From Candidatus Doudnabacteria bacterium (GTDB taxonomy: Bacteria > Patescibacteriota > Doudnabacteria > UBA920): a stretch of 64,000 nucleotides of DNA. A model generated the notes under the pieces. It was not told the origin of the DNA, made no database searches, and was given only the letters and a program-made list of their open reading frames with translations. Below, one piece after another: positions 1 to 64,000 of this stretch. The stretch's first letter is position 1. The number at the start of each line of letters is the position of its first letter. The stretch lies in contig CAWINB010000004.1 in NCBI GenBank assembly GCA_963837465.1, positions 330,853-394,852 of the forward strand, read 5' to 3'. Made by a program: the position numbers and the translations under genes.

Positions 1-96
1 GCCGTAGCCAGGCAGTTTTATCGTTTCCGCGGCAATACAGAGTTATCTAAACAGCCAATCTTAGCCTTAAATTAATTTGTGGTAAAATAAAATTAT

Positions 97-507
97 ATGG
101 AAAACAACATAACAATCACCATTCAACGTTTTACTGAGTGGGCAAAACTAAAACTTAGTATTCACCTTAACCATGACCCTGGAGCTATTTATTTTAAAGA
201 GCGACAAATTTGGTGGGTGAGCTTAGGGCAGAACATTGGCAGCGAGCAAAACGGCAAGCACAAAAACTTTGAGCGTCCGGTGTTAGTCCTTAAAAAGTTT
301 AACGCTGAAATGTTTTTGGCCGTTCCTCTGTCTAGCCAGGTTAAGCCTGGCGACTACAGATTTGTCTTTGAGCGCAACCAAACAAAATTTACAGCTAACT
401 TATCTCAAATTAGAGTGTTAAGCAGTAAGCGTCTGCTCCGATTAGTGGACAAAATGGAAGAATCAGACTTTGAAAATCTGCAGCAAATATTCCGCAAGCT
501 GACTTAA
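97..507 (+). CDS. putative PemK/MazF-like mRNA interferase toxin
   Basis: 136 aa. Motif pattern IWWVSLG..GSEQNG..RPVLVL..AVPLSSQ..ANLSQIR matches the MazF/PemK signature layout. No antitoxin is visible in the 96 nt upstream. Confidence 0.5.
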   Translation: MENNITITIQRFTEWAKLKLSIHLNHDPGAIYFKERQIWWVSLGQNIGSEQNGKHKNFERPVLVLKKFNAEMFLAVPLSSQVKPGDYRFVFERNQTKFTANLSQIRVLSSKRLLRLVDKMEESDFENLQQIFRKLT

Positions 508-514
508 ACAAGTA

Positions 515-550
515 AAAAGCCACTGGCCTAATAACCGGTGGCTTTTAAAA
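515..550 (+). terminator. rho-independent terminator (GC hairpin gccactgg/ccggtggc followed by TTTT)
   Basis: Inverted repeat plus T-run directly after the stop of the 97..507 CDS. Confidence 0.55.
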
Positions 551-854
551 AATAACGGCCTCCCTTTCGGGAGGCCTCGGAACTCCTTACGGAGTCAAAA
601 TGTATTTATACATTAGCAGGTGTATAAGTACCTTGTCAAGCAATTTTACAAAATTTTAAAAAGTGTTATAATCAAGGCACAATTTAATTGCCTAAACCTA
701 TAGCAATATGGGCATGGCATAAAACCCTTGAGAGATACTGAACCCCGCGTTCAGCGTCCTCTCAAGGTCTTGCTCGGAAACGGGTATGTGGCCGCAAGGC
801 CTCGTTGACACGGGGCTTTGTGTAAGCAAAATTATTAAGAATTAAAAAAACCAA

Positions 855-2057
855 ATGGACCAACAATCTAGTTTCCAAATGCAGTATCCCTTAAGCCCTA
901 AAAAGTTCTGGAAAAAAATTTTTCCGAACCTGTTTACTTATTTTTTTCTTGCGATTATACCAGGTTTAGCTATTGGGTTTATAGTATTTCTTGCCCTCGG
1001 CGGCGGTAATGGCAGTAGTAATGGTTCAATATTGCCTTACTTAGGCTATGCTTTTGTTTGTACTCTAATTTCCTATGCGGCAATTATCTCTTTAAATGCC
1101 TGGTACATAAAAACCTATATCAAAAGATATTACTATGATTGTAGCGACCAGTTTGTAACAATCAAAAAAGGAGTTTTTACTCCTACAGAAATTCATGTGC
1201 AATATCCCAAAATCCAGGATGTATATGTTGACCAAGATTTTTTAGACAGACTAATGGGATTATATGATGTCCATATTGCTAGCGCTACCGTAACTTCCGG
1301 CATTGAAGCTCATATTGACGGTGTTGAAAAAGATGTAGCCGAAGCCATTAAAAATTTTTTGCTGGCAAAAATTCAAGGTGTTAGTATGTCATCTGGTGTT
1401 CCAACTCCTGGGCAACCTGCAGGCATGGCTCCGGCAGCTCCAATGCCTCCACGGGCAGCCAGCTTTCAGTCGACTACAAAAGTTTCCAGCGACACTTTTC
1501 CCATTAGCGGTGCATGGACATTTAGCGCAATAATAGGTGCCTTCTTTTATAGTCTGCTGCTAACGTTGATTTTTGGCAGCTGGATTGGCAGGCTTGCCGT
1601 GGATGTATTTTCCTCTTCATCAGTAAATTCTACTGATGCAGGAGCTATCTTAGGCTATGCATTTTTACTTTTTTTACTTATTTTCTTTGGAAGAATAATT
1701 TGGGTCTTGATTTGGAAAAGCAGTTATTATTTTGAGTTTTTACCTGATTATATTTTACTCCGCACAGGCGTAATTAGCAGATCAGAAAACCACTTGCCTT
1801 ATAAATCAATCCAGAATGTTACCAATAAACAAGGTATTATTGAAAGAATGTTAGGCATTGCTACTGTTAGTGTAGAAAATGCAGCCTTTGTTACCAGTAA
1901 CGCTCCGCGATCATTCTCTCTTGGAGGCCGCTCTAGCAGCAGGTCAGCCGGTATCGCGCTTATTGGCCAGCCAAAAGAAAGAGCCGAACAACTGAATCAA
2001 CTCTTGAACCAAATTACAAGCGCACAGGGTAACACAAGCGTCTTGATGGGGGTTTAA
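855..2057 (+). CDS. membrane protein with tandem bacterial PH (bPH_2/YdbT-like) domains
   Basis: 400 aa with N-terminal TM helices. Two repeats resemble the bPH_2 fold (KKGVFTPTEIHVQYPKIQDVYVDQDFLDRLMGLYDVHIASAT and a second copy near residues 290-340). Confidence 0.55.
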   Translation: MDQQSSFQMQYPLSPKKFWKKIFPNLFTYFFLAIIPGLAIGFIVFLALGGGNGSSNGSILPYLGYAFVCTLISYAAIISLNAWYIKTYIKRYYYDCSDQFVTIKKGVFTPTEIHVQYPKIQDVYVDQDFLDRLMGLYDVHIASATVTSGIEAHIDGVEKDVAEAIKNFLLAKIQGVSMSSGVPTPGQPAGMAPAAPMPPRAASFQSTTKVSSDTFPISGAWTFSAIIGAFFYSLLLTLIFGSWIGRLAVDVFSSSSVNSTDAGAILGYAFLLFLLIFFGRIIWVLIWKSSYYFEFLPDYILLRTGVISRSENHLPYKSIQNVTNKQGIIERMLGIATVSVENAAFVTSNAPRSFSLGGRSSSRSAGIALIGQPKERAEQLNQLLNQITSAQGNTSVLMGV

Positions 2058-2098
2058 TTTTTTACCAATAAGGACAGGGTTAATACTAAATTGAGTCT

Positions 2099-2818
2099 AT
2101 GCTAAATCAAGAAGCCTTAGATTATATAAAACAAAACCGGAATGCTGGAATAAACGACCAAGTTATTAGGCAAAATTTGGTCAACGCGGGTTGGCCTGTG
2201 GCAGATATAGACAGTGCTTTTTCTAATAATGCGCACGTCGCCCAATTTCAGAGTCCAACACTGCCCCTTTCCTCTAATGCAAACAAAGTTCCGGTTTTTA
2301 AGATTTTAGTAGTCGGTTTTATTTTTCTTATTGTTTTAGCAGGAGTTGGTTGGCTATTGATAAGTCATACAAAAAAAATTACACCCACTTTGCTCAATCA
2401 AAATCTTGGGGATGTTAAACCAACAGACACCCAGCCACAAGATATTGATGTTTTGCCAATGTATGGCGGCTACCAAAAAACCGCGGCCGAGCAAAAAGCT
2501 GATACTGATTTTATAAATACGGCGAGCCAAGTGTCTGGGGGTCGCACAGCAGCTGCAGCCACTTTAGTTCAGACTGCTAACCAATCTTTAAATCAGGGAG
2601 ATTACGATACAGCAATAAAAAGTTTTAACCAGGCGTGGCTCTTGGATTGGAATAATTCCGATATCTATAAAGGGTATATTCAGGTAAGTGAAAAACAAAA
2701 CACACTCCTTGACTTACGTCAGTCTACTGAAAGAACCGTTGCTCAATACCCACAGCAAGCAACTATACAATGTTTTTTAGGGGTTATAGATACTATTGAC
2801 TTTCGCCAATTAGATTGA
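2099..2818 (+). CDS. hypothetical membrane-anchored protein, TPR-like C-terminal part
   Basis: 239 aa with a single TM segment around residues 65-90. It ends exactly at the IS630 insertion and may be the 5' part of a gene split by the IS. Confidence 0.4.
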   Translation: MLNQEALDYIKQNRNAGINDQVIRQNLVNAGWPVADIDSAFSNNAHVAQFQSPTLPLSSNANKVPVFKILVVGFIFLIVLAGVGWLLISHTKKITPTLLNQNLGDVKPTDTQPQDIDVLPMYGGYQKTAAEQKADTDFINTASQVSGGRTAAAATLVQTANQSLNQGDYDTAIKSFNQAWLLDWNNSDIYKGYIQVSEKQNTLLDLRQSTERTVAQYPQQATIQCFLGVIDTIDFRQLD

Positions 2819-2824
2819 ATAGTC

Positions 2825-3298
2825 TTAAACATAGAGTACCGAGGCTCTCAGAAATCCCCGTAACAGTTCCCGGTCATTCCTGATTTTACGATAACTCCTG
2901 CCAACCGCGGCCTTTAACAGCGGCAAGCCTTTGGGCCGCAGGTTGCATAAATGTTTGTTCTTCATAGCGGACCACAGGTATTCGGCCGGGTTGAGTTCCG
3001 GCGCGTAAGCCGGAAACCGCTCCACCTTCAGCCAATGCTTTTGAGTTTTGAGGTATTCTATCGTCGCTTTAGCCTTATGCGCCGATAGTCCGTCCCAAAA
3101 CAACAACAGCTTCTTACCCTTTAAGTGGCGTTTCAGTTCTTTTAAATAGTCAATAACATCGGGAAATTTGACGCTATGGGGCAGGCTTTTTAAAAACAAC
3201 CGGGGATTATTGCCTTTAGGGGTACAAACAATTGTCCCGGAAAGGCTCATTGTCGCCCAAGAGCCCGTGGATTGTATTATCGGCGTCCTGCCCACCAC
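2825..3298 (-). CDS. IS630-family transposase, DDE catalytic part (orfB), probably expressed by frameshift from orfA
   Basis: 157 aa with LLLFWDGLSAHKA...YAPELNPAEYLWSAMK, the DDE_3 D..D..E region of IS630/Tc1-mariner transposases. Confidence 0.8.
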   Translation of the reverse strand: MVGRTPIIQSTGSWATMSLSGTIVCTPKGNNPRLFLKSLPHSVKFPDVIDYLKELKRHLKGKKLLLFWDGLSAHKAKATIEYLKTQKHWLKVERFPAYAPELNPAEYLWSAMKNKHLCNLRPKGLPLLKAAVGRSYRKIRNDRELLRGFLRASVLYV

Positions 3299-3374
3299 AG
3301 ACCAGGTTCTTCTGACAGTAGGTTTTTCAGAAATTCCCGACTCATCGTGGAAGCCCAGTAAATACAGGTGTTTA

Positions 3375-3872
3375 TCAGCCCATTTTTTTTAAGGCCGGAA
3401 AGCTTTGAACTTTCCAGGCTTTGATGGCTGACTCATCGCGTTCTTTGGCTCTGGTTTCAGGCTTTTGGCAGGAAAAGCCCAAAGAGATGAGAATTTTCCA
3501 GACATGGCCCGGGTGGTAGTTAACCTTACTGATGCTTTTAATTACCTTGCCGATCCTTTGAAGTGTCCATAAGTCGGTGGAATAACCCAGGGCTTTGGGG
3601 CCCTTTAAGATAGCGGCTTTGAGCTTTCTCCGGTCTTCATTATCCAGTTGAGGCTTGGGGCCGGGCCTGCCCTTGCTTTTTAAGCCCTCTAAACCGCCAT
3701 CTTTATAGAGCTCCACCCAGTTACTGACCGCCTCAAAGCTGACTTTTAGCTTTTTGGCTATAAAATACTGGCTTTTGCCCTGGCTATGGAGCCTGATGGC
3801 TTGTCTGCGGCGCGACTCCAGCGCCTGTGGATCCCGTTTGCGAGACCCTGAAGATATATGTTTGTTTTTCAT
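3375..3872 (-). CDS. IS630-family transposase, N-terminal HTH part (orfA)
   Basis: 165 aa with a winged-helix/HTH region (QYFIAKKLKVSFEAVSNWV) typical of IS630 transposase N-termini. Confidence 0.75.
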   Translation of the reverse strand: MKNKHISSGSRKRDPQALESRRRQAIRLHSQGKSQYFIAKKLKVSFEAVSNWVELYKDGGLEGLKSKGRPGPKPQLDNEDRRKLKAAILKGPKALGYSTDLWTLQRIGKVIKSISKVNYHPGHVWKILISLGFSCQKPETRAKERDESAIKAWKVQSFPALKKMG

Positions 3873-3914
3873 ATACCTTCATGGTAGCACAAAATTAATC
3901 CATATTCAAGCTAA

Positions 3915-4583
3915 TTGGCGAAGGTCAATAGTTTTGCTTCTGATTACCAAAATACACAAACAGATTTATCAAGCATAGAAAAAGCAGAGTTTGAAAAAGG
4001 ATTGGCTTTAGATAATAATAATCCATTTTGCCAGTTGAACTACGCGGCTTCACTTTATGTTAATGGAGACTATCAGGATGCTTGGACCCATCTTGTAGCT
4101 AACTCACTTTTACCAAACAGTCGTTATGATAACCAGCTAACTTTAAATATATACAATAAAGTTCAAACCTTAAATTCTGCCGACGAATATAGTTTGATTG
4201 AAACTACTTATCAACGCCTTGGCCAGACGGATAATGCCTTTGCTATTCTTCAAAAGGGAGTTGCTTTGTATCCCAATAACGTTCCTTTAATGTGTGATCT
4301 TGGGGGCGTGTATATAAACAAGTGGTATGCCGCCGAGCAGGCCAATCCTAATGTTTCAAATGATTTATTGAAACAGGCAGAAATGTATTTGCAAAAGGGC
4401 ATACAGTTAAATCCGCAATCAGCCTCCTGTCACGGCAATTATGCACTCGCAATATATAATGATAATAGCCAAAGTTTAAGTCTTGTGTGGCCAGAAGTAG
4501 AAAAAGCGGAAAGTCTTGGATGGGTTTTTGACCAAAAATTCCTTACTAACTTACAAGCAGTATCTCCTGAGCCCAAGCAATAA
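3915..4583 (+). CDS. TPR-like repeat protein (possibly the 3' part of a gene interrupted by IS630)
   Basis: 222 aa with TPR-like helical repeats (LGQTDNAFAILQKGVALYPNN..., AEMYLQKGIQLNPQSA...). It starts immediately after the IS. Confidence 0.4.
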   Translation: MAKVNSFASDYQNTQTDLSSIEKAEFEKGLALDNNNPFCQLNYAASLYVNGDYQDAWTHLVANSLLPNSRYDNQLTLNIYNKVQTLNSADEYSLIETTYQRLGQTDNAFAILQKGVALYPNNVPLMCDLGGVYINKWYAAEQANPNVSNDLLKQAEMYLQKGIQLNPQSASCHGNYALAIYNDNSQSLSLVWPEVEKAESLGWVFDQKFLTNLQAVSPEPKQ

Positions 4584-4727
4584 GTTACAAGAAAAGTAGC
4601 CACATAAAAAAGGGCGTCGTGCGTTGGCCGATAGCCCTTTTTATATACTTTTTTGATAGAGTGGTTTTAGTATTTTTTACATGCTATAATATAAGTACAA
4701 TTTTTGTACAGGTTTTAGACCTTACAC

Positions 4728-5336
4728 TCAAATGAGTTTGAGGACATGCCACCAATTCTCAATGTAATCAGGCCTTTTGTTCTGGTACTTGAGGTAGTAG
4801 GCGTGTTCCCAAACGTCTAGGCCTATTAAGGGGATGTGGCCTTGCATTACCGGGGAGTTTTGGTTGGGTGTGGAATAGACCTGGAGCTTGCTGTCAATGT
4901 CGCGAACCAGCCAGGCCCAGCCGGAGCCAAAGCGGGTGGTAGCCGCTTCCGTAAATTTTTTCTTAAATTCATCAACAGAACCAAAAGCAGAGGTAATTTC
5001 TTCTACAAGTTTGGAATCCGGTTCTTTTTTGGGACCCATAATCTTCCAAAAAAAACTGTGGTTTAAATGGCCGCCGCCGTTGTTGCGCAGGGTGGTTTTA
5101 TCCTTTTCTTCCATTTCCAGGGACTCAAAATTTTCCAGCAGATTTTCCAGAGGCTGCTCGGCCAAATTTGGGTATTTTTCCAACACAGCGTTGAGCTTAT
5201 CTATATATGCCTGATGGTGTTTGGTGTAATGTATTTCCATTGTTTTGGCGTCAATATAAGGCTCCAAGGCATTATAGTCGTAGTTTAATTTGGGTAGTTC
5301 ATATTTTCCGCCGGAGGCGGACATATCAGTATTCAT
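4728..5336 (-). CDS. sodA: Fe/Mn superoxide dismutase
   Basis: 202 aa with YTKHHQAYIDKLN, GGGHLNHSFFW, WEHAYYLKYQNKRPDY, the canonical Fe/Mn-SOD motifs. Confidence 0.9.
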   Translation of the reverse strand: MNTDMSASGGKYELPKLNYDYNALEPYIDAKTMEIHYTKHHQAYIDKLNAVLEKYPNLAEQPLENLLENFESLEMEEKDKTTLRNNGGGHLNHSFFWKIMGPKKEPDSKLVEEITSAFGSVDEFKKKFTEAATTRFGSGWAWLVRDIDSKLQVYSTPNQNSPVMQGHIPLIGLDVWEHAYYLKYQNKRPDYIENWWHVLKLI

Positions 5337-5726
5337 ATAATTTCCTTTCTTTAAGTTTTCTGTCTAAATTATATCACATACTGGGTTAAATTTTTATTAA
5401 GTCTCAAAAAAACGGGCTTTTGACACCACGGGGCATTTATGGTAGCATAATGTTACTTGGAATTTATTGATCCTCCTTCGCTAAAGCTTCGGAGGACAAG
5501 CTTCTAATATAGCATAGTAATTTGTAGCCATTAATTTCCGTGCGAAAGATTTTGCCGTAGTTTATATGCAATTTTTGTCTTCTTTTAGAGCGTTTATTGG
5601 GACCGTGCTAAATTTTGGTTCATCGGCCGTTTCTCAAATCTTATTTACTGCTTAAAGTTTGGCTAAAACTTTGGGTTTTTGCATATACGGGTAAAAATCC
5701 TTATCGCGCGGATATAGGGAATTTTT

Positions 5727-7268
5727 ATGATGACGATTTTCGCCGCGATTATAGCGGCAGCAGCCGGGTTGGCCGTGGGGTATTTTGTCCGCAACTCCAT
5801 TGCCGGCAAAAAAGTTGCAGGCGCGGAAACCAGGGCGGAAAAAATCCTGGAAGATGCCAAGGCCCGGGAAAAAGAACTGTTACTGGACGCCAAAACCAGA
5901 AGCCTGGAAATAATTGACCAGGCCAAAAAGCAGGAAGCCGAGTTCCGCGGCCAGATTGTAAGGTTTGAAGACCGCATAGACCGCAAAGAAAAAGAACTGG
6001 ACCAGAAATCCAATCTTTTAGATAGGCAAAAAAGCGATTTGGAGCAAAAAGGCGAACAGATTAAGCAAATCCAGGAAGAAATCAAGGAAGCGCGCCAGAA
6101 GCAGCTGGATAATCTGCAAAAGATTGCCGGTATGACGCGCGAGGAAGCCGCCAAAGTTTTGCTGGATAACGCTGAAAAGACCATAAAGGAAGAAATGGTC
6201 GGCCTGCATAAAAAACTGCTGGAACAAACGCGCGAAGACGCGGAGCGCGACGGCCGCAACATTGTGGCCCAGGCTATTGAACGCGTGGCCAGCGAAGTTA
6301 CGGCGGAAGTTACCACCACCACGGTACAAATCCCCAGTGAAGAAATGAAGGGCCGCATTATAGGAAAAGAGGGCCGCAACATCCGCGCTTTTGAACAGAT
6401 GATGGGCGTGGAAATTTTAATTGATGATAGTCCCGATACGGTAGTCATCAGCGGCTTTAATTCCATACGCCGCCACATTGCCAAACTGACTTTGGAAAAG
6501 CTGCTGGCCGATGGACGCATCCATCCTGCCAGAATTGAAGAAGCTTACGAAAAAAGCAAGGCGGAAATTAACGAACAAATCAAGCAGGCCGGCGAACAGG
6601 CGGTTTACGAACTTGGCATTGCCAATTTTCCGCCAAAACTGGTTCATCTTATAGGCCGGCTGCTGTTTAGAACATCTTATGGCCAGAATATTTTGCGCCA
6701 CAGCGTGGAAATGGCCAAAATTGGCGCGCTTATGGCGGAGGAATTGGGCGCGGATGTTTTAATCACCAAACAGGGCGCGCTGCTGCATGACATCGGCAAA
6801 GCCCTGGACCAGGATCTGGAAGGCAGCCACGTGGAGCTGGGTAAAAAAGTGGCGGAAAAATTCGGCCTGGATCCAAGAGTGGTGGAGGCCATTGCCAGCC
6901 ATCACCACGATACCGATGTTTCCGGCAAAAGCGTGGCCGCGCAAAGCGTGGAAGCTATTATAGTTGATGCCTGCGACAATATTTCCGGCGCGCGGCCGGG
7001 AGCGAGAAAAGATTCTTTGGAAAATTACATAAAACGTTTAACGGATTTGGAAAATATCGCCAACTCTTACGAGGGCGTGGAAAAAACCTACGCCATCCAG
7101 GGCGGCCGCGAAATCCGCGTGTTTGTTACCCCATCTAAATTAGATGACCTTGCCTGCCAAAAATTGGCGCGCGATATTGCCAATCGTCTGGAGCAAGAGT
7201 TGAAGTTCCCGGGGGAAATTAAGGTGCATGTTATCCGCGAGACGCGCGTCATAGAATACGCGAGGTAG
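5727..7268 (+). CDS. rny: ribonuclease Y
   Basis: 513 aa with an N-terminal TM helix, a coiled-coil, a KH domain (GKEGRNIRAFEQMMGVEILID) and an HD domain (LLHDIGKA...HH). This is the RNase Y architecture. Confidence 0.9.
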   Translation: MMTIFAAIIAAAAGLAVGYFVRNSIAGKKVAGAETRAEKILEDAKAREKELLLDAKTRSLEIIDQAKKQEAEFRGQIVRFEDRIDRKEKELDQKSNLLDRQKSDLEQKGEQIKQIQEEIKEARQKQLDNLQKIAGMTREEAAKVLLDNAEKTIKEEMVGLHKKLLEQTREDAERDGRNIVAQAIERVASEVTAEVTTTTVQIPSEEMKGRIIGKEGRNIRAFEQMMGVEILIDDSPDTVVISGFNSIRRHIAKLTLEKLLADGRIHPARIEEAYEKSKAEINEQIKQAGEQAVYELGIANFPPKLVHLIGRLLFRTSYGQNILRHSVEMAKIGALMAEELGADVLITKQGALLHDIGKALDQDLEGSHVELGKKVAEKFGLDPRVVEAIASHHHDTDVSGKSVAAQSVEAIIVDACDNISGARPGARKDSLENYIKRLTDLENIANSYEGVEKTYAIQGGREIRVFVTPSKLDDLACQKLARDIANRLEQELKFPGEIKVHVIRETRVIEYAR

Positions 7269-7422
7269 CATATAGACTCTCCATCCCGGAATTTTTTGCG
7301 CCGATGGTAATTCATAAGCCGCAAAAAATATCCGGGATCCAGAACAAAGCTTAATCCTGGACCCAGGATATTTTTCACCTGATGATAGGCGCTGAAGTGA
7401 AAAATTCGGGGGTGGAAACAGT

Positions 7423-8247
7423 TTGACTTTTTTATTAAAACGCAAGATGCCCAAAATTCTTTTCATCGGTGACGTCGTCGGAAAACCCGGGAGAAAAATT
7501 CTTTCCCAGGTTTTGCCTGTGTGGAAAGAAAAATATAAGCCGGATGCCACCATTGTCAACGTGGAAAACCTGGCGCACGGCAAAGGGGTGACGCCGACAA
7601 CTTTGGCGGAAGTGGAAGCCCTGGACGCGGATTGTTTTACTTCCGGCAACCACATTTTTAAAAAAAAGGATTTATCCAACGAATGCTTTGATATATATCC
7701 AAAACTTATCCGTCCGGCTAATTTTGGAGACTCCCCGGCCGGCCACGGGTATTACCGCTTTGCCAAAGACGGTCGGCAATATTTGATAATCAACCTAAAC
7801 GGCCAGGTGTTTATGGAAAACCAGTTTGACGGCGAGATCGGGAACCCCTTTTTGGCCGTGGACAAGCTTATTTCCGAGCAGGGGCAAAAAGGTGATATAA
7901 TAATTGTGGATTTCCACGCGGAAGCCACCAGCGAAAAAGTATCCATGGGTATACATTTAAACGGCCGGGTCGCCTCCGTGTTTGGCACCCACACCCATAT
8001 TCCCACGGCCGATGCCAGAGTGCTGTCCGGCGGCACCGCTTACATAACCGATGTCGGAATGGCAGGAACCAGAGATTCGGTTTTGGGAGTCATTCCCGCA
8101 AACGCCCTTAAAAAATTTTTGGATTCCAGCGCGAAATTTGTAAATGAGATTCAGGAAGACGGAGTGCTGATGATAAACGGGGTGTTGATAGAGATTGGCG
8201 AGAATCAGAAAGCGATAAAAATAGAAAAGCTTTATCAGGAAATATGA
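7423..8247 (+). CDS. ymdB: YmdB-like metallophosphoesterase (2',3'-cyclic nucleotide phosphodiesterase, TIGR00282 family)
   Basis: MPKILFIGDVVGKPGRKIL...NVENLAHGKG...GNH motif. rny-ymdB synteny matches Firmicutes. The true start is probably the Met at 7447. Confidence 0.8.
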   Translation: MTFLLKRKMPKILFIGDVVGKPGRKILSQVLPVWKEKYKPDATIVNVENLAHGKGVTPTTLAEVEALDADCFTSGNHIFKKKDLSNECFDIYPKLIRPANFGDSPAGHGYYRFAKDGRQYLIINLNGQVFMENQFDGEIGNPFLAVDKLISEQGQKGDIIIVDFHAEATSEKVSMGIHLNGRVASVFGTHTHIPTADARVLSGGTAYITDVGMAGTRDSVLGVIPANALKKFLDSSAKFVNEIQEDGVLMINGVLIEIGENQKAIKIEKLYQEI

Positions 8248-8480
8248 GTTTAAAAGTTATGAATGAAGGACTGCTTCCTGTTTCAAAAATAGGCGCGCTA
8301 TGCATAGCTATTTTTGGATTACTTCTGATGTATGTAAGTAAATATTTTGAACGGATGCCCATTTTTTTAGCCGCCAGTTTAATTATTGGATTCTTATTGT
8401 TTTTCCAGATATTTTTATCCTCTTTATATAAAACTCTCAAAATCAAAAACAGGTATTTAATTTGGTTTGAGATAAAGTAA
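8244..8480 (+). CDS. small membrane protein
   Basis: 78 aa with two predicted TM helices. Confidence 0.35.
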   Translation: MSLKVMNEGLLPVSKIGALCIAIFGLLLMYVSKYFERMPIFLAASLIIGFLLFFQIFLSSLYKTLKIKNRYLIWFEIK

Positions 8481-8484
8481 CATT

Positions 8485-8853
8485 ATGGCTCCAAAATTCT
8501 TAAACGCATCTTTGTTCATCCTTTTTGGATCCCAAAACAAAGGCCATGCCGGCGCGGCTTCCGATTTTGATATCGGCATATTGGCGGATGAGCCTTTGAC
8601 CTTTGAACAAAAAAGCAAATTAAGCGAAGAAATTGCCAAGGAGTTTGGTTTTGCGGAAGATAAAATTGACCTTGTGGACTTAAATGAGGCTTCGCCTTTG
8701 CTGCAAATGGAGGCCGCTAAAAGCGGAAAGCTCCTTAAAGGAAAAGAATCGGATTTTTTTAAATTTAAACTTTTGGCGTGGAAACGTTACCAGCACACCG
8801 CGAAATTCAGAAGAATGAGAAAAGAGCACTTACAGCAAATATATGGGCAATGA
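8485..8853 (+). CDS. MNT-type nucleotidyltransferase (antitoxin of a HEPN/MNT pair)
   Basis: FGSQNKGHAGAASDFDIGIL matches the GS..(D/E).D nucleotidyltransferase motif. It overlaps the downstream HEPN gene. Confidence 0.7.
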   Translation: MAPKFLNASLFILFGSQNKGHAGAASDFDIGILADEPLTFEQKSKLSEEIAKEFGFAEDKIDLVDLNEASPLLQMEAAKSGKLLKGKESDFFKFKLLAWKRYQHTAKFRRMRKEHLQQIYGQ

Positions 8854-9265
8854 AATTGTGGAAAAAAAATCCGAACAAATCCATTCTCTTATTGAAGAGT
8901 TAAAAGAGTGGACAGCGGTGGATTTTGGGACTTTTGACGGGACCGTGACTTTAGTGCGGGCTTGTGAAAGGAATTTGGAATTGTTAGTTGAGCTGGCCAG
9001 CGATATAAATGCCAGTATCATTTTGGAAAAACAGGGCAAGACCCCCGATAGCTACAAAGATTCTTTCCAATGGCTTCAAAAATTGGGTATAATAGGTGAA
9101 GATCTTTGCAAAAAACTCATAGATTCGGTAAAATTACGCAACGGCTTGGTGCATGAATATGAATTTGAACTTAATAACAGAAAATTTTACGATTCCATAA
9201 AGAATGATTTTATTCCCGCTTACCAAGAGTATTTAAAGTCAGTAGTCAAAAGCACCGCAAAGTAA
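8843..9265 (+). CDS. HepT/DUF86 HEPN-domain toxin
   Basis: 140 aa with the RNGLVHEY Rx4-6H HEPN motif. The start overlaps the MNT stop. Confidence 0.7.
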   Translation: MGNEIVEKKSEQIHSLIEELKEWTAVDFGTFDGTVTLVRACERNLELLVELASDINASIILEKQGKTPDSYKDSFQWLQKLGIIGEDLCKKLIDSVKLRNGLVHEYEFELNNRKFYDSIKNDFIPAYQEYLKSVVKSTAK

Positions 9266-9294
9266 TTTACACTAATTTTCTCTCAGAAAATTAT

Positions 9295-9825
9295 ATGCCC
9301 TCAAGATTTTTAAATCCAAGCGAGGTGGTGGCGCAGACCGGCCTGATGCAGGGGCAGGTTGTGGCGGACATGGGTTGCGGCAACGGTTTTTATGTATTGC
9401 CGGCCGCGCAGATGGTTGGGCCCACGGGCACGATTATTGCCGTGGATGTTATGGAACAAAAATTGGCTGCTACCATTTCCATAGCCAACCAGTTCGGTTA
9501 CAAAAACGTGCGCGTTTTGCAGGCGGATTTGGCCAAACCGCTTTTGGATATTCCGGAAAATTATTGCGACCTGGTCATTATCGGCAATATCTTTCACGAA
9601 ATCAGCCAGAAGGACCAGCTGATAAGAAATATTTACCGGATTTTAAAATCCCAGGGCCGCGTGGTGATAGTGGAATGGAAAAAAACCGCCACGCCTTTTG
9701 GGCCACCGCTGGACAAGCGCGTGGATCAGGAGAAAATGGAAATAATGCTTATGGAGGCGGGACTGCGCAAGGACAAAGATTTGCAGGCCGACGGGTATCA
9801 TTACGCGGTGTTGTTTGAAAAATAA
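9295..9825 (+). CDS. class I SAM-dependent methyltransferase
   Basis: Motif I VADMGCGNGFY, motif II-like VDV, post-I acidic residue. Confidence 0.7.
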   Translation: MPSRFLNPSEVVAQTGLMQGQVVADMGCGNGFYVLPAAQMVGPTGTIIAVDVMEQKLAATISIANQFGYKNVRVLQADLAKPLLDIPENYCDLVIIGNIFHEISQKDQLIRNIYRILKSQGRVVIVEWKKTATPFGPPLDKRVDQEKMEIMLMEAGLRKDKDLQADGYHYAVLFEK

Positions 9826-9934
9826 TCTACAGAGTTGGCGCATTAACCGCGCTACAGAAGCCTACAGAACCTGGTGGCCCTGATTGTTTCTGTAGTTTTC
9901 TGTAGATTAGTATAATGAGTAATTCTATAGTTTT

Positions 9935-10333
9935 ATGAATTTAAAATCATATTTTAACTCCCAATACCTTTTTCAGATTAATTCCGCCTTTATCAGCCCT
10001 GGCGAGAAGCTTTTTTTTCTGCTGGGCGTGATTTTGCTTTTGGTCGCCGTGGTCCTGAAAATATCAGCCAAGCTTGCGCCTACCCCCGTGGACTCCGGTT
10101 ACCGCAAAAAGTTTTACGTGCTGTTGCTGACCATCGGCCTGCTGGAAATTTTTTGGTACCTGCTGCGTTACGAGAACGTGGAGTTTTTTGGCAGCCGTTT
10201 TACGGCTTTCTTGTTCCTGTTCATCGGCCTGGTCTGGCTTCTGCGCGTTTTGCTGTCGATGTTAAAAAATTACCGACCGGCTAAAGTTGCCTGGGAAAAA
10301 GAACAGGTCAGGATGAAGTATTTGCCCAAATGA
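9935..10333 (+). CDS. membrane protein
   Basis: 132 aa with 3 predicted TM helices. Confidence 0.4.
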   Translation: MNLKSYFNSQYLFQINSAFISPGEKLFFLLGVILLLVAVVLKISAKLAPTPVDSGYRKKFYVLLLTIGLLEIFWYLLRYENVEFFGSRFTAFLFLFIGLVWLLRVLLSMLKNYRPAKVAWEKEQVRMKYLPK

Positions 10334-10360
10334 CAAAAATAAAAAGACAAATGTTTATCC

Positions 10361-10780
10361 ATGTTCAATCTTTTTAAACCAACAATCAGGAAACCAAAAT
10401 CTTTGGGTCAGCTGGGTGAACAGTTCGCCCAGGAAGAATATAAAAAGCTCGGTTATAAAATTATCGCGGCCAACGAGTACAATAAAAAAGGCAAACAACT
10501 TGGAGAGATAGATTTCATCGCCAAAAATAACGAATCCATAATATTTGTGGAGGTTAAGACCCGTAAAGATCGCCTGGGTAAATTTGGCACGGGCGCCGAA
10601 GCGGTTGATGTTTACAAACAGCGGAAACTGCTGGCAGCGGTAAAAATGTACTTTTTGCGCAATCCGGCAATGTCCGAACTTAAGCCCCGGATTGATGTTT
10701 GTCTTATGGAATTCGGCGAGCTTGACAAAAGCTTTAAACCTGCTAAAATAATAACGAATGCAGTAGAAGATTGGAACTGA
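10361..10780 (+). CDS. yraN: YraN-family (UPF0102) endonuclease
   Basis: GEIDFIAKNNESIIFVEVKTRK, the PD-(D/E)xK-like YraN signature. Length is 139 aa. Confidence 0.75.
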   Translation: MFNLFKPTIRKPKSLGQLGEQFAQEEYKKLGYKIIAANEYNKKGKQLGEIDFIAKNNESIIFVEVKTRKDRLGKFGTGAEAVDVYKQRKLLAAVKMYFLRNPAMSELKPRIDVCLMEFGELDKSFKPAKIITNAVEDWN

Positions 10781-10782
10781 CT

Positions 10783-10808
10783 GACGAGCGATGCTCGTCA
10801 TTTTAATT
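10783..10808 (+). terminator. rho-independent terminator after yraN
   Basis: Hairpin tgacgagcg-atg-ctcgtca followed by tttt. Confidence 0.6.
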
Positions 10809-10912
10809 AGTAAGCCGCTGAAAAGACGCTGATAGGTACGCTGAATAAACGCTGAACCGGCGTTTCAGCGACAAATCAGCGTACCTATCAGCGATAAATT
10901 AGCGCTTTAAAT

Positions 10913-12130
10913 ATGAATGAGCAACTAGAACAAGCTTTGGATCAGATTGCCGAAGAAAAAGGCATTAGCCGCGAGGATTTAATTTCTATGATAGAGGCGT
11001 CTTTGGCCGCGGCCTTCCGCAAGGATTACGGTGAAAAAGACCAGAATATCGTGGTGGAATTTAACCCCGAAACAATGGGCGCCAAGGTTTTTGACGTTAA
11101 AACCGTGGTGGAAACCCCAACCGAAGCCGAGGAAGACCCGCAAAAATTAATTGATTTGGAAGCGGCAAAACAAATCAAAAAATCCTATAAAGTGGGTGAC
11201 GAAATTAAAACCGAAATCACGCCAAAAACCGGCACCTCTTACGGCCGCATTGCGGCACAGACCGCCAAACAGGTAATCATTCAAAAGCTCCGCGAGGCTG
11301 AACGCAACGTCCAGTTTTCCGACTTTAAATCCAAAGAGCGCACTCTGCAAAACGGTATTGTGCAAAGAGTGGAAGGCGATACCGTGCTGGTGGATTTGGG
11401 CAAGGCCGCCGGAGTGCTGTTTCCCAGCGAGCAAATCCGCGGCGAGCGTTACGCCATTGGTCAGCGGGTAAAAGTTTTAATCCTCCATGTCGAACCGGCC
11501 ACCAAGGGCCCTAAAATTACCCTGTCCCGCTCGCATCCGGATATGGTCCGCAAGCTGTTTGAGCTGGAAGTGCCGGAAATTTATAACGGCAGCGTGGAAA
11601 TAAAAGCCATTGCCCGCGAGGCGGGATCCCGTTCCAAAGTGGCGGTAATTTCCACCCAGGACGGCATTGATCCCATAGGCAGTTGCGTAGGGCAAAAAGG
11701 CAGCCGCGTGCAAACCGTAATGGCCGAACTCGGCGGCGAGAAAATAGATATTATAGAATTTTCAGACGACACCGTAAAATTTATCGCCAACGCGCTTTCC
11801 CCGGCCAAAATTTTAAATGTTCAGCTGGATGAAGACAAAAAAGAAGCCAAAGTCGGCGTTTTGGAAGACCAGTTATCCCTTGCCATCGGCAAAGCCGGAC
11901 AAAACGTGCGGTTGGCCGCGCGGTTGACCGGATGGAAGATTGATATCAATGGGGAAAAATTGGCCGGAGATGCGGCATCAGAACCTGCTGCTGAAGGCGA
12001 AGAAGCAGAAACCGTTGCCCCCGAAACATCAGCCACGGAAGAAGCTCAAACCGACGCCGGCGGAGTAAGCGAAGGTACTTTGCAGGAAGCGGAGAACCCC
12101 GAAAAGCAGATGGAAGAAAAGGGAGAATAA
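10913..12130 (+). CDS. nusA: transcription termination/antitermination factor NusA
   Basis: 405 aa with the NusA N-terminal domain, an S1 domain (QNGIVQRVEGDTVLVDLGK) and two KH domains (GSRSKVAVIS..., GQNVRLAARLTGWKIDI), plus an acidic C-terminal tail. Confidence 0.9.
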   Translation: MNEQLEQALDQIAEEKGISREDLISMIEASLAAAFRKDYGEKDQNIVVEFNPETMGAKVFDVKTVVETPTEAEEDPQKLIDLEAAKQIKKSYKVGDEIKTEITPKTGTSYGRIAAQTAKQVIIQKLREAERNVQFSDFKSKERTLQNGIVQRVEGDTVLVDLGKAAGVLFPSEQIRGERYAIGQRVKVLILHVEPATKGPKITLSRSHPDMVRKLFELEVPEIYNGSVEIKAIAREAGSRSKVAVISTQDGIDPIGSCVGQKGSRVQTVMAELGGEKIDIIEFSDDTVKFIANALSPAKILNVQLDEDKKEAKVGVLEDQLSLAIGKAGQNVRLAARLTGWKIDINGEKLAGDAASEPAAEGEEAETVAPETSATEEAQTDAGGVSEGTLQEAENPEKQMEEKGE

Positions 12131-12208
12131 TAATTAATTTCAAATTACAAATATCAATTTGCCGAGTCACGCAACTTGGTATTAAATCATTAGGATTTTA
12201 TTTGGAAT

Positions 12209-12805
12209 TTGATATTTGGAATTTTACTTATGCCTTTAATACCAATGGTCATTGAGAAATCCCCGCAGGGGGAGCGCGGCTATGATATTTACAGTCGACT
12301 TTTAAAAGATCGAATAATTTTTTTAGGCGAACCTATAGACGACGCGGTCGCCAATATTTTAATCGCCCAATTGCTTTTTTTGGACGCGGATAATTCCAAG
12401 CAGGATATCAAGCTTTACATTAATTCTCCCGGCGGCTCGGTAACCTCGGCTATGGCGCTTTATGATACTATGAACCACGTTAAATCCGATGTTTCCACTA
12501 TTTGCATCGGCCAGGCCGCCTCGGCTGCCGCGGTACTGCTTGCGGCCGGAGCCAAAGGCAAAAGAATCGCCCTGCCTAACGCGCGCGTGCTTATCCACCA
12601 GGTTATGGGCGGAGCCGAAGGCCAGCAAAAAGATATTGTCATAGCGGCCAACGAGATTACGCGCATAAAAAACCAGCTTAACCATATTCTTTCCAAACAC
12701 ACTGGTCAGCCGGTAAAGAAAATAGAATCGGACACCGATCGTGATTTCTGGATGACTTCGGACGAGGCCAAGAAATACGGGATTATAGATAAAATTATCC
12801 AGTAG
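12209..12805 (+). CDS. clpP: ATP-dependent Clp protease proteolytic subunit
   Basis: [11 protein letters not shown]...[18 protein letters not shown]...[22 protein letters not shown]...IHQ. The Ser-His catalytic context is conserved. Confidence 0.9.
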
Positions 12806-12844
12806 TGCTGTTTTCAGGGCGGTTTCCAATATGTATCAATAAAA

Positions 12845-12870
12845 ATCCGGACCCAGGGTCCGGATTTTTA
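12845..12870 (+). terminator. rho-independent terminator after clpP
   Basis: atccggaccc-agg-gtccggat followed by ttttta. Confidence 0.7.
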
Positions 12871-12903
12871 TATATATTATTTCGCCTGCCGACGGCAAAA
12901 TTA

Positions 12904-14016
12904 TTAACCCAAGCTCTGAAAAGTTATTTTAATTATTTCAGATTCGGTAAAAATTCTCAAAGCCGGGCCCCAGGTGCCCACGCCGCTGGAAGTTAAAACC
13001 TGTAAGTCCCCTAAAGCCTTAAGGCCGTAATCGTAACCTTTAAAAATTTTGCGGGTAACATAGCGACCCGGCCAAATTTGTCCCAGGTGGGTGTGGCCCG
13101 AAAGCTGCAGGCTTACTCCGCTTTGTTCCGCGACGGACAAATGACTGGGTACGTGTTTTAAAAGTATGGAGGGCTTGTTGTTTGCCAAACCGGTTTTCAG
13201 TAGCCGAGTTTTAACAGTTTCATCAGTTTCCTGTTTATAGGCCAGGCCTAAAACCTGCAAACCCTCTATCTCCACTTTCTGGTCTTCCAAAATTTTGATG
13301 CCGGCATTTCTTATGGCTTGTTCGCAAATACCGTAACCGGCGAACATTTCGTGGTTGCCGGAACAAAAGTAAATTCCCAATGGAGCTTTGATTTTTTTAA
13401 ATTCATTTGCCAATCCCTGGAAGTCGCTGCGCGCGCCGTCATAAAAATCTCCGGGAATAAAAACAATCTCGGGATTTAAAGAGTTGGTAATTTTGATTAT
13501 TTTTTTGGCGAAACCGTTTTTTAAAATCTGCCCCAGATGCAAATCGGAAACCATAACCGCGGTTTTGCCTTTCCAAAAATCCGGCAAATTGGGCAGATTG
13601 ACCGTTAGGTGCTTAATTCTTATTACGCGCGCGTTAACGGCGCCGTAAACAACCAGGGTCAATGAGACGATAATGCTAAGGTGCCCCGCGGTAGTTAGTG
13701 CCAGCAGGCCTAAAGCGCAAAGGACCAGGGTTAAAGCGGAAGCCATTAAAAAGTAGAGCCCCCATACTATCCAAATTCCGGCCAAGACGTTGCCCCAGTT
13801 TAAGAGGAAACTTTGGTAATTATGGGTAAGCAGTGTAAACAATAAAAAAGCAAAAGATAACAGCAGCATTATTACGGCCAGCAAAATGTGGTAAGGGTAA
13901 AGGGCGGGGAAAAACAACAGCAGGAGCTCGTATCCCAGCCAATGGCAAGCGGCAATAAACAATTGCGCGATTCCAATTACGTAAATTAAATTTTTAGGCA
14001 TGTTTACAGTATACAT
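12904..14016 (-). CDS. membrane-anchored calcineurin-like metallophosphoesterase
   Basis: 370 aa with an N-terminal multi-TM region, then VMVSDLHLGQ...GNHE, the metallophosphatase motifs. Confidence 0.7.
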   Translation of the reverse strand: MYTVNMPKNLIYVIGIAQLFIAACHWLGYELLLLFFPALYPYHILLAVIMLLLSFAFLLFTLLTHNYQSFLLNWGNVLAGIWIVWGLYFLMASALTLVLCALGLLALTTAGHLSIIVSLTLVVYGAVNARVIRIKHLTVNLPNLPDFWKGKTAVMVSDLHLGQILKNGFAKKIIKITNSLNPEIVFIPGDFYDGARSDFQGLANEFKKIKAPLGIYFCSGNHEMFAGYGICEQAIRNAGIKILEDQKVEIEGLQVLGLAYKQETDETVKTRLLKTGLANNKPSILLKHVPSHLSVAEQSGVSLQLSGHTHLGQIWPGRYVTRKIFKGYDYGLKALGDLQVLTSSGVGTWGPALRIFTESEIIKITFQSLG

Positions 14017-14182
14017 TATAATTAAGTTGTTGTAATACGCATAGCCGAAACTTAAATTTTTACCGAGAAAATTAAATTGACGTCCGGGGAGGCGTTGTTA
14101 AAGTCGCCGTCCTATCCAAACGAGCATGGAAGCAGTTTTAAGTTTAATAAAACCGCAGTAGTTTCTAATCAAGACATGGCCC

Positions 14183-15469
14183 CTATCCGCCAGCGGCCAT
14201 TTTTTGATGTTCCTTAAGTTTAATGTTTTTAAATACTGCTGACTTTGCTTCCTGCATAAGTTTTGCCCATCCGTTATGGCTGTGGCCGGTGCTGATGTCA
14301 TCCAGTTGTTTTTCCGTCCGTCCTGGGGCAAGGTAGCGTGTCCAATTATCCAGAGTCTTCAGTTTGGCATAGGGAGTTAAGTAAATATCATATTTTTTCT
14401 TTTCCTTGCCCTTATGGTCAACCGTGGTGGTGGCAAAGCCGCAGGGTCTGTGGAAGTTCAGGTAAGGGTTAAAAAACTTCTGGTAAAATTCGTTAATCTC
14501 CTGCGCGTAGGTTTTCGGGATATGAGTGTAGCCCATATACTTTCTGATGACACTGCCGTTCTTGCTTTCCACTAAGGCATTGTCATTGCAGTGCCTGCTT
14601 CGTGATTTTGTCTGTTTAATAACTAACCTTCTAAGAATATCAGCTACCGTGTAATTAATGTTCTCGCTACCGTTGTCAGAGTGGAAGTTAATTACTGTAA
14701 AGGGAAACATTTGCTGCAACTGTTCAAATATGGGTTTTAAATGCAGCTCGGAAATCGTTTCCACACAGAAGACCATTTCCCATTGGGTGACTTCATCCAC
14801 CAGGTTTAAGTGGTAAATACCTTTCTCATACTTGCCCAAAGCCAGCTTACGGTCGCCCTGATGCACGGTATCCACCCGCAGATAGCCCGGAATGCCCATA
14901 TTGTCGGGTCTTCTTCTAATACCAATCGGGGTGCTTACTGGATCGGTTATGGTAAAGGTGGTGGAGTGGCTGGTGTAAATTCTTTTAACTCGCAGATTGT
15001 AGATATGGGAAACGGAAATATCTTTTAGTCTTTTAAACCGTTCGTCACCGAATATTTCATATTCAGCCATTAGGATCTGTTTGGTGGCATGGGCATTCAT
15101 TCGTTGGTGCAGATTATCGGTTTCAGCCAGCAATAGTATTTCTGCCGGGCCATAAACAGTAACAAACCGGTTTTTCTTGCCCCAATTCGGGGACAAGGCC
15201 ACTAACCCACTTCCTCTCTTGTTGGTAATCAGTCGTTTTAGCTGTCTGCCCGACATGCCGGTCATCCGTTGGATATATTCCTTAATCTGCCCCTTGTCTT
15301 TTTTGCCTTTAAGCCGGACATAGCCAAACTTGTTTAAGACGTTGTTAATCCATTCATATTTCTCCTTTCTGGAAACTGAGGTAAAATTAATTGCTGTATT
15401 GACCTTTAGAAATTCCTTGATTTGAGCTATGCTCGTAACGCTTAAGTCTGTCATATCGATTGTCATCAA
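14183..15469 (-). CDS. DDE transposase with rve (integrase-core) domain, IS481-like
   Basis: 428 aa with an N-terminal HTH. FHSDNGSEN...HCNDNALVESKNGSV matches the rve D,D(35)E region. It lies immediately upstream of the rRNA promoter. Confidence 0.7.
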   Translation of the reverse strand: MMTIDMTDLSVTSIAQIKEFLKVNTAINFTSVSRKEKYEWINNVLNKFGYVRLKGKKDKGQIKEYIQRMTGMSGRQLKRLITNKRGSGLVALSPNWGKKNRFVTVYGPAEILLLAETDNLHQRMNAHATKQILMAEYEIFGDERFKRLKDISVSHIYNLRVKRIYTSHSTTFTITDPVSTPIGIRRRPDNMGIPGYLRVDTVHQGDRKLALGKYEKGIYHLNLVDEVTQWEMVFCVETISELHLKPIFEQLQQMFPFTVINFHSDNGSENINYTVADILRRLVIKQTKSRSRHCNDNALVESKNGSVIRKYMGYTHIPKTYAQEINEFYQKFFNPYLNFHRPCGFATTTVDHKGKEKKKYDIYLTPYAKLKTLDNWTRYLAPGRTEKQLDDISTGHSHNGWAKLMQEAKSAVFKNIKLKEHQKMAAGG

Positions 15470-15599
15470 GTCAGTGTGGCAGGCTTATGCTCTTTGTACA
15501 GCTTCCGGGCAACCCTCCGGTTTCAGCAATTGGGGTACCGTCCTCCTTTAGAGGCTGTCTCAAAGATAGGGGCCATGTTCCATTGTATAAGACTGGCGC

Positions 15600-15628
15600 T
15601 TGACACCTTTTTCCAAAAGGTTTATAAT
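15600..15628 (+). promoter_or_regulatory. consensus sigma70-type promoter (TTGACA-17 nt-TATAAT), probable rRNA promoter
   Basis: Perfect -35 and -10 hexamers with a 17-nt spacer, about 690 nt upstream of the 16S 5' end on the same strand. Confidence 0.55.
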
Positions 15629-16287
15629 TGCTTGGCGGTTAGGAATTAAATCTTAACGTTTAAAACTTCAATAAACTTTTAGTTCAATTTTGCTCTTATG
15701 TAAGCGGGCATCGCTGATTATAGGAGATCCCTATTGGCACCTGGGAGACTGGACATTATCCACATTTAAGATGGATATGTTTTTTTTAGCCTCAATTTTA
15801 GACCCTTCAGGATCAAATTATAGAGGCTAATCCGCCGAAGCCTTGGCGAAGGCTGGATAACTAAGTTTGATCGCCGATAAATCGGCACGCTACGCCAATC
15901 ATCTTGGTCAAAGCAAAGTACCTCAAAATGAGATGCTCCGCTCCGCTCAGGATGCGTTCCTACGGAACTGTACCTTAACAGTTAAATAGTGATTAGAAAA
16001 CACTGAATACCGCCCGGTATTTAGTGTGTACAAAACCATCGCGTCTTGACCTATTTAAACCAGGTTGAGATGCAATGTTTGCGTCAATTCAATATGAGTT
16101 CAATGATATTCTGTGAATAACAGAAAAATGTTTTGTTAGGTTTACATTTTACAAAAATAAATCTAACGCCAACTTAACATCAATATTTATATTCGTGTTA
16201 AGAGGTTTGTCTTTTAGACAGATCAAACTTTCAATTTTATTTCCGTCCCGCCAAAGGCTGGGACAATTCAGGATTTATAATTGATTT

Positions 16288-17873
<1,586 letters not shown>

Positions 17874-17878
17874 AGGAA

Positions 17879-18137
17879 CTTTTCTTGACTACACTGGTTT
17901 TCGAACTGTGTGTCAAGACATTCTGTTGGTCGTCGTCAATTATTTCGATTTTTGACGCAATCCTTTCTCAATAAGAAACGACGTAAACGTAAGTGGTTTT
18001 GTATAGCGGTAATTCTACCCATATTTAGCAATAAATATGGGCCTGAGCGCCTTTAATGCTCGGGGTCACTATTTAGCCGTTAAAAAACGGAAATTGCAAT
18101 TAAAAAGCCTGACTTCTACTACTGAAGTGAGGCTTTT
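17879..18137 (+). promoter_or_regulatory. conserved left-arm leader of island 1 (attL arm), with covarying hairpins
   Basis: Homologous to 34681-34942 and 47739-47996. Shared blocks are ggtcgtcg, acgtaaac, ggttttgta, ggtaattctacc, tttagcaataaata, tcactatttagccgttaa, gaaattgcaa. A hairpin plus T-run lies just before the int ATG. Confidence 0.6.
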
Positions 18138-19121
18138 ATGTTTTATAAGGAAAGTGTCGTAGAAACATCTACGAAAACCGACAGTAGGGTTTTGCCATCG
18201 TCCCCGGCTGTTTACAGCCCAAAGATGAGCGAGTTGGTTGATGGGTTTTTAAAGCACGGTCAGTTTGATTTAAGCTGGTCGGCTGGGACAGTCGCAAAAT
18301 ACGGTGAGTGTTTACGGATGACTATTCGGGACATCGGCGATTTGCCGGTAAATGAAATCCGTTTGGTTCACCTTACGGAATTAAAATCTAAAATAATAAT
18401 GCGCGGAGCCGGAGAGTCCAGAGTCGGCTCAATGGTTTTTGCGTTAAAAAGTTTTTTAAAATACTGCAAGGAAATTGTGGAGTTGGATGTGCTGGACTTT
18501 AACAAGATTACCCCGCCAAAACGCCATCGCCGGGAAGTGCTGTTTTTGACCAACGAAGAAATTCAGCGGTTTGTGGATGTTATAAAAATAAAAAATACCT
18601 GGGATGGGAAAAATAAAAAGAGTTGCGTCCGAATGGATGGTCTAAGGTTCAGGGCTTTGGTAGAAGTCTTGCTTGGCAGCGGTATGAGAATATCCGAGGC
18701 GTTATCGCTTAACCGGGGTAGTATAAATTTTGAAAAGAAAGAGGCAAAAATTATCGGTAAAGGTAGCAAGGAACGCACGGTATTTTTTAACGATCGTTCG
18801 TTGGAATGGGTTAGGTATTTATTGGAAGAAAGGAAGGACAGTCACGAACCTTTATTTCTTTCCCAAAAAGGCAACAGGTGGGATAAGGGAGAAGTTAATA
18901 AACTGTTTCAGCGTTATACTAAAAAAGCGGAAATCACCAAAAAATTAACGCCCCATATTCTGCGGCATACTATGGCCACAAACTTACTTTTTAACGGTTG
19001 CCCGATTTCCCACGTCAAAGAAATTTTAGGCCATGATAGGCTGGAAACCACGTGCCGCTACTATCTGGGTTTGGACAAGAGTAAGGCCAAGGAGGCTCAC
19101 GAAAAATTCTTGAATTATTAA
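18138..19121 (+). CDS. tyrosine recombinase/integrase (class A)
   Basis: 327 aa with LLGSGMRISEAL...IIGKGSKERTVFF...HILRHTMATNLL...GHDRLETTCRYY. The R..H..R..Y catalytic residues are present. Confidence 0.85.
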   Translation: MFYKESVVETSTKTDSRVLPSSPAVYSPKMSELVDGFLKHGQFDLSWSAGTVAKYGECLRMTIRDIGDLPVNEIRLVHLTELKSKIIMRGAGESRVGSMVFALKSFLKYCKEIVELDVLDFNKITPPKRHRREVLFLTNEEIQRFVDVIKIKNTWDGKNKKSCVRMDGLRFRALVEVLLGSGMRISEALSLNRGSINFEKKEAKIIGKGSKERTVFFNDRSLEWVRYLLEERKDSHEPLFLSQKGNRWDKGEVNKLFQRYTKKAEITKKLTPHILRHTMATNLLFNGCPISHVKEILGHDRLETTCRYYLGLDKSKAKEAHEKFLNY

Positions 19122-19365
19122 AAAAATTTATTGAATAAATAGCTCAATTTCGCTATAATTAGAATAATTGAATAGGTGCCTAACCCCATGGCTAAAACTA
19201 TGGGTATGGTAGAAGTAAAGAATCCTCAGCTACGTAAAGACGGTCTCTTAACCGCTCTCGTAGCTGAGGTGCGTGCGAAAGCATGCGGTGGTGTCGAAAG
19301 GCACTGCTGCGGTTGGGAGGCCCTTTTTGTATCCAACCGCAATTTAAAAACCTCAGCTACAACAA

Positions 19366-21255
19366 ATGAATAACAAATCACTGATTTTTGAATTGCCCAA
19401 AATTGTGGAAGAGGGCAAAAAAGAAGTTGAAAAAATATTGGAACGGCTTTCCAGTCAAAGTCGGTTAGGTTTGCAGACTAATGAGCTGGTTCTACCGGCA
19501 AAAGATAGTGGCGGGCTTTTTCGCGGGCATATAGCAGAACAGAAAAACAATGAGTGGCTGAATCGCTTAATATATGGCGATAATTTGTTAGCTATGCAGG
19601 CTTTGCTTTCCGGCGATGAGCAGAGCGGTCTTGCCAGTATGCGTGGGAAAATAGATTTAATTTACATTGATCCACCGTTTGATAGCAAAGCTGACTACCG
19701 CACAAAGGTTACCTTGCCTGGCGTGGATTTGGAGCAAAAGCCAACAGTTATAGAACAATTTGCATACGCCGATACTTGGAAAGATGGCACCGTAAGCTAT
19801 TTGAAAATGCTTTATCCTCGTCTTGCTTTAATGCGCGAGTTGCTCTCCGAACAAGGCAGTATTTATGTGCATATTGATTGGCACGTCGGGCATTATGTAA
19901 AAATTTTACTTGATGATATTTTTGGAAAAAATAATTTTAGGAACGAAATAATTTGGTGGTATCTTTGGGGAGGAAGAGGTAAGACACAATGGAATAGCAA
20001 ACATGATAATATTTTATTTTATTCCAAGGATAATAATTGGATTTTTAACTTTAAGGATGTATTAGATGATCACAATTTAATGACAGAAGGGTCAAAAAAT
20101 AGGTTGAATTACAAAGGTGCGATGGTAACTACCAAAAGCGAATCCTCAGAAATACCCGAAGATAAAGTGCTGCCTTCTGATACTTGGTATATAGCAACCA
20201 TTAATGCAATGGCAAAAGAAAAATTAAATTATGGTACTCAAAAACCAGAATCTTTGGTAGAAAAAATAATCAAAGCATCTTCAAATGAAAATTCCATTGT
20301 AGCAGATTTTTTTGCGGGGAGCGGGACAACTGGAGCGGTGGCGGAAAAACTTGGACGGAGGTGGATTATGTCGGATATTGGCAAGCCAGCGGCTTTGATA
20401 ATGCGCAAACGGTTAATTGACCAAAACGCCAAACCGTTTTTGTATCAATCCATCGGCGACTACCAAAAAGAAGCGTTTACCTCCTCAAAGTTATACCGCC
20501 GGGTTGGCGACCTGGCCCAGGTGGTATTGCAACTTTACGGCGCAATCCCTTTTACAGAAGACCAAAGCCAAATGCGAAATTTGGGGTATATAAAAGACAG
20601 TAAAACTTTGGTAATGGTGGATTCGCCGAATAAAATGACCGGCCTTGCCACGCTTAAAAAAGCGCAGGAGCTTAAAGCCAGTTTTATGGGCGGATTTAAC
20701 AAAGTGGTGGTCTTGGGCTGGAATTTTACTTTTGATATTACCGAAGCTATTCATTCGCTTAACGATAAAAGCGTGGAAGTTTTAGTTATACCCCCGGATC
20801 TGTTAGATAAGTTAAAGAGCAAAGCTGATTACAAAGACTTGATTGACAGCGGTAAAATTCGTTTTTCCTCTTTGCAATATCTGACTTTAAAACCAATTAC
20901 GGTAAAAATATTGCCGGATGATAAAGAACAGTTGCATGTTGAATTAGATAATTATGTTTTACTTTCCCCAGACAACATACCTTTGGACGAAAAGGACAAG
21001 GAAAAATTAAAAGAAGTCATTGCTAAAGATCCATTGTCTTTGGTTGAATATTGGAGCATTGATCCCGATTATGACGGAGTTACTTTTCGCAGCCTATGGC
21101 AGGATTATCGGGAAAATGAAGACAATGACGCAGAGCCTTACCATGTTGTAAAATCGGTAGATTTGACTGTCCCCAAAAAGAAAGAAAAAAGAATTGTATG
21201 CGTAAAGGTCGTGGATGTTTTTGGTTTTGAAAGTATTGCGACCGAGGAAGTTTAA
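19366..21255 (+). CDS. mod: Type III restriction-modification methyltransferase (Mod, N6-adenine)
   Basis: 629 aa with the IDPPFDS (DPPF/Y) motif and AdoMet-binding [11 protein letters not shown]. It is followed 4 nt later by the res helicase. Confidence 0.8.
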
Positions 21256-21258
21256 CAT

Positions 21259-24171
21259 ATGCCATCACCAATCAGCATAGGCACAAGGGACATTCCCTTA
21301 AAACTTGCCAAGACAATTAGTGAGAAAGTAAATTTAGCTTGGGACAGTGGAGAGTTTTTAGACAAGACCACGGCCGTTACTCAAGATTTGCTAAAATTTT
21401 GGTTTACCGAACCACACATAGAAAACCGATATATTAATTTTCACTCCGGCCAGCGCCAGGCTATTTTAAACACCATTTATTTGCACGAAATTTTAAGCAC
21501 GAAGTCCGTTAAAGATATTTACGAGAACATAGAATTTGAACTGTTGCCGGAAATAGACATAGCCGAGCTAAAAAAGCCAAAATACGAAATTCCCAAATAC
21601 GCTATTAAGATGGCAACCGGGACGGGCAAAACATGGGTGATGCACGCCTTGTTAATTTGGCAATATCTAAACGCCAAATATGAAGCCCAAAAATCAGGAA
21701 AGTTTTCCAAGAACTTTTTATTAGTCGCCCCCGGCATAATCGTCTACGAACGGCTGCTGGATGCTTATTTGGGTAAGGAAAATGAAAATCGGGAACGCCA
21801 ATTTGAGCAATCTGATTTTTACCAGTTTAAGGATTTGCTCTTGCCTCCGGCCTTTAGGGAAGAATTTTTTGGCTTTATCCAGTCGGCCGTAGCCAAGAAG
21901 CAGGACATCGGCAGCAAGGTGACTGGTGACGGCCTGATCGCCATTGCCAACTGGCATTTATTTATGGGGGAAGAAGAATCGGAAGACAAACCCGTTTCGC
22001 CATTAGACAGTCCACAACAAATCCTCAAAGACATCATGCCAATTCGGCCGGGAGTATCCGGCGGCAATTCTTTGGATGCTTTAGATAGTGCCTATTGGGG
22101 CGGCAAGGAATTGGATTATTTGGCCAATTTGCCGGATTTAGTTTGTATAAATGACGAGGCACACCACATCCACGAAAATAAAACCTACGGGGAAGTCAGC
22201 GAGGTGGAATGGCAAAAGAGCTTGAATAAAATTGCCGCCTCCAAAGGCCATAAATTCATGCAGATAGATTTTAGCGCCACCCCTTACGACGTAACCGGCA
22301 GCGGGCAAAATCGTATCAAGCATTACTTTCCCCACATCATTGTGGATTTTAAGCTAAAGACGGCCATAGACGGCGGCTTTGTAAAGACCATAGCCATAGA
22401 CAAGCGCAAGGAACTTGTGGATTTGCCTTTAGACTTTAAATCGGTACGGGACGAAAACAATACCGCTATTGCGCTCTCGGACGGGCAAAAGCTGATGATC
22501 CGTGCCGGATTAAATCGATTAAAAATTCTTGAAACGGAATTTGTTAAATTCACTAAAGATGCCGATGGGGTTTCCAATAAATATCCCAAAATGTTGATCA
22601 TGTGCGAGGATACTAAAGTTACGCCATTGGTTGAGGCTTTTTTTCTGGACGAAGGCTTAAGCGAGGACGAGGTGCTTCGGGTAGATTCCAATAAAAAAGG
22701 CGAGATACCGGAAACGGAATGGAGAGAACTTAAACAAAAATTATTTAATATTGATAAGCATGATAAGCCTAAAGTTATTATTTCCGTGCTCATGTTGCGT
22801 GAGGGTTTTGACGTAAATAATATCTGCGTTATTGTCCCGTTGCGTTCGTCCGCCGCCCCGATTTTGCTGGAACAGACTATTGGCCGTGGTTTGCGGCTGA
22901 TGTGGCGGGAGCCGGAATATCGTGAAGCCAAAATGGACAATATCCGGCAATTGATAAAAGAAAAACGGGAACCGCAAAACTTGCTGGACTTGCTGTTTAT
23001 TGTTGAGCATCCGGCGTTTTTGCAATTCTATGAGGATTTAGACAAAGAAAGCATCGTAGAAGTTGGTGACATACCAGAGGGAGGGGTGTTGGGGGAAATT
23101 ATTAAGGTTGGCTTAAAACCCGACTGGCAAAAATATGATATGTATTGGCCGATCATCTTGCGTGATGCGGAAGATGAAATGTCCGGCAGCCGTCCGCCGG
23201 TTGAAAAAATGGAAAAATTTACCGTTTATGCGTTGGAAGATTTAAAGAAGTTTTTTCATAAAGGCGGCGAAAAATTCGTGTCCGAGGAGTTAACCGTTAA
23301 AACCCGTTTTGGGGAGTACATGGTAGATGCCAGCCTGTTTACTTCCCAAAGCTATAATGAGTATTTGCAGAAAATAATCCACGCAGTAGTCAATAGGACG
23401 GCGAAGACAAGTGCACGTGGGCATAAAGTTTACCCGACGTTACAAATAAACCAACTGCAATTAGTTGAAGCTTTGGATTTTTATATCCGCAATCTGTTGT
23501 TTGGTAACTCATATGACCCGTTTGTTGATAATAATTGGAAAGTGCTTTTACTGAAGAATGGCGTTGTTACCCAGCATATCGTCAAAGAGGTGGGCAAACT
23601 AATTTTTGAAATGCAGAATAACACTACCACGAGCGAGGCATTGGTAGAAAAGCGCCATTTTGCCGAAGTGGACAGTTTGAGGATGAGGGAAAATTATTCC
23701 TTGCCGATTGTAAAAACTATTTACGAAAGATTGCGCTACCCTTCTAACAAAGGCGGTTTTGAAAAAGACTTTTTAAGCTATGCGGATGGCGACGGGCAGG
23801 TGGAGGCGATAATTAAAATCGAAGAATACCAGCACACCTTTGCCGTTATCAACTATATGCGTTCCGATGGTTTTCTCGCCCAATACCACCCGGACTTTTT
23901 AGTGCAGGCGGTCAATAAAATCTATGTTATTGAAACAAAAGCCGACAAAGACATTGACGATAAAAATGTCCGGCAAAAGCAGCTGGCTACGCTGGATTGG
24001 ATTAAGCGGATCAACGGGTTAAAAACCGAAGACAGATTAAAAAAAGAATGGGAATATGTTTTGCTAGGTCAAAGCAATTTTTACGGTTTAAGCAAAAACG
24101 GGGCTTCCATAACTGAAATTTGCGAATTAGCCAAGGTTAGCGAGGCTGCGGTGACCGGCAGGCTACTTTAG
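21259..24171 (+). CDS. res: Type III restriction enzyme Res subunit (SF2 helicase-nuclease)
   Basis: 970 aa with Walker A ATGTGKT, DEAH-like NDEAHH and helicase motif VI QTIGRGLR. Confidence 0.8.
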   Translation: MPSPISIGTRDIPLKLAKTISEKVNLAWDSGEFLDKTTAVTQDLLKFWFTEPHIENRYINFHSGQRQAILNTIYLHEILSTKSVKDIYENIEFELLPEIDIAELKKPKYEIPKYAIKMATGTGKTWVMHALLIWQYLNAKYEAQKSGKFSKNFLLVAPGIIVYERLLDAYLGKENENRERQFEQSDFYQFKDLLLPPAFREEFFGFIQSAVAKKQDIGSKVTGDGLIAIANWHLFMGEEESEDKPVSPLDSPQQILKDIMPIRPGVSGGNSLDALDSAYWGGKELDYLANLPDLVCINDEAHHIHENKTYGEVSEVEWQKSLNKIAASKGHKFMQIDFSATPYDVTGSGQNRIKHYFPHIIVDFKLKTAIDGGFVKTIAIDKRKELVDLPLDFKSVRDENNTAIALSDGQKLMIRAGLNRLKILETEFVKFTKDADGVSNKYPKMLIMCEDTKVTPLVEAFFLDEGLSEDEVLRVDSNKKGEIPETEWRELKQKLFNIDKHDKPKVIISVLMLREGFDVNNICVIVPLRSSAAPILLEQTIGRGLRLMWREPEYREAKMDNIRQLIKEKREPQNLLDLLFIVEHPAFLQFYEDLDKESIVEVGDIPEGGVLGEIIKVGLKPDWQKYDMYWPIILRDAEDEMSGSRPPVEKMEKFTVYALEDLKKFFHKGGEKFVSEELTVKTRFGEYMVDASLFTSQSYNEYLQKIIHAVVNRTAKTSARGHKVYPTLQINQLQLVEALDFYIRNLLFGNSYDPFVDNNWKVLLLKNGVVTQHIVKEVGKLIFEMQNNTTTSEALVEKRHFAEVDSLRMRENYSLPIVKTIYERLRYPSNKGGFEKDFLSYADGDGQVEAIIKIEEYQHTFAVINYMRSDGFLAQYHPDFLVQAVNKIYVIETKADKDIDDKNVRQKQLATLDWIKRINGLKTEDRLKKEWEYVLLGQSNFYGLSKNGASITEICELAKVSEAAVTGRLL

Positions 24172-24192
24172 CATTATGGATTGTAAAAATTT

Positions 24193-24369
24193 ATGTCACA
24201 TGAAGATTTAGACATTGACGAGTTCAAAAGAATTTTTGGAAAGTATTATGACAAGCCGCTTTCCGACCAAGATGCATATGAAGGCGCTTATGATTTGCTT
24301 AACGCTTTTAAATGGTTAGTAGATCAGGACGAAAGCAACAATCTAAAAATTCAGCCAAAAACTAGATGA
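24193..24369 (+). CDS. small hypothetical protein (58 aa)
   Basis: ORF found by eye, below the track threshold. Its stop overlaps the next start in an ATGA arrangement. Confidence 0.35.
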   Translation: MSHEDLDIDEFKRIFGKYYDKPLSDQDAYEGAYDLLNAFKWLVDQDESNNLKIQPKTR

Positions 24370-24533
24370 TTTCTCAAGAAGCGTTAGAAAAATATAAGGC
24401 TATTTACAAGGAAGAGTATGGTGCGGATATTTCAGACGCAGAAGCCTTGGATTTGGCCGTCAATCTTTTAACAATGATGAACGCAGTATATCGGCCGATA
24501 AAAAAAGAATGGGCTGAAGATGCTGACCTTTGA
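24366..24533 (+). CDS. small hypothetical protein (55 aa), paralog of 24708..24893
   Basis: MISQEALEKYKAIYKEEYGADISDAEALDLAVNLL aligns with MISKEHLEKYKQIYKNRFGKELSNQEALEQATKLL of the ORF 340 nt downstream. Confidence 0.4.
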   Translation: MISQEALEKYKAIYKEEYGADISDAEALDLAVNLLTMMNAVYRPIKKEWAEDADL

Positions 24534-24560
24534 ATTTAACAATCAAATTTAGATAAATTT

Positions 24561-24698
24561 ATGAAGGTATTTATTAGGTTAGTGTTAGGCTTAGTGGCAT
24601 TATTGTTTATAACTTTTATGTCGGCTGCTTTTGGGATAGGCGGGTTTTTGTTCACGCTCGGTTTGTTTGCGGTTATAGTTTATGCTTTTGCTAGGTAG
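24561..24698 (+). CDS. small hydrophobic peptide (45 aa, two TM helices)
   Basis: MKVFIRLVLGLVALLFITFMSAAFGIGGFLFTLGLFAVIVYAFAR. It lies between the two paralogs. Confidence 0.3.
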   Translation: MKVFIRLVLGLVALLFITFMSAAFGIGGFLFTLGLFAVIVYAFAR

Positions 24699-24707
24699 CT
24701 ATTTTTT

Positions 24708-24893
24708 ATGATTTCAAAAGAGCATCTTGAAAAATATAAACAGATTTATAAAAACCGTTTTGGGAAAGAATTATCTAACCAAGAGGCTCTTGAGCAGGCC
24801 ACTAAGTTGCTTAGGTTAATAGAAATTATTTACCATCCCATGACCCAGGAAGAGCTGGATATGGTTAATAGGCGGAGACAGGAATTGGGTTAA
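24708..24893 (+). CDS. small hypothetical protein (61 aa), paralog of 24366..24533
   Basis: See paralog alignment. Confidence 0.4.
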   Translation: MISKEHLEKYKQIYKNRFGKELSNQEALEQATKLLRLIEIIYHPMTQEELDMVNRRRQELG

Positions 24894-24899
24894 AAAGCT

Positions 24900-26114
24900 T
24901 TGACTAAAGTTTGCCATCACAAAGCTTGGAATTTTGCTATAATTAAGAGGCACAAAGCCTCTTTTAATTTAACCCCCTCTATGAACTATATCGAAGATTG
25001 GAAATTATATCTTTGGAAAAAACTGTTGCTGAAATCTGATTATTTCAGCCAGCAAAACCTTAACCTATTTCAGGCTATCCGTAATTTTGTATTTGGCCAG
25101 GACTGGGGCGGAACTGTAGGCAACGATTTGATAGCACAAGCATTAATTGAAATGAGCAATTTTCAGCCGCCCGCTGTTGAGATTACCAACGTTAGGATGT
25201 TAAAAGATTACCGAGATTACCATTACAAGAGATTGTCTGAAGAAGAAGCAAAAAAGGCGCTCGCGGCTGCCACAAGCTCAAGCTATACAAATCCAAATTC
25301 CAAAACCGTCCACGTTGTTTTGCAGCCCAACCACGGATTGCCTAAAGAAGTAGACCAGAAGCTGGAGAAACTTGAGAAGGACAAAAATCTGGCTGACTTA
25401 GATTTGGCGGACTTAAAAACGATGGCCTATAATGCCAAGCTCCCTCAATACTTATGGAATTACGTTAGCTTTGATGCGAAATTCCACAAAGAGCCTTTAG
25501 AAAAAAAGCTAAACGATTACATCGACTCTTTTATCCAAGGGGATTTGGTAGCGCCAAGGGGTTTTAGACTTTACGGCCCAAGACAGCAGATGGAGAGAAT
25601 GTGGCAAACTATACAGGTATTAGCGACTGGTCAGGGCTCGAAAAACCTCAAAGTTACTTTGCGGGACATTGTGCCGCCGGGACGTAGCCCAGTAAATGAG
25701 CATAATCTCTATAAATTTTATGAAATGATACTGGCTTTGGAGCGCAGTGGCGACATCACAGTTACTGATATAGTCGGCTCCGAGGCAGTTATTTCCATAG
25801 CCCCAAGGCATTTAAAAAATCTCGACCCGGACTTAAGGATACCCCCTGCTTTTGCTAAATTTGAAGGCAAGTTTGTCGAACATGAACTTCATTGGTATTG
25901 CCCTATATGCGGCAACAAGATTAAAGTCTTTGAGGACAAAGACACGCTGGCGGAAACCCTTACTATCCGCACCAAACGCTGTAAAAACGGCCACGAAAAC
26001 AAAATAATGATTATCGATGATAAGCTGTATTTGGAAAATACGCCCATTGCCGTTTCAGAAGCAATGGCACACTTTAAGCGCAGGAATAAAGTCCAAAAAC
26101 CAGATGGCGTTTGA
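24900..26114 (+). CDS. hypothetical protein with C-terminal zinc-ribbon (CPICGN...C.NGH)
   Basis: 404 aa with no recognisable catalytic motif. The true start is possibly the Met at about 24981. Confidence 0.4.
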   Translation: MTKVCHHKAWNFAIIKRHKASFNLTPSMNYIEDWKLYLWKKLLLKSDYFSQQNLNLFQAIRNFVFGQDWGGTVGNDLIAQALIEMSNFQPPAVEITNVRMLKDYRDYHYKRLSEEEAKKALAAATSSSYTNPNSKTVHVVLQPNHGLPKEVDQKLEKLEKDKNLADLDLADLKTMAYNAKLPQYLWNYVSFDAKFHKEPLEKKLNDYIDSFIQGDLVAPRGFRLYGPRQQMERMWQTIQVLATGQGSKNLKVTLRDIVPPGRSPVNEHNLYKFYEMILALERSGDITVTDIVGSEAVISIAPRHLKNLDPDLRIPPAFAKFEGKFVEHELHWYCPICGNKIKVFEDKDTLAETLTIRTKRCKNGHENKIMIIDDKLYLENTPIAVSEAMAHFKRRNKVQKPDGV

Positions 26115-26497
26115 CAGTAAGTTATTTTGGGTGTAAAATGTAAGCAGTTAATCTTTTACAATTTAATTGTTTCGCCTTATCGGTCTTGCCAGGCGGCGAG
26201 AGGTAAGGAAGGAATGATTATCCAAAACTTTTTAGACGGTTATACCCAAAGCTATTTGGCTCTGCCAGGAGGCGGAGGAGTAAGCGAGTAAGTATAACGC
26301 CATTAAGCCAAGATAATAGAAAAATCGGACCGTTGATTCGGCCTGGTCTTCTTGTTATTTTGGCTTTTTTCGTTTGACCAGCGCTTTTAACGGCGCTGGT
26401 TTTTGCGTTTTACGCAAGAAAATGGGGCAATTAGGTTGCTGCCTTGGGATCTGGTTTGCTCATAGAGGGGTTATCCTGAAACCGGGCAGCACCCTAA

Positions 26498-27703
26498 TTG
26501 CCTCTAAATAATCAAAATCCCTCTATGATGATTGACAGTATACGTCTAAGAATTTCTATATTTAGTAGCGTGAAAAATAACTTCTTTTTTAGAGAAAAAA
26601 GAGGGAGCCTTGATTATGATAATAGTAATAGACAGAGGGTTAAACAATTTATACGAACCAATTTTAAGTGGAGCGAACAACAACGGTCTCAGGGTAAATA
26701 TATCCCAAAATATTGGACAGAAACCAACAGCTTTGAGGGCGGTAAACAGTATCTTATTTTTGAATTTTCAGTTCCAAAGTTCTTGCAGGGACATAATTTA
26801 GTCGAAATTGCAGAAACCATGCTGCCTGTCTTGGTGGATCGTCTCGAGGACTTCTGTAAAATAATTCAACTATCAGTTGCGGAGGTAGATATTTTGGGTG
26901 CGCAAGTCACGATGGTCGCATATTGTCATAATGTTCCGATAGCCCATCTGGCTCCTTCGCAAGAAGTTATGAAATTGTTATCTGGATATACCTATCGTTT
27001 TCGTTCTAAATTTCGGCCCGAGCAAAATGAATTGGGACAGATTACTCATTTACAACTCGGTAATAATACTTCCCATGTTACTGCTTATGATAAGTTGCCG
27101 GAGATTATAGTGCATGCCCGAACTACTGAGGAATTGGAAATTGCCAAAATAATTAAAAATAAACAGTTGCCAAATCCTTACGGAAAAATTATTCAAGACA
27201 CCATTAGGTTTGAGCTCACTTTACATAATACTGTGTCGGTAAGGCAAGCAATGAAAAAATTTTATGGTGACAAGCCTTTTTACACACTCAAGGATGTGTT
27301 CAAAGCCGATATTGCGGCGGCATTATTAAAGTTGGAAATGGAGGAAATTTATAATCACCCCCTTAAAAATATAGCTGCAAATTCTAATTATGACTTCCGA
27401 AAACTAAATGATGAGGTCGGTAAATTTATTCGAGACCGCCATCAGGACGGCAAACTGATTGGCTTGCTGGAACAGGCCACCCTTGTTCTACACGCCGGGG
27501 GCTGGGCGGCGGTCAGAACTTATTTAGCGAAAGGTTGTTGCCGCCGGACTTTGCAATACCGGATAGCTGAACTACGCGAAATAGAAAAAATTGGAATTAA
27601 TTTGGGAACGCCAAATGAAAAAATTATGGAATATATTTTAAACCAATTTGGCATTGGAAAAACTAATTTACTTCCTAAAGGCCAACAATTATTGTTTAGC
27701 TAA
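26498..27703 (+). CDS. hypothetical protein, possible replication-initiation protein of the element
   Basis: 401 aa. Preceded by imperfect direct repeats (tgccaggcggcgagaggtaagg at 26184 and tgccaggaggcggaggagtaagcg at 26262). The functional call is weak. Confidence 0.3.
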   Translation: MPLNNQNPSMMIDSIRLRISIFSSVKNNFFFREKRGSLDYDNSNRQRVKQFIRTNFKWSEQQRSQGKYIPKYWTETNSFEGGKQYLIFEFSVPKFLQGHNLVEIAETMLPVLVDRLEDFCKIIQLSVAEVDILGAQVTMVAYCHNVPIAHLAPSQEVMKLLSGYTYRFRSKFRPEQNELGQITHLQLGNNTSHVTAYDKLPEIIVHARTTEELEIAKIIKNKQLPNPYGKIIQDTIRFELTLHNTVSVRQAMKKFYGDKPFYTLKDVFKADIAAALLKLEMEEIYNHPLKNIAANSNYDFRKLNDEVGKFIRDRHQDGKLIGLLEQATLVLHAGGWAAVRTYLAKGCCRRTLQYRIAELREIEKIGINLGTPNEKIMEYILNQFGIGKTNLLPKGQQLLFS

Positions 27704-27916
27704 TTTATATGCAACTGCCATGTTTATCTATAGCCAACAAAAACCATACAGTCTATGCGTCTTTTGTCTCCCTAAGTATTACGTCAATACACGTGCAATC
27801 TTTTGCACATTTTCACAGAGAATAATTGTGCAAGTTATAAAGCGCAGCTTAGGCAATATATGTGCAATCGCAAAAAGCCAAAATGTTACAAATCAATGAC
27901 TGAATAAAGTTGTCTC

Positions 27917-28885
27917 ATGAGCCAGTTTAACCAAAACCCAGATCCTAATTTTATACAGCAGCCATCTGCTCCGGTTTTAGGTTTGCCGGTCGTAAATACC
28001 CCACAGCTTTTGACCTTTGAACAGTTGATCCCGTTGTTTGGCGATTACGTCACTTACGATTTGAATCATAGTCCTAAGACATCCAAAAAGTATGTCGAGG
28101 GGTTAAGGCATATTTTGAAAGACCTACCCTTTATAGTTTACCCCCAAGACTTAACGTTGCCGCATATTACGGAACTGAAGAAAAAAGTGCAGTTGCGTGG
28201 CGCAAAAGAGTCCCGAGTTAATAGTCTACTATTCTCATTGCGAAAATTTTTAACCTATTGTAACGAAGTCTATAAACTGGTTACAATAAATCCAAAGGAA
28301 ATTAAAGTTATGCGATTACCAAAAAGGGAAGTGGTGTTTTTGGCTCCTGCCGAAATTGAGCAATTTTTAAGCGCAATGGATACAACAACTTTGCCGGGAT
28401 TACGAATACGGACGCTTGTAGAGGTGCTACTTTCCACTGCTATGCGAATTTCCGAAGCCCTGTCGGTCAGCCGTGGGGACATTGACTGGGAGGGCAAGGA
28501 AATTGTCATTATAGGGAAAGGCAATAAGCAGCGGACGGTATTTTTAAGCGATAGGGCAATCGGTTGGCTTCAAACCTATTTACTCCGGCGTAAGGATAAT
28601 GACCCTGCTTTGTTCGTAACCTTTGGCGAACCCAAACGCTTGTCGCCTTATGACTTGTCTAAGCAGTTTAAGCACTATGCTGAAAAAGCAGGATTAAAGA
28701 AAAAAGTAACACCCCATATTTTACGCCATACGGCCGCGACAACCATGTCCCATAACGGCGCGGACATTCGTAACATTCAGCTAATTTTAGGCCATAGCGA
28801 CATTAAAACAACCGCCAAATATTACTTAGGCGTGGACAAAGAGGCTTTAAAGGAAGCCCATAAAAAGTTTCTAAAATACGATTAG
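27917..28885 (+). CDS. tyrosine recombinase/integrase (class B)
   Basis: 322 aa with LLSTAMRISEAL...IIGKGNKQRTVFL...HILRHTAATTM...GHSDIKTTAKYY. A distinct clade from the 18138 integrase. Confidence 0.85.
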   Translation: MSQFNQNPDPNFIQQPSAPVLGLPVVNTPQLLTFEQLIPLFGDYVTYDLNHSPKTSKKYVEGLRHILKDLPFIVYPQDLTLPHITELKKKVQLRGAKESRVNSLLFSLRKFLTYCNEVYKLVTINPKEIKVMRLPKREVVFLAPAEIEQFLSAMDTTTLPGLRIRTLVEVLLSTAMRISEALSVSRGDIDWEGKEIVIIGKGNKQRTVFLSDRAIGWLQTYLLRRKDNDPALFVTFGEPKRLSPYDLSKQFKHYAEKAGLKKKVTPHILRHTAATTMSHNGADIRNIQLILGHSDIKTTAKYYLGVDKEALKEAHKKFLKYD

Positions 28886-28962
28886 GCAGGCAAACTACCT
28901 ATGGATTGAGTGGTTTCTAAGATAGTTTACCCCTTATTTTATAGGGTTTTTATGATTTTGGC

Positions 28963-28991
28963 TTGACAGAAGCCATAAAATCAGGTATAAT
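28963..28991 (+). promoter_or_regulatory. consensus sigma70 promoter (TTGACA-17-TATAAT) upstream of DGR target gene
   Basis: Perfect hexamers with a 17-nt spacer. An SD (aaggaggg) lies at about 29112. Confidence 0.55.
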
Positions 28992-29128
28992 TAAAAGTTA
29001 ATTTTGAGACTGGAAATTGAGCTATCAAAGTTTATTTAATGGCTGAATTGCCTGTCCCAACTGTTGGGATTTGGTGTGCCGTGGCTTTCACGGATGCAGT
29101 TAATGTTCCTATAAATCAATAAGGAGGG

Positions 29129-29806
29129 ATGACGCCAATGGAAACCCCGTTGACCGTATCCACTAACAATCCCCGAGAAGGCAAACAGGGCCGGAAGTTG
29201 TATTACCGGCTCAAAACCTCAATTAAGAAATCCGGATTATTAATTGTAGCGCTTCAACCCGCGCTTGAGTTCCCCGGCACAGCGATGGAAGACGACATCG
29301 CGGCTATCTTGGTAAAGTATTCCAAGATGGCTCGTGGCATCGTTACTCCCGTCCGCGCCGAGGACACCGGCCTCATGCCCCAGGGCTATTCGGTATACCT
29401 CACGCCGCAGGGCGTTCGCAAGGATCGTCTGGAAGGCGACGTCGAGCTGGCTAATGTCGACTACATCTGCCCGTTGCGGGATGATGATGGCGACTATATC
29501 GGCGGCGAGGTAATGCTCCAGCGGTCGGTCGAACTCAAGGCCATCGGTAGCCTCGGCTACGCTTTCGCGCTTCTCAAGGCGCAGGAGCAAGGGAAGGAAA
29601 TCTTTCCTGTCGAGTCGCGCGGCAAGCATTATTTCATTATGCCGCTCACCGAGCTGCTCGGTGACGACCGTGGCCGCCGCGTGGCTTGCTTCGGCTGGCA
29701 CGGCAAGTCGCTGCGTTGGGTGCTCTTCTTCCGTTGGGTCGGCGGCGTCTTCGCTCGCCGCGGTCGGTTTGTTGTTCCCCGCGAGAAGAAGCCCTCGGTC
29801 GCTTAG
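29129..29806 (+). CDS. DGR variable (target) protein, VR at C-terminus
   Basis: 225 aa. GC content is much higher than the surroundings. The C-terminal region ...ACFGWHGKSLRWVLFFRWVGGVFARRGRFVVPR is encoded by the VR. Confidence 0.75.
   Translation: MTPMETPLTVSTNNPREGKQGRKLYYRLKTSIKKSGLLIVALQPALEFPGTAMEDDIAAILVKYSKMARGIVTPVRAEDTGLMPQGYSVYLTPQGVRKDRLEGDVELANVDYICPLRDDDGDYIGGEVMLQRSVELKAIGSLGYAFALLKAQEQGKEIFPVESRGKHYFIMPLTELLGDDRGRRVACFGWHGKSLRWVLFFRWVGGVFARRGRFVVPREKKPSVA
29654..29782 (+). repeat. DGR variable repeat (VR)
   Basis: 129 nt aligned to the TR at 30148-30276. About 25 mismatches, every one at a position where the TR has adenine. A GC-rich IMH-like sequence and the hairpin ccccgcat...atgcgggg follow at 29783-29890. 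Confidence 0.85.
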
Positions 29807-30147
29807 TCCCTCGGCTCTGCCGCTGGGTTCTGGACTCTTGGCGCTTCGCATTGCCCCGCATTTTGACTTCGGTCAGGATGCGGGGTGTTTTTTTGTCCAA
29901 AATTTTGAAAGTTTGGTATAATTTAAGTAGATGGGATTTATGCCTGCGGTTAAGGCTTCAGGTGACCACATCTCGCATTGTTAAAAAACCAGAGTATCGG
30001 CGGCTACGGTTTCCGGTAGAGTGTTTTTTAACAAATCTTAAAAAGAAGATACTCGGTGCAAAGTATTGGCGGGCTTTAAGGCCCCAAATAAAATACAACC
30101 CCAAGAGTATTCAAGGGGTGGTGGCTTGGAATATACTTTGCATAATC

Positions 30148-30276
30148 CTGCTCGATGACAACCGTAACCGCAACGTGGCTTACTTCAACTGGAACGACAA
30201 GTCGCAGCGTTGGGTGCTCAACTTCAATTGGGTCGACAACAACTTCAATCGCAACGATCGGTTTGTTGTTCCCCGC
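30148..30276 (+). repeat. DGR template repeat (TR)
   Basis: Adenine-rich (AAC codons: AYFNWNDKSQRWVLNFNWVDNNFNRNDRFVVPR). Lies between the target gene and avd/RT. Confidence 0.85.
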
Positions 30277-30644
30277 TATTGTCTTCTTACTCCTCCCACA
30301 ACGGGAGGAGTTTCTTTTAATAACTGCCGCTGCCAGCCGCCAAACATTTTACCCGCGTCAACCAGAGGTGTTGAAATATCACTAAATTGTTTATTGTCTA
30401 AGGCTTTTAACTCCCAAGCCAATTGTAGGAAGTATTTAAGGGTATCAAGTTTAATGCTTGCCTTTTGAATTAAGATTGACTTGCTATCCCTTGAGGTAAA
30501 GCCCGCTGTCAGCGTTAGTTCAATAACATCGGTGAACAGGACATTGATTTTTTCAGCCAAGGAGTATTTTACCAGCTTGGGCAGGTGTGGCAGGTAGTTG
30601 TGCCAGAGTTTGTAAGCATCGGTAATTTTTTGTAATACCGGCAA
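30276..30644 (-). CDS. avd: DGR accessory variability determinant (Avd)-like four-helix-bundle protein
   Basis: 122 aa, helical, 23S-rRNA-IVS-protein-like sequence (LAEKINVLFTDVIELTLTAGF...LKYFLQLAWEL). Located between TR and RT as in canonical DGRs. Confidence 0.6.
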   Translation of the reverse strand: MPVLQKITDAYKLWHNYLPHLPKLVKYSLAEKINVLFTDVIELTLTAGFTSRDSKSILIQKASIKLDTLKYFLQLAWELKALDNKQFSDISTPLVDAGKMFGGWQRQLLKETPPVVGGVRRQ

Positions 30645-30673
30645 GTTGATAAAATTTCCGTTGGGGGGGGGGG

Positions 30674-31717
30674 TTGTTAAAAGTCATTTTTATAAGTTTA
30701 ATTATGAAAACGCAATTAAAAATAAGTTACGAGGAAATCATTTCACTCGAAAATTTGTTTGCCGCCTGGCAGGAGTTTTTGCCGGGCAAGAGAAAAAAGA
30801 AAGACGTGCAGGAATTTGGCCTTAGGCTTGCTGATAACATTTTACAGCTTCAGGAGGAACTTGCCAATTTTAGCTATATCCACGGCCCATACAAGGCCTT
30901 TAACATTTCTGACCCCAAGCCGAGGAATATCCATAAGGCAAGCGTTCGGGACAGAGTTTTACATCACGCCATTTACCGCAAACTATATCCGTTTTTCGAC
31001 AAAACTTTTATCGGCAGTTCGTATTCCTGCCGTTTGGACAAAGGAGTTCACAAGGCTTTGAATAAGTTTAGGGCATTGGCGTTTAAAGCAAGTAAAAATC
31101 ATACGCAAACAGCTTGGGTGCTCAAGTGTGATATTAAAAAGTTTTTCGCCAGCATTGACCATGCAAAACTGCTGAAAATTTTATCAGCTTACGTTCCCGA
31201 TAAAAATATTCTTTGGGTTTTAGAGCGAATTATTTATAGCTTTGATTATAAGGTAGCAGGCCGCGGCCTCCCGCTTGGCAACCTGACCTCCCAATTATTT
31301 TGCAACGTATATATGAACGAATTTGACCAATTCATAAAACACAAACTCAAGGCCAAATATTATATCCGTTATGCTGATGATTTTGTTTTTTTATCGGGTA
31401 GCAAGGACGAGCTAATATCCTTAGTTCCTAAAGTAGCCGAGTTTTTAGGAGAGGACTTAAAACTGTCTTTGCATCCGGATAAAGTTTTTATAAAGACCTT
31501 GGCCTCGGGCGTGGACTTCCTGGGCTGGGTGCATTTCCCTCATTACCGGGTTCTAAGAAAAAATACCGGCAGAAGAATGTTCAAACGAATTTACGGCCAT
31601 CCAACAAATGAAACATTCCAGTCATATTTAGGGTTAATGAGCCACGGAAATACTTACGGGCTTAAACAAAAATTGTTGAATTGGTATGGGTTACTTAAAA
31701 CAGCACAGCAGGAATAG
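30674..31717 (+). CDS. DGR reverse transcriptase
   Basis: RT motifs include YIRYADDFVFL (YADD). Motif 4 is LGNLTSQLFCNVYMN, the IGxxxSQ-like feature characteristic of DGR RTs. Also SDPKPRNIHKASVRDRVLHHA. The probable start is the Met at 30704. Confidence 0.85.
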   Translation: MLKVIFISLIMKTQLKISYEEIISLENLFAAWQEFLPGKRKKKDVQEFGLRLADNILQLQEELANFSYIHGPYKAFNISDPKPRNIHKASVRDRVLHHAIYRKLYPFFDKTFIGSSYSCRLDKGVHKALNKFRALAFKASKNHTQTAWVLKCDIKKFFASIDHAKLLKILSAYVPDKNILWVLERIIYSFDYKVAGRGLPLGNLTSQLFCNVYMNEFDQFIKHKLKAKYYIRYADDFVFLSGSKDELISLVPKVAEFLGEDLKLSLHPDKVFIKTLASGVDFLGWVHFPHYRVLRKNTGRRMFKRIYGHPTNETFQSYLGLMSHGNTYGLKQKLLNWYGLLKTAQQE

Positions 31718-31786
31718 AAAAGGCCACGTTGCTGGAACGTGGCCCCCGTCTTAATGTGACGACGGATTGAGTGGCTGCTTGCGGGA

Positions 31787-32353
31787 TTACCGACTGACGT
31801 AGGCGAACTGGCCTTCCTGCACCGGCTTGCGTTCGGTAGCGCCGACCAGCGAAGCGACAGTCATGCGCATACCCACCGGCAGATTTTGGAGGAGTGTGGC
31901 ATGGCCGCCTTTGAAGCGGATTGCATCGCGGTAGTTGTTGACCCGCTCGCTGAGCTGATCGAACGTCGCTTCCTGCGGTTTTCCATTGCCTTTGTTGAGA
32001 TTCAACTTGGCTCCGGGTGGAACGCAGATGGCGCAGACAACGGGCGGGTTATTGCTGGTGACAGCTTGTTTGATTTTAGCCACCACACCCGTTTCATTAC
32101 GAACCGACTGCCACGCCTGAAAGGCGTTTAAGTCAGCTACGGAGGCCAGACCGATTGTGCCTGTGCCGAAGCGGTGAGTAACGAGTTCCTCACCCTCTTG
32201 AGCCAGACGGTTATTGACTCCCATCAAGGAGTAGTCGCACATAGGGTTAAACCCTCTTTCCAATTGGATTTTCAAGGTCATGACAGCACCATGAATTATC
32301 CAAATCATAAACGAACAGAGAGAGAGAGAGTCAATAGAGGATTTTTTATGCAA
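31787..32353 (-). CDS. hypothetical protein, high-GC (foreign composition)
   Basis: 188-aa ORF. The probable start is the internal Met at about 32283. No recognisable motif. Confidence 0.3.
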   Translation of the reverse strand: MHKKSSIDSLSLCSFMIWIIHGAVMTLKIQLERGFNPMCDYSLMGVNNRLAQEGEELVTHRFGTGTIGLASVADLNAFQAWQSVRNETGVVAKIKQAVTSNNPPVVCAICVPPGAKLNLNKGNGKPQEATFDQLSERVNNYRDAIRFKGGHATLLQNLPVGMRMTVASLVGATERKPVQEGQFAYVSR

Positions 32354-32549
32354 GGTCGCTAAAAAAATTGATTTTTGCTAAAATATAGTAAACACTACGG
32401 GTCGATTTATAAAAAATTTATGCCGGACTATAATCACCTGCTTGTAACAACCCAAGCTAAAAGCAAAAGGCCAAAATGGTGGTGGATAGTAATTGTTATT
32501 TTTGCAGTTTTGATAGTAATTGTGCTATTAAAAAAATAATTTTATAACT

Positions 32550-33200
32550 ATGGAAACTGAAACCCGTTCTACCCCCCCCCATACCTCTTCCGAGAACCCA
32601 GACACTTGGGTCAAAGACACCACCCAAGCTATGAGGAAGCCTGGCGGCAGGGACTTGGCCGACTACAAGGAATTTTTAGGATTTACCGAAAATGAGCTTG
32701 CAGGCAAGACAATTTTAGATTTGGGTTCGGGTTCAAAAGAAAAATTATCACGCCAGCTAAAGGAAGCCGGCGTTGTTGCTAATGTAGTTAGTCTGAACCC
32801 GGATTATACCATTCCTAAGTATAGGCGCATTATAAACAACGAGGAAGACTGGCAGAAAAAATCCGTAGCCGCCTTAGCCCAAAGCCTGCCTTTTAAGGAT
32901 GGCAGCTTTGACAGTGTTTTATCTTTGGAAGCCATAACGATGTATGAGGATGCTTTTGAAAAACCGGACAGTGCCAAAAAATGGGCGGCAGAAATAGCAA
33001 GGGTCTTAAAACCCGGCGGCGAAGCAAGGCTGGGAGAAATTTTGGGTTTCAAAGGTGAACTAAAGCAACAGGCTTGGCAGGAGCTGGTTAGGCTTTTTGC
33101 GGATTTAGGCGTAGAGGCAAGAATTGAGCAATTTAAAATCAGGGAAACAAACCCGATGCCGAGATTTAGGTTGGTTCTGAAAAAATCTTTAATCCAATAA
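32550..33200 (+). CDS. class I SAM-dependent methyltransferase with C9 homopolymer tract near 5' end
   Basis: ILDLGSGSKEK motif I and LKPGGEARL. A C9 run at 32572-32580 lies within the N-terminal extension. Confidence 0.6.
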   Translation: METETRSTPPHTSSENPDTWVKDTTQAMRKPGGRDLADYKEFLGFTENELAGKTILDLGSGSKEKLSRQLKEAGVVANVVSLNPDYTIPKYRRIINNEEDWQKKSVAALAQSLPFKDGSFDSVLSLEAITMYEDAFEKPDSAKKWAAEIARVLKPGGEARLGEILGFKGELKQQAWQELVRLFADLGVEARIEQFKIRETNPMPRFRLVLKKSLIQ

Positions 33201-33222
33201 TTAACCATTAACCTTTTTATTT

Positions 33223-33657
33223 ATGACAGAAATCAAAAGAAATTTTGAGGATGAACCCACTCGCCAAGAGCGTGATCCTCAACATTTAGAAGTAAAGCGT
33301 TTGTTTGAATCCTTAGCAGCCCAACACGGCACTGGGATTATGCTTAAGTATATTGAAAGTGTTACCGATGTTGCTCCCAAAGTGGCGTCCGAATGGTTTG
33401 AAGGTCATCGTCATCCCAGCTCAGGTATTCGCAAGGCTATCCTTAACTGCTTGCGGAATTTTAAGCATGAAGATTTACCCAAGCAACCGGAACATATAAA
33501 AGCTCCGCTGGCTACCAGTCAGCCAAAAGAAAATAAACAAATTCCAACAAGACAGCCAAGGCCGCAGGAGCAGAAAAAACAGGAAACCATTGCAAAAAAT
33601 GAAGCTGAGCTTAAAGCCATAATGGATAGGGCAAGGGAAAAGGGGCAAATAACTTAG
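33223..33657 (+). CDS. hypothetical protein
   Basis: 144 aa, charged and helical. Confidence 0.3.
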   Translation: MTEIKRNFEDEPTRQERDPQHLEVKRLFESLAAQHGTGIMLKYIESVTDVAPKVASEWFEGHRHPSSGIRKAILNCLRNFKHEDLPKQPEHIKAPLATSQPKENKQIPTRQPRPQEQKKQETIAKNEAELKAIMDRAREKGQIT

Positions 33658-33690
33658 TTTTTTATAGATTTATTGGTCTTTATATAGGAC

Positions 33691-33719
33691 TTGACAATGT
33701 GGTGTTTACCATATACAAT
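33691..33719 (+). promoter_or_regulatory. sigma70-type promoter (TTGACA-17-TACAAT) for brnTA
   Basis: Consensus -35, a 17-nt spacer and a near-consensus -10, located 7 nt upstream of the brnT start. Confidence 0.5.
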
Positions 33720-33725
33720 TGAAGT

Positions 33726-34040
33726 ATGGATTTCATATTAAACAATTTTGAGGGTTTTGAGTGGGATGAGGGGAACGAACAAAAGAGCTTTTTGAAACAT
33801 GGCATTACGCCATTGGAAGCGGAAGAAGCATTTTTTAACCCCAATTTTATATCAGCTGATCCTGTCCATAGCCAGAGCGAAAAGCGTTACCGCTTATTGG
33901 GCAGAACTAACAGTAGTAAAGTTTTAATAATAGCTTTTACAATAAGAAGTAACAAAGCGAGAGTTATCTCTTCGCGATTAGCCAATAAAAAAGAAAGGAC
34001 ATTATATGACCAAGCAGTTAAAGCCAATTCCCAAATTTAA
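33726..34040 (+). CDS. brnT: BrnT-family (DUF497) toxin
   Basis: FEWDEGNEQKSFLKHGITPLEAEEAFFNP matches the BrnT signature. It overlaps the downstream antitoxin gene. Confidence 0.7.
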   Translation: MDFILNNFEGFEWDEGNEQKSFLKHGITPLEAEEAFFNPNFISADPVHSQSEKRYRLLGRTNSSKVLIIAFTIRSNKARVISSRLANKKERTLYDQAVKANSQI

Positions 34041-34272
34041 GACTGAAGCCGAAGAAGCCAAGTTTTGGAATAGCCACGACTCTACCCAGTATATTGACTG
34101 GTTAAAAGCCCCGCGTGGCGTTTTTCCTAACCTAAAACCATCTTCTCAATCTGTTTCACTTCGCATTCCAGCCAACATATTAGCTCGCATTAAAGTGCAA
34201 GCCAATCAGTTAGACGTGCCTTATCAATCTTTGATGAAGCAGTATATTGCTAACGGTGTAATGAAGAATTAA
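34006..34272 (+). CDS. brnA: BrnA-family antitoxin
   Basis: FWNSHDSTQYIDW...SLRIPANILARIK, with an RHH-like C-terminus typical of BrnA. Confidence 0.65.
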   Translation: MTKQLKPIPKFKTEAEEAKFWNSHDSTQYIDWLKAPRGVFPNLKPSSQSVSLRIPANILARIKVQANQLDVPYQSLMKQYIANGVMKN

Positions 34273-34584
34273 ATGCAATGGGCAGTATAAGACATATTGA
34301 CGCAGGTCATCCGGATGAGTGGTATAAGGACAGGTTTATGGTCACATTTACCGAGGAAGGTATAATGGATCTGAGGTACCAAGATTGGGTTGGCGGCAGG
34401 ATGGAAGTGTATGTTGTGGGAGAGCAGTATGCAATAGATGAAATTCGGTTTTTTTACCCCAAACACATTAGAATGGATAAACTTTAGGGAGCAATATGAT
34501 GGCAAGTGGTTAGATAAAACTGCATTTGAAGACGTAGTGGAAACGGTAAAGAAAAGGTTTTACACCAAACCAGAAAGCAGAATT

Positions 34585-34680
34585 TAACAATTAAATTGAT
34601 CTTTTAAATTTTTAATACAGTAGTAGTTTGTCAGGCAATTTCCGTTTACAACGGCTCAGAAACACCTCCTTTCTAAGGAA
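34585..34680 (+). repeat. right arm type 1 plus att core copy 2 (RA at 34585-34662, core at 34663-34680)
   Basis: About 78 bp (aattgatcttttaaatttttaatacagtagtagtttgtcaggcaatttccgtttacaacggctcagaaa) identical to 51783-51858, followed by cacctcctttctaaggaa. Confidence 0.75.
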
Positions 34681-34942
34681 TAAATATGCAGCCTTAAACT
34701 TTTCGAAGTTTATGTTGTTGCACATTCCAGTGGTCGTCATCTTCTATTTCGATAGAAGGTGCACATACTCTAACGATTGAACGTAAACGAACGGTTTTGT
34801 AAAAGGTAATTCTACCCTTATTTTCGCAAGATTATAAGGAGTCTCAACGCCTTAAATGTTGGGAGTCACTATTTAGCCGTTAAGGGAACTTAACGAAATT
34901 GCAAATAAAAGCCTCGTCATCAGCAATGATAACGAGGTTTTT

Positions 34943-35929
34943 ATGTATGAGGTTAATTCGGTAGAAAGAGTCGCAAAAGGTGGAATTGCGGCGACAGTCA
35001 GCCCCGCCGCTCCTATCGGCACAAAGATTAGCACTTTGGTGCCGCAATTCTTGGCTTATGGCCAGTATGACCTGTCCTTTGCCGCAGGCACCATAGAGAA
35101 ATACCGCGATAGCCTAAACGTCTTTATGCGGGACGTTGGGGATTTGCCCGTAGAGGAATTAAACTTTGGGCATTTTACTTTGCTGAAACAAAAAATTATG
35201 GAAAGGGGGTCGGGGGTCTCACGCATAGCGGGCGTGGTCTTTGCGATGAAAAGTATGTTAAAGTTTGCTACCGACGTATTGGAGATGCAGATTTTGGATT
35301 ATAAGAAAATCAGAGCGCCGAAGCGGCGCAGGCGGGACGTAGTTTATTTAACCAATGCCGAAATCCAGCAGTTCGTTGACAGCATAAAGTTTGAAAAATG
35401 CTGGACGGGCAATACCCGTAAAAAGGGCATCAGCGTCCACCGCCTGAGGTTTCGGACTTTGGTTGAAGTCTTGCTTGGCACGGGGATGCGTATAAGCGAA
35501 GCATTGTCGCTTACAAGGGATGTTATAAACTTTGAAAAAGGCGAGGCTAAGATAATCGGCAAAGGAAGCAAGGAGCGCACAGTGTTTTTTAACGAACGGG
35601 CTTTGTATTGGATTAAGTTTTATTTGGAACAGAGAAACGACGACAATCCCGTTATATTTTTAAACCGAAAAGGCAAGCCGCTGGACAGGGGCGATGCCGA
35701 TACTTTGTTTAAGCGTTACGCAGAAAGGTCAGGTATAACTAAAAAATTAACGCCGCACATTTTGCGGCACACGATGGCGACGAATCTGCTTTTTAACGGA
35801 TGCCCGATTGGCCATATTAAGGAAATCCTCGGACACGACCGATTAGAGACAACTTGTCGTTATTATTTGGGCTTAGACAAAGATAAAGCTAAAGAAGCCC
35901 ACGGCCAATTTTTAAATTACGAACAATAA
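34943..35929 (+). CDS. tyrosine recombinase/integrase (class A)
   Basis: 328 aa. The C-terminal catalytic half is near-identical in pattern to the 18138 and 47997 integrases. Confidence 0.85.
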   Translation: MYEVNSVERVAKGGIAATVSPAAPIGTKISTLVPQFLAYGQYDLSFAAGTIEKYRDSLNVFMRDVGDLPVEELNFGHFTLLKQKIMERGSGVSRIAGVVFAMKSMLKFATDVLEMQILDYKKIRAPKRRRRDVVYLTNAEIQQFVDSIKFEKCWTGNTRKKGISVHRLRFRTLVEVLLGTGMRISEALSLTRDVINFEKGEAKIIGKGSKERTVFFNERALYWIKFYLEQRNDDNPVIFLNRKGKPLDRGDADTLFKRYAERSGITKKLTPHILRHTMATNLLFNGCPIGHIKEILGHDRLETTCRYYLGLDKDKAKEAHGQFLNYEQ

Positions 35930-35934
35930 GGCCT

Positions 35935-36690
35935 CTAAACAAGCTGGTGATAAATCGTCGCTGTAATTGTTCCAGCATCAAGCATAACAATAATCTGCTC
36001 GCAAGCATTTTTGAAATCGCCGAAGAAGTCTTCTGCAACTAAAATTAAGTTACCTTTTTGGTCAGAAGATAGATTTTGTTTATTATAGATGCGCTCGGAG
36101 AGAATGATTGTCTGATGTGGCAGAGTATAGTGATTAACACCACACCTGAGTTCTTTATAAAGCCTGTCCTTGTAAGGCTGGTATGATGGCGGAAAGAGTT
36201 TGTCTATGGCATTTTTAAATCTGTTGCCGCTTTCCCTGTCCACAAAAAAAGAATTGCTGGTATCAAGGAATGTTCCCAATAATTCTACCCCAGCCATCAT
36301 CAAACTCCAAGAATAAAACGGGTGCTTCTGAACAATATCTTGGGTTTGGCTTATTAAGTCCTGCAATATTTGTTTTTGAGACATTGCATTCGCAGGCGCT
36401 GGTATGGAGCCTATGGAAAAGCTCTGCGTGCCAGCTGTAGAATGGGCGAGCGCAAAACCTACGGTGGTTCCAGAAGAAGATAGACCAGCCGCTACTGTTG
36501 TTCCGCTAAAACCGCCTATTGGCTGATTTAAAGCAGGTGCTGGTTTATTGGATGTTTGAGTTTCGGGTTCTGTTAAAAATTTGTTTTTTAGTTTGAAATA
36601 AAGAACTATAAGCAGAGCCGCTACCAAAATTGCAAAAACTGTCCATCCAAAAATTAGCACTATAAATTTTATCAGACCCCAGATAATCAT
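35935..36690 (-). CDS. membrane-anchored hypothetical protein
   Basis: 251 aa with an N-terminal TM helix, a Gly/Ser/Thr-rich linker and a C-terminal globular domain. Confidence 0.4.
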   Translation of the reverse strand: MIIWGLIKFIVLIFGWTVFAILVAALLIVLYFKLKNKFLTEPETQTSNKPAPALNQPIGGFSGTTVAAGLSSSGTTVGFALAHSTAGTQSFSIGSIPAPANAMSQKQILQDLISQTQDIVQKHPFYSWSLMMAGVELLGTFLDTSNSFFVDRESGNRFKNAIDKLFPPSYQPYKDRLYKELRCGVNHYTLPHQTIILSERIYNKQNLSSDQKGNLILVAEDFFGDFKNACEQIIVMLDAGTITATIYHQLV

Positions 36691-37187
36691 ATAATTTAAT
36701 TTGTTTCTTTAATTATACTCGCTTTGCCTATTATTGCCATTGGTTGCGGATAACCCGATAGACATTTTATTTTGAATCCTTTAGAGTCGAGTTGAAATTA
36801 AACAACTTGGCTATGAAATTTAAAAATCGGGCAGAAAAAATGGAATGGCTAAAAGCCACAGGGCAGAAGATACAGCAAATGGCGCACGACCGCCGAATCG
36901 CCATTGTGCGGGGCGAGTTTGGCCGAGCCTATGACTTGCTACGTGGTATAAACTTCGCCCGCCGAGAATTTAAGAAAATTAGCGAATCGCTAAGGCCTCA
37001 CTAATAATTATATTTTACCGTCCGTGAGATTAAGCGGGCTGTTCGTAATAGATATAAAAAATTGAGAGAAAAAAAATTGGAAAATTAGTGTCACACCTTT
37101 GATGACCGCAATCGAGTTGTGAGATAAAATTGTAGATACATAAAGAGTATCTATTTTTTTATGTAAATTTAGAAAATTATTTAGGCC

Positions 37188-38048
37188 GTGGAAACGGCCA
37201 GAAAGGTAAGTATGAAAGATTTTAAGATAGTCCCCGATGAATTACAAGACCGCCTTATCAGCGGCGAAATAAATATCAAAAATTGGATGGTGGCAATATG
37301 GATATATGTAAACACCAACCGATTTAATGGTTATTGCGTAACCAGCTATCAGGAAATCGCCAGCATCTTCAAAGGGTTGATAGAAGAAAGTAATGCCAGA
37401 ACCATTTTCCGCAAATTGCGCCACCTGAAAATAATAACATTTAAAAATCATAAGGGAGTGGCGGGCAAGTTTAAAGTTTGGCCGAATAAAATAATAATGT
37501 ATAACAAAAAAATTCAGTTGGTAGTTGGCGAGCAGGGAGAAGTTAAGCGTATAGGTAACGGCGACAAAAAAGATGACGACCTTGACCCACCTTCCGAGCT
37601 AGACCATTCACAGCTTACAGCCGAAATTCACAACCTAAATGATGGCAAAGCCCCTGAACTATTGCCAGAAAGCGACCCTATAAATAGTAGAATTCACAAC
37701 CACCAAGAGAGAGAGTCAGAGTCAGATGAAGATTCATATAACGATACGAACGATGCTTTGCCTGAAGGCAAAGCTCTCTCAATCTACATTGCTATGAAAT
37801 TAGGAGAACCCAATGTCGCCACTATAGAGGCATTAGAAAAACAGTATAGCCCTGAACAAATGCTAGAAGCTTTGGAGTCTACTTTAAGACGGGCAAAAAG
37901 AAAGGGCGGCGATGATGATAGCTATGTGGAAAATCCCGCCGCTTATTTTACCACCACATTAAAGCAGATGAAGAAATTAGAGGAGATGGATAAAACACGT
38001 GATGATTCTTGGATGCTTAATTTTCCTAAAGCCGACAGCAACCAATAA
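37188..38048 (+). CDS. hypothetical wHTH/acidic protein (possible replication or partition adaptor)
   Basis: 286 aa with an N-terminal winged-helix-like region and a long acidic low-complexity centre. Confidence 0.3.
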   Translation: METARKVSMKDFKIVPDELQDRLISGEINIKNWMVAIWIYVNTNRFNGYCVTSYQEIASIFKGLIEESNARTIFRKLRHLKIITFKNHKGVAGKFKVWPNKIIMYNKKIQLVVGEQGEVKRIGNGDKKDDDLDPPSELDHSQLTAEIHNLNDGKAPELLPESDPINSRIHNHQERESESDEDSYNDTNDALPEGKALSIYIAMKLGEPNVATIEALEKQYSPEQMLEALESTLRRAKRKGGDDDSYVENPAAYFTTTLKQMKKLEEMDKTRDDSWMLNFPKADSNQ

Positions 38049-38582
38049 AGTTTAATTTAATTATTCATTTAGAAAGGAGTAATATGTAACATCCAACATT
38101 TATTAGGGGTTCCCGCCGCTGAAACCCGCACAAATAAAAAAGCCCACCCGTGGAAGGACTAGGCTTTTCAGTGGCAACACATTAACAACTAATTTTCGTT
38201 AACGGCTCTGCCTATTTATATTATAGGCGAGCTGGCGAAAAAAGCAAGAAAGGCCAAAATGCCAAAAACAGCAATAAGTAAAGTATCACCCAACCATAAG
38301 GAACTTCTAAAAAATTATAACCAGCAAAAAGTGGAACTTCATCAAGCGTTGAAACTTTTAATCGTTTGCAGTGATTCCTTAGATTCTGCAATAGATGGGA
38401 TAATAGATGCAACGATGGATGTTCTGGCCAAAGCTGAAGAGGAATGTCGTATGGAGTTCCAAACAGTAAATAAGTAAGATTGGTAGTTTTATTCAGAAAT
38501 TTAATAAATAATTTTCGTTTCGCCTCCCGCCCGCATTTCTAATCGGGCGAGAGGCGGCGAAAAAGACTAAGGAAATTATAAA

Positions 38583-39614
38583 ATGCAAAATACAGCAGTA
38601 GCAACTATGAACCCGCCTATGCTGGCGGTTGCAGAAGACTTGTCGCCGATAGAAATTGTCTATTTGGCCACAAGCGAGATTCGGCCTGATAAAAATCAGC
38701 CCCGTAAATCTCTAGACAGTAAGAAAATTAAGGAAATGGCGGAAAGCATTAAGGCCGTTCGGGGGATTATAAATCCCATCGAAGTCGACCAAGACTATAT
38801 TATTGTTACGGGACAGCTCCGCTGGGAAGCCGCTAAGGTGGCGGGGTTAGAAAAAGTGCCGTGCAAAATAATAGAAATCAGCGATGAGGAGCGCTTCCGC
38901 AGGCAAGTAGTGGAAAACTTGCACCACAACGTGATGAGCGATATGGATATTGCTAAAGCATTTGCTAAGATGCTTAACATTCTACCTGGTAGCAGGTTGC
39001 AGGGAAAAGACGCTGGCCTTAGCCGCTTGGCTGAAGATATTGGTAAAAGCGTGGACTACATCAGCCAGCATTTAGACCGATTGGAAGACTCTGGGCGCAT
39101 TCAGGAAGCTTTGAGTTCGGGAAAAATTTCTTTTACCCACGCAAGAGAGACAAAGAAAGTTCCCGCTGGCTTCAGGGAAGCCGTAGAGAAAAAAATGCTG
39201 GCGGGCGAGTTTCCCCATAGCGGTTCCATAGCGGAATTGGCTAAAGGCTTAAAGAGGAATCCAGATAAAGCCGACCAAATTTTGGCATTTAATTTTACGG
39301 AGTTAAAGTCGCCTGAGGAAGTTAAACAGGCAGTATCCAAAATTGCATCTCCTGCGGCGGATGCTTCGGGGGCAGTAGAGGAATTCAATAGAATTATAAA
39401 TGGGCTTATGCACTGGCTTGAAAACACCCCGTCGTCCTATGCCGCTGAACACCCCGAATTGAAAATCAACCAAACGCTAACCAAGCTCGGCAAGGAGATT
39501 AAGAAATGGCTGAAAAATCTGAAAGAATTTCAGGCTCGAGCGGAAGTTAAGGGGCAGACGATGTTGGATATGGATATCCCCGAAATAACAGTAGATGATA
39601 TCCCCGAATTCTAA
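38583..39614 (+). CDS. ParB/Srx-like N-terminal-domain protein (ParB-like nuclease/partition protein)
   Basis: KNQPRKSLDSKKIKEMAESIKAVRGIINPIEVD...VTGQLRWEAAKVAGLEKVPCKII, the ParB N-terminal domain motifs. Confidence 0.7.
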   Translation: MQNTAVATMNPPMLAVAEDLSPIEIVYLATSEIRPDKNQPRKSLDSKKIKEMAESIKAVRGIINPIEVDQDYIIVTGQLRWEAAKVAGLEKVPCKIIEISDEERFRRQVVENLHHNVMSDMDIAKAFAKMLNILPGSRLQGKDAGLSRLAEDIGKSVDYISQHLDRLEDSGRIQEALSSGKISFTHARETKKVPAGFREAVEKKMLAGEFPHSGSIAELAKGLKRNPDKADQILAFNFTELKSPEEVKQAVSKIASPAADASGAVEEFNRIINGLMHWLENTPSSYAAEHPELKINQTLTKLGKEIKKWLKNLKEFQARAEVKGQTMLDMDIPEITVDDIPEF

Positions 39615-39632
39615 AATTAAAGACATAACCAT

Positions 39633-40682
39633 ATGAACAATATGACAACCTTCACTAAACAGTGGACTTCCAATAGGCCTAGAATTTTCGGGGTCTTTGG
39701 GAAAACCCAGCAGGATGACACATTTGAAATTTTAATTCCAAAATTTCTTGACTACGCCCAATTTGATTTGAAACTGGCCAAAGAGACCATCGGAAAATAC
39801 AAAGAATCTTTGGGTTGGGTGACAAGGTATCTGCCCGACGTGGAACGCCCCGCCCAAATGACGCTGGAAGATGTTACCCGAATTAAAAAGCAGGTGGCAA
39901 TGCGTGGCAATAGCGAGGCTCGGACTAACTCCATTATCTTCGCCTTGCGGAAGTTTTTGGACTATTGCGGCAAGCGGATGCAGATTGAAACCATTGACCC
40001 AAAGACCATAGAGCCGCTGAAAATCCCCAAGCGGGAAGTTATCTACCTTAACAAGGACGAGATAAAAAATCTGCGTGATGTATTTGACTTAGCCAACAAG
40101 CGGGAGTTCCGAATGCGGGTGCTGGTGGAATTTCTGCTCGGCACGGGAATGAGAATCTCTGAAGCGCTATCGGTCAATCGTGAGCAGATTAATTATGACA
40201 GCAAGGAAATAAAAATTGTCGGCAAGGGCAACAAGGAGCGCACAGTTTTTGTTTCCGATGATGCCTTAGGCTGGATAAAAAGGTATCTGGATACCCGCAC
40301 GGATGACAATCCTGCTGTCTTTATAACCTTTGGCGAGCAAGAAAGGTTAAGGCGGGGCGACTTGGCAGAATTATTAAGAGGTTATGGAATAAAAGCGGGG
40401 CTACAGAAGAAAGTTACGCCGCATATCTTGAGACACTCATCGGCAACCACGATGATGCGGAAAGGCTGTCCTCTGCCTTACATCCAGCAGTTGCTCGGCC
40501 ACGCCGACATTAAAACGACCGCCAAATATTATCTTGGCGTTGATAAACAATCCGTCAAAGATGCTCACGAAAAATATCTTAAGTTCGACCACCACCGTTT
40601 GGGAATGGCGGCACCTGTGCGTAAAGGTATTGACTTGGATAGCTACCTTGAGTATTTCTCGGCCTATCTTCCGAAAGAGTAG
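39633..40682 (+). CDS. tyrosine recombinase/integrase (class B, with about 30-aa C-terminal extension)
   Basis: 349 aa with LLGTGMRISEAL...IVGKGNKERTVFV...HILRHSSATTMM...GHADIKTTAKYY. Confidence 0.85.
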   Translation: MNNMTTFTKQWTSNRPRIFGVFGKTQQDDTFEILIPKFLDYAQFDLKLAKETIGKYKESLGWVTRYLPDVERPAQMTLEDVTRIKKQVAMRGNSEARTNSIIFALRKFLDYCGKRMQIETIDPKTIEPLKIPKREVIYLNKDEIKNLRDVFDLANKREFRMRVLVEFLLGTGMRISEALSVNREQINYDSKEIKIVGKGNKERTVFVSDDALGWIKRYLDTRTDDNPAVFITFGEQERLRRGDLAELLRGYGIKAGLQKKVTPHILRHSSATTMMRKGCPLPYIQQLLGHADIKTTAKYYLGVDKQSVKDAHEKYLKFDHHRLGMAAPVRKGIDLDSYLEYFSAYLPKE

Positions 40683-40823
40683 AACAACAGCACCCGCCTG
40701 ATATTTATCAGGCGGGTGTTTGTTTTTAATTTTGAACCCGTCAAAAATAATGTTATAATTTAGGTAGTTTATGCACGCTGAAATATGAGCGTCATAGTAT
40801 ATAAAACAGTATAGGGAGCGGAT

Positions 40824-41861
40824 ATGGATACAAATTACCCCAATAAAATAAACAAAATTTTAAAGCCTAAGGCCGATAAGCGGTTGCCTTTGGTTATTGA
40901 CCTTTTTGCTGGCTGTGGAGGCTTGGCTTTGGGTTTTGAAGCGCAGGGTTTTGAAACTTTAGGCTATGAAATGGATAAAGACTGTTGCGAAACCTATAAT
41001 AAAAATTTAACTGGTAAATGTATACAGCAGTTTTTGGATGTTAATAGTGATTTTCCCAAAGCGGAAATTGTGATTGGCGGTCCACCTTGCCAGCCATTCA
41101 GCGTTAGGGGAAAACAAAAAGGTTTGGCCGACGAGCGGAACGGTTTTCCAGCTTTTATTGCCGCCGTTGAAAAAGCCAAGCCCCGCTTTTGGATGTTTGA
41201 AAATGTGAGAGGGTTATTTTACAAAAATAAAGAATATTTAAACGAAGTAATAGAAACGCTAAAAAATCTTGGTTATTTTGTTGAGTCTCATTTAGTTAAT
41301 GCTTCCAATTATGAAGTTCCCCAAAACAGGGAGAGGGTTATAGTAATAGGCTATAAAAATGGAAGTTTTAAATTTCCCCAAAAGCTCGGCACTAAAGTGA
41401 CGGCTGGGGAAGCTTTGGGCGAAATGGCCTTATCTGCTCCTAAGGGTTCAAGGTATTTGACCCCAAGTATGGACACTTATGTTGCTAAATATGAAGCGGC
41501 TTCTAAATGTGTTGTCCCAAGAGATTTGCATATGCACCTACCAGCAAGGACTTTGACGTGCAGGAATTTGTCGGGTTCTACAAGCGATATGCACAGAATT
41601 AAATTACCAAACGGCAAGCGTAGACAATTACTCGTTAGAGAGGCCGCTCGCTTGCAGAGCTTTCCTGATAAGTTTGAGTTTTGCGGGAGCGAGAGCAGTG
41701 CTTTTAAACAAATAGGCAATGCTGTGCCGCCTATGCTTTCCTACCACATTGCTGGTGCTGTAAAAGAATATTTGGAATCCGTAAATAAAACCCCGACCAA
41801 ACATATCAGAAATAATTCATTTGCTTACCAATATCAGCAAGCTATAAAATTCAATGTATAA
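40824..41861 (+). CDS. dcm: DNA (cytosine-5)-methyltransferase
   Basis: DLFAGCGGL motif I, GGPPCQPFS motif IV (PC), ENV motif VI. Length is 345 aa. Confidence 0.85.
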   Translation: MDTNYPNKINKILKPKADKRLPLVIDLFAGCGGLALGFEAQGFETLGYEMDKDCCETYNKNLTGKCIQQFLDVNSDFPKAEIVIGGPPCQPFSVRGKQKGLADERNGFPAFIAAVEKAKPRFWMFENVRGLFYKNKEYLNEVIETLKNLGYFVESHLVNASNYEVPQNRERVIVIGYKNGSFKFPQKLGTKVTAGEALGEMALSAPKGSRYLTPSMDTYVAKYEAASKCVVPRDLHMHLPARTLTCRNLSGSTSDMHRIKLPNGKRRQLLVREAARLQSFPDKFEFCGSESSAFKQIGNAVPPMLSYHIAGAVKEYLESVNKTPTKHIRNNSFAYQYQQAIKFNV

Positions 41862-42873
41862 AATCTTAGATAAGTTCGCTCCCTCGGCGGAATTTAAAAC
41901 GAAGTCAAAGCAAAATAAAATTTTAGTTGACCAAGCCGCTTACGCCTTGATGAAGTTTGGTGTGCCTTTTGACGGCCTGTCTTTTAGGAGAATAGAGCGG
42001 ATGGCATTGTCCTTTATGGCGGTTTGCCAAGTTAGCGCAAAAAGCCACTGGCCAAAAACTAAGGATTTTACGGACAAGGTTGCTATGAAAACTAGGGACA
42101 TTATCAATTACGTTAATAAAAATTTTCAGGAAAATATATCGTCTGGTTCCTATGACGACATCCGCAGAAAAGATTTAAAATTGCTGGTGCTTGGAGATAT
42201 TGTCATTAGGACTAACCCCGAAGCGGCAAGGAACGACTCTACCAGAGGCTATGCGCTGAATCCAGCTTACAAAACAATAGTTAAGGAAATTGGCAAACCT
42301 AACTGGGATACCACAGTCAAAAAGTTTTTAAAAGGTAAAAAGACGGTTGCGGAATTACTTTCTTCCAAACGCAATGTGGCGACTATTCCCGTCGTGCTTC
42401 CCTCGGGAGCCGAGCTTCAATTTTCGCTTGGAGAACATAACGTATTACAAAAAGCCATTATAGAAGAATTTTTGCCTCGCTATGGCTATGGCTCCGAAGT
42501 TTTGTATGTTGGCGATACAGCCGACAAGTTCTTATATTTGAACAAAGAGAAGCTGGAAGCTTTAAAGTTCTTTGAGCTATCCCACGGCGAATTGCCCGAT
42601 GTTGTCGCTTATTCAAAAAGCAAAAATTGGTTATACCTTATAGAAGCCGTTCACAGTTCGGGACCGATATCGTCCATTAGGCTTGCGGAGCTAAAAAAGC
42701 TCACACAAAAATGCACCGCCGACATTGTATACATAACAGCATTTTTGGACAGGGAAACTTTTAGGAAATTTATAAAAGACATTGCCTGGGAAACCGAAGT
42801 TTGGATTGCTACCAACCCTGACCATTTGGTGCATTTTAACGGCGACAAATTTTTAGGACCCTACAAACAGTAG
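41854..42873 (+). CDS. putative Type II restriction endonuclease partner of the C5-MTase
   Basis: 339 aa. The start overlaps the dcm stop, so it is operonic. The family was not identified from sequence alone. Confidence 0.45.
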   Translation: MYKILDKFAPSAEFKTKSKQNKILVDQAAYALMKFGVPFDGLSFRRIERMALSFMAVCQVSAKSHWPKTKDFTDKVAMKTRDIINYVNKNFQENISSGSYDDIRRKDLKLLVLGDIVIRTNPEAARNDSTRGYALNPAYKTIVKEIGKPNWDTTVKKFLKGKKTVAELLSSKRNVATIPVVLPSGAELQFSLGEHNVLQKAIIEEFLPRYGYGSEVLYVGDTADKFLYLNKEKLEALKFFELSHGELPDVVAYSKSKNWLYLIEAVHSSGPISSIRLAELKKLTQKCTADIVYITAFLDRETFRKFIKDIAWETEVWIATNPDHLVHFNGDKFLGPYKQ

Positions 42874-43047
42874 GGTTAGCAGGAGAGCCTATGAAAATCG
42901 CTTAAAAGGCGATTTTTTGCTATTATTTAGATATAAAATTGTTGGATAACAGTCGGGGAAAAAACTATATATAGTTAAACAAGATTTTAAAATTTTATAT
43001 AGTTTCAGCTAACCTTAAACCAAAAAAATACTGAAGTAGATTGGCTT

Positions 43048-43614
43048 ATGATAAATAGAAAAATGATTTTTGAAGAAGTAAAAAATTGCTCCAAAAAATT
43101 AGGTTTGGGTAAGGCGAAAGTTAGTTTGTTAATTGTAAACAAGTCAGCGAAAAACAGGTTGGGCAATTTGGAATTAGAAGGAGACATCTATGCGAATCTT
43201 TTGCCCCTAAAAAGTGGTTATAAAATTAGATTTAATATAACGACCATAAATGATAATAAGTTAAACCGTAAGCAGTTGCGTGGATTGGTTTTTCACGAGT
43301 TAACCCACATATTGCGTCACGAATACACAAAATTTATCAGAGGCAAAGACAAAATTTCCTACGCCGAATTTGTAAAAGCCAATAAAAATTATAGTTATTG
43401 GCACGGCAGTTCCATAATTTCTGATATTAACGAATTAGAGGAGCTTTTGATTGATATTTTTGTAACTAGGCTGTGTATATTAGAAGGGTTTTCTTGGGGT
43501 TTGCCAATAGAGGATGAAAGTGGCGAAGCTGTGAATGATAGGAATTATTTGTCCAAAAGAGCCGAAGACTTTTATAGTTCCCTAAAAGAAAAAATCAGTA
43601 ATTTAAATGTTTAG
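43048..43614 (+). CDS. hypothetical HExxH protein (FHELTHILRHEY), possible ImmA/IrrE-like metallopeptidase
   Basis: 188 aa with a single HExxH...H motif. First gene of a tight 5-gene co-directional cluster. Confidence 0.35.
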   Translation: MINRKMIFEEVKNCSKKLGLGKAKVSLLIVNKSAKNRLGNLELEGDIYANLLPLKSGYKIRFNITTINDNKLNRKQLRGLVFHELTHILRHEYTKFIRGKDKISYAEFVKANKNYSYWHGSSIISDINELEELLIDIFVTRLCILEGFSWGLPIEDESGEAVNDRNYLSKRAEDFYSSLKEKISNLNV

Positions 43615-43623
43615 AAAATCTTT

Positions 43624-43806
43624 GTGTATATGGCACTCAAAGAAAAGCAGGCTTACTATAAATGCAAAAAGTGCGGCGATGAGATTTATTGGAATACCCA
43701 CAAAAGGTATACCAAGTGCAGTTGCGGAGCTTTGGCGGTAGACGGGTGCGAAGAATATGTAAGGGTAATAGGCAACGCTAAGGACTGGGGGGAGATAAAA
43801 AAATAA
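43624..43806 (+). CDS. small zinc-ribbon protein (CKKCGDEIYW...CSCGA)
   Basis: 60 aa with four Cys in a CxxC...CxC arrangement. Confidence 0.4.
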   Translation: MYMALKEKQAYYKCKKCGDEIYWNTHKRYTKCSCGALAVDGCEEYVRVIGNAKDWGEIKK

Positions 43807-43817
43807 TTCTAGAAATT

Positions 43818-44237
43818 ATGTCAAACCAAGACAGGTTAAAAATGTCCGATGTATACAGAGATTTTGTTCCAATTTTTGGCAAGAAAGTTCCGTTTGCAGA
43901 AGCTTACCCGCAAATTGAGAATATTAAAGTTGAGGTTGAACAACGAGGACAAGGAGTAAGAGAGTGGAATAAAAATTGGGTCTTGAACGGTATAAATGAC
44001 TTTAGACAATATATAGATTGCAGTAATCCTTTATGCGCCAAAGGCGGTTTTGCGTTGGGTGAAATGGTGCGAGATATGGTGCGCAACAAAGACGAATCCT
44101 TTGAGCAGAGTAAAATTTGTATTGGCAACGAGGGGTCGCCAAAAGGTAAAAGAATTTACCGAAAGTGTATGAATTATTTTACTGTTAAGGTAGCTATTCA
44201 ATACAAAAAGGAAGTAGACAAAGAAAATAAAGAATAA
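43818..44237 (+). CDS. hypothetical protein
   Basis: 139 aa, part of the same tight cluster. Confidence 0.35.
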   Translation: MSNQDRLKMSDVYRDFVPIFGKKVPFAEAYPQIENIKVEVEQRGQGVREWNKNWVLNGINDFRQYIDCSNPLCAKGGFALGEMVRDMVRNKDESFEQSKICIGNEGSPKGKRIYRKCMNYFTVKVAIQYKKEVDKENKE

Positions 44238-44241
44238 ATTT

Positions 44242-44856
44242 ATGCCTGAAAGACCAGCCCCCGAAGAGTTTAATAGGCCAATAGAAAGTCGGCAAGACCA
44301 AACTACGCCGATAGAGTTTCCGCACGCCGAAGCTGGCTTGGAGGCTTACCTTAAAGAGTATCCAAACGAAGCGTCCAGAGCGGAAAAGTTACGAGCCGTG
44401 TTCCAAGAGTTTTTACAGCGGGAAATAAAAAACATAAAAATATTCAAATCAGAACAGCTTGGTGCCGAATTGCCGTATACTTCTATTAAGATTGGGGAAT
44501 TAGCAAGAAGCATTTACAAAAAATACGCTGAGGCAGACAGTTTACCTGTTGAAGCCCCCGATGTCGCACCAGTGGCTCAAGAATTTGTATTTAATTCAGC
44601 CTTGTCCACGGATGAGGGTAATGAGTTTAACTTTGTAGAGGAGGCTATGCACGAAGCCGTTAAACATTTGCCCGCCGCTCTTAAAGCACTTAGAGAGGGC
44701 AAAGCTCCCGAAGAACGGGAAGTTTTTACTCTTGGTATGCCAACTAATGTATTAGGCAGGGTGTCGCCCGAACTGGCGGACAGAATAAACAAAGAACCTT
44801 TTGAGGAATTGGGCAAAGTCTTTGCTGAATTGGTAAAAGCAGAGAATGCGAGCTAA
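44242..44856 (+). CDS. hypothetical protein
   Basis: 204 aa with the start 5 nt after the previous stop. Confidence 0.35.
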   Translation: MPERPAPEEFNRPIESRQDQTTPIEFPHAEAGLEAYLKEYPNEASRAEKLRAVFQEFLQREIKNIKIFKSEQLGAELPYTSIKIGELARSIYKKYAEADSLPVEAPDVAPVAQEFVFNSALSTDEGNEFNFVEEAMHEAVKHLPAALKALREGKAPEEREVFTLGMPTNVLGRVSPELADRINKEPFEELGKVFAELVKAENAS

Positions 44857-45817
44857 AGCAATAAAATTTCAAGGCGTATCTTTGAGTAGCAATATAGCAA
44901 TTAGAACGGCAGAAAATTTAGTTGAAAAAGGCTTGGTTACTCAAGACTTTGCCGTAGCCGAAAAAGACCATTTGCCGTATTTGCAAATTGAAGCCGAGGT
45001 TCCCGTTTCCCTTAGCCCGTCTAAAATAAAAGCCCTGCAAGTGCCAGTTGGTTTTTTTGCCGATGCTTTAAAAGAAAGAAAGTTGCCAGAAGTCAAAAGG
45101 ATAGAAGCTGGTAAGCCGCAGTTTGGAAAAGATGTAAATGAGGTGTTAGCCCAAAGGGGTATACACGAGCAAATGGCTGATGACCAAAAGAAGACTAAGC
45201 GTGGGGTCATACTTGATATACTCAAAAAGGTTGGCAACACTTTTAAGCCAAAACCTGAAACAAAAATTACCACCCTTTATGGTTTAAATGATTTAACCAC
45301 CAAGTCGCCGTCTATGGTTAAAGCGGCAAAAGTCCGCAAGCAGGAATTTGGCGGCACGCTTGGCCAAAACCTTTTGGAAAGGGCTAAGCCCAACGAAAGA
45401 GTGTTTACTGCCGAAATGATGCACCTTAGTCCTCGGTTTAGAAAAACTCAGCTAAGAAGAATGCGGGTGCTTGCTATAACTTTAGAAGATTTGGAACAGG
45501 GTAAAAATTTATTAGAGGTAGCACCAGAGCATATACCAACCCCCGAAGAAGTAAATTTGGTTTTTAGGGAACTAATAGGCAAGGAATACAGGGAAGTGCG
45601 TAAACGAGAAGACGAGCAAGGTCTTTACTTGTTAGAGGTGGAAGTTGCTGGAGAAGCGGAAGGTGAAATTACCGAATACGCTTATATGCGAAAAGGCCGT
45701 TATGCGGAAGGTCAAATTTCGGCAACCGAAATTCACGTTACTTATTACAAGGACGGCAAACCCGTAAGCGGAACATCGGCGGCAAGGTATGTTGATGGGG
45801 AATGGAGAATTCTTTAG
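44846..45817 (+). CDS. hypothetical protein
   Basis: 323 aa. Overlaps the previous gene by 11 nt. Confidence 0.35.
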   Translation: MRAKAIKFQGVSLSSNIAIRTAENLVEKGLVTQDFAVAEKDHLPYLQIEAEVPVSLSPSKIKALQVPVGFFADALKERKLPEVKRIEAGKPQFGKDVNEVLAQRGIHEQMADDQKKTKRGVILDILKKVGNTFKPKPETKITTLYGLNDLTTKSPSMVKAAKVRKQEFGGTLGQNLLERAKPNERVFTAEMMHLSPRFRKTQLRRMRVLAITLEDLEQGKNLLEVAPEHIPTPEEVNLVFRELIGKEYREVRKREDEQGLYLLEVEVAGEAEGEITEYAYMRKGRYAEGQISATEIHVTYYKDGKPVSGTSAARYVDGEWRIL

Positions 45818-45857
45818 TAATAGCATAAAAATGCCAATTTAGTTTTCCTACAAAAAG

Positions 45858-46056
45858 CTATTAAAACTCAATCGGCTAATTTAGGCTCTTAAACAATAGT
45901 GGGTAGCACAGAGGGTAAACTTTGGGAGGGGATAACTGTGTTGCTACAACTTTTTGTAATCGCTAACATCTGTGTAAGACTTTAAAAATTAAATATCTTT
46001 GCTGACCGAAGCGTAGTGCAGGAATTATTTTTTTACACCTCGGATTAAACACCTCC
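45858..46056 (+). repeat. right arm type 2 plus partial core (cacctcc at 46050-46056)
   Basis: About 190 bp homologous to 47521-47720 (ctattaaaact..aatcggct..aaacaatagtggg..gggtaaactttgg.aggggataact.tgttgcta...cgctaacatc...ttacacctcggattaaacacctcc). Confidence 0.7.
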
Positions 46057-46124
46057 ATACGGCTACAACTTCCTCACTTAGCAAAAATCGCCCAAAAGGC
46101 GGTTTTTTTTGTTATAATTTAACT

Positions 46125-47486
46125 ATGCACGAACCAACTGAACCTAATAATCAACCCTGTCCAGGTTGTGGCTATCCAGCTCAAGCTGGCCACGCTCCTA
46201 ATTGCCCTACTGTCAGCAAAGGCGAAAAGGAAAAAAACCTTGAAGGAGTAGAAGCAAGGAAGTATACGGCCGAGGATATACAAAATTTTCAGGGTGAATT
46301 ATCACAATTTGAAAAAATGCGTAAGGCTGATAATGCCAACTACGTCTTTGATTTTACCGAGTATTACCAATTTTTAACCCAGCACAAAAAATCTCAAGAA
46401 CGACCTTTTACACAAAGAGATGTTTCGACACCTGGCTATCAAGATTTGGAAGTTGGCATATTCAAAGGCTGGAAACAAAATTTGTTAGCCAAAAAAGACA
46501 AACTCATCCAGTCACGACCAAAATTAGCACCGATTATCGGAATGCTAGAGAGCGAGCCTACGCCAAAAACCTTAGATGAACTTCGGGATTTGTTTAGAAA
46601 ACATCCCGACTTAAATGAATTTGGCGCAGTCCAATACCAAGACGGCGTGGGAGAACAGGGAGAAAAGAAAAGCGGATTTTTGCATATCAATATGTCCCGC
46701 TATAACGGCTATGAATACGAACTACCCAAGACGGATACCAGAGTTTACTTAAACCCGCCACCCGAAGCTATACCGCAAATATCTATGGAGCTTTGTAATA
46801 TAGCACAGGCTAAAAGATTTCCGTTATATTTTAAAACCATAGATTATTCTTTTCAAAAACCCAATCCCGACAACACCAACAGGCTGGATAAGTTTATTGT
46901 TTATACAGACAAGGCGCACGTGACCGCTCTCTCCCAAGAATTAAAAACTTTGCAAAGCAAACATCCCGAATGGTTTAACGGCAGAGAATTGCCAACTATG
47001 GTTGCCAAAATGGGCGAGGGCGTGGGAGTAGCGGAAGACCCTAACGAACAACAAATGCAAAAGTTTGGCGAGCGTGGCAAGTCATTTAACGGTATGAGGG
47101 CTTTATTTTTAAAGGATGTTTGGACGGGTGTGACAAAAGACATTATCTTAGCGCAACGGACTTGGCGGCCAAGAGGCGGTAGGACTATGGAAGAAATTTT
47201 TAATGATAATCTAAAAGCTGGGCTAACTCGTAGGCAGTTACAGCCTAATGTGATAGCCGATGTTATCGGCAAGGCTTGGGCGGCACAATTAGATAGTTCA
47301 AGAATGGGAAGTCTTCCCGACAGCAGAATAGCAGATGAAGTTGATAATGCCGTGGCAAGAACTATGGCTGATGTAATTCCTAACATTACCCCTGATTCCT
47401 TGCAACCAGCCGTGCAAAACCAAATCAACAAAAAAGCAAAGGATTATTTTATTAACCCTAATAATTTAGCTTTTAATCAAATTTAA
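46125..47486 (+). CDS. hypothetical protein with N-terminal zinc-ribbon (CPGCGYP...CP)
   Basis: 453 aa. The only gene between the two type-2 right arms. Confidence 0.4.
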   Translation: MHEPTEPNNQPCPGCGYPAQAGHAPNCPTVSKGEKEKNLEGVEARKYTAEDIQNFQGELSQFEKMRKADNANYVFDFTEYYQFLTQHKKSQERPFTQRDVSTPGYQDLEVGIFKGWKQNLLAKKDKLIQSRPKLAPIIGMLESEPTPKTLDELRDLFRKHPDLNEFGAVQYQDGVGEQGEKKSGFLHINMSRYNGYEYELPKTDTRVYLNPPPEAIPQISMELCNIAQAKRFPLYFKTIDYSFQKPNPDNTNRLDKFIVYTDKAHVTALSQELKTLQSKHPEWFNGRELPTMVAKMGEGVGVAEDPNEQQMQKFGERGKSFNGMRALFLKDVWTGVTKDIILAQRTWRPRGGRTMEEIFNDNLKAGLTRRQLQPNVIADVIGKAWAAQLDSSRMGSLPDSRIADEVDNAVARTMADVIPNITPDSLQPAVQNQINKKAKDYFINPNNLAFNQI

Positions 47487-47520
47487 GGGATTATGGCCAG
47501 TTTAGTTTTTGTATAAGAAT

Positions 47521-47738
47521 CTATTAAAACTAAATCGGCTTTAAACAATAGTGGGCGGTAGTGGGGGTAAACTTTGGAGGGGATAACTTTGTTGCTAAAA
47601 AATTTTACTGCCGCTAACATCCGAGTAGCAATTTAAAAATTAAATATCATCGCTGTAAGCGAGCTTGAAAATAAATAGTGGGAGCGAGTGGGGGTGAACA
47701 ACTTTACACCTCGGATTAAACACCTCCTTTCTAAGGAA
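47521..47738 (+). repeat. right arm type 2 (second copy) plus att core copy 3 (47721-47738)
   Basis: See 45858-46056. The core is the full 18-mer cacctcctttctaaggaa. Confidence 0.7.
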
Positions 47739-47996
47739 CAATATGCACCCTTTTCCCTTTTCGAAGGGGAATGTTGGTTCACATTCCGTAGGTCGTCGTT
47801 AATTTTTTCGAAAATTAGCGCACTTCTTGAAACTTCAAAGAACGACGTAAACTGGTGGTTTTGTAACGGTAATTCTACCGTATTTAGCAATAAATACGGC
47901 CTAAGCGCCATTAATGCTTGGGATCACTATTTAGCCGTTAAAGGTTAAACACGAAATTGCAAAGAAAGTCTCGGCCGTTATGGTGCGAGGCTTTTT

Positions 47997-48968
47997 ATGT
48001 TCTATGCAAAAACGTCACTTGAATCAACCGCTAAAGTAGGAACTTTAGCGCCAATCTCCAATGATTTGACAATGAGCCAGCTCATTCCAATGTTTTTAAA
48101 GTACGGTCAGTTTGAATTAATGTTCTCACAGAACACGCTCACCAAATACGACGAGTGTTTAAAATGGGTTGTTAGGGACATCGGCGATTTGAAGGTCACG
48201 GAGTTAAGCCTGTTCCATTTTACCGAGTTAAAACAGATAATAACTAACCGTGGTTGCGGCACCAGCCGCGTTGCTTCCATGGTGTTCTCCATGAAGAGTT
48301 TCCTTAAGTATTGCAAGGACTATCTAGAGCTGCCGGTCATGGATTACAAAAAGATAAGGTCGCCGCGGTTTAAGCGCCGTGAAGTGATTTATTTAACTAA
48401 CGAAGAGATTGAGCAGTTTGTCAGCGCCATTAAAATAGAGAATGGCCCTCGTGCCATAAATTCGGTACGTATGGATGGCCTAAGGTTTCGGGTACTGGTG
48501 GAAGTCTTGCTCGGCACCGGCATGCGCATTTCTGAAGCCTTGTCGCTTAACAGGGATATGGTTGATTTTGAAAAGGCCGAAGCCAAGATTATAGGCAAAG
48601 GCAGCAAAGAACGTACAGTATTTTTCAGCGAGCGGTCGCTTGATTGGGTCAAGCGTTATCTATCCCTGCGTACAGACAATGAACCCGCTTTGTTTCTCAC
48701 CCAGCAGAATACGCGCCTGTCCAAGATAGATGTGCCCGGCTTCTTTAAACGGTACAGCAAGAAGGCCGGTATAACGAAGAAACTGACACCGCACGTGCTC
48801 AGGCATACCTGTGCTACGAACCTCTTGTTTAACGGCTGTCCCATAAACAATGTTCAAGTAATTTTAGGGCATGACCGGCTGGAAACCACCTGTCGCTATT
48901 ATCTCGGTGTTGACAAAACAAAAGCCAAAGAGGCACATGGCAACTTTTTAAATTATCAATTGTCGTAA
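47997..48968 (+). CDS. tyrosine recombinase/integrase (class A)
   Basis: 323 aa with LLGTGMRISEAL...IIGKGSKERTVFF...HVLRHTCATNLL...GHDRLETTCRYY. Confidence 0.85.
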   Translation: MFYAKTSLESTAKVGTLAPISNDLTMSQLIPMFLKYGQFELMFSQNTLTKYDECLKWVVRDIGDLKVTELSLFHFTELKQIITNRGCGTSRVASMVFSMKSFLKYCKDYLELPVMDYKKIRSPRFKRREVIYLTNEEIEQFVSAIKIENGPRAINSVRMDGLRFRVLVEVLLGTGMRISEALSLNRDMVDFEKAEAKIIGKGSKERTVFFSERSLDWVKRYLSLRTDNEPALFLTQQNTRLSKIDVPGFFKRYSKKAGITKKLTPHVLRHTCATNLLFNGCPINNVQVILGHDRLETTCRYYLGVDKTKAKEAHGNFLNYQLS

Positions 48969-49357
48969 TTTAGATACTTTGCGTGCGCGGCTTTCAGCGC
49001 GCGTTTATCGGTGCCCAGATAATACTGGGCCGTGGTGCGAATGTCCGAGTGCCCCAAGAGTTCCTGGATATAGCGGATGTCGCAACCGTTTTCCAGCATG
49101 ATCGTCGCGGCCGTGTGCCGCAGCGTATGCGGCGTGACTTTTTTCTTGATCCCGGACTTGGCCGCATACCTGCGGAATTCCTTGCCCAGGTCATAGCGGG
49201 CAAGCCGCTTGGCTTTGCCGAACGTCACGAAAAGGGCCAGGTTGTCATCGGTTCGGCTTTGCAGATACTTATTTATCCATTCCAAAGCGCGATCGCTTAT
49301 GAAAATTACCCGTTCCTTGTTGCCTTTGCCGATTATGGTAGCTTCTTTGGTTTGCAA
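48956..49357 (-). pseudogene. C-terminal fragment of a class-B tyrosine recombinase (N-terminal half deleted)
   Basis: 133 aa beginning IIGKGNKERVIFISDRALEWI and ending ...HAKYLNYDN. It aligns to residues about 190-322 of the 27917 integrase and converges tail-to-tail with the 47997 integrase. Confidence 0.7.
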
Positions 49358-49379
49358 GTTTATGCTGTCGCGGTTAAGG

Positions 49380-50210
49380 CTTAAAATTTCCGAAATACGG
49401 CCGCCGGTGTCGGAAACTTATGGTGTTGAGATTTCGCAGTCAGCGATTTCCGGCATCACGGATAAAGTTTTTCCACAAATGAAGGAATGGCAATCCAAAC
49501 CGCTGTCGTCATTATATCCGTTGCTTTATTTGGACGGTCTGTGGTTTAAAGTTAGGGATAGCGGCAAAATTGTAACCAAGTGTGCCTATATTGCTTTGGG
49601 TATTTGGATTTGCGAGAGCGAGGGCGCAAAATTTTGGTTACAGGTTTTGAGCGAGATAAAAAATCGGGGCGTGGAGTCTGTGCTTATTGCTTGCGTGGAC
49701 GGCTTGAAAAGTTTTCCCGAAGCTATTAAAACTGTGTTCCCGGAAGCCGAGGTGCAAGCCTGCATAGTTCACCAAATTCGTCACACCATAAAGTTCGTGT
49801 CCCACAAAGACCGAAAAACTTTATGCGAAGATTTAAAGAGCGTTTATGCTGCACCATCTGAGGTGGTTGGGTTACAGGCTTTGGAGGAGGTTAAGCAAAA
49901 GTGGCCCCAATACAGTTTCTGCTTAAACAAGTGGGAACAGAGATGGACTGACCTTGCGCCATTCTTTGGCTATCCCGAGCAGATTCGGCGGATAATGTAT
50001 ACCACTAACGCCATAGAAAACCTAAACCGCCAGTTTCGCAAAGTCACCAAGACCACGCAGGTCTTTCCGCACGATGACTCTCTGCTTAAATTGCTCTGGC
50101 TGGCGCAGGACGAGTTGGCAAGGAACTGGGTTATGCCCATGCATAACTGGGGTCAAATTATCACCCAGTTTGCTATCCTGTTTCCAGATAAAATAAATAC
50201 AGAAAATTAA
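49380..50210 (+). pseudogene. IS256-family (mutator-type) transposase, N-terminally truncated
   Basis: LYLDGLWFKV...IACVDGLKSFPEAIKTVFPEAEVQACIVHQIRH matches the IS256 DDE region. About 100 aa of the N-terminus are missing. The annotated ORF start at 49209 runs antisense through the integrase fragment. Confidence 0.65.
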
Positions 50211-50382
50211 TTATTAACTGAACTTTCCCAAATTTGCCCGGCGGTAGAATAGCTCAAAAACCTTAAAGAATTTGGGCAAAATGGGCTATTTACAGCCTAT
50301 GTGGGTATCTCACTTGCAACAGTTTCGATTATATGTTAATATGGTTCTGAAAGATACGGTTAATCGTATCTAATGGAAACAT

Positions 50383-51003
50383 ATGCAGTTTTACGAACTT
50401 AAGGAACAATTAAAGGATTTTATGGTTTTTTCCTTAGCCGATATTCGGAAGGTAGAGCCGAAGTTTTACAGGCCACGCTTGAGTGAGTGGCAGGATAAGG
50501 GTTTGCTGAAGAACTTGCGCCGGGGCTTTTATATGTTCGCCGATACAAAGCTAAATGAAGAAACGTTTTTTTTAATCGCCAATAAGCTCTATGCGCCGTC
50601 CTACGTTTCCTTTGAAATGGCCTTGTCTTATTACAACTTAATTCCTGAAGGCGTATATTCCATAACTTCTGCTACGAGCAAGAAGACAGAAAAGTTTAAG
50701 ACGCCGGTTGGGGAATTTTCCTACCGCAGCTTAAAGCCGCAGCTGTTGTTTGGTTACAATTTGCAGGGCAACGGCAAGCAGCAATACAAGTTGGCGGAAA
50801 TTGAAAAGGCAGTTTTAGATTATCTTTACTTAAATCCAAAGTCTACCAGCAAGGCGGATTTGCAGGAGTGGAGATTTAATGCCCGGGAATTTTTAGCCCG
50901 AGCGGATATGGACAAGTTTAATAGGTATGTTAAAGTTTTTAATAGCCCAAGTTTGGAAAGACGGGCAAAGCAATTTATAAAGTTTATTAAGCAAGCACAA
51001 TAA
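50383..51003 (+). CDS. abiEi: AbiEi-family antitoxin/transcriptional regulator
   Basis: 206 aa directly upstream of, and overlapping, an AbiEii-type nucleotidyltransferase. Size and position match AbiEi. Confidence 0.55.
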   Translation: MQFYELKEQLKDFMVFSLADIRKVEPKFYRPRLSEWQDKGLLKNLRRGFYMFADTKLNEETFFLIANKLYAPSYVSFEMALSYYNLIPEGVYSITSATSKKTEKFKTPVGEFSYRSLKPQLLFGYNLQGNGKQQYKLAEIEKAVLDYLYLNPKSTSKADLQEWRFNAREFLARADMDKFNRYVKVFNSPSLERRAKQFIKFIKQAQ

Positions 51004-51779
51004 TGCTGACTTTAGAACAAATTGAACAGCAGTATCCGGAAAACTTACGAGGCTTTAAGCGTTCGCTGCTTCGGGAGTATTTGCAGTATAAGATTTTAGA
51101 AATTATTTTTGCCTCTGAGTATGCCACCAAGTTAGTTTTTATCGGCGGCACGGCTTTAAGGATAGTTCACGACAACAGTCGTTTTTCGGAAGATGTGGAC
51201 TTTGATAATTTCGGATTAACGGCAGCCGAGTTTGAGGAGACATCGCAAAAGGTTAAGGCAGGACTTACAGCGGAAGGGTTTAATGTTGAAATAGGCTTTA
51301 GGGGTAAGGAATCCTACCGCTGTGATGTAAAGTTTCCCGGCTTACTCTTTGGGAGCGGACTTTCGCAGCACGAAGGCGAAAAGATACTGGTGCAAATAGA
51401 TAGTTTATCCCAAGGCTTTAGCTATAAGCCTGAACGTAAGATATTAAACAAGTTTGATGTTTTTACGGAAATTTTTACCCCTTCGCCCGAGTTATTACTA
51501 TCTCAAAAGATTAACGCTATTTTTACACGGAAGCGGGCAAAGGGCAGGGACTTTTATGATGTTGTGTTTTTACTATCCTTTACAAAGCCAAACTATCAGT
51601 TTTTGACGCAAAAGTGGGGAATTGAGAATGGTGAGGGATTAAGAGCAAAGCTAATGGAAATGGCTTCCAAGCTCGATTTTAAGGATTTGGCACGGGATGT
51701 AGAGCCGTTTCTATTCAATCCGAGTGACAGTAAGAAGGTTGAGTTATTCGCGGATTTTATTAAGCAAGCTAAGTTGTAA
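51003..51779 (+). CDS. abiEii: AbiEii/AbiGii-family nucleotidyltransferase toxin
   Basis: FIGGTALRIVHDNSRFSEDVDFD, the GG..L....RfS.DvD NTase motif of DUF1814/AbiEii. Length is 258 aa. Confidence 0.7.
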   Translation: MLTLEQIEQQYPENLRGFKRSLLREYLQYKILEIIFASEYATKLVFIGGTALRIVHDNSRFSEDVDFDNFGLTAAEFEETSQKVKAGLTAEGFNVEIGFRGKESYRCDVKFPGLLFGSGLSQHEGEKILVQIDSLSQGFSYKPERKILNKFDVFTEIFTPSPELLLSQKINAIFTRKRAKGRDFYDVVFLLSFTKPNYQFLTQKWGIENGEGLRAKLMEMASKLDFKDLARDVEPFLFNPSDSKKVELFADFIKQAKL

Positions 51780-51782
51780 GTT

Positions 51783-51865
51783 AGCAATTAATTGATCTTT
51801 TAAATTTTTAATACAGTAGTAGTTTGTCAGGCAATTTCCGTTTACAACGGCTCAGAAACACCTCC
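51783..51865 (+). repeat. right arm type 1 (second copy) plus partial core cacctcc (51859-51865)
   Basis: Identical over about 78 bp to 34585-34662. After cacctcc the sequence diverges (ctccggctacag). Confidence 0.75.
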
Positions 51866-52558
51866 CTCCGGCTACAGAAAATGCAAATACAGAAACTGTC
51901 CAAGAATGAAATCGCCCGCTCGTAATTGAGAGGGTTTTTGATTATAAGAGACCGATGGGTTGTGGTTCATGTTACCTCTGGACAGTTTTCGGCCGTAGGT
52001 TATAATTAAGGCAAGATATTAACTAATTATTATATGGGGACTTATGCAGGAGGCAGGCCAGGTGGAGAAGTTGACCCGGGGCTTATTGCCGGTCAAATTT
52101 TGGACAAATCAAAAAAAGGCGAAAGCAAACAGAAACAGCCTTTAGCCGAGGCTCTTGCTGATAAGGCATTATCGCGAGACCAGATGTTTCAAAAGCTGTA
52201 TAGTATGGTGCCAGCAATGGAACGCTATGCCGAATCACGGCTCGGCAGCCATAAAGCCAATGCGGCCGACATTGTGAGCAAGGCCATGGCCTACGTGATT
52301 CAGAGTGCAAGCGTTACCTTTTGGGTGCTTATTTCCGGAAATTTTTTTACGAAAAAACTTAATCAAAATCGCAATGTTCAAGAAATACGCGTGTTTTGAA
52401 ATTTTCATTTCAACACACACATATCCCTTGAAGCAACTTAACTAGTTAAACCACGATTTTTTGTCTTAATTGTGTTTTAAAAATACAATCTCACGCACCC
52501 AAAAGGTAACGCTCTCATTCAGAGTATAGATAACGGGGTTTTTCGGTTTAATGCGCCG

Positions 52559-52891
52559 TTGAGCAGTTGGTTTAAAATCTCGGTAAATGGGCGCATCCAG
52601 GATCGTTTTCGGTCGGCAACTAACGACCCCTTGGATCGAGCGGAAAGCATGGATGCGCCTATGGAGTCGGCAAAAGGGGATGAAAGCTATCGCCAGTATG
52701 CTGATTCTACTCCAAATATCGAGGAAAAGTTGGTGGCACAATCCAACGAACAGGCGCTTAAAAGAGGTATCGCCGTGCTCCTAAAACAGAACCAAAAACT
52801 TGGCGACGTTATGAGTTTGGTTGCCGACGGTTTAACCAACCAAGAAATCGCTGAGCGGCTAGGCGTTAATAGCAACCAAGTCAAAGTATAA
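52559..52891 (+). CDS. LuxR/GerE-type HTH regulator (C-terminal HTH)
   Basis: LVADGLTNQEIAERLGVNSNQVKV at the C-terminus. Length is 110 aa. Confidence 0.5.
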   Translation: MSSWFKISVNGRIQDRFRSATNDPLDRAESMDAPMESAKGDESYRQYADSTPNIEEKLVAQSNEQALKRGIAVLLKQNQKLGDVMSLVADGLTNQEIAERLGVNSNQVKV

Positions 52892-52965
52892 TGGACTGGG
52901 AATCCTGTACAGGTATATTAGATAGAAAATCGGGGGTATAATACTGTCAGGAAGGAATAACAAAA

Positions 52966-53256
52966 ATGAAAAAGGTGTTTACCCCGCAGCAGAAAGCTGC
53001 GGTAGCCCTGGAGGCCATTAAGGGCGAATTAACAATTGCACAGATTGCCAGTCAATACGAAGTTCATCCCACTCAGATCGCAGTCTGGAAGAAACAGGCC
53101 ATAGAGATTTTAAAGGCCGGCTTTACCGATAAGCGTAAAAAGGAAAATTTTGACCAGCAGAGGATAACTGATGACCTCTACAAGACCATCGGCCAGCGCG
53201 ACATGGAGCTGGCCTGGCTTAAAAAAAAGTTGCAGCCATTTGGACTTTCAGACTAA
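52966..53256 (+). CDS. IS3-family transposase OrfA
   Basis: 96 aa: LTIAQIASQYEVHPTQIAVWKKQ (HTH) plus a leucine zipper. Confidence 0.7.
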   Translation: MKKVFTPQQKAAVALEAIKGELTIAQIASQYEVHPTQIAVWKKQAIEILKAGFTDKRKKENFDQQRITDDLYKTIGQRDMELAWLKKKLQPFGLSD

Positions 53257-53700
53257 ACAGAATTTAATTATTCCCGGTCTCCAAGGCCTTTCCATTGCCA
53301 GGCAAGCAAAGCTCCTTAATATTTCCCGCTCCGGTTTTTACTACAAGCCCGCGTCCCTAAGCCCTGAAGAAATTCGCATCATGGGCTGTATAGATAAAAT
53401 CTTTACCGATTGCCCATTCTACGGCTCCCGCAGGATCAAGCACGAGCTGGAAAGTCAGCCGTACAAAATTTTCATCTGTCGAGAGCATGTGCAACATCTT
53501 ATGCGCCAGATGGGACTGGAAGCTATATATCCAAAAAAAATTACTACCATACCTAACCTGCAGCACCTTAAATACCCCTACTTGTTAAAAAATTTGCCTA
53601 TTGTGAGGCCTAACCAGGTCTGGGGCACGGATATTACCTACATTAAGCTACTCGGCGGCTTCTGTTATTTAGTCGCCTTACTGGACTGGTTTTCCCGATA
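53171..53700 (+). pseudogene. IS3-family transposase OrfB, truncated after the first part of the rve domain
   Basis: Homology (..VWGTDITYIKLLGGFCYLVALLDWFSRY) stops at about 53700. The remainder of the 53171..54139 ORF is unrelated low-complexity sequence. Confidence 0.6.
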
Positions 53701-54525
53701 CGGGGAATATAGGGATACAAAAAATCAACCGTACATAGAACTGCAAAAATCCGGGTGGAAAGGTGAATTAGGTCAAGAGCTAAAAAATAGATTTAGCTCT
53801 GCCTCTGAACAATCGCATGCAAACTTGTTTAAAATGATGTTTTGGAGAGGCTCAAGAACAGAAAAAGAAAATGGTCAATTTAAGATAGTAGATCGTTTTG
53901 AATTTTTTGACAATCCAAACCCGCCAGATTGGATGATAACTAACCTCCACTGGCTGATAGACACCTCTTTTACCATACTGATTTTGTTGTCAGAAACTTT
54001 TCAGGAACCTCAAAAAAACAGTGATTTTAAAAAAGCAGTACAGACTAAATATTCAAAGTATAAAAAATACATACTTGAGAACCAGGACAAAATATTGATT
54101 AGACATAAGCTCACATATATTCCAGAAGAAGAAGTTTAATTTTTTGGTCAAACTCCACTGTCGATATTTTATAATTGATTTGTTATGACCGTTGGTTGTT
54201 TTTTAAAATTTTTGTTATAGTTTTATCGGAGTAGTGAGAGTTGGTGTTTTTAGCCCTTTTGGCTAAAACACTGCCGTGTAATAAGTCCGCCATCCGCCTT
54301 GTGCGGTGGATTTGCCCGAGTAGGGTGAAAGGTGCGGTTAAAAGCGGCAGTGGCTTACGGGTCCACCAAGAGTTCAGCCGAGCAATAACTGGAGCAAAAC
54401 CGAGGGCTGGAAAGCGAAATAGGATTTTCCTCTCGCTTGCTACTCCCGCAAAGAACTTCCAATTTTGGGAGTTTTTTGTTTTTAAACAATAGGGAATATG
54501 GAGGTATTGTTATAAACACCTCATT

Positions 54526-55152
54526 TTGTGGTATAGTATAGGTATGAAAATGTTGCTTGAATTTGACTACAAAAAAGCCACCCAAGCGATAAACTACCTC
54601 ACAAAAAAAGAGGGCGGACAGATTGATAAACTGAAACTCATTAAGCTTGTCTACCTCGCAGATAGGTATCACTTGCGGCGATATGGTCGGCCGATGGTCA
54701 ACGATGCCTATTTTGCCATGCCTCTCGGCCCAGTTGGTTCATCCGTAAAAGACATTGCGGAGTTTTCTGGTTTTCTTGATGGGTCAGAACTAACCTATGC
54801 TGTAACATATTTGGGACGCGGGGGCGTTGAAAATACAGTGGTGTCCATAGCAGATGTTGATACGGGAGTTTTTTCAAAGAGCGAAATCGAAGCTCTTGAT
54901 TTTGCCTATAATGAGTTTGGCGGACAATCAGCCCCGTCTTTAGTAAATATTACACATCGCTATCCGGAATGGGATAAATTTAAGAGTGCGCTCCAATCAA
55001 AAGAAACAACCCGTGAGCCGATGTCTTATACTGATTTTTTTAAAAACCCCATCAATGGGACAGAAGATAAATTTGTCCTCTCAAGTGACATACTTGCGGC
55101 TTCCAAAGAACTTTTTGATGAAGACTACAAGATTGCCGAATACTGGAGATAA
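54526..55152 (+). CDS. Panacea-domain (DUF4065, SocA-like) putative antitoxin
   Basis: KLKLIKLVYLADRYHLRRYGRPMVNDAYFAMPLGPV matches the Panacea domain signature. Length is 208 aa. Confidence 0.6.
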   Translation: MWYSIGMKMLLEFDYKKATQAINYLTKKEGGQIDKLKLIKLVYLADRYHLRRYGRPMVNDAYFAMPLGPVGSSVKDIAEFSGFLDGSELTYAVTYLGRGGVENTVVSIADVDTGVFSKSEIEALDFAYNEFGGQSAPSLVNITHRYPEWDKFKSALQSKETTREPMSYTDFFKNPINGTEDKFVLSSDILAASKELFDEDYKIAEYWR

Positions 55153-55173
55153 ACGGGATAACCGATATACGGA

Positions 55174-55627
55174 TATGAAAATCCCAGCGCACATTCGCAT
55201 TTTAGCGACAATACAACCTGGCTCGATTTATTATTTTGAAGAAGAGCAACTCTCTTCACCAGAGCCGCACTACTTCATAGTTTTGAATAAAGACCCGCTC
55301 ACAGAGGAATTTCTTATTCTTGTTTGCGCTTCTTCCCAAGTTGAGAAGCGTCGGCAGATAGCAATAAAGCTGGGCTTTCCAAAAGAAACTTTGGTATTTG
55401 TATCACCATCCGAATGCTCGCTTTTCACAAAGGATACCGTTATAGATTGCAACAGGGTTTTTGAAAAAACTTCGCAGTCTCTCATTGAAAAACTTGAGCA
55501 AGAGAATCTCAAAGTATGCGCAGAAGTAATTGCCACAGAGATTATCGCCAAACTGATACAGGGAGTGTTGGCAAGCTCGCAAGTATCCGAAAAGATACAG
55601 CAATTACTCTTAAATCATACCAACTAA
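55174..55627 (+). CDS. hypothetical protein, candidate toxin partner of the Panacea protein
   Basis: Probable start MKIPAHIR, inside the 54986..55627 track ORF. Immediately downstream of and overlapping the Panacea gene. Confidence 0.35.
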
Positions 55628-56587
55628 GCCCCGGGCTTAAAAATCCTATGCATAGTCAGCCAGCGTAAACTTTAGCAAACCTTGTTCGAACCTCTCTGCA
55701 GGTGGCGAGCCACATGGGACGAACAACCTCGAAAGAGGGGGTTCGTCCTTTGTTTATCGATGGATTCTTTTGTTCGAACCTTGCAGATGCCTTTGGTTCT
55801 TGCTTGATGCCATTTTTTATTATTTCCAGCTCTTCAGGCAAGCAAACATTGAGGATTTTGTTGATTAGGGTTGTGTTCGAACCTAATTCCGAAAGTATCT
55901 CTCGTTTCTTTTTAATATCGCCGTGCTTCAACAAATATTTGGCTTGGAACACAAAATCACCGTACGGCAGTGGCGACACCAAATTGTAGTAGAACCTAAA
56001 TTAACAAAATAAATCTCTCTTGCCTGAAGAGAGATTATTGGTGTTAGTTTTGGTTTTGGTAGATTTTTTGGTTTAGCCATTGGCTTGGACAATTTTTTGC
56101 AGATCGAGAGGTTCGTCTTTTTTTGCGTTTTTCATTGGCGCGGTATCGTATACATATTTAAGCAACGAATCCAAGGTAAACGAACCAAACTGTTTTATTA
56201 TGGTATCAACGATGTCTTTTTTTACCGGTGCTATATTCAACTCTACTGGCTTGCCGGTATATTGGAAAAGAAAATAGACTTCATCGGGATGGGATACTTT
56301 ATTTTGTTGTTTGACCTCAATAAATTTATGGGCTTCAAGTGGGCACAGTCATAGTTGAAAGTCAGGGATGAAAAGCAATTCCGAAGCACCAAGTTTTTGC
56401 CAGCCGGGGCCGACATAAAAACTTCACAGTTCATTTATGGTAATACCCTGGCTATTATTTCCCTCAATAAGCGCAAGCCCGTAGCCATAATCATGGAAGA
56501 CCCGGATAGTGGATGTTACCAATCTGCCGCGAGGAACCTTTATTGAATCGTGTTATAATAAAGGAAATTAACCCATTAGAAATAAAT

Positions 56588-57043
56588 ATGAAAATCCATA
56601 CCCAGACTGATAAAGAGAGGCAGCAGCAGTTAAAGCTGTTTTATGATTTCATAAGATCGCACAAGCTGGCGGTTATGGCTACGGTAACCGGAAGCGCTTT
56701 GCCTGAAGCTGCGGTGGTAGGCATTGGGGTGGAGGAAAACTTGCAATTGCTTTGCAGCACTTTCAGCACCTCCAGGAAATATGAAAATATTAAACTGAAT
56801 CCGAAAGTCGCGTTGGTCATTGGCTGGGAACACGGTAAAACGGTGCAGTACGAGGGGACGGCCGAGGAGTTAAGTATTGAGCAGGCCGAAGAAAATCCGC
56901 TGCGGGACGGATTGGAAAAAATACCGGCCATTGCCAAGTATGTACAAAGGGAATACGGCGTGTTCTATAAAATTAAGCCAGAGTGGGTTAGAATGAGCGA
57001 TTTATCGGTAGACCCATGGGAACGGTTTGAAATTAAGTTTTAA
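56588..57043 (+). CDS. pyridoxamine 5'-phosphate oxidase-like FMN-binding split-barrel protein
   Basis: LAVMATVTGSALPEAAVVGIGVEENLQLLCSTFSTSRKYENIKLNPKVALVIGW, a PNPOx-like pattern. Confidence 0.5.
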   Translation: MKIHTQTDKERQQQLKLFYDFIRSHKLAVMATVTGSALPEAAVVGIGVEENLQLLCSTFSTSRKYENIKLNPKVALVIGWEHGKTVQYEGTAEELSIEQAEENPLRDGLEKIPAIAKYVQREYGVFYKIKPEWVRMSDLSVDPWERFEIKF

Positions 57044-57080
57044 CTAAAAATAATTAAGAACCTGTTTTAAAACAAAACAT

Positions 57081-57638
57081 ATGAACGAAACACAAAATGT
57101 TGTGCAAATCCCCGAGCCGGCCTTGTCGCGGTTTTTATTCGCCGACAGCCGCTTTGCCTGGTTCTGGCTTATCGTCAGGTTGTATGTCGGCTGGCAGTGG
57201 CTTTCGGCAGCTTGGGAAAAATTCAACAGCCCCATGTGGGTGGGTAGTCAGGCTGGTGTTGCCATTAAAGGCTTTCTTATGGGTGCCGTGCAAAAAGCTG
57301 CCGGAGCTCATCCTGACGTTTCCGGATGGTATGCTGCTTTTTTGCAGAACTTTGCCATTCCCCACGCCGCGGCTTTTTCTTATGTGGTAACTTATGGCGA
57401 ATTGTTGGTAGGAATTGCCTTGATTTTGGGCGTGCTTACGGGTATAGCGGCTTTCTTTGGCACGTTTATGAACTTGAATTATTTGTTTGCCGGAACCGTC
57501 AGCATCAATCCTTTATTGGCCGTATTAGGATTGTTCTTGATTTTGGCTTGGCGCACAGCAGGCTGGTACGGGCTGGACCGCTGGTTGTTGCCAACCTTGG
57601 GCACGCCTTGGCAAGCAGGCAAAATATTTAAAGGTTAA
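57081..57638 (+). CDS. DoxX-family membrane protein
   Basis: 185 aa with 4 TM helices and a DoxX-like N-terminus (FAWFWLIVRLYVGWQWLSAAWEKF). Confidence 0.55.
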   Translation: MNETQNVVQIPEPALSRFLFADSRFAWFWLIVRLYVGWQWLSAAWEKFNSPMWVGSQAGVAIKGFLMGAVQKAAGAHPDVSGWYAAFLQNFAIPHAAAFSYVVTYGELLVGIALILGVLTGIAAFFGTFMNLNYLFAGTVSINPLLAVLGLFLILAWRTAGWYGLDRWLLPTLGTPWQAGKIFKG

Positions 57639-57678
57639 TAGGTTCTAGAAAAAATTAATCTTTACTATAATATGCAAT

Positions 57679-58470
57679 ATGCAACCATCCTTACAACAGC
57701 TTATAAACCTTAAAGACAAAACTGCCGTTGTTACCGGCGGCGCTATGGGCATTGGCTTTGGTATCGCGTATCGGCTTGCAGAAGCCGGAGCCAATGTAGT
57801 TGTCGCGGATATGAATGAGAAAGTTGGCAAGGCTTCAGCAAAGCAATTGGCTGATAAAGGCTGGAAAGCCGGCTTTGTCAAGGTTGATGTCTCTGATGAT
57901 TTGCAGGTAGGGGCGGCAGTGGAATTTGCCCGCAAAACCTACGGCGGCATTGATATTTTAGTCAATGACGCCGGCATTTATCCCATAGCTCCGATCATGC
58001 AAATGGCTGTGAAGGATTTTGAGAAAGTCCTTGCCGTAAATTTAAAGAGTGTTTTTCTTTTTACCAAAGCCGTGGCGCAAGTTATGATAGAGGACGGCAA
58101 GGGCGGTAAAATTATAAACATCACTTCCGTGGACGCTCTCCATCCTTCTTCGGTGGGTTTGGCTGTTTATGACGCTTCAAAGCATGGGCTGTGGGGTTTT
58201 ACCAAAAATACCGCCTTAGAACTGGCGCCGCATAACATTCAGGTTAATGCCATAGCCCCGGGCGGTATCGCTACACCCGGCACAGGAGCGGGCCAAGCGC
58301 AAACTCCGCAAATAGAGGCAGTCACCAAAGAATTTTTGAAAAAAATTCCCATGAAGCGCATGGGTGATCCCGACGACATCGGCAAAGTCGCCCTGTTCCT
58401 TGCTTCCGACCTTTCCAGCTACATGACCGGGTCACAGGTAGTGGTTGACGGAGGAGTTTTGCTGGCCTGA
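57679..58470 (+). CDS. SDR-family short-chain dehydrogenase/reductase
   Basis: TGGAMGIGFG (TGxxxGxG), NDAG, and YDASKHG (YxxxK). Length is 263 aa. Confidence 0.85.
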   Translation: MQPSLQQLINLKDKTAVVTGGAMGIGFGIAYRLAEAGANVVVADMNEKVGKASAKQLADKGWKAGFVKVDVSDDLQVGAAVEFARKTYGGIDILVNDAGIYPIAPIMQMAVKDFEKVLAVNLKSVFLFTKAVAQVMIEDGKGGKIINITSVDALHPSSVGLAVYDASKHGLWGFTKNTALELAPHNIQVNAIAPGGIATPGTGAGQAQTPQIEAVTKEFLKKIPMKRMGDPDDIGKVALFLASDLSSYMTGSQVVVDGGVLLA

Positions 58471-59072
58471 TAAATTATTATATAATCGCATGACCGGCTA
58501 CAAAGATGTTTTGGGTATTGTTACTTTATTAATCGCAGTAGTCAGCTACAGTTTTTATTTTAAAGATGTCTTTTTGGGCCATACCAGGCCGCAGCCTTTT
58601 TCTTGGTTTGTTTGGTCAGTCCTTTCTGCCGTAGCCTTTGCCGGCCAAATTGCCTCAACTGCCGGGCCGGGCGCTTGGATTACGGGATTTACTGCCAGTG
58701 GTGTGCCTTATCATTTCCGTAATAGCTTCCTTTAAAGGAGCAACGCAATTTAAAATTTTAGACTGGATTTCGCTGTTTGCGGCTTTAGCGGCGCTCCTGC
58801 TTTGGTATTGTACAAGGCAGCCGGTTTTGGCAGAGATGTTGGTAAGCGCGGCTTATGCGCTAGGTTTTATCCCAACCATTGTAAAAAGCTACAACAAGCC
58901 CCAAGAAGAAACGGCTACCACCTTTGGGCTAAATTCCATTAAGTTTGGCATTTCCATTTTTTCCTTAACCGTTTTTTCCGTTGCCACCTGGCTGTATCCG
59001 CTGACACTTTTTGTCTTAAATGGTTTATTTGCCATTATGCTGTTAGCGCGCCGTCAGCAAACGGCTGGTTGA
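58445..59072 (+). pseudogene. membrane protein split across two overlapping frames (frameshift near 58640-58735)
   Basis: ORFs 58445..58735 and 58638..59072 are both hydrophobic multi-TM and overlap in different frames. Either a frameshifted pseudogene or a sequencing error. Confidence 0.35.
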
Positions 59073-59120
59073 ATTAAAAGCAGGTTCTAGCTTAAAATCT
59101 GCCCGGCTATACGGAATATT

Positions 59121-59612
59121 GTGCCAAAGCGCATTGGTCCCTCATGTCGGCGATTTTCTAAATTAGTCATGAATCCCATAATTTTCCTTATCCTCAATCT
59201 GGCTTTAGCCTTTTATAACGTCGGTACCATCTGGGCCATGGAAGTGGATATTTTCCGCTCCTGGAAACTTGCGGGCGCTGATTTTCCCAAAGTCCAGGAA
59301 GTTCACTGGCGAAAACTTCCTTATTGGGTTTTTGCTCCGGTAGTTTCGGCCCTTTTAGGCGGCATCGTGCTGGTTTGGCATCACCCGGCCAACTCGCCAG
59401 CTTGGGGATACTTCGGAGCTTTGCTGTGCCAAGCCGCCTCTTTAATTTTAACCGCCATCTTTTGGGGGCAGTGGCAGGCAAAGCTGTCCAAAGATCCGCT
59501 CGGTCCTAACTGTTTGTACTTGCAGAAAATTTTAGCCACCCACTGGATCAGAACCTTGCTTGTCAATGCCTATGCTTTTATCTTGCTGGCATGGATGGTA
59601 AAAATCATATAA
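59121..59612 (+). CDS. membrane protein
   Basis: 163 aa with 4 predicted TM helices. Confidence 0.4.
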   Translation: MPKRIGPSCRRFSKLVMNPIIFLILNLALAFYNVGTIWAMEVDIFRSWKLAGADFPKVQEVHWRKLPYWVFAPVVSALLGGIVLVWHHPANSPAWGYFGALLCQAASLILTAIFWGQWQAKLSKDPLGPNCLYLQKILATHWIRTLLVNAYAFILLAWMVKII

Positions 59613-59889
59613 CCCGCGAAGGCTATTTAATGAAACAATAAAATCTAAATTACTAATCCAGAAAAGAAATTGCAGGCTTTAGGGACAAAGCGATCCACGA
59701 CTATGCCGGCCTTCATGCCGGGATAGTTTGGGAAACCATCCAAACGGATTTAAAACCACTACAAACAGCCTTGTTAAAAGTATCATAAGAGCTAAAAGTT
59801 GATATTTTTGACAGGCTGTTTTGTTTTCTCAAAAATGCTATAATGTAATTACTAATTGTTATCTCAACTGGAGATAAAAGCCTCTTTTC

Positions 59890-59947
59890 AAACTAAATAG
59901 TGACTCCTGCAACACAGTTCCTACGTCGGGGTGAACACCTCCTTTCT
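59890..59947 (+). repeat. terminal right arm (type 3) plus partial core cacctcctttct (59936-59947)
   Basis: aaatagtg...ggggtgaacacctcctttct resembles the aaatagtgggagcgagtgggggtgaaca...cacctcc of right arm type 2. The probable distal attR of the whole array. Confidence 0.5.
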
Positions 59948-60017
59948 TTCGCACATTTTTATATTTGTTCAGACCCTAAGTTTATTGGGAAACTAAGGGT
60001 TATTCAAAAGGTCTATT

Positions 60018-61226
60018 ATGAAAGTCTATGAAGTCTCCGATTCCCAGCAGCCAAATGCCGCTCCAAAAATAAATTACACCAGCGAGCCTACTCCAAAAGC
60101 AACCGGCAAACGGCAGGTTTCCCTTGTCGGCCCCAAAATAATTATCGGGACTATTGTTTTTGTGTTTTTATTGCTGGTCGGCAGCGCCTATGCTTTTCTT
60201 TCGCATTCCCTGTCGCGTACCAGCAAGAGTTTTAAAAATGGCCAGGCCATCAGTTTGGCTTCTTTCGCGGCGGCGGCAAATACCAAGCTTATGGGGGAAG
60301 ACCAGGATCGCACCAATGTTATGATTTACGGGCTAACCGCGGACGGGCTTCGCACCGACACAATAATTTTGGCCTCGTACTACTGGAATGAACGCAAGTT
60401 GGTCATGCTTAACATCCCCAGGGATTTGTACGCCAACTACGACAACCATGATACAAAGATTGTTTCCCTGTACGCCATTGCCAAAGACGCGGATCCGGGG
60501 GACGAGAGCTATCCCCCCCAGTACGTCAGCGACTTTATTTCCAAGGAATACGGCATCCCCGTAGATTACTGGGTCGTTGCCAATATGAATGCCTTTAAAC
60601 AGCTGGTAGATTCCGTTGGCGGCGTAACCATAAATGTGCCAGACTCTTTTACCGATTATGAGTACCCAACTGACGATTACAGCGGCTACATCCGTCCCGC
60701 TCCCCATTTTAGCGCCGGCGTTCAGACCATGGACGGCGCCACGGCGCTTATTTACGCCCGCAGCCGCCATGCCGCCGGGCCGGAAGGCACGGACTTTGCC
60801 AGGAGCAGGCGCCAGCAGGTTATTATAGAGGCGATTTTAAGCAAACTTAAGCAGCAGGGAGCGTTAACCGATGCGACCAAGCTTGATTCCTATCTGCAAA
60901 TTTTTGGCAGCAATGTTTTTACCGATATGACGCCGGCCGAACTGATTAAATCCGGCCAGCTGGCCGGCCAGCTGAATTTATCGCAGGACGTTATTACTGC
61001 CAACTGGAGCAATGATATTGGTTTTTTGTGTGATTCCACGGACGCGGGAGGTTCTTACGTGCTTCGTTACGGCGTTTTGGGCAACTGCACAGGAGCGGCC
61101 GGCGACAACGACAGCTCCCCATACAGGCAACAGGCCGTTAATTATGTACAGAACCTTTTACAGAGCGCGGAACCTCCGGTTTCAACCAGCACGGCCACCA
61201 GCGCCACAACTACCTCGCCTGACTGA
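60018..61226 (+). CDS. LytR-CpsA-Psr (LCP) family cell-envelope transferase
   Basis: N-terminal TM, then NVMIYGLTADGLRTDTIILASYY...LNIPRDLY, the LCP domain signature. Confidence 0.75.
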   Translation: MKVYEVSDSQQPNAAPKINYTSEPTPKATGKRQVSLVGPKIIIGTIVFVFLLLVGSAYAFLSHSLSRTSKSFKNGQAISLASFAAAANTKLMGEDQDRTNVMIYGLTADGLRTDTIILASYYWNERKLVMLNIPRDLYANYDNHDTKIVSLYAIAKDADPGDESYPPQYVSDFISKEYGIPVDYWVVANMNAFKQLVDSVGGVTINVPDSFTDYEYPTDDYSGYIRPAPHFSAGVQTMDGATALIYARSRHAAGPEGTDFARSRRQQVIIEAILSKLKQQGALTDATKLDSYLQIFGSNVFTDMTPAELIKSGQLAGQLNLSQDVITANWSNDIGFLCDSTDAGGSYVLRYGVLGNCTGAAGDNDSSPYRQQAVNYVQNLLQSAEPPVSTSTATSATTTSPD

Positions 61227-61445
61227 CTTTTAAGACATAGCTTAATAATCAAATATGTCGCAAACCCCGTAAAATCAATATCTCCATTAATTTAAGTCTT
61301 AAAGGCCAGTAAGCCTTGGCCAATCCATCATCTTCCATGTCCACGCGGGACTGCCCCGGGCCATAGGCTTCCGGCGGCGCGAGTATTGGATTTGTCCCTT
61401 AATAACCCGGTTTTAAACCAGGCTCCGTTGTGATATTATAGAGTC

Positions 61446-62165
61446 ATGTTGAAAATACAGCAGCTTACCAAAAAATTTGGAAACAAAATTGCCTTAAATA
61501 ACGCGGATTTGGAAATAAAATCCGGGGAAGTTTTTTGTCTTATTGGACCCAACGGCGCCGGTAAATCCACACTGGTTAAAATTGTGGCCGGGTTGCTGCA
61601 ACCCAGTTCCGGACAGGTTAGCGTGGAAGGGTTTGACTCGGTTAAAGATCCGGAAAAAACCAAAGCCCGGCTTGGCTATATTCCGGACGAACCCACGGTC
61701 TGGAGCGCTGTTACCGGAGGTGAATTTTTGCGGATTGTGGGCGCGCTATACGGTATAAGCGCCCAAAGGCTTGGGGAAAAAATTCCCGCGCTCCTTTCCG
61801 TGTTCGGCTTAGAAAATATAGAGCAGGATTACTTTGAAGATTACTCACGTGGCAACAAGCAAAAATTTTCTATTTTGGCGGCACTGCTGCACAGCCCAAA
61901 TTTTTTACTGGTAGATGAGCCCATAGTCGGCCTGGATCCCACGAGCGCCGAAATCGCCAAAGTCCAATTTTCGGAATTCGCGAAAAACGGCGGCGGTGTT
62001 TTGATGGTCACCCATACCTTGAGTGTAGCCCAGGCTATTGCCGACCGCATAGGTTTTTTGGAAGACGGCCGGCTGAAAGCCGTAGGCAGTATGGCGGAAC
62101 TGCGTTTAAAAGCCGGCTTGCCGGAAACCTCCTCCTTAGAAGAAGTTTATAAAAAGCTGGTTTAA
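61446..62165 (+). CDS. ABC transporter ATP-binding protein
   Basis: Walker A GPNGAGKST, the signature-like YSRGNKQKFSILAAL, and Walker B LLVDEP. Confidence 0.85.
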   Translation: MLKIQQLTKKFGNKIALNNADLEIKSGEVFCLIGPNGAGKSTLVKIVAGLLQPSSGQVSVEGFDSVKDPEKTKARLGYIPDEPTVWSAVTGGEFLRIVGALYGISAQRLGEKIPALLSVFGLENIEQDYFEDYSRGNKQKFSILAALLHSPNFLLVDEPIVGLDPTSAEIAKVQFSEFAKNGGGVLMVTHTLSVAQAIADRIGFLEDGRLKAVGSMAELRLKAGLPETSSLEEVYKKLV

Positions 62166-62430
62166 TTTTCGGTCAGAACTTACGCAATCAGTCCAAGGCC
62201 AGGGGTAGCCGGAAAATTTTTTTGCCTTCGTCTTGCCCAGAAGCTAGCTTAAAAATAGTTTGCAGCCCAAAAGATTTATAAGACAGGTTCTAGTTAAATC
62301 CTTGCAGGGCAAGACGTGAGGCAAAACAAATTTATCCGCCAACCCCTGGCTCACGGTCGGGCGCGGAAGCCATGCGCCAACCTTAATTTCAATAACTAAG
62401 CTCGTCCAAAACGGGCAAATCGGCAGGCAA

Positions 62431-64000
62431 ATGCTAAAATTTTTGTGGCAGATAAATTTAAGGCGCTTGCGCCGCTATTTCCGGAAAAATTTTCTGGCCA
62501 AAGCCGTTACCACGGCTATGTTCGCGCTCGTCTTTTGCGGCGTGGCAGGGGGTATTTACGAGTTTTTTTACCGCGGGTTTTTATACTTAAAAACTTTTCC
62601 TTATTTTAGGTCGGCGCTGATGCTGTATTCGTTTGAGATCTTTTTTTTGCTGACTTGTTTTTTAATCTGGCTGGGCTCGGTCATCTCTTTGTTGTTCGGC
62701 TTGTTTAAAAACGGGCGCTCCAATTTTATTATGGCCACGCCAAAATTCGGGACGCTGCGGATTTATACTCTCTGTTCAAGTTTGCTGTCATCAGTCTGGA
62801 TTTTATTGTTTGTTCTGGCTCCGGCGCTGTGGGCCGGGGAGGTGGTTTTTCATAGCGGTTTTTGGGCTTTTATTTTGGAGATGCTGGCCTGCCTGCTGAT
62901 AATTATTTTCTCGGTTTTACTGGCTTACGTCATGATTTTAGGCACGGCTTATATTTGGAGGTTTTTGCTTAAATCCGGCCCTGGGTTTTTGGGATTGGCG
63001 CTGTGCCTGGCCATTTTGACTTTTATGATATTCGGTGTAGTGGCAGCTAAAATTTCCCATAACGATATTGTCGCGATTTTGAGCACGGAAGATTTAAAAT
63101 TAAGCCAGGCTCCGCTTGGTCCTGTGCTGCAAAGTTTTAAATTATTGCCCACCAGCATGGCGGCCCAGATTGTGACTTTCGGCCAGTTGGGAGAGCTGGG
63201 AAAAACTTCCAGTTGTTTTGCCGTCCTGGCGCTTTTGATAATTATTGAGTTGCTGCTGACCTGGCTTTTGGGAAAAGCTTTTTTGCCGCTGTGGCAAAGC
63301 CTGGCGGAGAGCGGCGGGGCGGCCCGCGGGCGGCCCGGGAATAAAATCCCAAAATCAAACTTGCTGAATTCCCCGTTTGGCGCTGTGCTGTATAAAGAAA
63401 AAATACAACTGTTCCGTAATCCCAAAAACGCTTTTTGGCTGATGTTTTTGCTGCTGCTGTGGCTGAGCTATATTGGTTTTACCCTGACTTTTCAGCTGCG
63501 CTTGCGCAAAGACAGTGACCAGATAAGCCAGCTGCCCAATATTATTTTGGCTGTCCAACTGCTGGTTTTGGTTTATTTTGTCAGCGCGCTGTGTTTGCGT
63601 TTCGTGTTTCCTTCGTTTTCTTCCGAGCGTAATACCGCCTGGATTTTTGCCTGTTCGCCTCTGCGTTTGGGTCGGCTGTTGTGGGCCAAGTTTTGGTTTT
63701 TTGCCCTGACGTTTGGAGGATTCGCATTGTTGGCGGAAGCTGTCAATGTTTTATTGCTCAAGCTGCCAGGCGGCCAGGCCGGACTATTTTTAACATTGGG
63801 ACTGACAACAGTTTTTACGCTCTGCGCTTTGGGTCTGTATTTTGGGGTCAAATTTGCCAATTTTGAAACTGACGATCCCCAGGCTTTGGGCACCTCCGTT
63901 CCCGGCCTGATCTTTATGCTTTGCGCCGTAATCTATGGAGCCTTGTCCGCCTACGTTTATTATGTTTTTTTATCCGCCGCTTTGCCGGCGCTGCCCGTGA
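62431..64000 (+). CDS. ABC-transporter-associated multi-TM permease (3' end beyond window)
   Basis: Open frame from the ATG at 62431 to the window end, strongly hydrophobic by eye translation. Only short antisense ORFs appear in the track here. Confidence 0.5.
   Translation, partial: MLKFLWQINLRRLRRYFRKNFLAKAVTTAMFALVFCGVAGGIYEFFYRGFLYLKTFPYFRSALMLYSFEIFFLLTCFLIWLGSVISLLFGLFKNGRSNFIMATPKFGTLRIYTLCSSLLSSVWILLFVLAPALWAGEVVFHSGFWAFILEMLACLLIIIFSVLLAYVMILGTAYIWRFLLKSGPGFLGLALCLAILTFMIFGVVAAKISHNDIVAILSTEDLKLSQAPLGPVLQSFKLLPTSMAAQIVTFGQLGELGKTSSCFAVLALLIIIELLLTWLLGKAFLPLWQSLAESGGAARGRPGNKIPKSNLLNSPFGAVLYKEKIQLFRNPKNAFWLMFLLLLWLSYIGFTLTFQLRLRKDSDQISQLPNIILAVQLLVLVYFVSALCLRFVFPSFSSERNTAWIFACSPLRLGRLLWAKFWFFALTFGGFALLAEAVNVLLLKLPGGQAGLFLTLGLTTVFTLCALGLYFGVKFANFETDDPQALGTSVPGLIFMLCAVIYGALSAYVYYVFLSAALPALPV

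Follow-up and report, generated by a model that had tools for sequence, protein, structure and literature searches.

In the genomic islands and prophages found at the 3′ ends of tRNA and tmRNA genes, a tyrosine integrase lies beside attL, the direct repeat consists of the 3′ end of the stable-RNA gene, the element restores the end of the gene, and reuse of the site leads to tandem arrays. All of these features recur in the 64-kb stretch of DNA analysed here (the window), whereas the target is the 3′ end of the 16S rRNA gene, i.e., the anti-Shine-Dalgarno sequence, and the elements additionally bring a structured, conserved trailer of ~270 nt and a terminator. The final bases of a full-length 16S rRNA gene (16287-17870, +; Rfam SSU_rRNA_bacteria, 1274.6 bits, model positions 1-1533) were the integration target of five stacked mobile elements, with CACCTCC[TTTCT] as the crossover core. 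An integrase was located beside attL and a direct repeat of the 16S 3′ end at the far boundary, as is characteristic of integrative elements, with a 16S rRNA gene replacing the usual tRNA or tmRNA target. No tRNA genes were detected in the window, and no further 16S fragments were found within the array.

Core repeats started at 17861, 34663, 46050, 47721, 51859 and 59936. Each unit boundary carried a copy of CACCTCC, mostly lengthened to CACCTCCTTTCT(AAGGAA), and the core copies were far more numerous than expected by chance and confined to the + strand. CACCTCCTTTCT occurred four times in the window, every time on the + strand (0.02 expected), and pseudo-ends of the form RAACACCTCC occurred five times (0.15 expected). 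These counts bear out the att copies and the rRNA-site islands proposed in a sequence-only reading of this DNA, as the units do sit at the 16S 3′ end. At the left junction (J0: 17861-17878, +; core CACCTCCTTTCTAAGGAA), the true 16S 3′ end was fused to left arm A. At the right junction (J5: 59936-59947, +), a pseudo-16S end, GAACACCTCCTTTCT, was followed by chromosomal LytR and ABC-transporter genes. Since J5 had only 12 nt in common with the core and its right arm was weak, 59947 is the probable, not certain, right end. The reiteration of the core at six positions extends the array beyond 55627, where the sequence-only reading had let it end. The resulting array (17861-59947) comprises five units in ~42 kb, or about 5% of the ~0.87-Mb genome. 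Our favoured reading, to which we assign a probability of roughly 0.75, is that this region is a tandem array of five integrative units accreted at the 16S end, with accessory cargo in variable slots.

The accretion of streptococcal ICEs, IMEs and CIMEs offers a second parallel, in which units likewise accumulate on one att site. Units E1 (17861-34662), E2 (34663-46049) and E4 (47721-51858) each opened with a conserved left arm of ~270 nt followed by a tyrosine integrase of subfamily A. Units E3 (46050-47720), which contained a single gene, and E5 (51859-59947) lacked an integrase. They were bordered by the same right arms as the other units, retained both att-flanking arms as CIMEs do, and look like cis-mobilisable elements. 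Arm shuffling was also shared with the streptococcal systems, with right arms R1 and R2 paired with A and B in all four combinations. Unlike in those systems, genes for conjugation or relaxases were not detected, the elements reside in CPR bacteria, and units carry rolling-circle Rep or ParB modules together with a second integrase. The latter applied to the two large units, E1 and E2, whose replication/partition modules and second integrases, of subfamily B, make them look like integrated plasmid-like replicons.

Left arm A of E1 (17879-18137, +) contained conserved hairpins, including a terminator-like hairpin directly 5′ of the int1 start codon (ATG). Homologues aligned at 34681-34942 and 47739-47996, and compensatory changes across 11 aligned sequences (RNAalifold) supported the hairpins. 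The right arms and the junctions that follow them were R1 of E1 with J1 (34581-34680, +; full core at 34663), R2 of E2 with J2 (45833-46056, +), R2′ of E3 with J3 (47496-47738, +; full core at 47721) and R1′ of E4 with J4 (51778-51865, +). Over 76 nt, R1′ (51790-51865) was 100% identical to 34594-34669, with identity stopping exactly past CACCTCC. Similarly, 46032-46056 in R2 was 100% identical to 47703-47727 up to CACCTCC and divergent beyond, so that homology ended exactly past this motif at 46056. The breakpoint at CACCTCC was thus observed in two independent right-arm pairs.

Five intact, mutually homologous integrases with conserved catalytic R..K..HxxR..H..Y columns were encoded in the array: int1 (18138-19121, +; subfamily A; Pfam Phage_integrase, 9.6e-40), int2 (27917-28885, +; subfamily B), int3 (34943-35929, +; subfamily A), int4 (39633-40682, +; subfamily B) and int5 (47997-48968, +). 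A C-terminal integrase fragment (48956-49357, −) was convergent to int5. Self-BLAST yielded no convincing att site for the subfamily-B integrases. Two further ORFs considered as integrases were discarded, the one at 44846 encoding a protein without a family match and the one at 53171 being an IS3 remnant. Decay in the array is evident from IS insertions, the truncation of an integrase, a frameshift in the sigma factor and the splitting of one gene, so that some units may no longer be mobile.

Sedentary chromosomal integrons, whose cassettes are rich in toxin–antitoxin (TA) and defence genes, resemble this locus in that an array is built at a single recombination site and is interspersed with TA modules that may stabilise it. 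An integron-like capture platform, with one integrase inserting cassettes at a fixed site beside the 16S gene, could accommodate the integrase-less units E3 and E5, both bounded by recombination sites, and the single gene of E3, which has a promoter-like sequence of its own. However, five intact integrases are encoded, all in the orientation of the cargo and each accompanied by a conserved arm of its own. In addition, the units contain several genes, resemble replicons and include Rep and ParB, and only two right-arm types occur, whereas attC sites are imperfect palindromes with a different sequence in each cassette. A single intI with an attI site and attC-bounded cassettes, the hallmarks of an integron, was not what we found, and such a platform is very improbable here.

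Integrative units accreted at the 16S end, as favoured here, carried diverse cargo. In E1, a LOOT RNA (19177-19305, +; Rfam RF03000, 60.8 bits) lay between int1 and a Type III restriction–modification (RM) system. The latter consisted of a Mod-class gene (19366-21255, +; PADLOC MTase_III, 1.9e-83, profile positions 72-610 of 616; Pfam N6_N4_Mtase) and, starting 4 nt past it, the adjoining Res subunit (21259-24171, +; PADLOC REase_III, 5.4e-30, part of the profile; Pfam ResIII, 1.4e-13, and Helicase_C), an SF2 helicase-nuclease of 970 aa. It was followed by three small paralogous ORFs, one small ORF with a transmembrane segment and a gene for a 404-aa protein (24193-26114, +), none of which had matches in PADLOC, Pfam, NCBIfam, PHROGs or the PDB, and by a rolling-circle replication initiator (26498-27703, +; Phage_CRI/phrog_702). 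Downstream of int2, a complete diversity-generating retroelement (DGR; 29129-31717, +) comprised a target gene (29129-29806) with its variable repeat (VR, 29654-29782), a template repeat (TR, 30148-30276), Avd (30276-30644, −; bAvd, 1.9e-11, 44.8 bits) and a reverse transcriptase (RT, 30674-31717; Pfam RVT_1 and PADLOC RT). All 26 of the 26 TR/VR mismatches fell at TR adenines. The ORF at 29686-30468 was rejected as a gene, being an out-of-frame reading of the TR region. A SAM-dependent methyltransferase of non-DNA type by domain (32550-33200, +; Pfam Methyltransf_11/25, with weak matches to NCBIfam small-molecule methyltransferases) was left out of the defence class. The last cargo of E1 was a BrnT toxin (33726-34040, +; Pfam BrnT_toxin, 7.6e-20, 71.5 bits) with a BrnA/CopG antitoxin downstream (34006-34272, +; Pfam CopG_antitoxin, 4.1e-28, 98.4 bits), both exceeding the Pfam gathering scores.

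In E2, a replication-initiator-like gene (37188-38048, +; phrog_270, 1.8e-06) was followed by a 72-aa ORF (+) and a ParB-family gene (38583-39614, +; ParB_N, 1.8e-17; TIGR00180). Downstream of int4, separate adjoining genes for a C5 cytosine methyltransferase (40824-41861, +; DNA_methylase, 4.1e-65) and a BsuBI/PstI-family endonuclease (41854-42873, +; PADLOC REase_II, 8.9e-78, full profile; Pfam BsuBI_PstI_RE with its N-terminal domain) overlapped by 8 nt and constituted a Type II RM system. The subsequent operon (43048-45817, +) encoded a 188-aa HExxH protein, a 139-aa Cys-rich protein and ORFs of 204 and 323 aa, and had no family matches in PADLOC, Pfam, NCBIfam or PHROGs. The 204-aa and 323-aa ORFs look like one split gene, as they correspond to a 525-aa homologue with 92% identity; the 323-aa protein had just seven homologues. 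The sole gene of E3 (46125-47486, +) encoded a HopA1-family protein (Pfam HopA1, 4.6e-07), and its AF2 model (pLDDT 80.9), matched by Foldseek to LxmY, HopA1 and OspF, predicts a phospho-Ser/Thr-lyase-like fold. In E4, a 5′-truncated IS256 transposase downstream of int5 (within 47997-50210) preceded an adjoining AbiE pair, with full-length matches to both the antitoxin AbiEi (50383-51003, +; PADLOC, 1e-62) and the nucleotidyltransferase toxin AbiEii (51003-51779, +; PADLOC, 6e-98).

Unit E5 contained a frameshifted ECF sigma factor (52034-52891, +), IS3 orfA with a truncated orfB (52966-54139, +) and a PanA (SocA_Panacea) antitoxin (54526-55152, +; Pfam, 2.4e-18, 67.5 bits). The sequence-only reading was right about a Panacea-domain pair; the partner gene spans 55175-55627 (+), not 54986-55627, and starts 23 nt downstream of PanA. 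Its AF2 model (pLDDT 94.5) matched MazF in Foldseek with a probability of 1.0 and TM-scores of 0.70-0.76, by which the partner is predicted to be a putative toxin of the MazF fold. The pair was also kept in Jorgensenbacteria contigs and across the CPR. The remainder of E5 (56513-59612, +) held non-defence genes, i.e., PNPOx-like, DoxX and SDR genes and two for membrane proteins (Pfam). Outside the array, Pfam confirmed the additional TA genes suggested earlier, namely MNT (8485-8853, +; Polbeta, 1.7e-14) with HepT (8843-9265, +; HepT-like, 1.2e-18) and a PemK/MazF-like toxin gene (97-507, +; PemK_toxin, 6.2e-10).

The cargo was originally described as almost entirely defence or TA, packed into one locus of a small genome. 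The window does belong to a contig of only 868,218 bp, the Type III RM, C5-MTase/REase, AbiEi/AbiEii, BrnT/BrnA, PanA and DGR systems were all located where they had been placed, and every one of these families was recognised by PADLOC, run on the window as had been proposed, or by Pfam. The near-total defence cargo was nevertheless an overstatement, leaving the original description partly supported. Between 19366 and 55627, defence and TA genes accounted for 10 of 41 genes, 27% of the bases and 32% of the coding bases. Adding the DGR raised these values to 13 of 41 genes and 39% of the coding bases, and of the non-backbone cargo bases ~47% were defence or TA. About three-quarters of the genes thus fell outside this class: 11 were integrases, Rep, ParB or IS remnants, four had other functions and 13 had no assignable function. 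The non-defence mobile genes comprised the five integrases and one fragment, the rolling-circle Rep, the Rep-like gene, ParB and the IS256 and IS3 remnants, and the other non-defence genes included the SAM methyltransferase, the HopA1-like protein with its predicted phospho-lyase fold and the broken ECF sigma factor. The genes at 24900, 31787, 33223, 35935, 43048, 43818 and 44242/44846 and small ORFs had no match in any of the PADLOC, Pfam, NCBIfam and PHROGs scans in which they were included, and a PDB sequence search with 24900, 43048, 44846 and 31787 returned nothing or one weak chance match. Defence and TA modules are the largest annotatable cargo class at about one-quarter of the genes, a share that the 13 unassigned genes could raise, or not.

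Immunity genes housed in variable slots between conserved mobility genes, with different cargo in the equivalent slot of sister elements, are also known from P4-like satellites, PICIs, hotspot 5 of SXT ICEs and defence islands. A true host defence island, in which selection clustered immunity genes at one hotspot and the mobile genes are incidental, would be in line with the presence of three PADLOC systems and two TA pairs in a 36-kb section of a genome of 0.87 Mb. The low average number of defence systems in CPR genomes (PMC12259885) also speaks for this reading. Under a published operational definition, a defence island has at least five defence genes from at least three families with gaps of no more than 10 genes (PMC12259885). 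The array contained six PADLOC-recognised genes, which represented two PADLOC families, RM and AbiE; including the MazF-fold TA or BrnTA would add a third. With ~21 genes between the Type III Res and the C5-MTase, the array fails this definition (PMC12259885). Defence genes made up just 15-24% of the genes here compared with 61% in catalogued defence islands, and the families were only common first-line ones. Moreover, each system lay within an element that has boundaries, an integrase and arms of its own, and the slot was not dedicated to defence, as the closest sister elements carried non-defence cargo, the position being occupied by methyltransferases, a HAD hydrolase or an ABC transporter. 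A host-selected island is accordingly unlikely.

Conversely, there may be no real enrichment, the array being a random sample of CPR accessory genes in which RM, AbiE and TA are simply the commonest mobile genes. In groundwater bacteria generally, no families are more prevalent than RM, AbiE and MazEF, cargo was mixed among 146 ORFs from related islands, and TA pairs also occurred outside the array. Within the window, comparisons of the inside and outside of the array were not significant (Fisher p = 0.09 for PADLOC genes; p = 0.52 once TA genes are included). On the other hand, all three PADLOC systems of the 64 kb were inside the array and PADLOC found no system in the 22 kb outside it within the window, and the systems occupied 20-23% of the span, far beyond a plausible genome-wide fraction at 0.87 Mb. 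We consider such random sampling improbable.

Related integrases were found directly 3′ of the 16S gene in many CPR genomes. Of the 15 closest CPR loci, 14 had the core at most ~320 nt upstream of the integrase, either in a complete 16S gene or on a contig that breaks off within the 16S. Pseudo-16S ends also occurred inside contigs of other MAGs, and one Doudnabacteria contig contained two att–integrase units 33.6 kb apart. As in the window, loci L006 and L008 combined an integrase beside attL with a direct repeat of the 16S 3′ end at the far boundary. Each of the three left arms in the window was closer to arms in other genomes than to the other two, and int5 shared 97% identity with the integrase next to the 16S gene in a Doudnabacteria MAG (L005), which argues for separate acquisitions. 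The slot between IntA and the Rep–IntB module varied between L001 and L002; the L015 and L004 islands carried a helicase and a Type IIG RM system, and other related islands carried ArsP, cation-efflux and ZIP transporters. The 16S gene of the window was only 81-89% identical to those of the Doudnabacteria and Saccharibacteria loci, whereas ERR10755945 contained identical genes. A search for orthologues of the right-flank LytR gene, intended to reveal the ancestral arrangement, yielded only 33-34% relatives. An empty attB (GGATCACCTCCTTTCT+TTCGCACATTTTT, or GGATCACCTCCTTTCT+TTCGCAC) would join the 16S end to the sequence after J5; such a junction had no exact match in metagenome contigs, and no excised circle was found. 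Mobility is therefore deduced only from the repeat structure and the cross-genome comparison. A prophage origin was rejected, given that virion and packaging genes were lacking (PHROGs matched only replication proteins), the best IMG/VR integrase was 39% identical and a core copy was present in none of 80 viral loci.

The genes and domains, the att copies, the conserved arms and the 16S-adjacent homologues of the integrases in other CPR genomes are observations, whereas recombination activity, current mobility of the units and actual phage defence by their cargo are inferred. The integrase would recombine an element-borne site with the 16S end, and the replacement 16S tail, trailer and terminator would come from the element; therefore, as proposed here, the rRNA gene would be kept intact. 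The regenerated site could then be reused by later arrivals, by which the array would grow, and the variable slots would house accessory genes. In this genome, the recognisable part of the cargo consists mostly of common ‘first-line’ immunity and addiction modules (Type III RM, Type II RM, AbiE, BrnTA and the PanA–MazF-fold pair), accompanied by the DGR. These modules probably restrict phage and foreign DNA for the 0.87-Mb host and stabilise the elements via post-segregational killing.

The second of these roles might even predominate, with the RM and TA modules acting mainly as selfish addiction devices that retain the elements through post-segregational killing rather than as a host arsenal. 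The recognised modules are all of addiction-capable kinds, as established for Type II RM, BrnTA, PanA-type TA and AbiE, a type IV TA system. At least one defence or addiction module was present in four of the five units, with one or two such modules riding alongside Rep, ParB and integrase genes, and the PanA–MazF-fold pair also occurred in housekeeping contexts of other CPR genomes. However, Type III RM and AbiE are documented phage-defence systems, and the large helicase and Type IIG systems of related islands are unlikely to be pure addiction modules. The two roles are compatible and not mutually exclusive; a mainly selfish function is a tentative reading that deserves consideration.

Returning to the accreted integrative units, defence cargo on such elements is ordinary, and the 16S-end target is the unusual part. 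No description of integration at the 16S 3′ end was found in the searchable literature, a hint that the attachment site may be novel. The elements may belong to a tyrosine-integrase family widespread among the CPR/Patescibacteria that uses the anti-Shine-Dalgarno 16S end as attB, rebuilds the 16S tail, adds a trailer and terminator, forms arrays reaching ~5% of a 0.87-Mb genome and serves as the main vehicle for the gain and loss of immunity and other accessory genes by streamlined symbionts; we see the chances for and against this broader proposal as evenly balanced. If it is true, the elements would exploit a site that is essential, near-invariant and found in every bacterium, and hence universal across hosts, and that is probably single-copy in CPR hosts. 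Such integration would place foreign DNA right behind the strongest promoter of the cell and would go some way towards explaining the breaks at the 16S gene in assemblies of these genomes, which leave an integrase at the contig edge. The genomes of CPR bacteria are tiny and encode few defence systems, and knowledge of where their immunity genes reside and how these genes move explains how such cells cope with phage. Most of the recognisable immunity in the 64 kb rides on elements at one site, and the 13 genes without assignment occupy the same slots as the defence cargo. Because immunity genes are stacked at a single site, this locus may be a practical place to find accessory, and possibly new, defence genes of the CPR.

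The tandem array at the 16S rRNA end comprises five units (E1–E5) bounded by six junctions (J0–J5; 17861, 34663, 46050, 47721, 51859 and 59936). The full-length 16S rRNA gene (16287–17870) ends in ...GGATCACCTCCTTTCTAAGGAAC, and the 12-mer CACCTCCTTTCT at this end recurred at 34663, 47721 and 59936 (four copies, all on the forward strand; 0.02 expected). A pseudo-end, RAACACCTCC, was found five times (34660, 46047, 47718, 51856 and 59933; 0.15 expected), and CACCTCC was the minimal element common to all six junctions. No additional 16S fragments were found in the array. Two pairs of right arms (i.e., element ends) were 100% identical (34594–34669 with 51790–51865, and 46032–46056 with 47703–47727), and in both pairs the identity ended exactly after CACCTCC. 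Past this motif, one copy of each pair continued into TTTCTAAGGAA and an integrase arm, and the other into xTxCGGCTACA and a different arm without an integrase. Such a breakpoint pattern reads as the signature of site-specific recombination and places the predicted crossover within the anti-Shine-Dalgarno heptamer or adjacent to it. The att copies reported in the sequence-only reading were confirmed, with a crossover core more narrowly defined than the integrase-adjacent repeats. J5 was the weakest junction: its core was 12 nt long and its resemblance to a right arm short. The array, previously taken to end at 55627, thus probably runs to 59947, ca. 4.3 kb further.

The two large units each contained two tyrosine integrases, one of subfamily A (IntA) at the left end and one of subfamily B (IntB) after a Rep/ParB module (18138/27917 and 34943/39633). 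E1 (17861–34662; 16.8 kb) carried int1, a LOOT RNA, a Type III RM system, small paralogous ORFs, a gene for a 404-aa protein of unknown function, a rolling-circle Rep, int2, a diversity-generating retroelement (DGR), three other genes and BrnTA. E2 (34663–46049; 11.4 kb) carried int3, a membrane protein, a Rep-like gene, ParB, int4, a Type II RM system and a four-ORF operon without a recognised family. No att site for the subfamily-B integrases (int2 and int4) was found in the window. E3 (46050–47720; 1.7 kb) had no integrase and a single HopA1-family gene. In E4 (47721–51858; 4.1 kb), which also encoded AbiE, int5 was followed by a convergent second integrase reduced to its C-terminal half, beside a 5′-truncated IS256 transposase (47997–50210 for the three together). 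E5 (51859–59947; 8.1 kb), likewise without an integrase, contained a broken ECF sigma factor, IS3 remnants, a Panacea antitoxin (PanA) pair, PNPOx/DoxX/SDR genes and two membrane proteins; at its start (52034–52891), two ORFs jointly covered the ECF sigma-70 profile, as expected of a frameshifted or interrupted sigma factor. The E1 LOOT RNA (19177–19305), a member of an Rfam RNA family, preceded the Type III mod gene by 60 nt; a second copy (689–802), not part of the array, preceded a gene for a bPH_2 membrane protein. LOOT was also found in two related loci (L005, 16987–17107, reverse strand; L006, 13497–13614), once inside a 4.9-kb 16S-site island. Three paralogous 55–61-aa ORFs and a 45-aa transmembrane ORF (24193–24893) separated the Type III Res gene from the 404-aa gene; one of these small ORFs had relatives in L032 and L024, in the latter between the two integrases.

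An alignment of the five window integrases retrieved 79 genomic loci. The closest integrases and 16S genes belonged to CPR/Patescibacteria MAGs (Saccharibacteria, Doudnabacteria, Moraniibacteriota and Parcubacteria), and the window 16S shared 81–89% identity with those of related CPR loci. Among the 15 closest CPR loci, 14 had the att core ahead of the integrase at a distance of up to ca. 320 nt. The core followed a complete 16S gene (L004, L005, L006, L007, L009, L011, L015 and L020), stood at a contig end starting inside the 16S tail (L001, L002, L008 and L024) or came after a pseudo-end (L003 and L010). L006 (4.9 kb) and L008 (5.9 kb) were simple islands flanked by 16S-end repeats. Some 16S genes of related loci carried insertions, including a group I intron in L005 (8071–8566), and the L015 16S spanned ca. 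2.36 kb (7367–9726). Two att-plus-integrase units stood 33.6 kb apart on the same Doudnabacteria contig, JARLHZ010000016.1: an integrase next to the 16S, with a helicase and a Type IIG RM enzyme behind it (L015), and a pseudo-16S end with an integrase (L003). This contig holds its own, independent tandem array at this site, so that 16S-end arrays are not unique to the window genome. IntA–IntB pairs were also present in Saccharibacteria and Doudnabacteria loci (L001, L002, L003, L007 and L024).

The left arm of ca. 270 nt (17879–18137, 34681–34942 and 47739–47996) was kept in eight related loci (L001, L003, L004, L005, L006, L015, L020 and L024). It formed two hairpins, with loops TTTTCGAA and TTTCGA, whose pairing was maintained by compensatory changes, and a terminator-like hairpin stood directly against the integrase ATG. 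The arm may serve as a 16S trailer and terminator brought in by the element, or it may hold integrase arm sites. Each of the three window arms was nearer to an arm from another genome than to its fellow arms. Furthermore, int5 shared 97% protein identity with the 16S-adjacent integrase of L005 (89% at the DNA level over 1.7 kb; 47997–50210 versus L005 10001–11811), and both were followed by a convergent second integrase, which points to independent acquisition of the units.

Annotation with PADLOC (on the window) and Pfam recognised all of the families named from the sequence alone. These were Type III Mod and Res, a C5-methyltransferase with a BsuBI/PstI-family endonuclease (PADLOC REase_II, 8.9e-78), AbiEi/AbiEii (full-length PADLOC matches, 1e-62 and 6e-98) and BrnT with a CopG/BrnA antitoxin (Pfam). 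The Type II endonuclease is partnered by a C5-cytosine methyltransferase (40824–42873), whereas the classical PstI and BsuBI systems have N6-adenine methylases; its specificity may therefore differ. The DGR was also present and complete, with the variable repeat (VR) at the 3′ end of the target gene, a 129-nt template (TR), 26 of 26 TR/VR differences at TR adenines, a reverse transcriptase (PADLOC and Pfam) and an Avd gene on the opposite strand. In the proposed Panacea-domain pair, the antitoxin was clear (Pfam), but the partner required a corrected start (55175), yielding a 150-aa product. The partner family includes at least 125 CPR proteins, and the pair was kept in Jorgensenbacteria contigs, likewise with 23-nt spacing. 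An AlphaFold model of the partner (pLDDT 94.5) matched MazF/PemK toxins in Foldseek (probability 1.0; TM 0.70–0.76 on target). The conserved pairing and the MazF-like predicted fold raise a domain-level guess to a reasonably supported putative toxin–antitoxin (TA) pair.

Recognition of these families did not extend to the claim that the cargo is almost entirely defence or TA, which was wrong as written. A functional census of the 41 genes in 19366–55627 assigned six to PADLOC-recognised defence (22.8% of the span), four to TA (4.6%), three to the DGR (5.8%), 11 to mobility or replication (26.4%), 13 to unknown function (17.7%) and four to other functions (7.5%). With the mobility backbone left out, defence and TA genes occupied ca. 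47% of cargo bases (57% with the DGR), and they were the majority of annotatable cargo genes. No PADLOC system was found in the ca. 22 kb of the window outside the array, where there were only domain-level matches to housekeeping proteins; within the window, the contrast between inside and outside was not significant because of the few genes involved (Fisher p = 0.09 for PADLOC genes, 0.52 with TA). Operationally, a defence island comprises ≥ 5 genes of ≥ 3 families with gaps of ≤ 10 genes (PMC12259885). By this definition the array does not qualify as a defence island, its two RM systems being ca. 21 genes apart. Catalogued defence islands contain 61% defence genes. Bacterial genomes carry a mean of 3.2 systems and CPR genomes markedly fewer (PMC12259885); three systems in one 42-kb locus would therefore be a large share for a CPR genome. 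The small-genome premise held, as residue-identical copies of window proteins occurred on one 868,218-bp contig.

Related islands carried mixed cargo. L001 and L002 had an IntA block (92%) and a Rep–IntB block in common and were unrelated in between, indicating a variable slot, occupied by SAM methyltransferases and a HAD hydrolase in L001, an amino-acid ABC transporter and a methyltransferase in L002, and the Type III RM in the window. L015 and L004 encoded an SNF2/DrmD-like helicase and a Type IIG RM enzyme (2e-245, 1e-204 and 3e-154). Among 146 ORFs downstream of related integrases (Pfam and PADLOC) were 13 additional integrases, Eco57I/MmeI methylases, Fic, ParB, ArsR/ArsP, cation-efflux and ZIP transporters, HAD hydrolases and PilM; of the window proteins, only the DGR reverse transcriptase and one 61-aa protein had relatives in these loci. 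The element family is therefore a general accessory-gene carrier, with defence as frequent rather than defining cargo.

Several window proteins, including the 404-aa protein and those of the operon behind the Type II RM (HExxH, Cys-rich and split gene), matched no family in whichever of PADLOC, Pfam, NCBIfam and PHROGs each was scanned against, and a PDB sequence search with four of them (24900, 43048, 44846 and 31787) gave one weak chance match only. In this operon, two ORFs of 204 and 323 aa (44242–45817) overlapped by 11 nt and jointly matched one homologue of 525 aa (92% identity); a frameshift has probably split a single gene into 44242 and 44846, and the family has only seven detectable members. 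The model of the E3 HopA1-family protein (46125–47486) had a phospho-Ser/Thr-lyase-like core, and its Foldseek matches, with modest scores, were LxmY, class III lanthipeptide synthetase lyase domains, HopA1 and OspF. In other CPR contigs its homologues had large serine recombinases as neighbours, and one homologue was fused to a Zeta-toxin kinase domain. The gene is mobile-element cargo, not a recognised defence gene.

The left flank of the array contained housekeeping genes (SodA, RNase Y, YmdB, NusA and ClpP), an IS630-type element with 30-nt inverted ends (2792–3932) and, on the opposite strand ca. 0.8 kb upstream of the 16S, an rve-domain transposase gene (14183–15469). Both TA loci placed there by the sequence-only reading, a PemK/MazF-like gene (97–507) and an MNT/HepT pair (8485–9265), were recognised. 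LytR and ABC-transporter genes lay downstream of J5, and the window contained no tRNA or 23S gene. Nearly all genes in 18138–64000 were on the forward strand, and GC skew stayed positive across this region. The array runs in the direction of the 16S and probably also of replication.

The array combines a repeated core, exact homology breakpoints, intact integrases and conserved arms, and many genomes have a like arrangement. In the mechanism that we propose, the subfamily-A integrase would recombine the element site with the 16S tail, which the element would restore while also supplying a trailer and terminator; new arrivals could reuse the site, and units without an integrase may have moved in trans. 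Neither an empty site (exact search of metagenome contigs for the 16S end joined to post-J5 sequence) nor an excised circle was found, and no relatives of the array were found among viral contigs. Given the visible decay (IS fragments, a truncated integrase and frameshifts), some of the array may have become immobile. For the RM, Abi and TA modules a dual role is probable, in host protection and in stabilising the elements. Integrative elements are well known to carry defence and TA genes in variable slots and to accrete in tandem with integrase-less derivatives, and the systems carried here are of the commonest families. In contrast to known integrative elements of stable-RNA genes, which target tRNA or tmRNA genes, those of the array target the 16S rRNA 3′ end and bring a structured trailer of their own. 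A literature search found no description of this combination, which is weak evidence of novelty. If unreported and active, the rRNA-end attachment site would be the point of greater weight.

Follow-up and report, generated by a model that had tools for sequence, protein, structure and literature searches.

The window, a stretch of 64,000 nucleotides from a Candidatus Doudnabacteria bacterium, contains three tandem islands that abut the 3′ end of an intact 16S gene (16287–17870). The initial annotation had described an element integrating into the 16S gene; adjacency to its 3′ end holds, but the gene is not interrupted. The first island harbors a cassette composed of a target gene, a repeat pair, an antisense avd gene and a reverse transcriptase (RT) gene, next to genes for a Phage_CRI-like replication protein (26498–27703) and a tyrosine integrase (27917–28885). 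Homology to the related cassettes L001, L002 and L013 starts at about 28911–28945. The features of the cassette are as follows.

28963–28991, + strand: promoter-like site of the target gene, TTGACA-17-TATAAT (12/12)
29129–29806, + strand: target gene, ORF of 225 aa, unannotated family
29654–29782, + strand: variable repeat (VR), encoding target residues 176–218
29783–29851, + strand: conserved segment behind the VR, in which YT(C/T/G)GG motifs form an array (29794, 29810, 29823 and 29837)
29852–29894, + strand: terminator-like hairpin and T-run behind the target gene, 16 pairs, UUCG loop
29893–29922, + strand: promoter-like site of the DGR RNA, TTGTCC-18-TATAAT, extended −10 TG
29925–30147, + strand: structured leader of the DGR RNA, about 220 nt, supported by covariation
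29929–35/29966–73, 29941–51/29954–64, 29984–89/30023–28 and 29995–30004/30009–18, + strand: leader helices 1–4
30056–68/30131–43, 30071–74/30081–84 and 30094–106/30111–23, + strand: leader helices 5–7
30044–30051, + strand: 5′ strand of the clamp helix, AGAAGAUA, directly 5′ of an invariant ACUYGG
30148–30276, + strand: template repeat (TR), 31 adenines, 11 AAC codons
30280–30287, + strand: 3′ strand of the clamp helix, UGUCUUCU, pairing with 30044–30051
30289–30319, + strand: stem-loop of 9 pairs (30289–30311) plus UUUCUUUU, directly 3′ of the TR and within the 3′ end of the antisense avd
30276–30644, − strand: avd (accessory variability determinant), 122 aa, stop codon overlapping the last TR base
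30662–30672, + strand: G11 homopolymer, located between the start of avd and that of the RT, recurrent in relatives
30704–31717, + strand: RT of a diversity-generating retroelement (DGR), 337 aa, with KPR, LGNLTSQ and YADD
30839–30867, − strand: promoter-like site directed at avd, inside the RT 5′ end (consensus match only)

Repeat pair and protein components

VR and TR form a direct repeat of 129 nt, which aligns without gaps at the initially proposed coordinates and is 80% identical. The mismatches, first put at about 25, amount to 26, and all of them are located at TR adenines, with none at non-A positions (TR to VR: 17 A>G, 5 A>C and 4 A>T). Thus 26 of the 31 TR adenines are altered in the VR, an adenine-only pattern with a hypergeometric P of 1.4e-22. 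The identity runs through ...GTTCCCCGC, beyond which both sequences diverge completely. The VR is situated in the 3′ part of the intact target ORF, where its differences from the TR are non-synonymous and confined to codon positions 1 or 2; the third codon positions of the TR are devoid of A. The TR, initially described as AAC-rich, contains 11 AAC codons. No further VR copy matching the TR was found on either strand of the window. In the relatives, all named members of which are Patescibacteria, the adenine-only pattern recurs, with one to three non-adenine mismatches in L005, L008, L010 and L012. Source annotations label the RTs of the relatives as ‘retron-type’ or ‘group II intron’.

The avd ORF, previously described as an Avd-like protein on the opposite strand, matches the Pfam family bAvd (PF22296) with an E-value of 1.9e-11 and 44.8 bits (cut-off 40) over profile positions 4–106 of 107. 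The predicted YADD box and IGxxxSQ-like motif of the RT are both present, together with an equivalent of R74 and a match to RVT_1. The motif LGNLTSQ agrees with the definition of the DGR clade, [I/V/L]GxxxSQ replacing QGxxxSP (PMC7826257). The best match in the PDB is the Bordetella bRT (8ub7, E 4e-43, residues 10–327), whereas retron and group II RTs reach E-values of 1e-19 or worse in the same search. A TTG start at 30674 was dropped in favor of the ATG at 30704, which aligns with the N-terminus of bRT.

The lower-ranking retron and group II RTs in the PDB match list, as well as the labels given to the RTs of the relatives, would be in line with a retron, a group II intron or a defence RT lying beside a chance or duplication-derived repeat. 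However, the DGR RT leads the match list by more than 20 orders of magnitude, [I/V/L]GxxxSQ is found in place of QGxxxSP, a bAvd gene is present, and the adenine-only mismatches (P ~1e-22) recur in every relative. A non-DGR origin is refuted by these observations and retains practically no credibility. Adenine-only mismatches, DGR-type RT and bAvd together uphold the DGR interpretation of the initial annotation and, judged by its sequence, the cassette is a genuine, intact diversity-generating retroelement.

The order of TR (+), avd (−) and RT (+) corresponds to Architecture B3, the core of which is TR-(avd)-RT with a reverse-strand avd and which accounts for 90% of CPR DGRs (Wu et al. 2018, PMC5758913). 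The cassette therefore belongs to an already known DGR type, in agreement with the earlier remark that DGRs occur in CPR lineages. It resembles the CPR B3 DGRs (PMC5758913; DGR clade 2 of Roux et al. 2021, PMC8144416) in gene order, strands and host group. CPR DGR targets have been described as lacking a recognisable domain or membrane segment (PMC5758913, PMC8144416), which likewise applies to the present target. There is no difference in kind. The present copy is located on an integrative island and not in a housekeeping context. In conclusion, the locus very probably represents a complete CPR-type DGR of Architecture B3, comprising target, TR, antisense avd and RT, which forms part of the cargo of an integrative island.

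Target protein and genomic setting

Sequence and profile comparison of the target with Pfam and the PDB revealed no similarity, and a Foldseek search of its model against the PDB and BFVD yielded nothing significant. Ten longer proteins of the target superfamily likewise lack Pfam domains, and comparison of the target family with the targets that accompany closely related RTs (L030, L033, L034) gave an hhalign probability of about 1%. The model predicts N-terminal helices followed by a C-terminal CLec-like α/β domain of about 140 aa. The VR-encoded residues appear to lie on the C-terminal β-strands of a small domain, which in the model resembles a minimal C-type-lectin fold. The VR motif of the target, VAxFxW...WxLxFxW...F...RFV, presumably differs from the CLec1–3 logos. 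In contrast to the CLec-fold variable proteins (TvpA, 2y3c; Mtd; FGE-type), to which it shows neither sequence or profile similarity nor a Foldseek match, the target has a much smaller domain. Since neither a signal peptide nor a membrane segment was detected in the protein, the target is probably a cytoplasmic binding protein.

As stated in the initial annotation, the GC content of the target (58.6%) is well above that of its surroundings (43.2% for the window). A recent transfer from a GC-rich donor was rejected as its source, because the neighbouring avd and RT genes of the cassette are rich in AT and because the bias, seen as a high GC3, is common to the whole target family across many genomes.

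The location on an integrative island beside the Phage_CRI-like replication protein and the tyrosine integrase could point to a phage-borne DGR, by which a prophage or inovirus-like element would vary its receptor-binding (tail) protein in the manner of BPP-1. Such an origin is very improbable, however, given that the island is devoid of virion structural genes and carries R-M, methyltransferase and toxin-antitoxin genes as cargo. Moreover, no viral structure matches the target model, the same cassette is placed between housekeeping genes in L001, L033 and L035, and the replication protein and integrase are absent beside every related cassette compared.

DGR RNA and adjacent cis elements

The RNA-coding unit consists of a promoter-like site, the −10 box of which is conserved in alignment A2, the leader of about 220 nt, the 129-nt TR, a 9-nt trailer and the stem-loop, which carries a U-run and is also terminator-like. 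The trailer base-pairs with a leader segment located about 100 nt before the TR, forming the clamp duplex (30044–30051/30280–30287), which is supported by covariation; the TR is therefore enclosed in a loop. Helices predicted by RNAalifold within the TR are without covariation.

Three Rfam motifs give partial scores in the leader. RT-16 (RF03019) aligns over its full model to 30016–30150, ending at the TR start, with 31.5 bits (gathering threshold 50), RT-7 (RF03028) matches the helix at 29988–30038 with 24.9 bits (threshold 116.8), and RT-11 (RF03106) reaches 19.4 bits (threshold 143.5); the relatives score 28 bits at most with RT-7. The leader therefore lies outside these families as curated. 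Like the leader, these motifs are structured RNAs beside RT genes, and motifs of this type were speculated by their authors to act in DGRs (Weinberg et al. 2017, PMC5737381).

Comparison with the Bordetella BPP-1 DGR (mtd-avd-TR-brt; PDB 8ub7) reveals an RT that is homologous over its full length and retains R74, an L at the position equivalent to I181 and the catalytic YADD, as well as a bAvd and an adenine-specific TR-to-VR transfer. In both RNAs, moreover, the TR is immediately followed by a stem-loop and its flanking sequences form a duplex, known here from sequence and covariation. In position, the clamp helix and the following hairpin match the cPRT-Stop and Avd-binding elements described for the Bordetella DGR (Handa et al. 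2024, bioRxiv 10.1101/2023.10.23.563531), the stem-loop at 30289–30319 being the positional equivalent of the Avd-binding stem-loop. In contrast to BPP-1, avd runs antisense, overlapping the RNA trailer, and the big structured RNA domain is located 5′ of the TR, whereas in BPP-1 it occupies a 140-nt spacer 3′ of the TR. The upstream clamp strand lies about 100 nt before the TR compared with about 10 nt in BPP-1, no IMH/IMH* difference is visible, and the target is a protein of 225 aa without phage context, while that of BPP-1 is the trimeric tail-fibre protein Mtd.

A hairpin, ccccgcat...atgcgggg, had been assigned to the end of the VR. It is indeed found at 29852–29887, but is situated 73 nt past the end of the VR/TR homology, has T7 directly behind it and receives the score of an intrinsic terminator. 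Hairpins with covarying stems occur in related loci, and the element looks like the terminator of the target gene. Due to its distance and terminator-like character, a BPP-1-like cruciform abutting the IMH is not supported. No other strong hairpin was found downstream of the VR, and the intervening segment contains the conserved YTNGG array, a candidate cis element for retrohoming. The idea that the post-VR sequence mimics the leader clamp strand as a guide-like element was rejected, as the likeness does not covary in distant cassettes.

Tracts of G9–G12, corresponding to the G11 homopolymer, are found in 12 of 15 related cassettes. An upstream in-frame start that would place a C-tract inside avd does not exist; nearby ATGs are off by +1 or +2, inconsistently. 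A literature search for homopolymer tracts in DGRs returned nothing.

Proposed mechanism and state of the cassette

By analogy with the Bordetella RT-Avd-RNA particle, the DGR RNA would be bound by Avd and RT, with the post-TR stem-loop as Avd grip and the clamp helix as cPRT-Stop duplex. During cDNA synthesis on the TR, the RT would incorporate nucleotides at random wherever it meets one of the 31 adenines, and the cDNA would replace the VR at the target 3′ end via homology-dependent retrohoming. In this way 19 target codons, 11 of them AAC, could be recoded, giving rise to about 10^18 possible proteins. Only a single codon (AAG) is able to become a stop, and this codon is unchanged in the VR.

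The same VR/TR pattern could reflect past events in a DGR fossil, which once diversified its target and is now inactive. Decayed relatives are common: the RT is truncated in L006, L015 and L021, and orphan targets are found in L002, L004, L009, L011, L019, L020, L022, L023 and L026–L028. L002 retains its target in a chromosomal neighbourhood in which L033 and L035 still carry avd and RT, and in one relative no VR turnover was seen, the VR being identical across three assemblies (L008, L017, L018). In the present cassette, however, every component is intact, including the promoter-like sites and the covarying RNA, the catalytic and fidelity motifs of the RT are preserved, and the 129 nt are free of the non-adenine mismatches seen in the four relatives mentioned above. 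Inactivity is accordingly unlikely.

To our knowledge, prokaryotes have no natural system for targeted protein hypermutation other than DGRs. CPR bacteria are the richest DGR reservoir; we know of no CPR DGR that has been studied mechanistically and of no CPR target with an assigned function. The present cassette contains nothing new in kind but is clean, complete and, at 2.8 kb, compact, and its non-coding parts could be mapped because relatives were available for comparison. New details are the leader-TR-trailer RNA, the TR-enclosing clamp, the recurrent homopolymer tract and the post-VR motif array. The mapped RNA and DNA elements provide concrete mutable targets for reconstitution and a basis for an RNA family model, and allow a test of whether Bordetella priming carries over to the B3 layout dominant in CPR.

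A joint reading of RNA, tract and target is conceivable, though doubtful. CPR B3 DGRs might rely on a DGR RNA that is rearranged and in effect permuted: the priming and RT-binding functions, located 3′ of the TR in Bordetella, would reside in the 220-nt 5′ leader, and the clamp helix would bring them to the 3′ end of the TR. Slippage in the recurrent G9–G12 tract could switch the mutator on and off. As for the target, this small, cytoplasmic and GC3-rich protein would be a diversified intracellular binder and not a surface adhesin, and might, in view of the R-M and toxin-antitoxin context of the island, serve as an invader sensor.

Repeats, genes and layout of the cassette

The variable repeat (VR) at the 3' end of the target gene and the template repeat (TR) of the diversity-generating retroelement (DGR) align over 129 nt with 80% identity and without gaps, in exactly the intervals that the initial annotation had assigned to them. 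About 25 adenine-specific mismatches had been claimed for this pair; a base-by-base tally yields 26, every one of them at a TR adenine (17 A>G, 5 A>C and 4 A>T). With 26 of the 31 TR adenines altered, there is not a single difference at any other base (hypergeometric P 1.4e-22). In the frame of the target gene all 26 changes fall into codon position 1 or 2, and the third codon positions of TR are devoid of adenine. The 19 variable codons of TR, including 11 AAC codons, give rise to about 10^18 possible protein variants, and the only stop-capable codon (AAG) is found unmutated in VR. No further TR copies were found in the window.

Features of the cassette (coordinates in the window)
28963–28991, perfect sigma-70-like promoter of the target gene (consensus match)
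29129–29806 (+), target gene
29654–29782, VR
29852–29887, strong hairpin followed by T7, end of the target gene
29893–29922, second promoter-like site with extended -10, directly after the hairpin
29925–30147, structured leader RNA
30044–30051 and 30280–30287, strands of the long-range clamp
30148–30276 (+), TR
30276–30644 (-), avd
30289–30319, stem-loop
30662–30672, G11 tract
30704–31717 (+), reverse transcriptase (RT)

For the avd reading frame, initially described as Avd-like, the score against Pfam bAvd exceeds the curated cut-off. RT gives a match to RVT_1. Its top solved relative is the RT of the Bordetella phage DGR (bRT) in the bRT-Avd-RNA particle (PDB-ID: 8ub7, E 4e-43, residues 10–327); the scores of retron and group II intron RTs are poorer by over 20 orders of magnitude. 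The YADD and LGNLTSQ motifs reported earlier are both present in the alignment, together with the KPR arginine equivalent to Arg74 of bRT. The motif [I/V/L]GxxxSQ is a signature of DGRs, in place of the QGxxxSP of other RTs (PMC7826257). Alignment with bRT indicates ATG 30704, not TTG 30674, as the start codon.

Related cassettes were gathered from genomes and metagenomes by two routes, the target family and RT. The same order, target (+), TR (+), avd (-), RT (+), is seen in the related loci L001, L003, L005, L007, L010, L013, L017, L024, L030 and L032–L035, each with an adenine-biased VR/TR pair; in L014, L029 and L031, RT is inverted and located on the other side. All named genome matches belong to the Patescibacteria (Doudnabacteria, Parcubacteria and Saccharibacteria). 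The core TR-(avd)-RT is exactly that of Architecture B3 (Wu et al. 2018, PMC5758913), and a CPR-restricted DGR clade has been described, the targets of which typically lack a recognisable transmembrane or conserved domain (Roux et al. 2021, PMC8144416). The cassette is therefore a standard CPR DGR of a kind already known, and the opposite-strand Avd, first regarded as peculiar, is the rule in the 13 loci listed and in Architecture B3. What the cassette adds is a mapped RNA architecture and a set of small conserved cis elements, both of which are testable.

RNA architecture and cis elements

The non-coding machinery of the cassette was missed by the initial annotation, except for a hairpin placed at the end of VR. 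This hairpin exists, but instead of adjoining VR it lies 73 nt beyond the VR/TR homology and ends the target gene. From the second promoter-like site to TR, about 220 nt are conserved across cassettes to a degree exceeding that of the proteins, and this leader gives one nhmmer match per cassette (E 1e-25 to 1e-75), also where the target family differs. RNAalifold predicts 88 pairs from 11 sequences, 29 of which show compensatory changes, compared to 8.4 ± 2.1 in shuffles (0/500) and 3–8 in slid controls. A set of 17 sequences reproduces this leader fold, with compensatory changes in 38 of 59 pairs; helices predicted within TR display no covariation. Rfam contains no family for the leader, and a permissive scan gave sub-threshold matches only (RT-16, RT-7 and RT-11), of which the RT-16 match spans the complete model, stops where TR begins and reaches 31.5 bits against a threshold of 50. 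These three motifs were found beside RT genes, and a role in DGRs was speculated (Weinberg et al. 2017, PMC5737381). At a distance of 5 kb from an orphan target homolog, a Saccharibacteria contig (L012) carries a second, unrelated VR/TR pair (11812–11937 and 12236–12361), whose 20 mismatches include 18 at A; there the leader model gave no detection.

Within the leader, AGAAGAUA (30044–30051) directly precedes an invariant ACUYGG and forms a long-range helix with UGUCUUCU (30280–30287), 3 nt after TR, and TR is thus enclosed in a loop. In the distant cassettes L030 and L032–L034 the strands of this clamp are quite different in sequence yet complementary.

Clamp strands of the distant cassettes (upstream / downstream)
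L034, GUUUCCAACG / CGUUGGAGAU
L032, GUUUUCAAC / GUUGAAAAC
L030, AAUGAACG / CGUUCAUU
L033, CAGAAGA / UCUUCUG

Cognate clamp duplexes average -10.8 kcal/mol versus -4.4 kcal/mol for non-cognate ones, and none of all 5040 permutations surpasses the cognate assignment. Directly after the clamp follows a stem-loop of nine pairs with UUUCUUUU (30289–30319), a feature shared by every cassette, which is antisense to the last avd codons; in accordance with this, the C-terminal tail of Avd (KETPPxxGGVRR) is located outside of the bAvd domain.

In Bordetella RNA, a stem-loop right after TR binds Avd, and cis-primed reverse transcription both depends on and is terminated by a duplex of sequences up- and downstream of TR, the 'cPRT Stop'; inspection of the 40 nt before and the 100 nt after each TR led to the prediction of both elements for 207 of the 278 Avd-type DGRs, CPR members among them (Handa et al. 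2024, bioRxiv 10.1101/2023.10.23.563531). Since clamp and stem-loop match these elements in position and logic, we infer that they would be the equivalents of the cPRT Stop and the Avd-binding stem-loop, respectively. Unlike in Bordetella RNA, the upstream strand of the clamp is situated about 100 nt before TR. Moreover, the conserved structure lies mostly 5' of TR, whereas primer strand, thumb ring and RT-binding stem-loop of the Bordetella RNA are all found 3' of it.

VR and TR match through ...GTTCCCCGC and are unrelated past that point, and hence no IMH/IMH* difference is visible here. The approximately 75 nt after VR (29783–29851) are occupied by an array of YT(C/T/G)GG motifs, of which 60 were counted over 15 cassettes versus 13.6 expected, a control segment having 6. 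This array is kept across unrelated target families and where the reading frame has already ended and the DNA is untranslated. It is a candidate stand-in for the IMH target recognition of BPP-1.

Between the divergent starts of avd and RT, a homopolymer of G9–G12, varying in length by locus, is present in 12 of 15 cassettes, comprising all 9 complete close-family and 3 of 6 distant ones (the window cassette, L001, L003, L005, L007, L010, L013, L017, L024, L030, L032 and L033). Read on the avd strand, the tract corresponds to proline codons that are in frame with Avd and lie upstream of its aligned N-terminus. It is not preceded there by any in-frame start codon, nearby ATGs being out of frame in an inconsistent manner, and no consistent reading-frame logic was found across cassettes. 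The tract may act as a slippage switch; no literature linking DGRs with homopolymer tracts was found.

The target protein

The target comprises 225 residues, which had been considered unusually short. However, its about 60 close homologs measure 200–225 residues, and an exhaustive profile search returned 455 cluster representatives, nearly all of 100–270 residues, with a common C-terminal domain of about 140 residues. Neither a Pfam domain nor an informative name was found among the close homologs, nor any Pfam domain in ten longer family members. The family alignment shows a conserved body, and the last 45 residues alternate between an invariant scaffold (VAxFxW...WxLxFxW...F...RFV) and hypervariable positions. 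A confident AlphaFold2 model (pLDDT 90, pTM 0.80), calculated from this alignment, displays three N-terminal helices followed by a beta/alpha-alpha/beta-sheet domain with VR on the last five strands. Foldseek gave no match for the model in PDB and BFVD. Uncharacterised VR domains of CPR bacteria were predicted to be new CLec variants (Roux et al. 2021, PMC8144416), and the modelled domain fits this prediction without proving it. With a maximum Kyte-Doolittle 19-residue mean of 1.13, no segment of the target is hydrophobic enough for a signal peptide or membrane helix, and the protein is therefore probably cytoplasmic. RTs 65–76% identical to the one described here serve similar-sized targets unrelated in sequence (hhalign probability ~1%), and therefore one 'engine' is combined with several small target families.

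Outside VR, the target gene is GC3-rich and A3-poor along its whole length (GC3 0.69, A3 0.13), whereas avd and RT show a GC3 of 0.44–0.46. This contrast is kept in nearly all relatives, and the GC excess is therefore a property maintained in the family as a whole rather than a trace of recent acquisition from a GC-rich donor. Target homologs in L001–L029 have a GC3 of 0.57–0.79 and are A3-poor outside VR, in genomes of 38–50% GC; the most divergent orphan homologs (L022, L026 and L027) show ordinary GC3. Just downstream of RT, an open reading frame of 188 aa (31787–32353, minus strand) likewise has a high GC content (52.6%, GC3 0.61); no Pfam domain matched it, and it was not found beside any related cassette.

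Genomic setting and decay

The 16S rRNA gene (16287–17870) is intact and gives a match to the full bacterial model. The last 18 nt of the gene's 3' end, CACCTCCTTTCTAAGGAA (17861–17878), recur as exact copies at 34663–34680 and 47721–47738, with 0.1 expected by chance. In the flanks compared (17780–18140, 34582–34945 and 47640–48005), about 250 nt of conserved non-coding DNA and then a gene for a tyrosine integrase come after every copy. The arrangement is that of three integrative islands in tandem at the 16S 3' end; integration into the 16S gene had been proposed initially, but the gene itself is uninterrupted. No 23S gene was found in the 46 kb downstream.

Island 1 (~17879–34662) harbors the DGR together with type III restriction-modification, a Phage_CRI-like replication protein, a second integrase, a SAM methyltransferase and a BrnT/BrnA toxin-antitoxin. 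Islands 2 and 3 contain ParB, another integrase, a type II restriction-modification pair, a HopA1-like protein and a Mutator transposase. Due to the lack of virion genes, a phage tail-fibre role of the DGR target is unlikely. Homology with other cassettes spans only ~28911–28945 to ~31693, and in other genomes the same cassette is found among housekeeping genes; the 2.8-kb DGR is therefore a self-contained module, carried here as island cargo.

Internal pairs of a replication or partition gene and a tyrosine integrase gene are found in island 1 (26498–28885, Phage_CRI-like Rep and Int) and island 2 (38583–40682, ParB and Int), and the 3' ends of these integrase genes (28773–28881 and 40480–40588) share 71% DNA identity. 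This suggests nested or composite elements with the DGR as cargo in island 1 and type II restriction-modification in island 2. An exact 76-nt direct repeat is located at 34594–34669, ending in the second att-like core, and at 51790–51865; the latter copy, with only CACCTCC of the core, may mark the right end of island 3. LOOT RNA (RF03000) matches above the gathering score at two sites, 689–802 and 19177–19305, the latter immediately 3' of the island-1 integrase gene (18138–19121).

Zero non-adenine differences in combination with intact genes and regulatory signals argue that the DGR is probably functional and was recently active. In the sole relative assembled from three samples, VR is identical in all three. 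Relatives are often decayed or orphan targets. The orphan target homolog of L002 (991–1662) lies in a PGM / tRNA-synthetase / RNase J neighbourhood that contains complete cassettes in L033 and L035, indicating that TR, avd and RT were lost in place. Conserved motifs of the L002 homolog are degenerating, with RRSLHNINMPLTELL where RGKHYFIMPLTELL is expected.

Follow-up and report, generated by a model that had tools for sequence, protein, structure and literature searches.

The window analysed here, a 64,000-nt stretch with a GC content of 43%, contains a diversity-generating retroelement (DGR). Its reverse transcriptase (RT) is encoded on the forward strand (30704..31717; Pfam RVT_1, 1.9e-26) and is 59-77% identical to the RTs of 160 CPR DGR loci. 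The body of the accessory gene avd lies on the reverse strand (30276..30644) and comprises 122 codons from an LPVLQK motif to the stop; it matches Pfam bAvd (1.9e-11) and NCBIfam DivGenRetAVD (1.1e-17; profile positions 1-103 against residues 1-105). Alignment with each other delimits the template repeat (TR, 30154..30277) and the variable repeat (VR, 29660..29783), both on the forward strand, with the VR at the 3' end of a target gene (29129-29806) whose product is 41% identical to its counterpart in locus L005. Over the 124 nt of this alignment 26 of the 27 mismatches fall at TR adenines, and the DGR has therefore been active. A DGR-group RT next to a TR, adenine-biased TR/VR differences and a divergent, adjoining avd are thus all present. 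The gene order of this class of CPR DGRs is target-TR-avd(reverse)-RT, and avd is divergent from and adjoins the RT in 72 of 73 relatives. In Wu et al. (PMC5758913), CPR bacteria are reported to carry large numbers of highly diverse DGRs, 90% of which have architecture B3; the divergent avd suggests that the window locus is of this type. A genome scan yielded no RT closer than 77% identity and a metagenome scan none above 72%. The closest relative, L222 (83% nucleotide identity), came from an Avd protein search.

Three simple-sequence tracts lie within 1.9 kb at this locus: a G11 homopolymer (30663-30673, forward strand, hence C11 on the avd strand), an (AG)7 tract (32317-32330, which is (CT)7 on the reverse strand that carries the gene next to it) and a C9 run (32572-32580, forward strand). 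An earlier note on this DNA had pointed out all three, and reading the sequence confirmed them, except that the AG tract has seven units and ends at 32330; the eighth unit and the end at 32332 given in that note were wrong. The claim that long G/C tracts are unexpected here holds as well. Simulations with Markov models of order 3 and order 5 that were trained on this same window predict per 64 kb about 0.1 G/C runs of at least 9 nt and about 0.003 AG/CT repeats of at least seven units. G11 and C9 are the only G/C runs of at least 8 nt in the window and (AG)7 is its longest dinucleotide repeat; after these come a C7, a G6 and an (AG)5, each present once. Nor are comparable tracts abundant elsewhere, as the frequency of such tracts was counted in the window and in 1.21 Mb around the 160 related CPR DGRs, where 138 lie at the avd-RT junction and three at other places, one of the three adjoining a displaced avd. 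Given the low Markov expectation and these three off-junction tracts, the cluster is far beyond chance. An independent Logan assembly of run ERR10755945 contains all three tracts at equal lengths (100% identity for both L001 and L082); they therefore do not stem from errors of a single assembler. The (AG)7 and C9 tracts, in a promoter spacer and in the coding region of a methyltransferase respectively, are lineage-specific neighbours of the conserved G11.

The earlier note had regarded G11 as intergenic, but it lies inside the translated leader of avd. An avd-strand ATG is open into the tract in 128 of 128 related loci, whereas shuffles have one in 45 of 128 on average and in 64 at most. On the strength of this conserved open ATG, the true start codon of avd in the window is most likely the ATG at 30685..30687 (reverse strand), which stands head to head with the RT ATG at a distance of 16 nt. 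The C11 run begins 14 nt past this ATG and is read as Pro codons on the avd strand. The leader sequence ATG-ACT-TTT-AAC recurs in the close relatives L222, L223 and L224, and the products of two ON alleles, P0196 and P0219, start with MAFNSPPP and MTFNNPPP. With G11, the ATG at 30687 and the Avd body are in different frames, and the predicted product of this ATG is 44 aa long. In silico, G10 and G13 join this ATG to Avd and give proteins of 136 and 137 aa, and G8, G9, G11, G12 and G14 give products of 38-45 aa, which answers the question, raised in the earlier note, whether tract length moves the start codon in or out of frame. The leader thus combines a mutable pure repeat in the 5' part of an open reading frame, just after its start, with an in silico toggle between full and truncated product, as in translational phase variation.

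The same arrangement recurs in the survey of the 160 related loci. A simple repeat occupies the homologous site, at most 120 nt upstream of the RT, in 134 of the 143 loci usable for tract position (about 94%). Tract lengths peak at G10 (40 loci) and G9 (33), followed by G8 (23) and G11 (12), with a maximum of G14. At seven loci (about 5%) the G-run is replaced by (AG)n, (CT)n, (GT)n or (TC)n. In most loci the avd-strand ATG is formed by RT codon 7 read in antisense; this codon is CAT 93 times and CAC twice, compared with a ratio of 1054:772 for the two in the rest of the RT (P = 5e-20). Between tract and body the Avd frame is open in 124 of 124 loci, and the body is intact (109-131 aa) in all 117 of these that are not cut by a contig end. 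The frame of the ATG relative to the body is close to random, with offsets of 0, 1 and 2 in 29, 49 and 46 of the 124 loci. Only 29-31 of the 124 repeat-bearing loci (~25%) therefore have ATG and Avd body in frame, and 42 have no canonical start whatsoever in the Avd frame. All 11 relatives that share the head-to-head layout and lack the tract, seven IMG/VR contigs and four cellular loci, are in frame (Fisher P = 1e-6 against the tract-bearing loci). Homopolymer tracts have G on the RT-sense strand in 66 of 66 cases. Pure DNA slippage does not require such a uniform orientation, which may reflect common descent or a strand-specific function.

A very different reading is that Avd starts at the TTG at 30644, the first codon of its body, and that the G-run is either a sequencing or assembly artefact or a functionless by-product in an untranslated leader. 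The window and 30 of 71 loci (about 42%) have TTG at this codon, an over-representation compared with the 21% of Leu codons that are TTG in the RT, and gene callers annotate a 122-aa Avd (P0263). However, 41 of the 71 loci (about 58%) have a non-start codon at this position (CTA, TTA, CTT, ATA and others), so the codon is not a conserved start, and the tract-less loci use the upstream ATG. We therefore rejected TTG 30644 as the conserved start of avd. The residues from the tract to LPVLQK are also conserved as protein within the clade (NGNFIN, NGNFGN). The tract itself was found at one position in 134 loci, which come from many different projects and assemblers, and the window yielded it in two independent assemblies. 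Runs remain pure and uninterrupted even across lineages with RTs of only 60% identity, which speaks for selection. A neutral or artefactual origin of the tract is therefore highly improbable. The TTG could still permit weak internal initiation and so make an OFF state leaky.

Tract lengths differ between closely related alleles. L141 and L055 have G9 and L143 has G10 within identical 1000-nt flanks, and L105 (G9) and L106 (G8) share 98.7% identity. In the clade of the window, the window (C11) and L222 (C12) are OFF and L224 (C9) is ON; L223 also has C11, yet it is ON through a compensating 1-nt loss downstream. Some assemblies have the leader and others lack it in front of identical Avd bodies (104/104, 95/95 and 118/118 residues), leader variants APP and APPP were both found, and two contigs of 7906 and 7907 nt have leaders read in different frames. 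The tract is thus polymorphic within constant flanks among near-identical strains, although these are comparisons between assemblies, in which homopolymer errors are possible. The 100 nt upstream of the RT show an about 9-fold excess of contig ends (P = 2e-11). These breaks at the tract and the differences between assemblies could partly result from homopolymer sequencing or assembly error, especially on low-coverage contigs. For the window itself, exact-protein look-ups for strain-level variants returned only identical Logan contigs, all from run ERR10755945. The Logan assembly of this run crosses G11 unbroken, so that one length at least dominates that sample.

We propose that G11 is a slipped-strand ON/OFF contingency switch in the coding leader of avd, and hence a switch on DGR mutagenesis; judged from sequence, we give this a probability of roughly 0.6. 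Translation of avd would begin at the ATG head to head with the RT start and pass through the poly-C run as Pro codons into the four-helix-bundle body of Avd, from LPVLQK onward. Slipped-strand mispairing would alter the tract length and so bring the ATG into or out of frame with this body. The G11 of the window would then represent the OFF state, with the 44-aa out-of-frame peptide, and G10 or G13 the ON state. In the Bordetella phage system cDNA synthesis needs Avd plus RT (Handa 2018, PMC6182149), for which reason the tract would act as a heritable and reversible on/off control of adenine mutagenesis in the target gene, if the dependence on Avd can be extrapolated to this class of CPR DGRs. 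From the anatomy, the conservation, the frame statistics and the length differences between near-identical alleles we infer DNA-level switching within populations and silencing of the DGR by OFF alleles. The earlier note had suggested slipped-strand switches that gate the RT and Avd as well as the adjacent methyltransferase. For G11 this idea is borne out by the conserved site, the variable length and the near-random frame, and it stands for Avd, by way of the reading frame; there is no excess of RT-sense ATGs into the tract that would extend it to the RT. Translation of the RT through the tract was rejected, as an RT-sense ATG is open into it in 44 of 126 loci compared with 54 in shuffles. 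In the wider form of the proposal, DGR hypermutation throughout the CPR would be under a heritable stochastic ON/OFF switch through a repeat long kept in the avd leader, with most cells and assembled genomes silent and rare slippage re-arming them; to us this generalization has an even chance of being right.

Near-random frames are equally expected if the frame is restored at the RNA level. RNA polymerase could slip on the tract (on runs of 8-9 nt or more), or tRNA-Pro could re-pair on CCC-C while the ribosome stalls at poly-Pro, and either would provide a low constant dose of Avd whatever the DNA length. The conserved ATG, the open leader and the open Avd frame fit such recoding equally well, and it would explain why the 42 of 124 loci without an in-frame start retain an intact avd. 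Most tracts also have at least 8 nt, which is about the length of the RNA-DNA hybrid, and every homopolymer is C on the avd mRNA strand. Programmed transcriptional slippage and ribosomal frameshifting are known from dnaX, the transposases of IS elements and prfB, where one fixed frame relation is used, usually at A/T runs or heptamer slippery sites. As in these genes, a homopolymer lies here between two frames that must be joined for the protein, but all three frame relations occur, with 25% of the loci already in frame. Moreover, the (CT), (CA) or (GA) repeats at ~5% of the loci favour DNA slippage and are poorly suited to 1-nt slippage of RNA or tRNA. The compensating 1-nt deletion in L223 and the tract-less loci, which are always in frame, point to selection on the DNA frame. 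Recoding therefore seems unlikely, though it deserves consideration, and DNA switching and RNA recoding are compatible with each other.

Alternatively, the tract could act on transcription. It would then belong to the promoter of the RT, of avd or of both, either in the spacer or in an upstream element, and its length would set promoter strength in the manner of divergent promoters with a common repeat. As the two start codons are 16 nt apart, the promoters must overlap the tract region. The sharp length peak at 9-10 would suit such a role, and in one subgroup the tract is directly followed by a TAGAAT/TATAAT-like box, 7 nt ahead of the RT start codon, a position that would point to a leaderless mRNA for the RT. 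Against this, the geometry of such a box does not fit in the window, and the loci share no conserved pair of -35 and -10 elements around the tract; position matrices that use the tract or the RT start codon as anchor contain little information on either side of the tract. A transcriptional role also leaves unexplained why RT codon 7 is biased towards CAT, why the leader is always open and why 11 of 11 tract-less loci are in frame. We consider it quite improbable as the explanation of the tract, and a promoter effect could exist in addition to the frame switch.

The proposed avd switch resembles the translational phase variation by G/C homopolymers in contingency genes of Neisseria, Campylobacter, Helicobacter and Haemophilus, for instance lgt and pgtA (PMC2192423, PMC2193922, PMC8355987). 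Like these, it has a pure G/C run of 8-14 nt just past the start codon, a 1-nt change would toggle between full and truncated product, and near-identical strains vary. It differs in that the accessory protein of a DGR, and not a surface or restriction-modification gene, would be switched, so that one hypermutable device would act on another. The host, moreover, is an environmental bacterium of the mostly uncultured CPR instead of a host-adapted pathogen, the tract is kept at one orthologous site across very divergent lineages, and in most relatives the start codon of avd lies within the divergently oriented RT gene. The DGR of Bordetella phage BPP-1 (mtd-avd-TR-brt; PMC6182149) likewise has an RT, an Avd four-helix bundle and TR/VR with adenine-specific differences, but here the avd body is separated from its ATG by a hypermutable tract; the texts searched describe neither a simple repeat nor a frame switch for BPP-1. 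Full-text literature searches, together with term look-ups in a set of DGR surveys and reviews, likewise gave no mention of homopolymers or other simple repeats in either avd or the RT.

To our knowledge, the regulation of DGR activity is largely unknown. If the tract is a switch, DGR mutagenesis would be bistable and heritable, which would alter how VR diversity in metagenomes is read, as VR heterogeneity would be predicted to follow the tract frame, and the frame of one homopolymer would provide a simple rule to predict an armed DGR. It would also mean that avd genes of this class are systematically mis-annotated, with starts called after the tract or at internal ATGs and lengths of 70-122 aa instead of ~130-146 aa, and it would explain the assembly breaks just upstream of these RT genes. 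Contingency loci would extend beyond host-adapted pathogens to free-living or episymbiotic groundwater bacteria. If the wider CPR proposal is true, a hypermutable switch would govern a hypermutator, and the tract-less relatives on IMG/VR viral contigs would be permanently ON.

The C9 run lies in a gene for a class I SAM-dependent, UbiE-like methyltransferase (32550..33200, forward strand; Pfam Methyltransf_11, 2.3e-11). Its start ATG at 32550 is supported by a conserved N-terminus in an alignment of 15 sequences, in which M1, T24 and T25 are invariant and E4, W20 and D23 nearly so; 14 homologues retain this N-terminus. Of the two positions suggested earlier, an N-terminal extension or a 5' UTR, the former is near the mark, as C9 is coding and in frame near the N-terminus (codons 8-11, T-P-P-H), and the latter does not apply. 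C8 or C10 would truncate the protein at 27 or 48 aa. The homologous tracts of relatives are C7 (L165) and C6 (L166-L168), and no ON/OFF alleles were found among the five DNA sequences (C9, C7 and three C6), which are all in frame. That C9 gates the methyltransferase, as the earlier note had suggested, is thus doubtful. Phasevarions depend on phase-variable DNA methyltransferases (PMC3230613, PMC5700931), and C9 resembles them as a homopolymer near the 5' end of the coding sequence for a methyltransferase. However, the matches here are to Methyltransf_11/UbiE-like enzymes only, the best NCBIfam matches are small-molecule methyltransferases, all below cut-off, and there is no DNA-methylase or restriction-modification context. 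Since the enzyme is UbiE-like and not a DNA methyltransferase, the comparison does not apply. A functional link of the DGR to the methyltransferase or to the 151-aa gene that precedes it was also considered and rejected, as there was one weak match among the 160 DGR loci and the neighbours of L222 differ.

This 151-aa gene (31787..32242, reverse strand) is a conserved hypothetical gene whose product begins with MCDYSL. AGAGGG precedes its ATG at 32242, and a Shine-Dalgarno-like sequence upstream is conserved in L163 and L164. The protein has 181 homologues of 146-165 aa, the call in the source genome is likewise 151 aa (P0001), and Pfam and NCBIfam profile searches assigned it to no family. 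Because the reading frame starts at 32242 and not at 32353, (AG)7 is located upstream of it, in the promoter, and not in the 5' region of an ORF 31787..32353 as had been thought. The sigma-70-like promoter, as read from the sequence, occupies 32304..32334 on the reverse strand and consists of TTGACT (32334-32329), a 19-nt spacer and TATGAT (32309-32304); our promoter scan missed it because it allows only spacers of 16-18 nt. The (AG)7 tract thus lies between recognisable -35 and -10 hexamers, and its number of units sets the spacer length. Known promoter-spacer repeats include the (TA)n of H. influenzae, between the hifA and hifB promoters, and a poly-G tract of N. meningitidis, in the porA promoter. 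(AG)7 resembles them in that loss of one unit would shorten the spacer from 19 to 17 nt; it differs in that the gene which it would regulate is a conserved hypothetical gene. With one unit too many for a 17-nt spacer, the tract may well tune or switch transcription of the 151-aa gene, at about even odds. TTGACT is identical in L164 and L165, where the spacers have 17 nt and the -10 boxes are TAATAT and TACAAT. The position homologous to (AG)7 carries (AG)6 in L165 and (CT)4 in L164, and the orthologous spacers contain (CT)5 or (CT)3, repeats that are shorter and probably more stable than that of the window.

All three simple-sequence tracts claimed in the earlier note are present in the window: a G11 run (30663-30673), an AG repeat (32317-32330), which has seven units and not eight, and a C9 run (32572-32580). 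They are reproduced exactly in two Logan contigs of run ERR10755945. The window has a GC content of 43%; G11 and C9 are its sole G/C runs of at least 8 and (AG)7 is its longest dinucleotide repeat. Long G/C runs are indeed unexpected here, as Markov simulations trained on the window give ~0.1 runs of at least 9 per 64 kb. The proposal that the tracts are slipped-strand phase-variation switches gating the reverse transcriptase (RT), Avd and a methyltransferase is partly supported: the case is strong for an effect of G11 on avd, though not on the RT, plausible for (AG)7 once this is re-assigned to a promoter spacer, and weak for C9.

The window is bacterial, with a complete 16S rRNA gene (16287-17870) and two LOOT RNA motifs (Rfam RF03000; 689-802 and 19177-19305). 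It contains a canonical diversity-generating retroelement (DGR) with a target gene (29129-29806), a variable repeat (VR, 29660-29783) and template repeat (TR, 30154-30277) placed by TR/VR alignment, a minus-strand avd (30276-30644; Pfam bAvd and NCBIfam DivGenRetAVD matches) and an RT (30704-31717). Annotations of the nearest RT and Avd relatives name Candidatus Doudnabacteria and other Patescibacteria. Of the 27 mismatches between TR and VR, 26 fall on TR adenines, evidence that the DGR has been active. Two genes for tyrosine recombinases (27917-28885 and 34943-35929) enclose the DGR, a 151-aa gene, a small membrane ORF (32375-32539), the methyltransferase and a BrnT/BrnA toxin-antitoxin pair (33726-34272), and a Phage_CRI-like replication protein (26498-27703) adjoins the region, so that 26498-35929 probably represents an integrated mobile element. 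GC content is higher in the target gene and the 151-aa gene than in the rest of the window. A repeat of ~43 nt (93% identical) occurs at 34581-34623 and 51778-51819, and Logan contig L001 ends at that point. A strong terminator-like hairpin (29852-29887) lies 3' of the target gene, a promoter-like site (29893-29922; TTGTCC-18-TATAAT, preceded by TG) lies upstream of the TR, and a second hairpin with a T-run (30289-30311) lies directly 3' of the TR, inside the avd 3' end. The TR may thus be made as a separate short transcript, independent of the RT.

An RT query against genomes and metagenomes gave 160 related loci (RT identity 59-77%), and a simple repeat is found upstream of the RT in 134 of the 143 that have at least 120 nt of upstream sequence. 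Run lengths range from G6 to G14, with counts of 23 for G8, 33 for G9, 40 for G10 and 12 for G11, and the homopolymer is G on the RT-sense strand in the 66 tracts examined. Across 1.21 Mb of related DGR loci, 138 such tracts are located at the avd-RT junction and only three elsewhere, one of which adjoins a displaced avd; avd is adjacent and divergent in 72 of 73 loci examined. Dinucleotide repeats of up to 34 nt, (AG)n, (CT)n, (GT)n or (TC)n, replace the G-run in seven loci, which indicates that mutability and not G-specific chemistry is the selected property. The spacing between tract end and RT start has a period of three, with peaks at 13, 16 and 19 nt. In the 13-nt class, the tract is followed by a TAGAAT/TATAAT-like box that ends 7 nt before the RT ATG and would point to a leaderless RT transcript.

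The G11 run had been described as intergenic between avd and the RT, but it is part of the avd reading frame. LPVLQK, the conserved N-terminus of Avd, starts 5-12 nt from the tract, and the first codon of this Avd body is a Leu/Ile codon and not a conserved start, being TTG in ~42% (30/71) of loci and CTA, TTA, CTT, CTG, ATA or others in the rest. In 128/128 dereplicated loci, the avd strand has an ATG upstream of the tract whose frame is open into it (shuffles: mean 45, maximum 64), and between tract and body the Avd frame is free of stops in 124/124. This ATG is in most loci the antisense of RT codon 7 (His), for which 93 loci use CAT and 2 use CAC, compared with 1054:772 in the rest of the RT (P = 5e-20). 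The open ATG, the CAT bias and the open Avd frame together leave little doubt that avd starts head to head with the RT, often overlapping it, and that the tract is translated as Pro codons. No counterpart signal, an ATG open into the tract, was seen on the RT strand (44/126 loci versus 54 in shuffles). The proposed gating is thus supported by the frame evidence for avd and not for the RT. The head-to-head starts are visible at 30685-30706 of the window and in RT codons 1-7 of loci L002-L162, with an overlap of ~21 nt in most relatives. At RT codon 5, TTA and CTA, which are stops on the other strand, look depleted (6/56 Leu codons versus ~30% elsewhere in the RT). TTG makes up ~21% of RT Leu codons, and its excess at the first Avd-body codon (window 30644) could reflect weak internal initiation or another constraint, e.g. 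TTGCCA resembling a -35 box.

Every avd body not cut by a contig end is intact (117 of 124, 109-131 aa), and its frame relation to the upstream start varies. The nearest ATG is in frame with the body in 29/124 loci, or 31/124 if any open ATG is counted; offsets of 1 and 2 are found in 49 and 46 loci, and 42/124 have no canonical start in the Avd frame of the assembled sequence. With G11, ATG 30687 of the window yields a 44-aa out-of-frame peptide, whereas G10 and G13 restore an Avd of 136 and 137 aa in silico. Head-to-head relatives lacking the tract (7 IMG/VR viral contigs and 4 cellular loci) are in frame in 11/11 cases versus 31/124 (Fisher P = 1e-6); the viral set was L169-L175 and L177, with RTs 47-59% identical, and the cellular set L094, L128, L149 and L160. 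The upstream ATG is therefore the real avd start and the tract is the cause of the frame variability. Among IMG/VR viral relatives the divergent avd-RT layout comes without a tract and with an avd leader always in frame, and cellular CPR copies are nearly always tract-bearing. With just 16 nt separating the avd and RT start codons, and with a TAGAAT-like box between tract and RT ATG in one subgroup, the tract possibly acts in addition as a promoter spacer for RT or avd. Such a role leaves the open avd ATG, the CAT bias, the frame variability and the in-frame tract-less loci unexplained.

Tract length differs among close relatives, although these are differences between assemblies to which homopolymer error can contribute. 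Loci L055 and L141 have G9 and L143 has G10 with 1000 nt of identical flanks, L105 (G9) and L106 (G8) are 98.7% identical, and L030 and L117 (G8) are 97% identical to L125 (G10). The window's clade shares the leader ATG-ACT-TTT-AAC, followed by AACGGAAATTTTATCAAC, and varies in the C run on the avd strand: C11 in the window and C12 in L222 place the ATG out of frame (OFF), and C9 in L224 places it in frame (ON). L223 has C11 and is ON through a downstream loss of 1 nt that restores the frame. Translated, the ON alleles found in close relatives give MAFNSPPPNGNFGNLPVLQK and MTFNNPPPQRNFINLPVLQK. Clusters at 90% identity contain identical Avd bodies with and without leader (P0209/P0271 104/104, P0277/P0274 95/95, P0284/P0283 118/118), where some short calls are genes cut at contig ends. 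Both APP and APPP leaders occur, and contigs of 7906 and 7907 nt have leaders read in two different frames. The tract is also a systematic assembly breakpoint, as contig ends are ~9-fold enriched within 100 nt upstream of the RT (17 versus 1.9 per 100-nt bin, P = 2e-11). Contigs ending at the tract, within a few tens of nt upstream of the RT, include L009, L012, L015, L020, L027, L046, L061 and L091, and L113, L123, L129, L145, L151, L154 and others end there too; L035 has a run of N beside the tract and L080 a G17 and C51 run beside N. Near-identical Falkowbacteria Avd alleles end in ...QKQLTNNPRV (P0280-P0282) or ...QKQLIKETPPITGGVRR (P0279, P0283, P0284), which looks like a second frameshift near the C-rich ETPP codons, at the avd 3' end beside the TR.

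We propose, with a probability of roughly 60% and from sequence comparison, that the leader tract is an ON/OFF switch at the DNA level. Slipped-strand mispairing would alter tract length and move the avd ATG in or out of frame with the body; an OFF allele would give no full-length Avd and, by analogy with the Bordetella phage system from which silencing upon Avd loss is deduced (PMC6182149), would silence the DGR. The chief alternative is recoding in RNA, by transcriptional slippage or tRNA-Pro slippage on poly-C. It accounts for the near-random avd frames, but not for the dinucleotide variants or for the lack of one fixed frame relation. Selection on the DNA frame is evident from the deletion that compensates in L223 and from the tract-less loci, all of which are in frame. 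DNA switching and RNA slippage could also coexist, with slippage making OFF alleles leaky. Phase variation by simple sequence repeats and DGRs are each well known; here, unlike in known repeat-based phase variation, the switch would act on an accessory gene that is itself part of a diversity generator. CPR DGRs have architecture B3 in 90% of cases according to surveys (PMC5758913). The DGR surveys and reviews examined make no mention of a repeat tract, an avd frame problem or phase variation, although earlier mention elsewhere is possible, and full-text searches for DGRs together with homopolymers, frameshifts or phase variability gave nothing relevant. The proposed arrangement, in which a contingency switch controls a diversity generator and has been conserved throughout a large radiation, would be new relative to these sources.

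The (AG)7 tract was thought to lie in the 5' region of a minus-strand ORF (31787..32353), but the gene starts at ATG 32242 (MCDYSL..., 151 aa) and the tract falls in its promoter spacer. The start is not at 32353: homologues are 146-165 aa long, the call of the source genome is 151 aa, and AGAGGG lies upstream of ATG 32242, with similar purine-rich sequence in two relatives. Pfam and NCBIfam profile searches assigned the protein to no known family. On the gene strand (minus), (AG)7 lies between a -35-like TTGACT (32334-32329) and a -10-like TATGAT (32309-32304). The 19-nt spacer is one CT unit above the optimum, as orthologous promoters have identical TTGACT and 17-nt spacers (L165 with (AG)6 and -10 box TACAAT, L164 with (CT)4 and TAATAT). 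These three sequences would fit a repeat in the promoter spacer by which transcription of the 151-aa gene is tuned or switched. The same methyltransferase protein occurs in L166, L167 and L168 from different samples. The minus-strand gene upstream of it (L166 5446-5844, L167 6012-6425, L168 2731-3144) encodes 137 aa in two of them and is split into 42-aa and 111-aa calls in the third, which may be a frameshift allele.

C9, placed by the earlier note in an N-terminal extension or 5' UTR of the methyltransferase, lies in the coding sequence. The N-terminus is kept in 14 homologues (M1, E4, W20, D23-T25), which makes ATG 32550 the start and places C9 within codons 8-11, as part of T-P-P-H. The run is in frame in the window; in silico, a change to C8 or C10 cuts the product to 27 or 48 aa. 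C9 is rare for these genomes by the tract survey of 1.21 Mb of related loci and could be mutable, but the DNA relatives examined, with C7 in L165 (with synonymous CCA) and C6 in L166-L168, are all in frame and gave no sign of switching. Profile matches place the enzyme among UbiE-like class I SAM methyltransferases and not among DNA methylases. L166 also carries a bAvd gene (13287-13665), 6.6 kb from the methyltransferase homologue, and its contig stops 28 nt past the avd start, where the tract would be expected.
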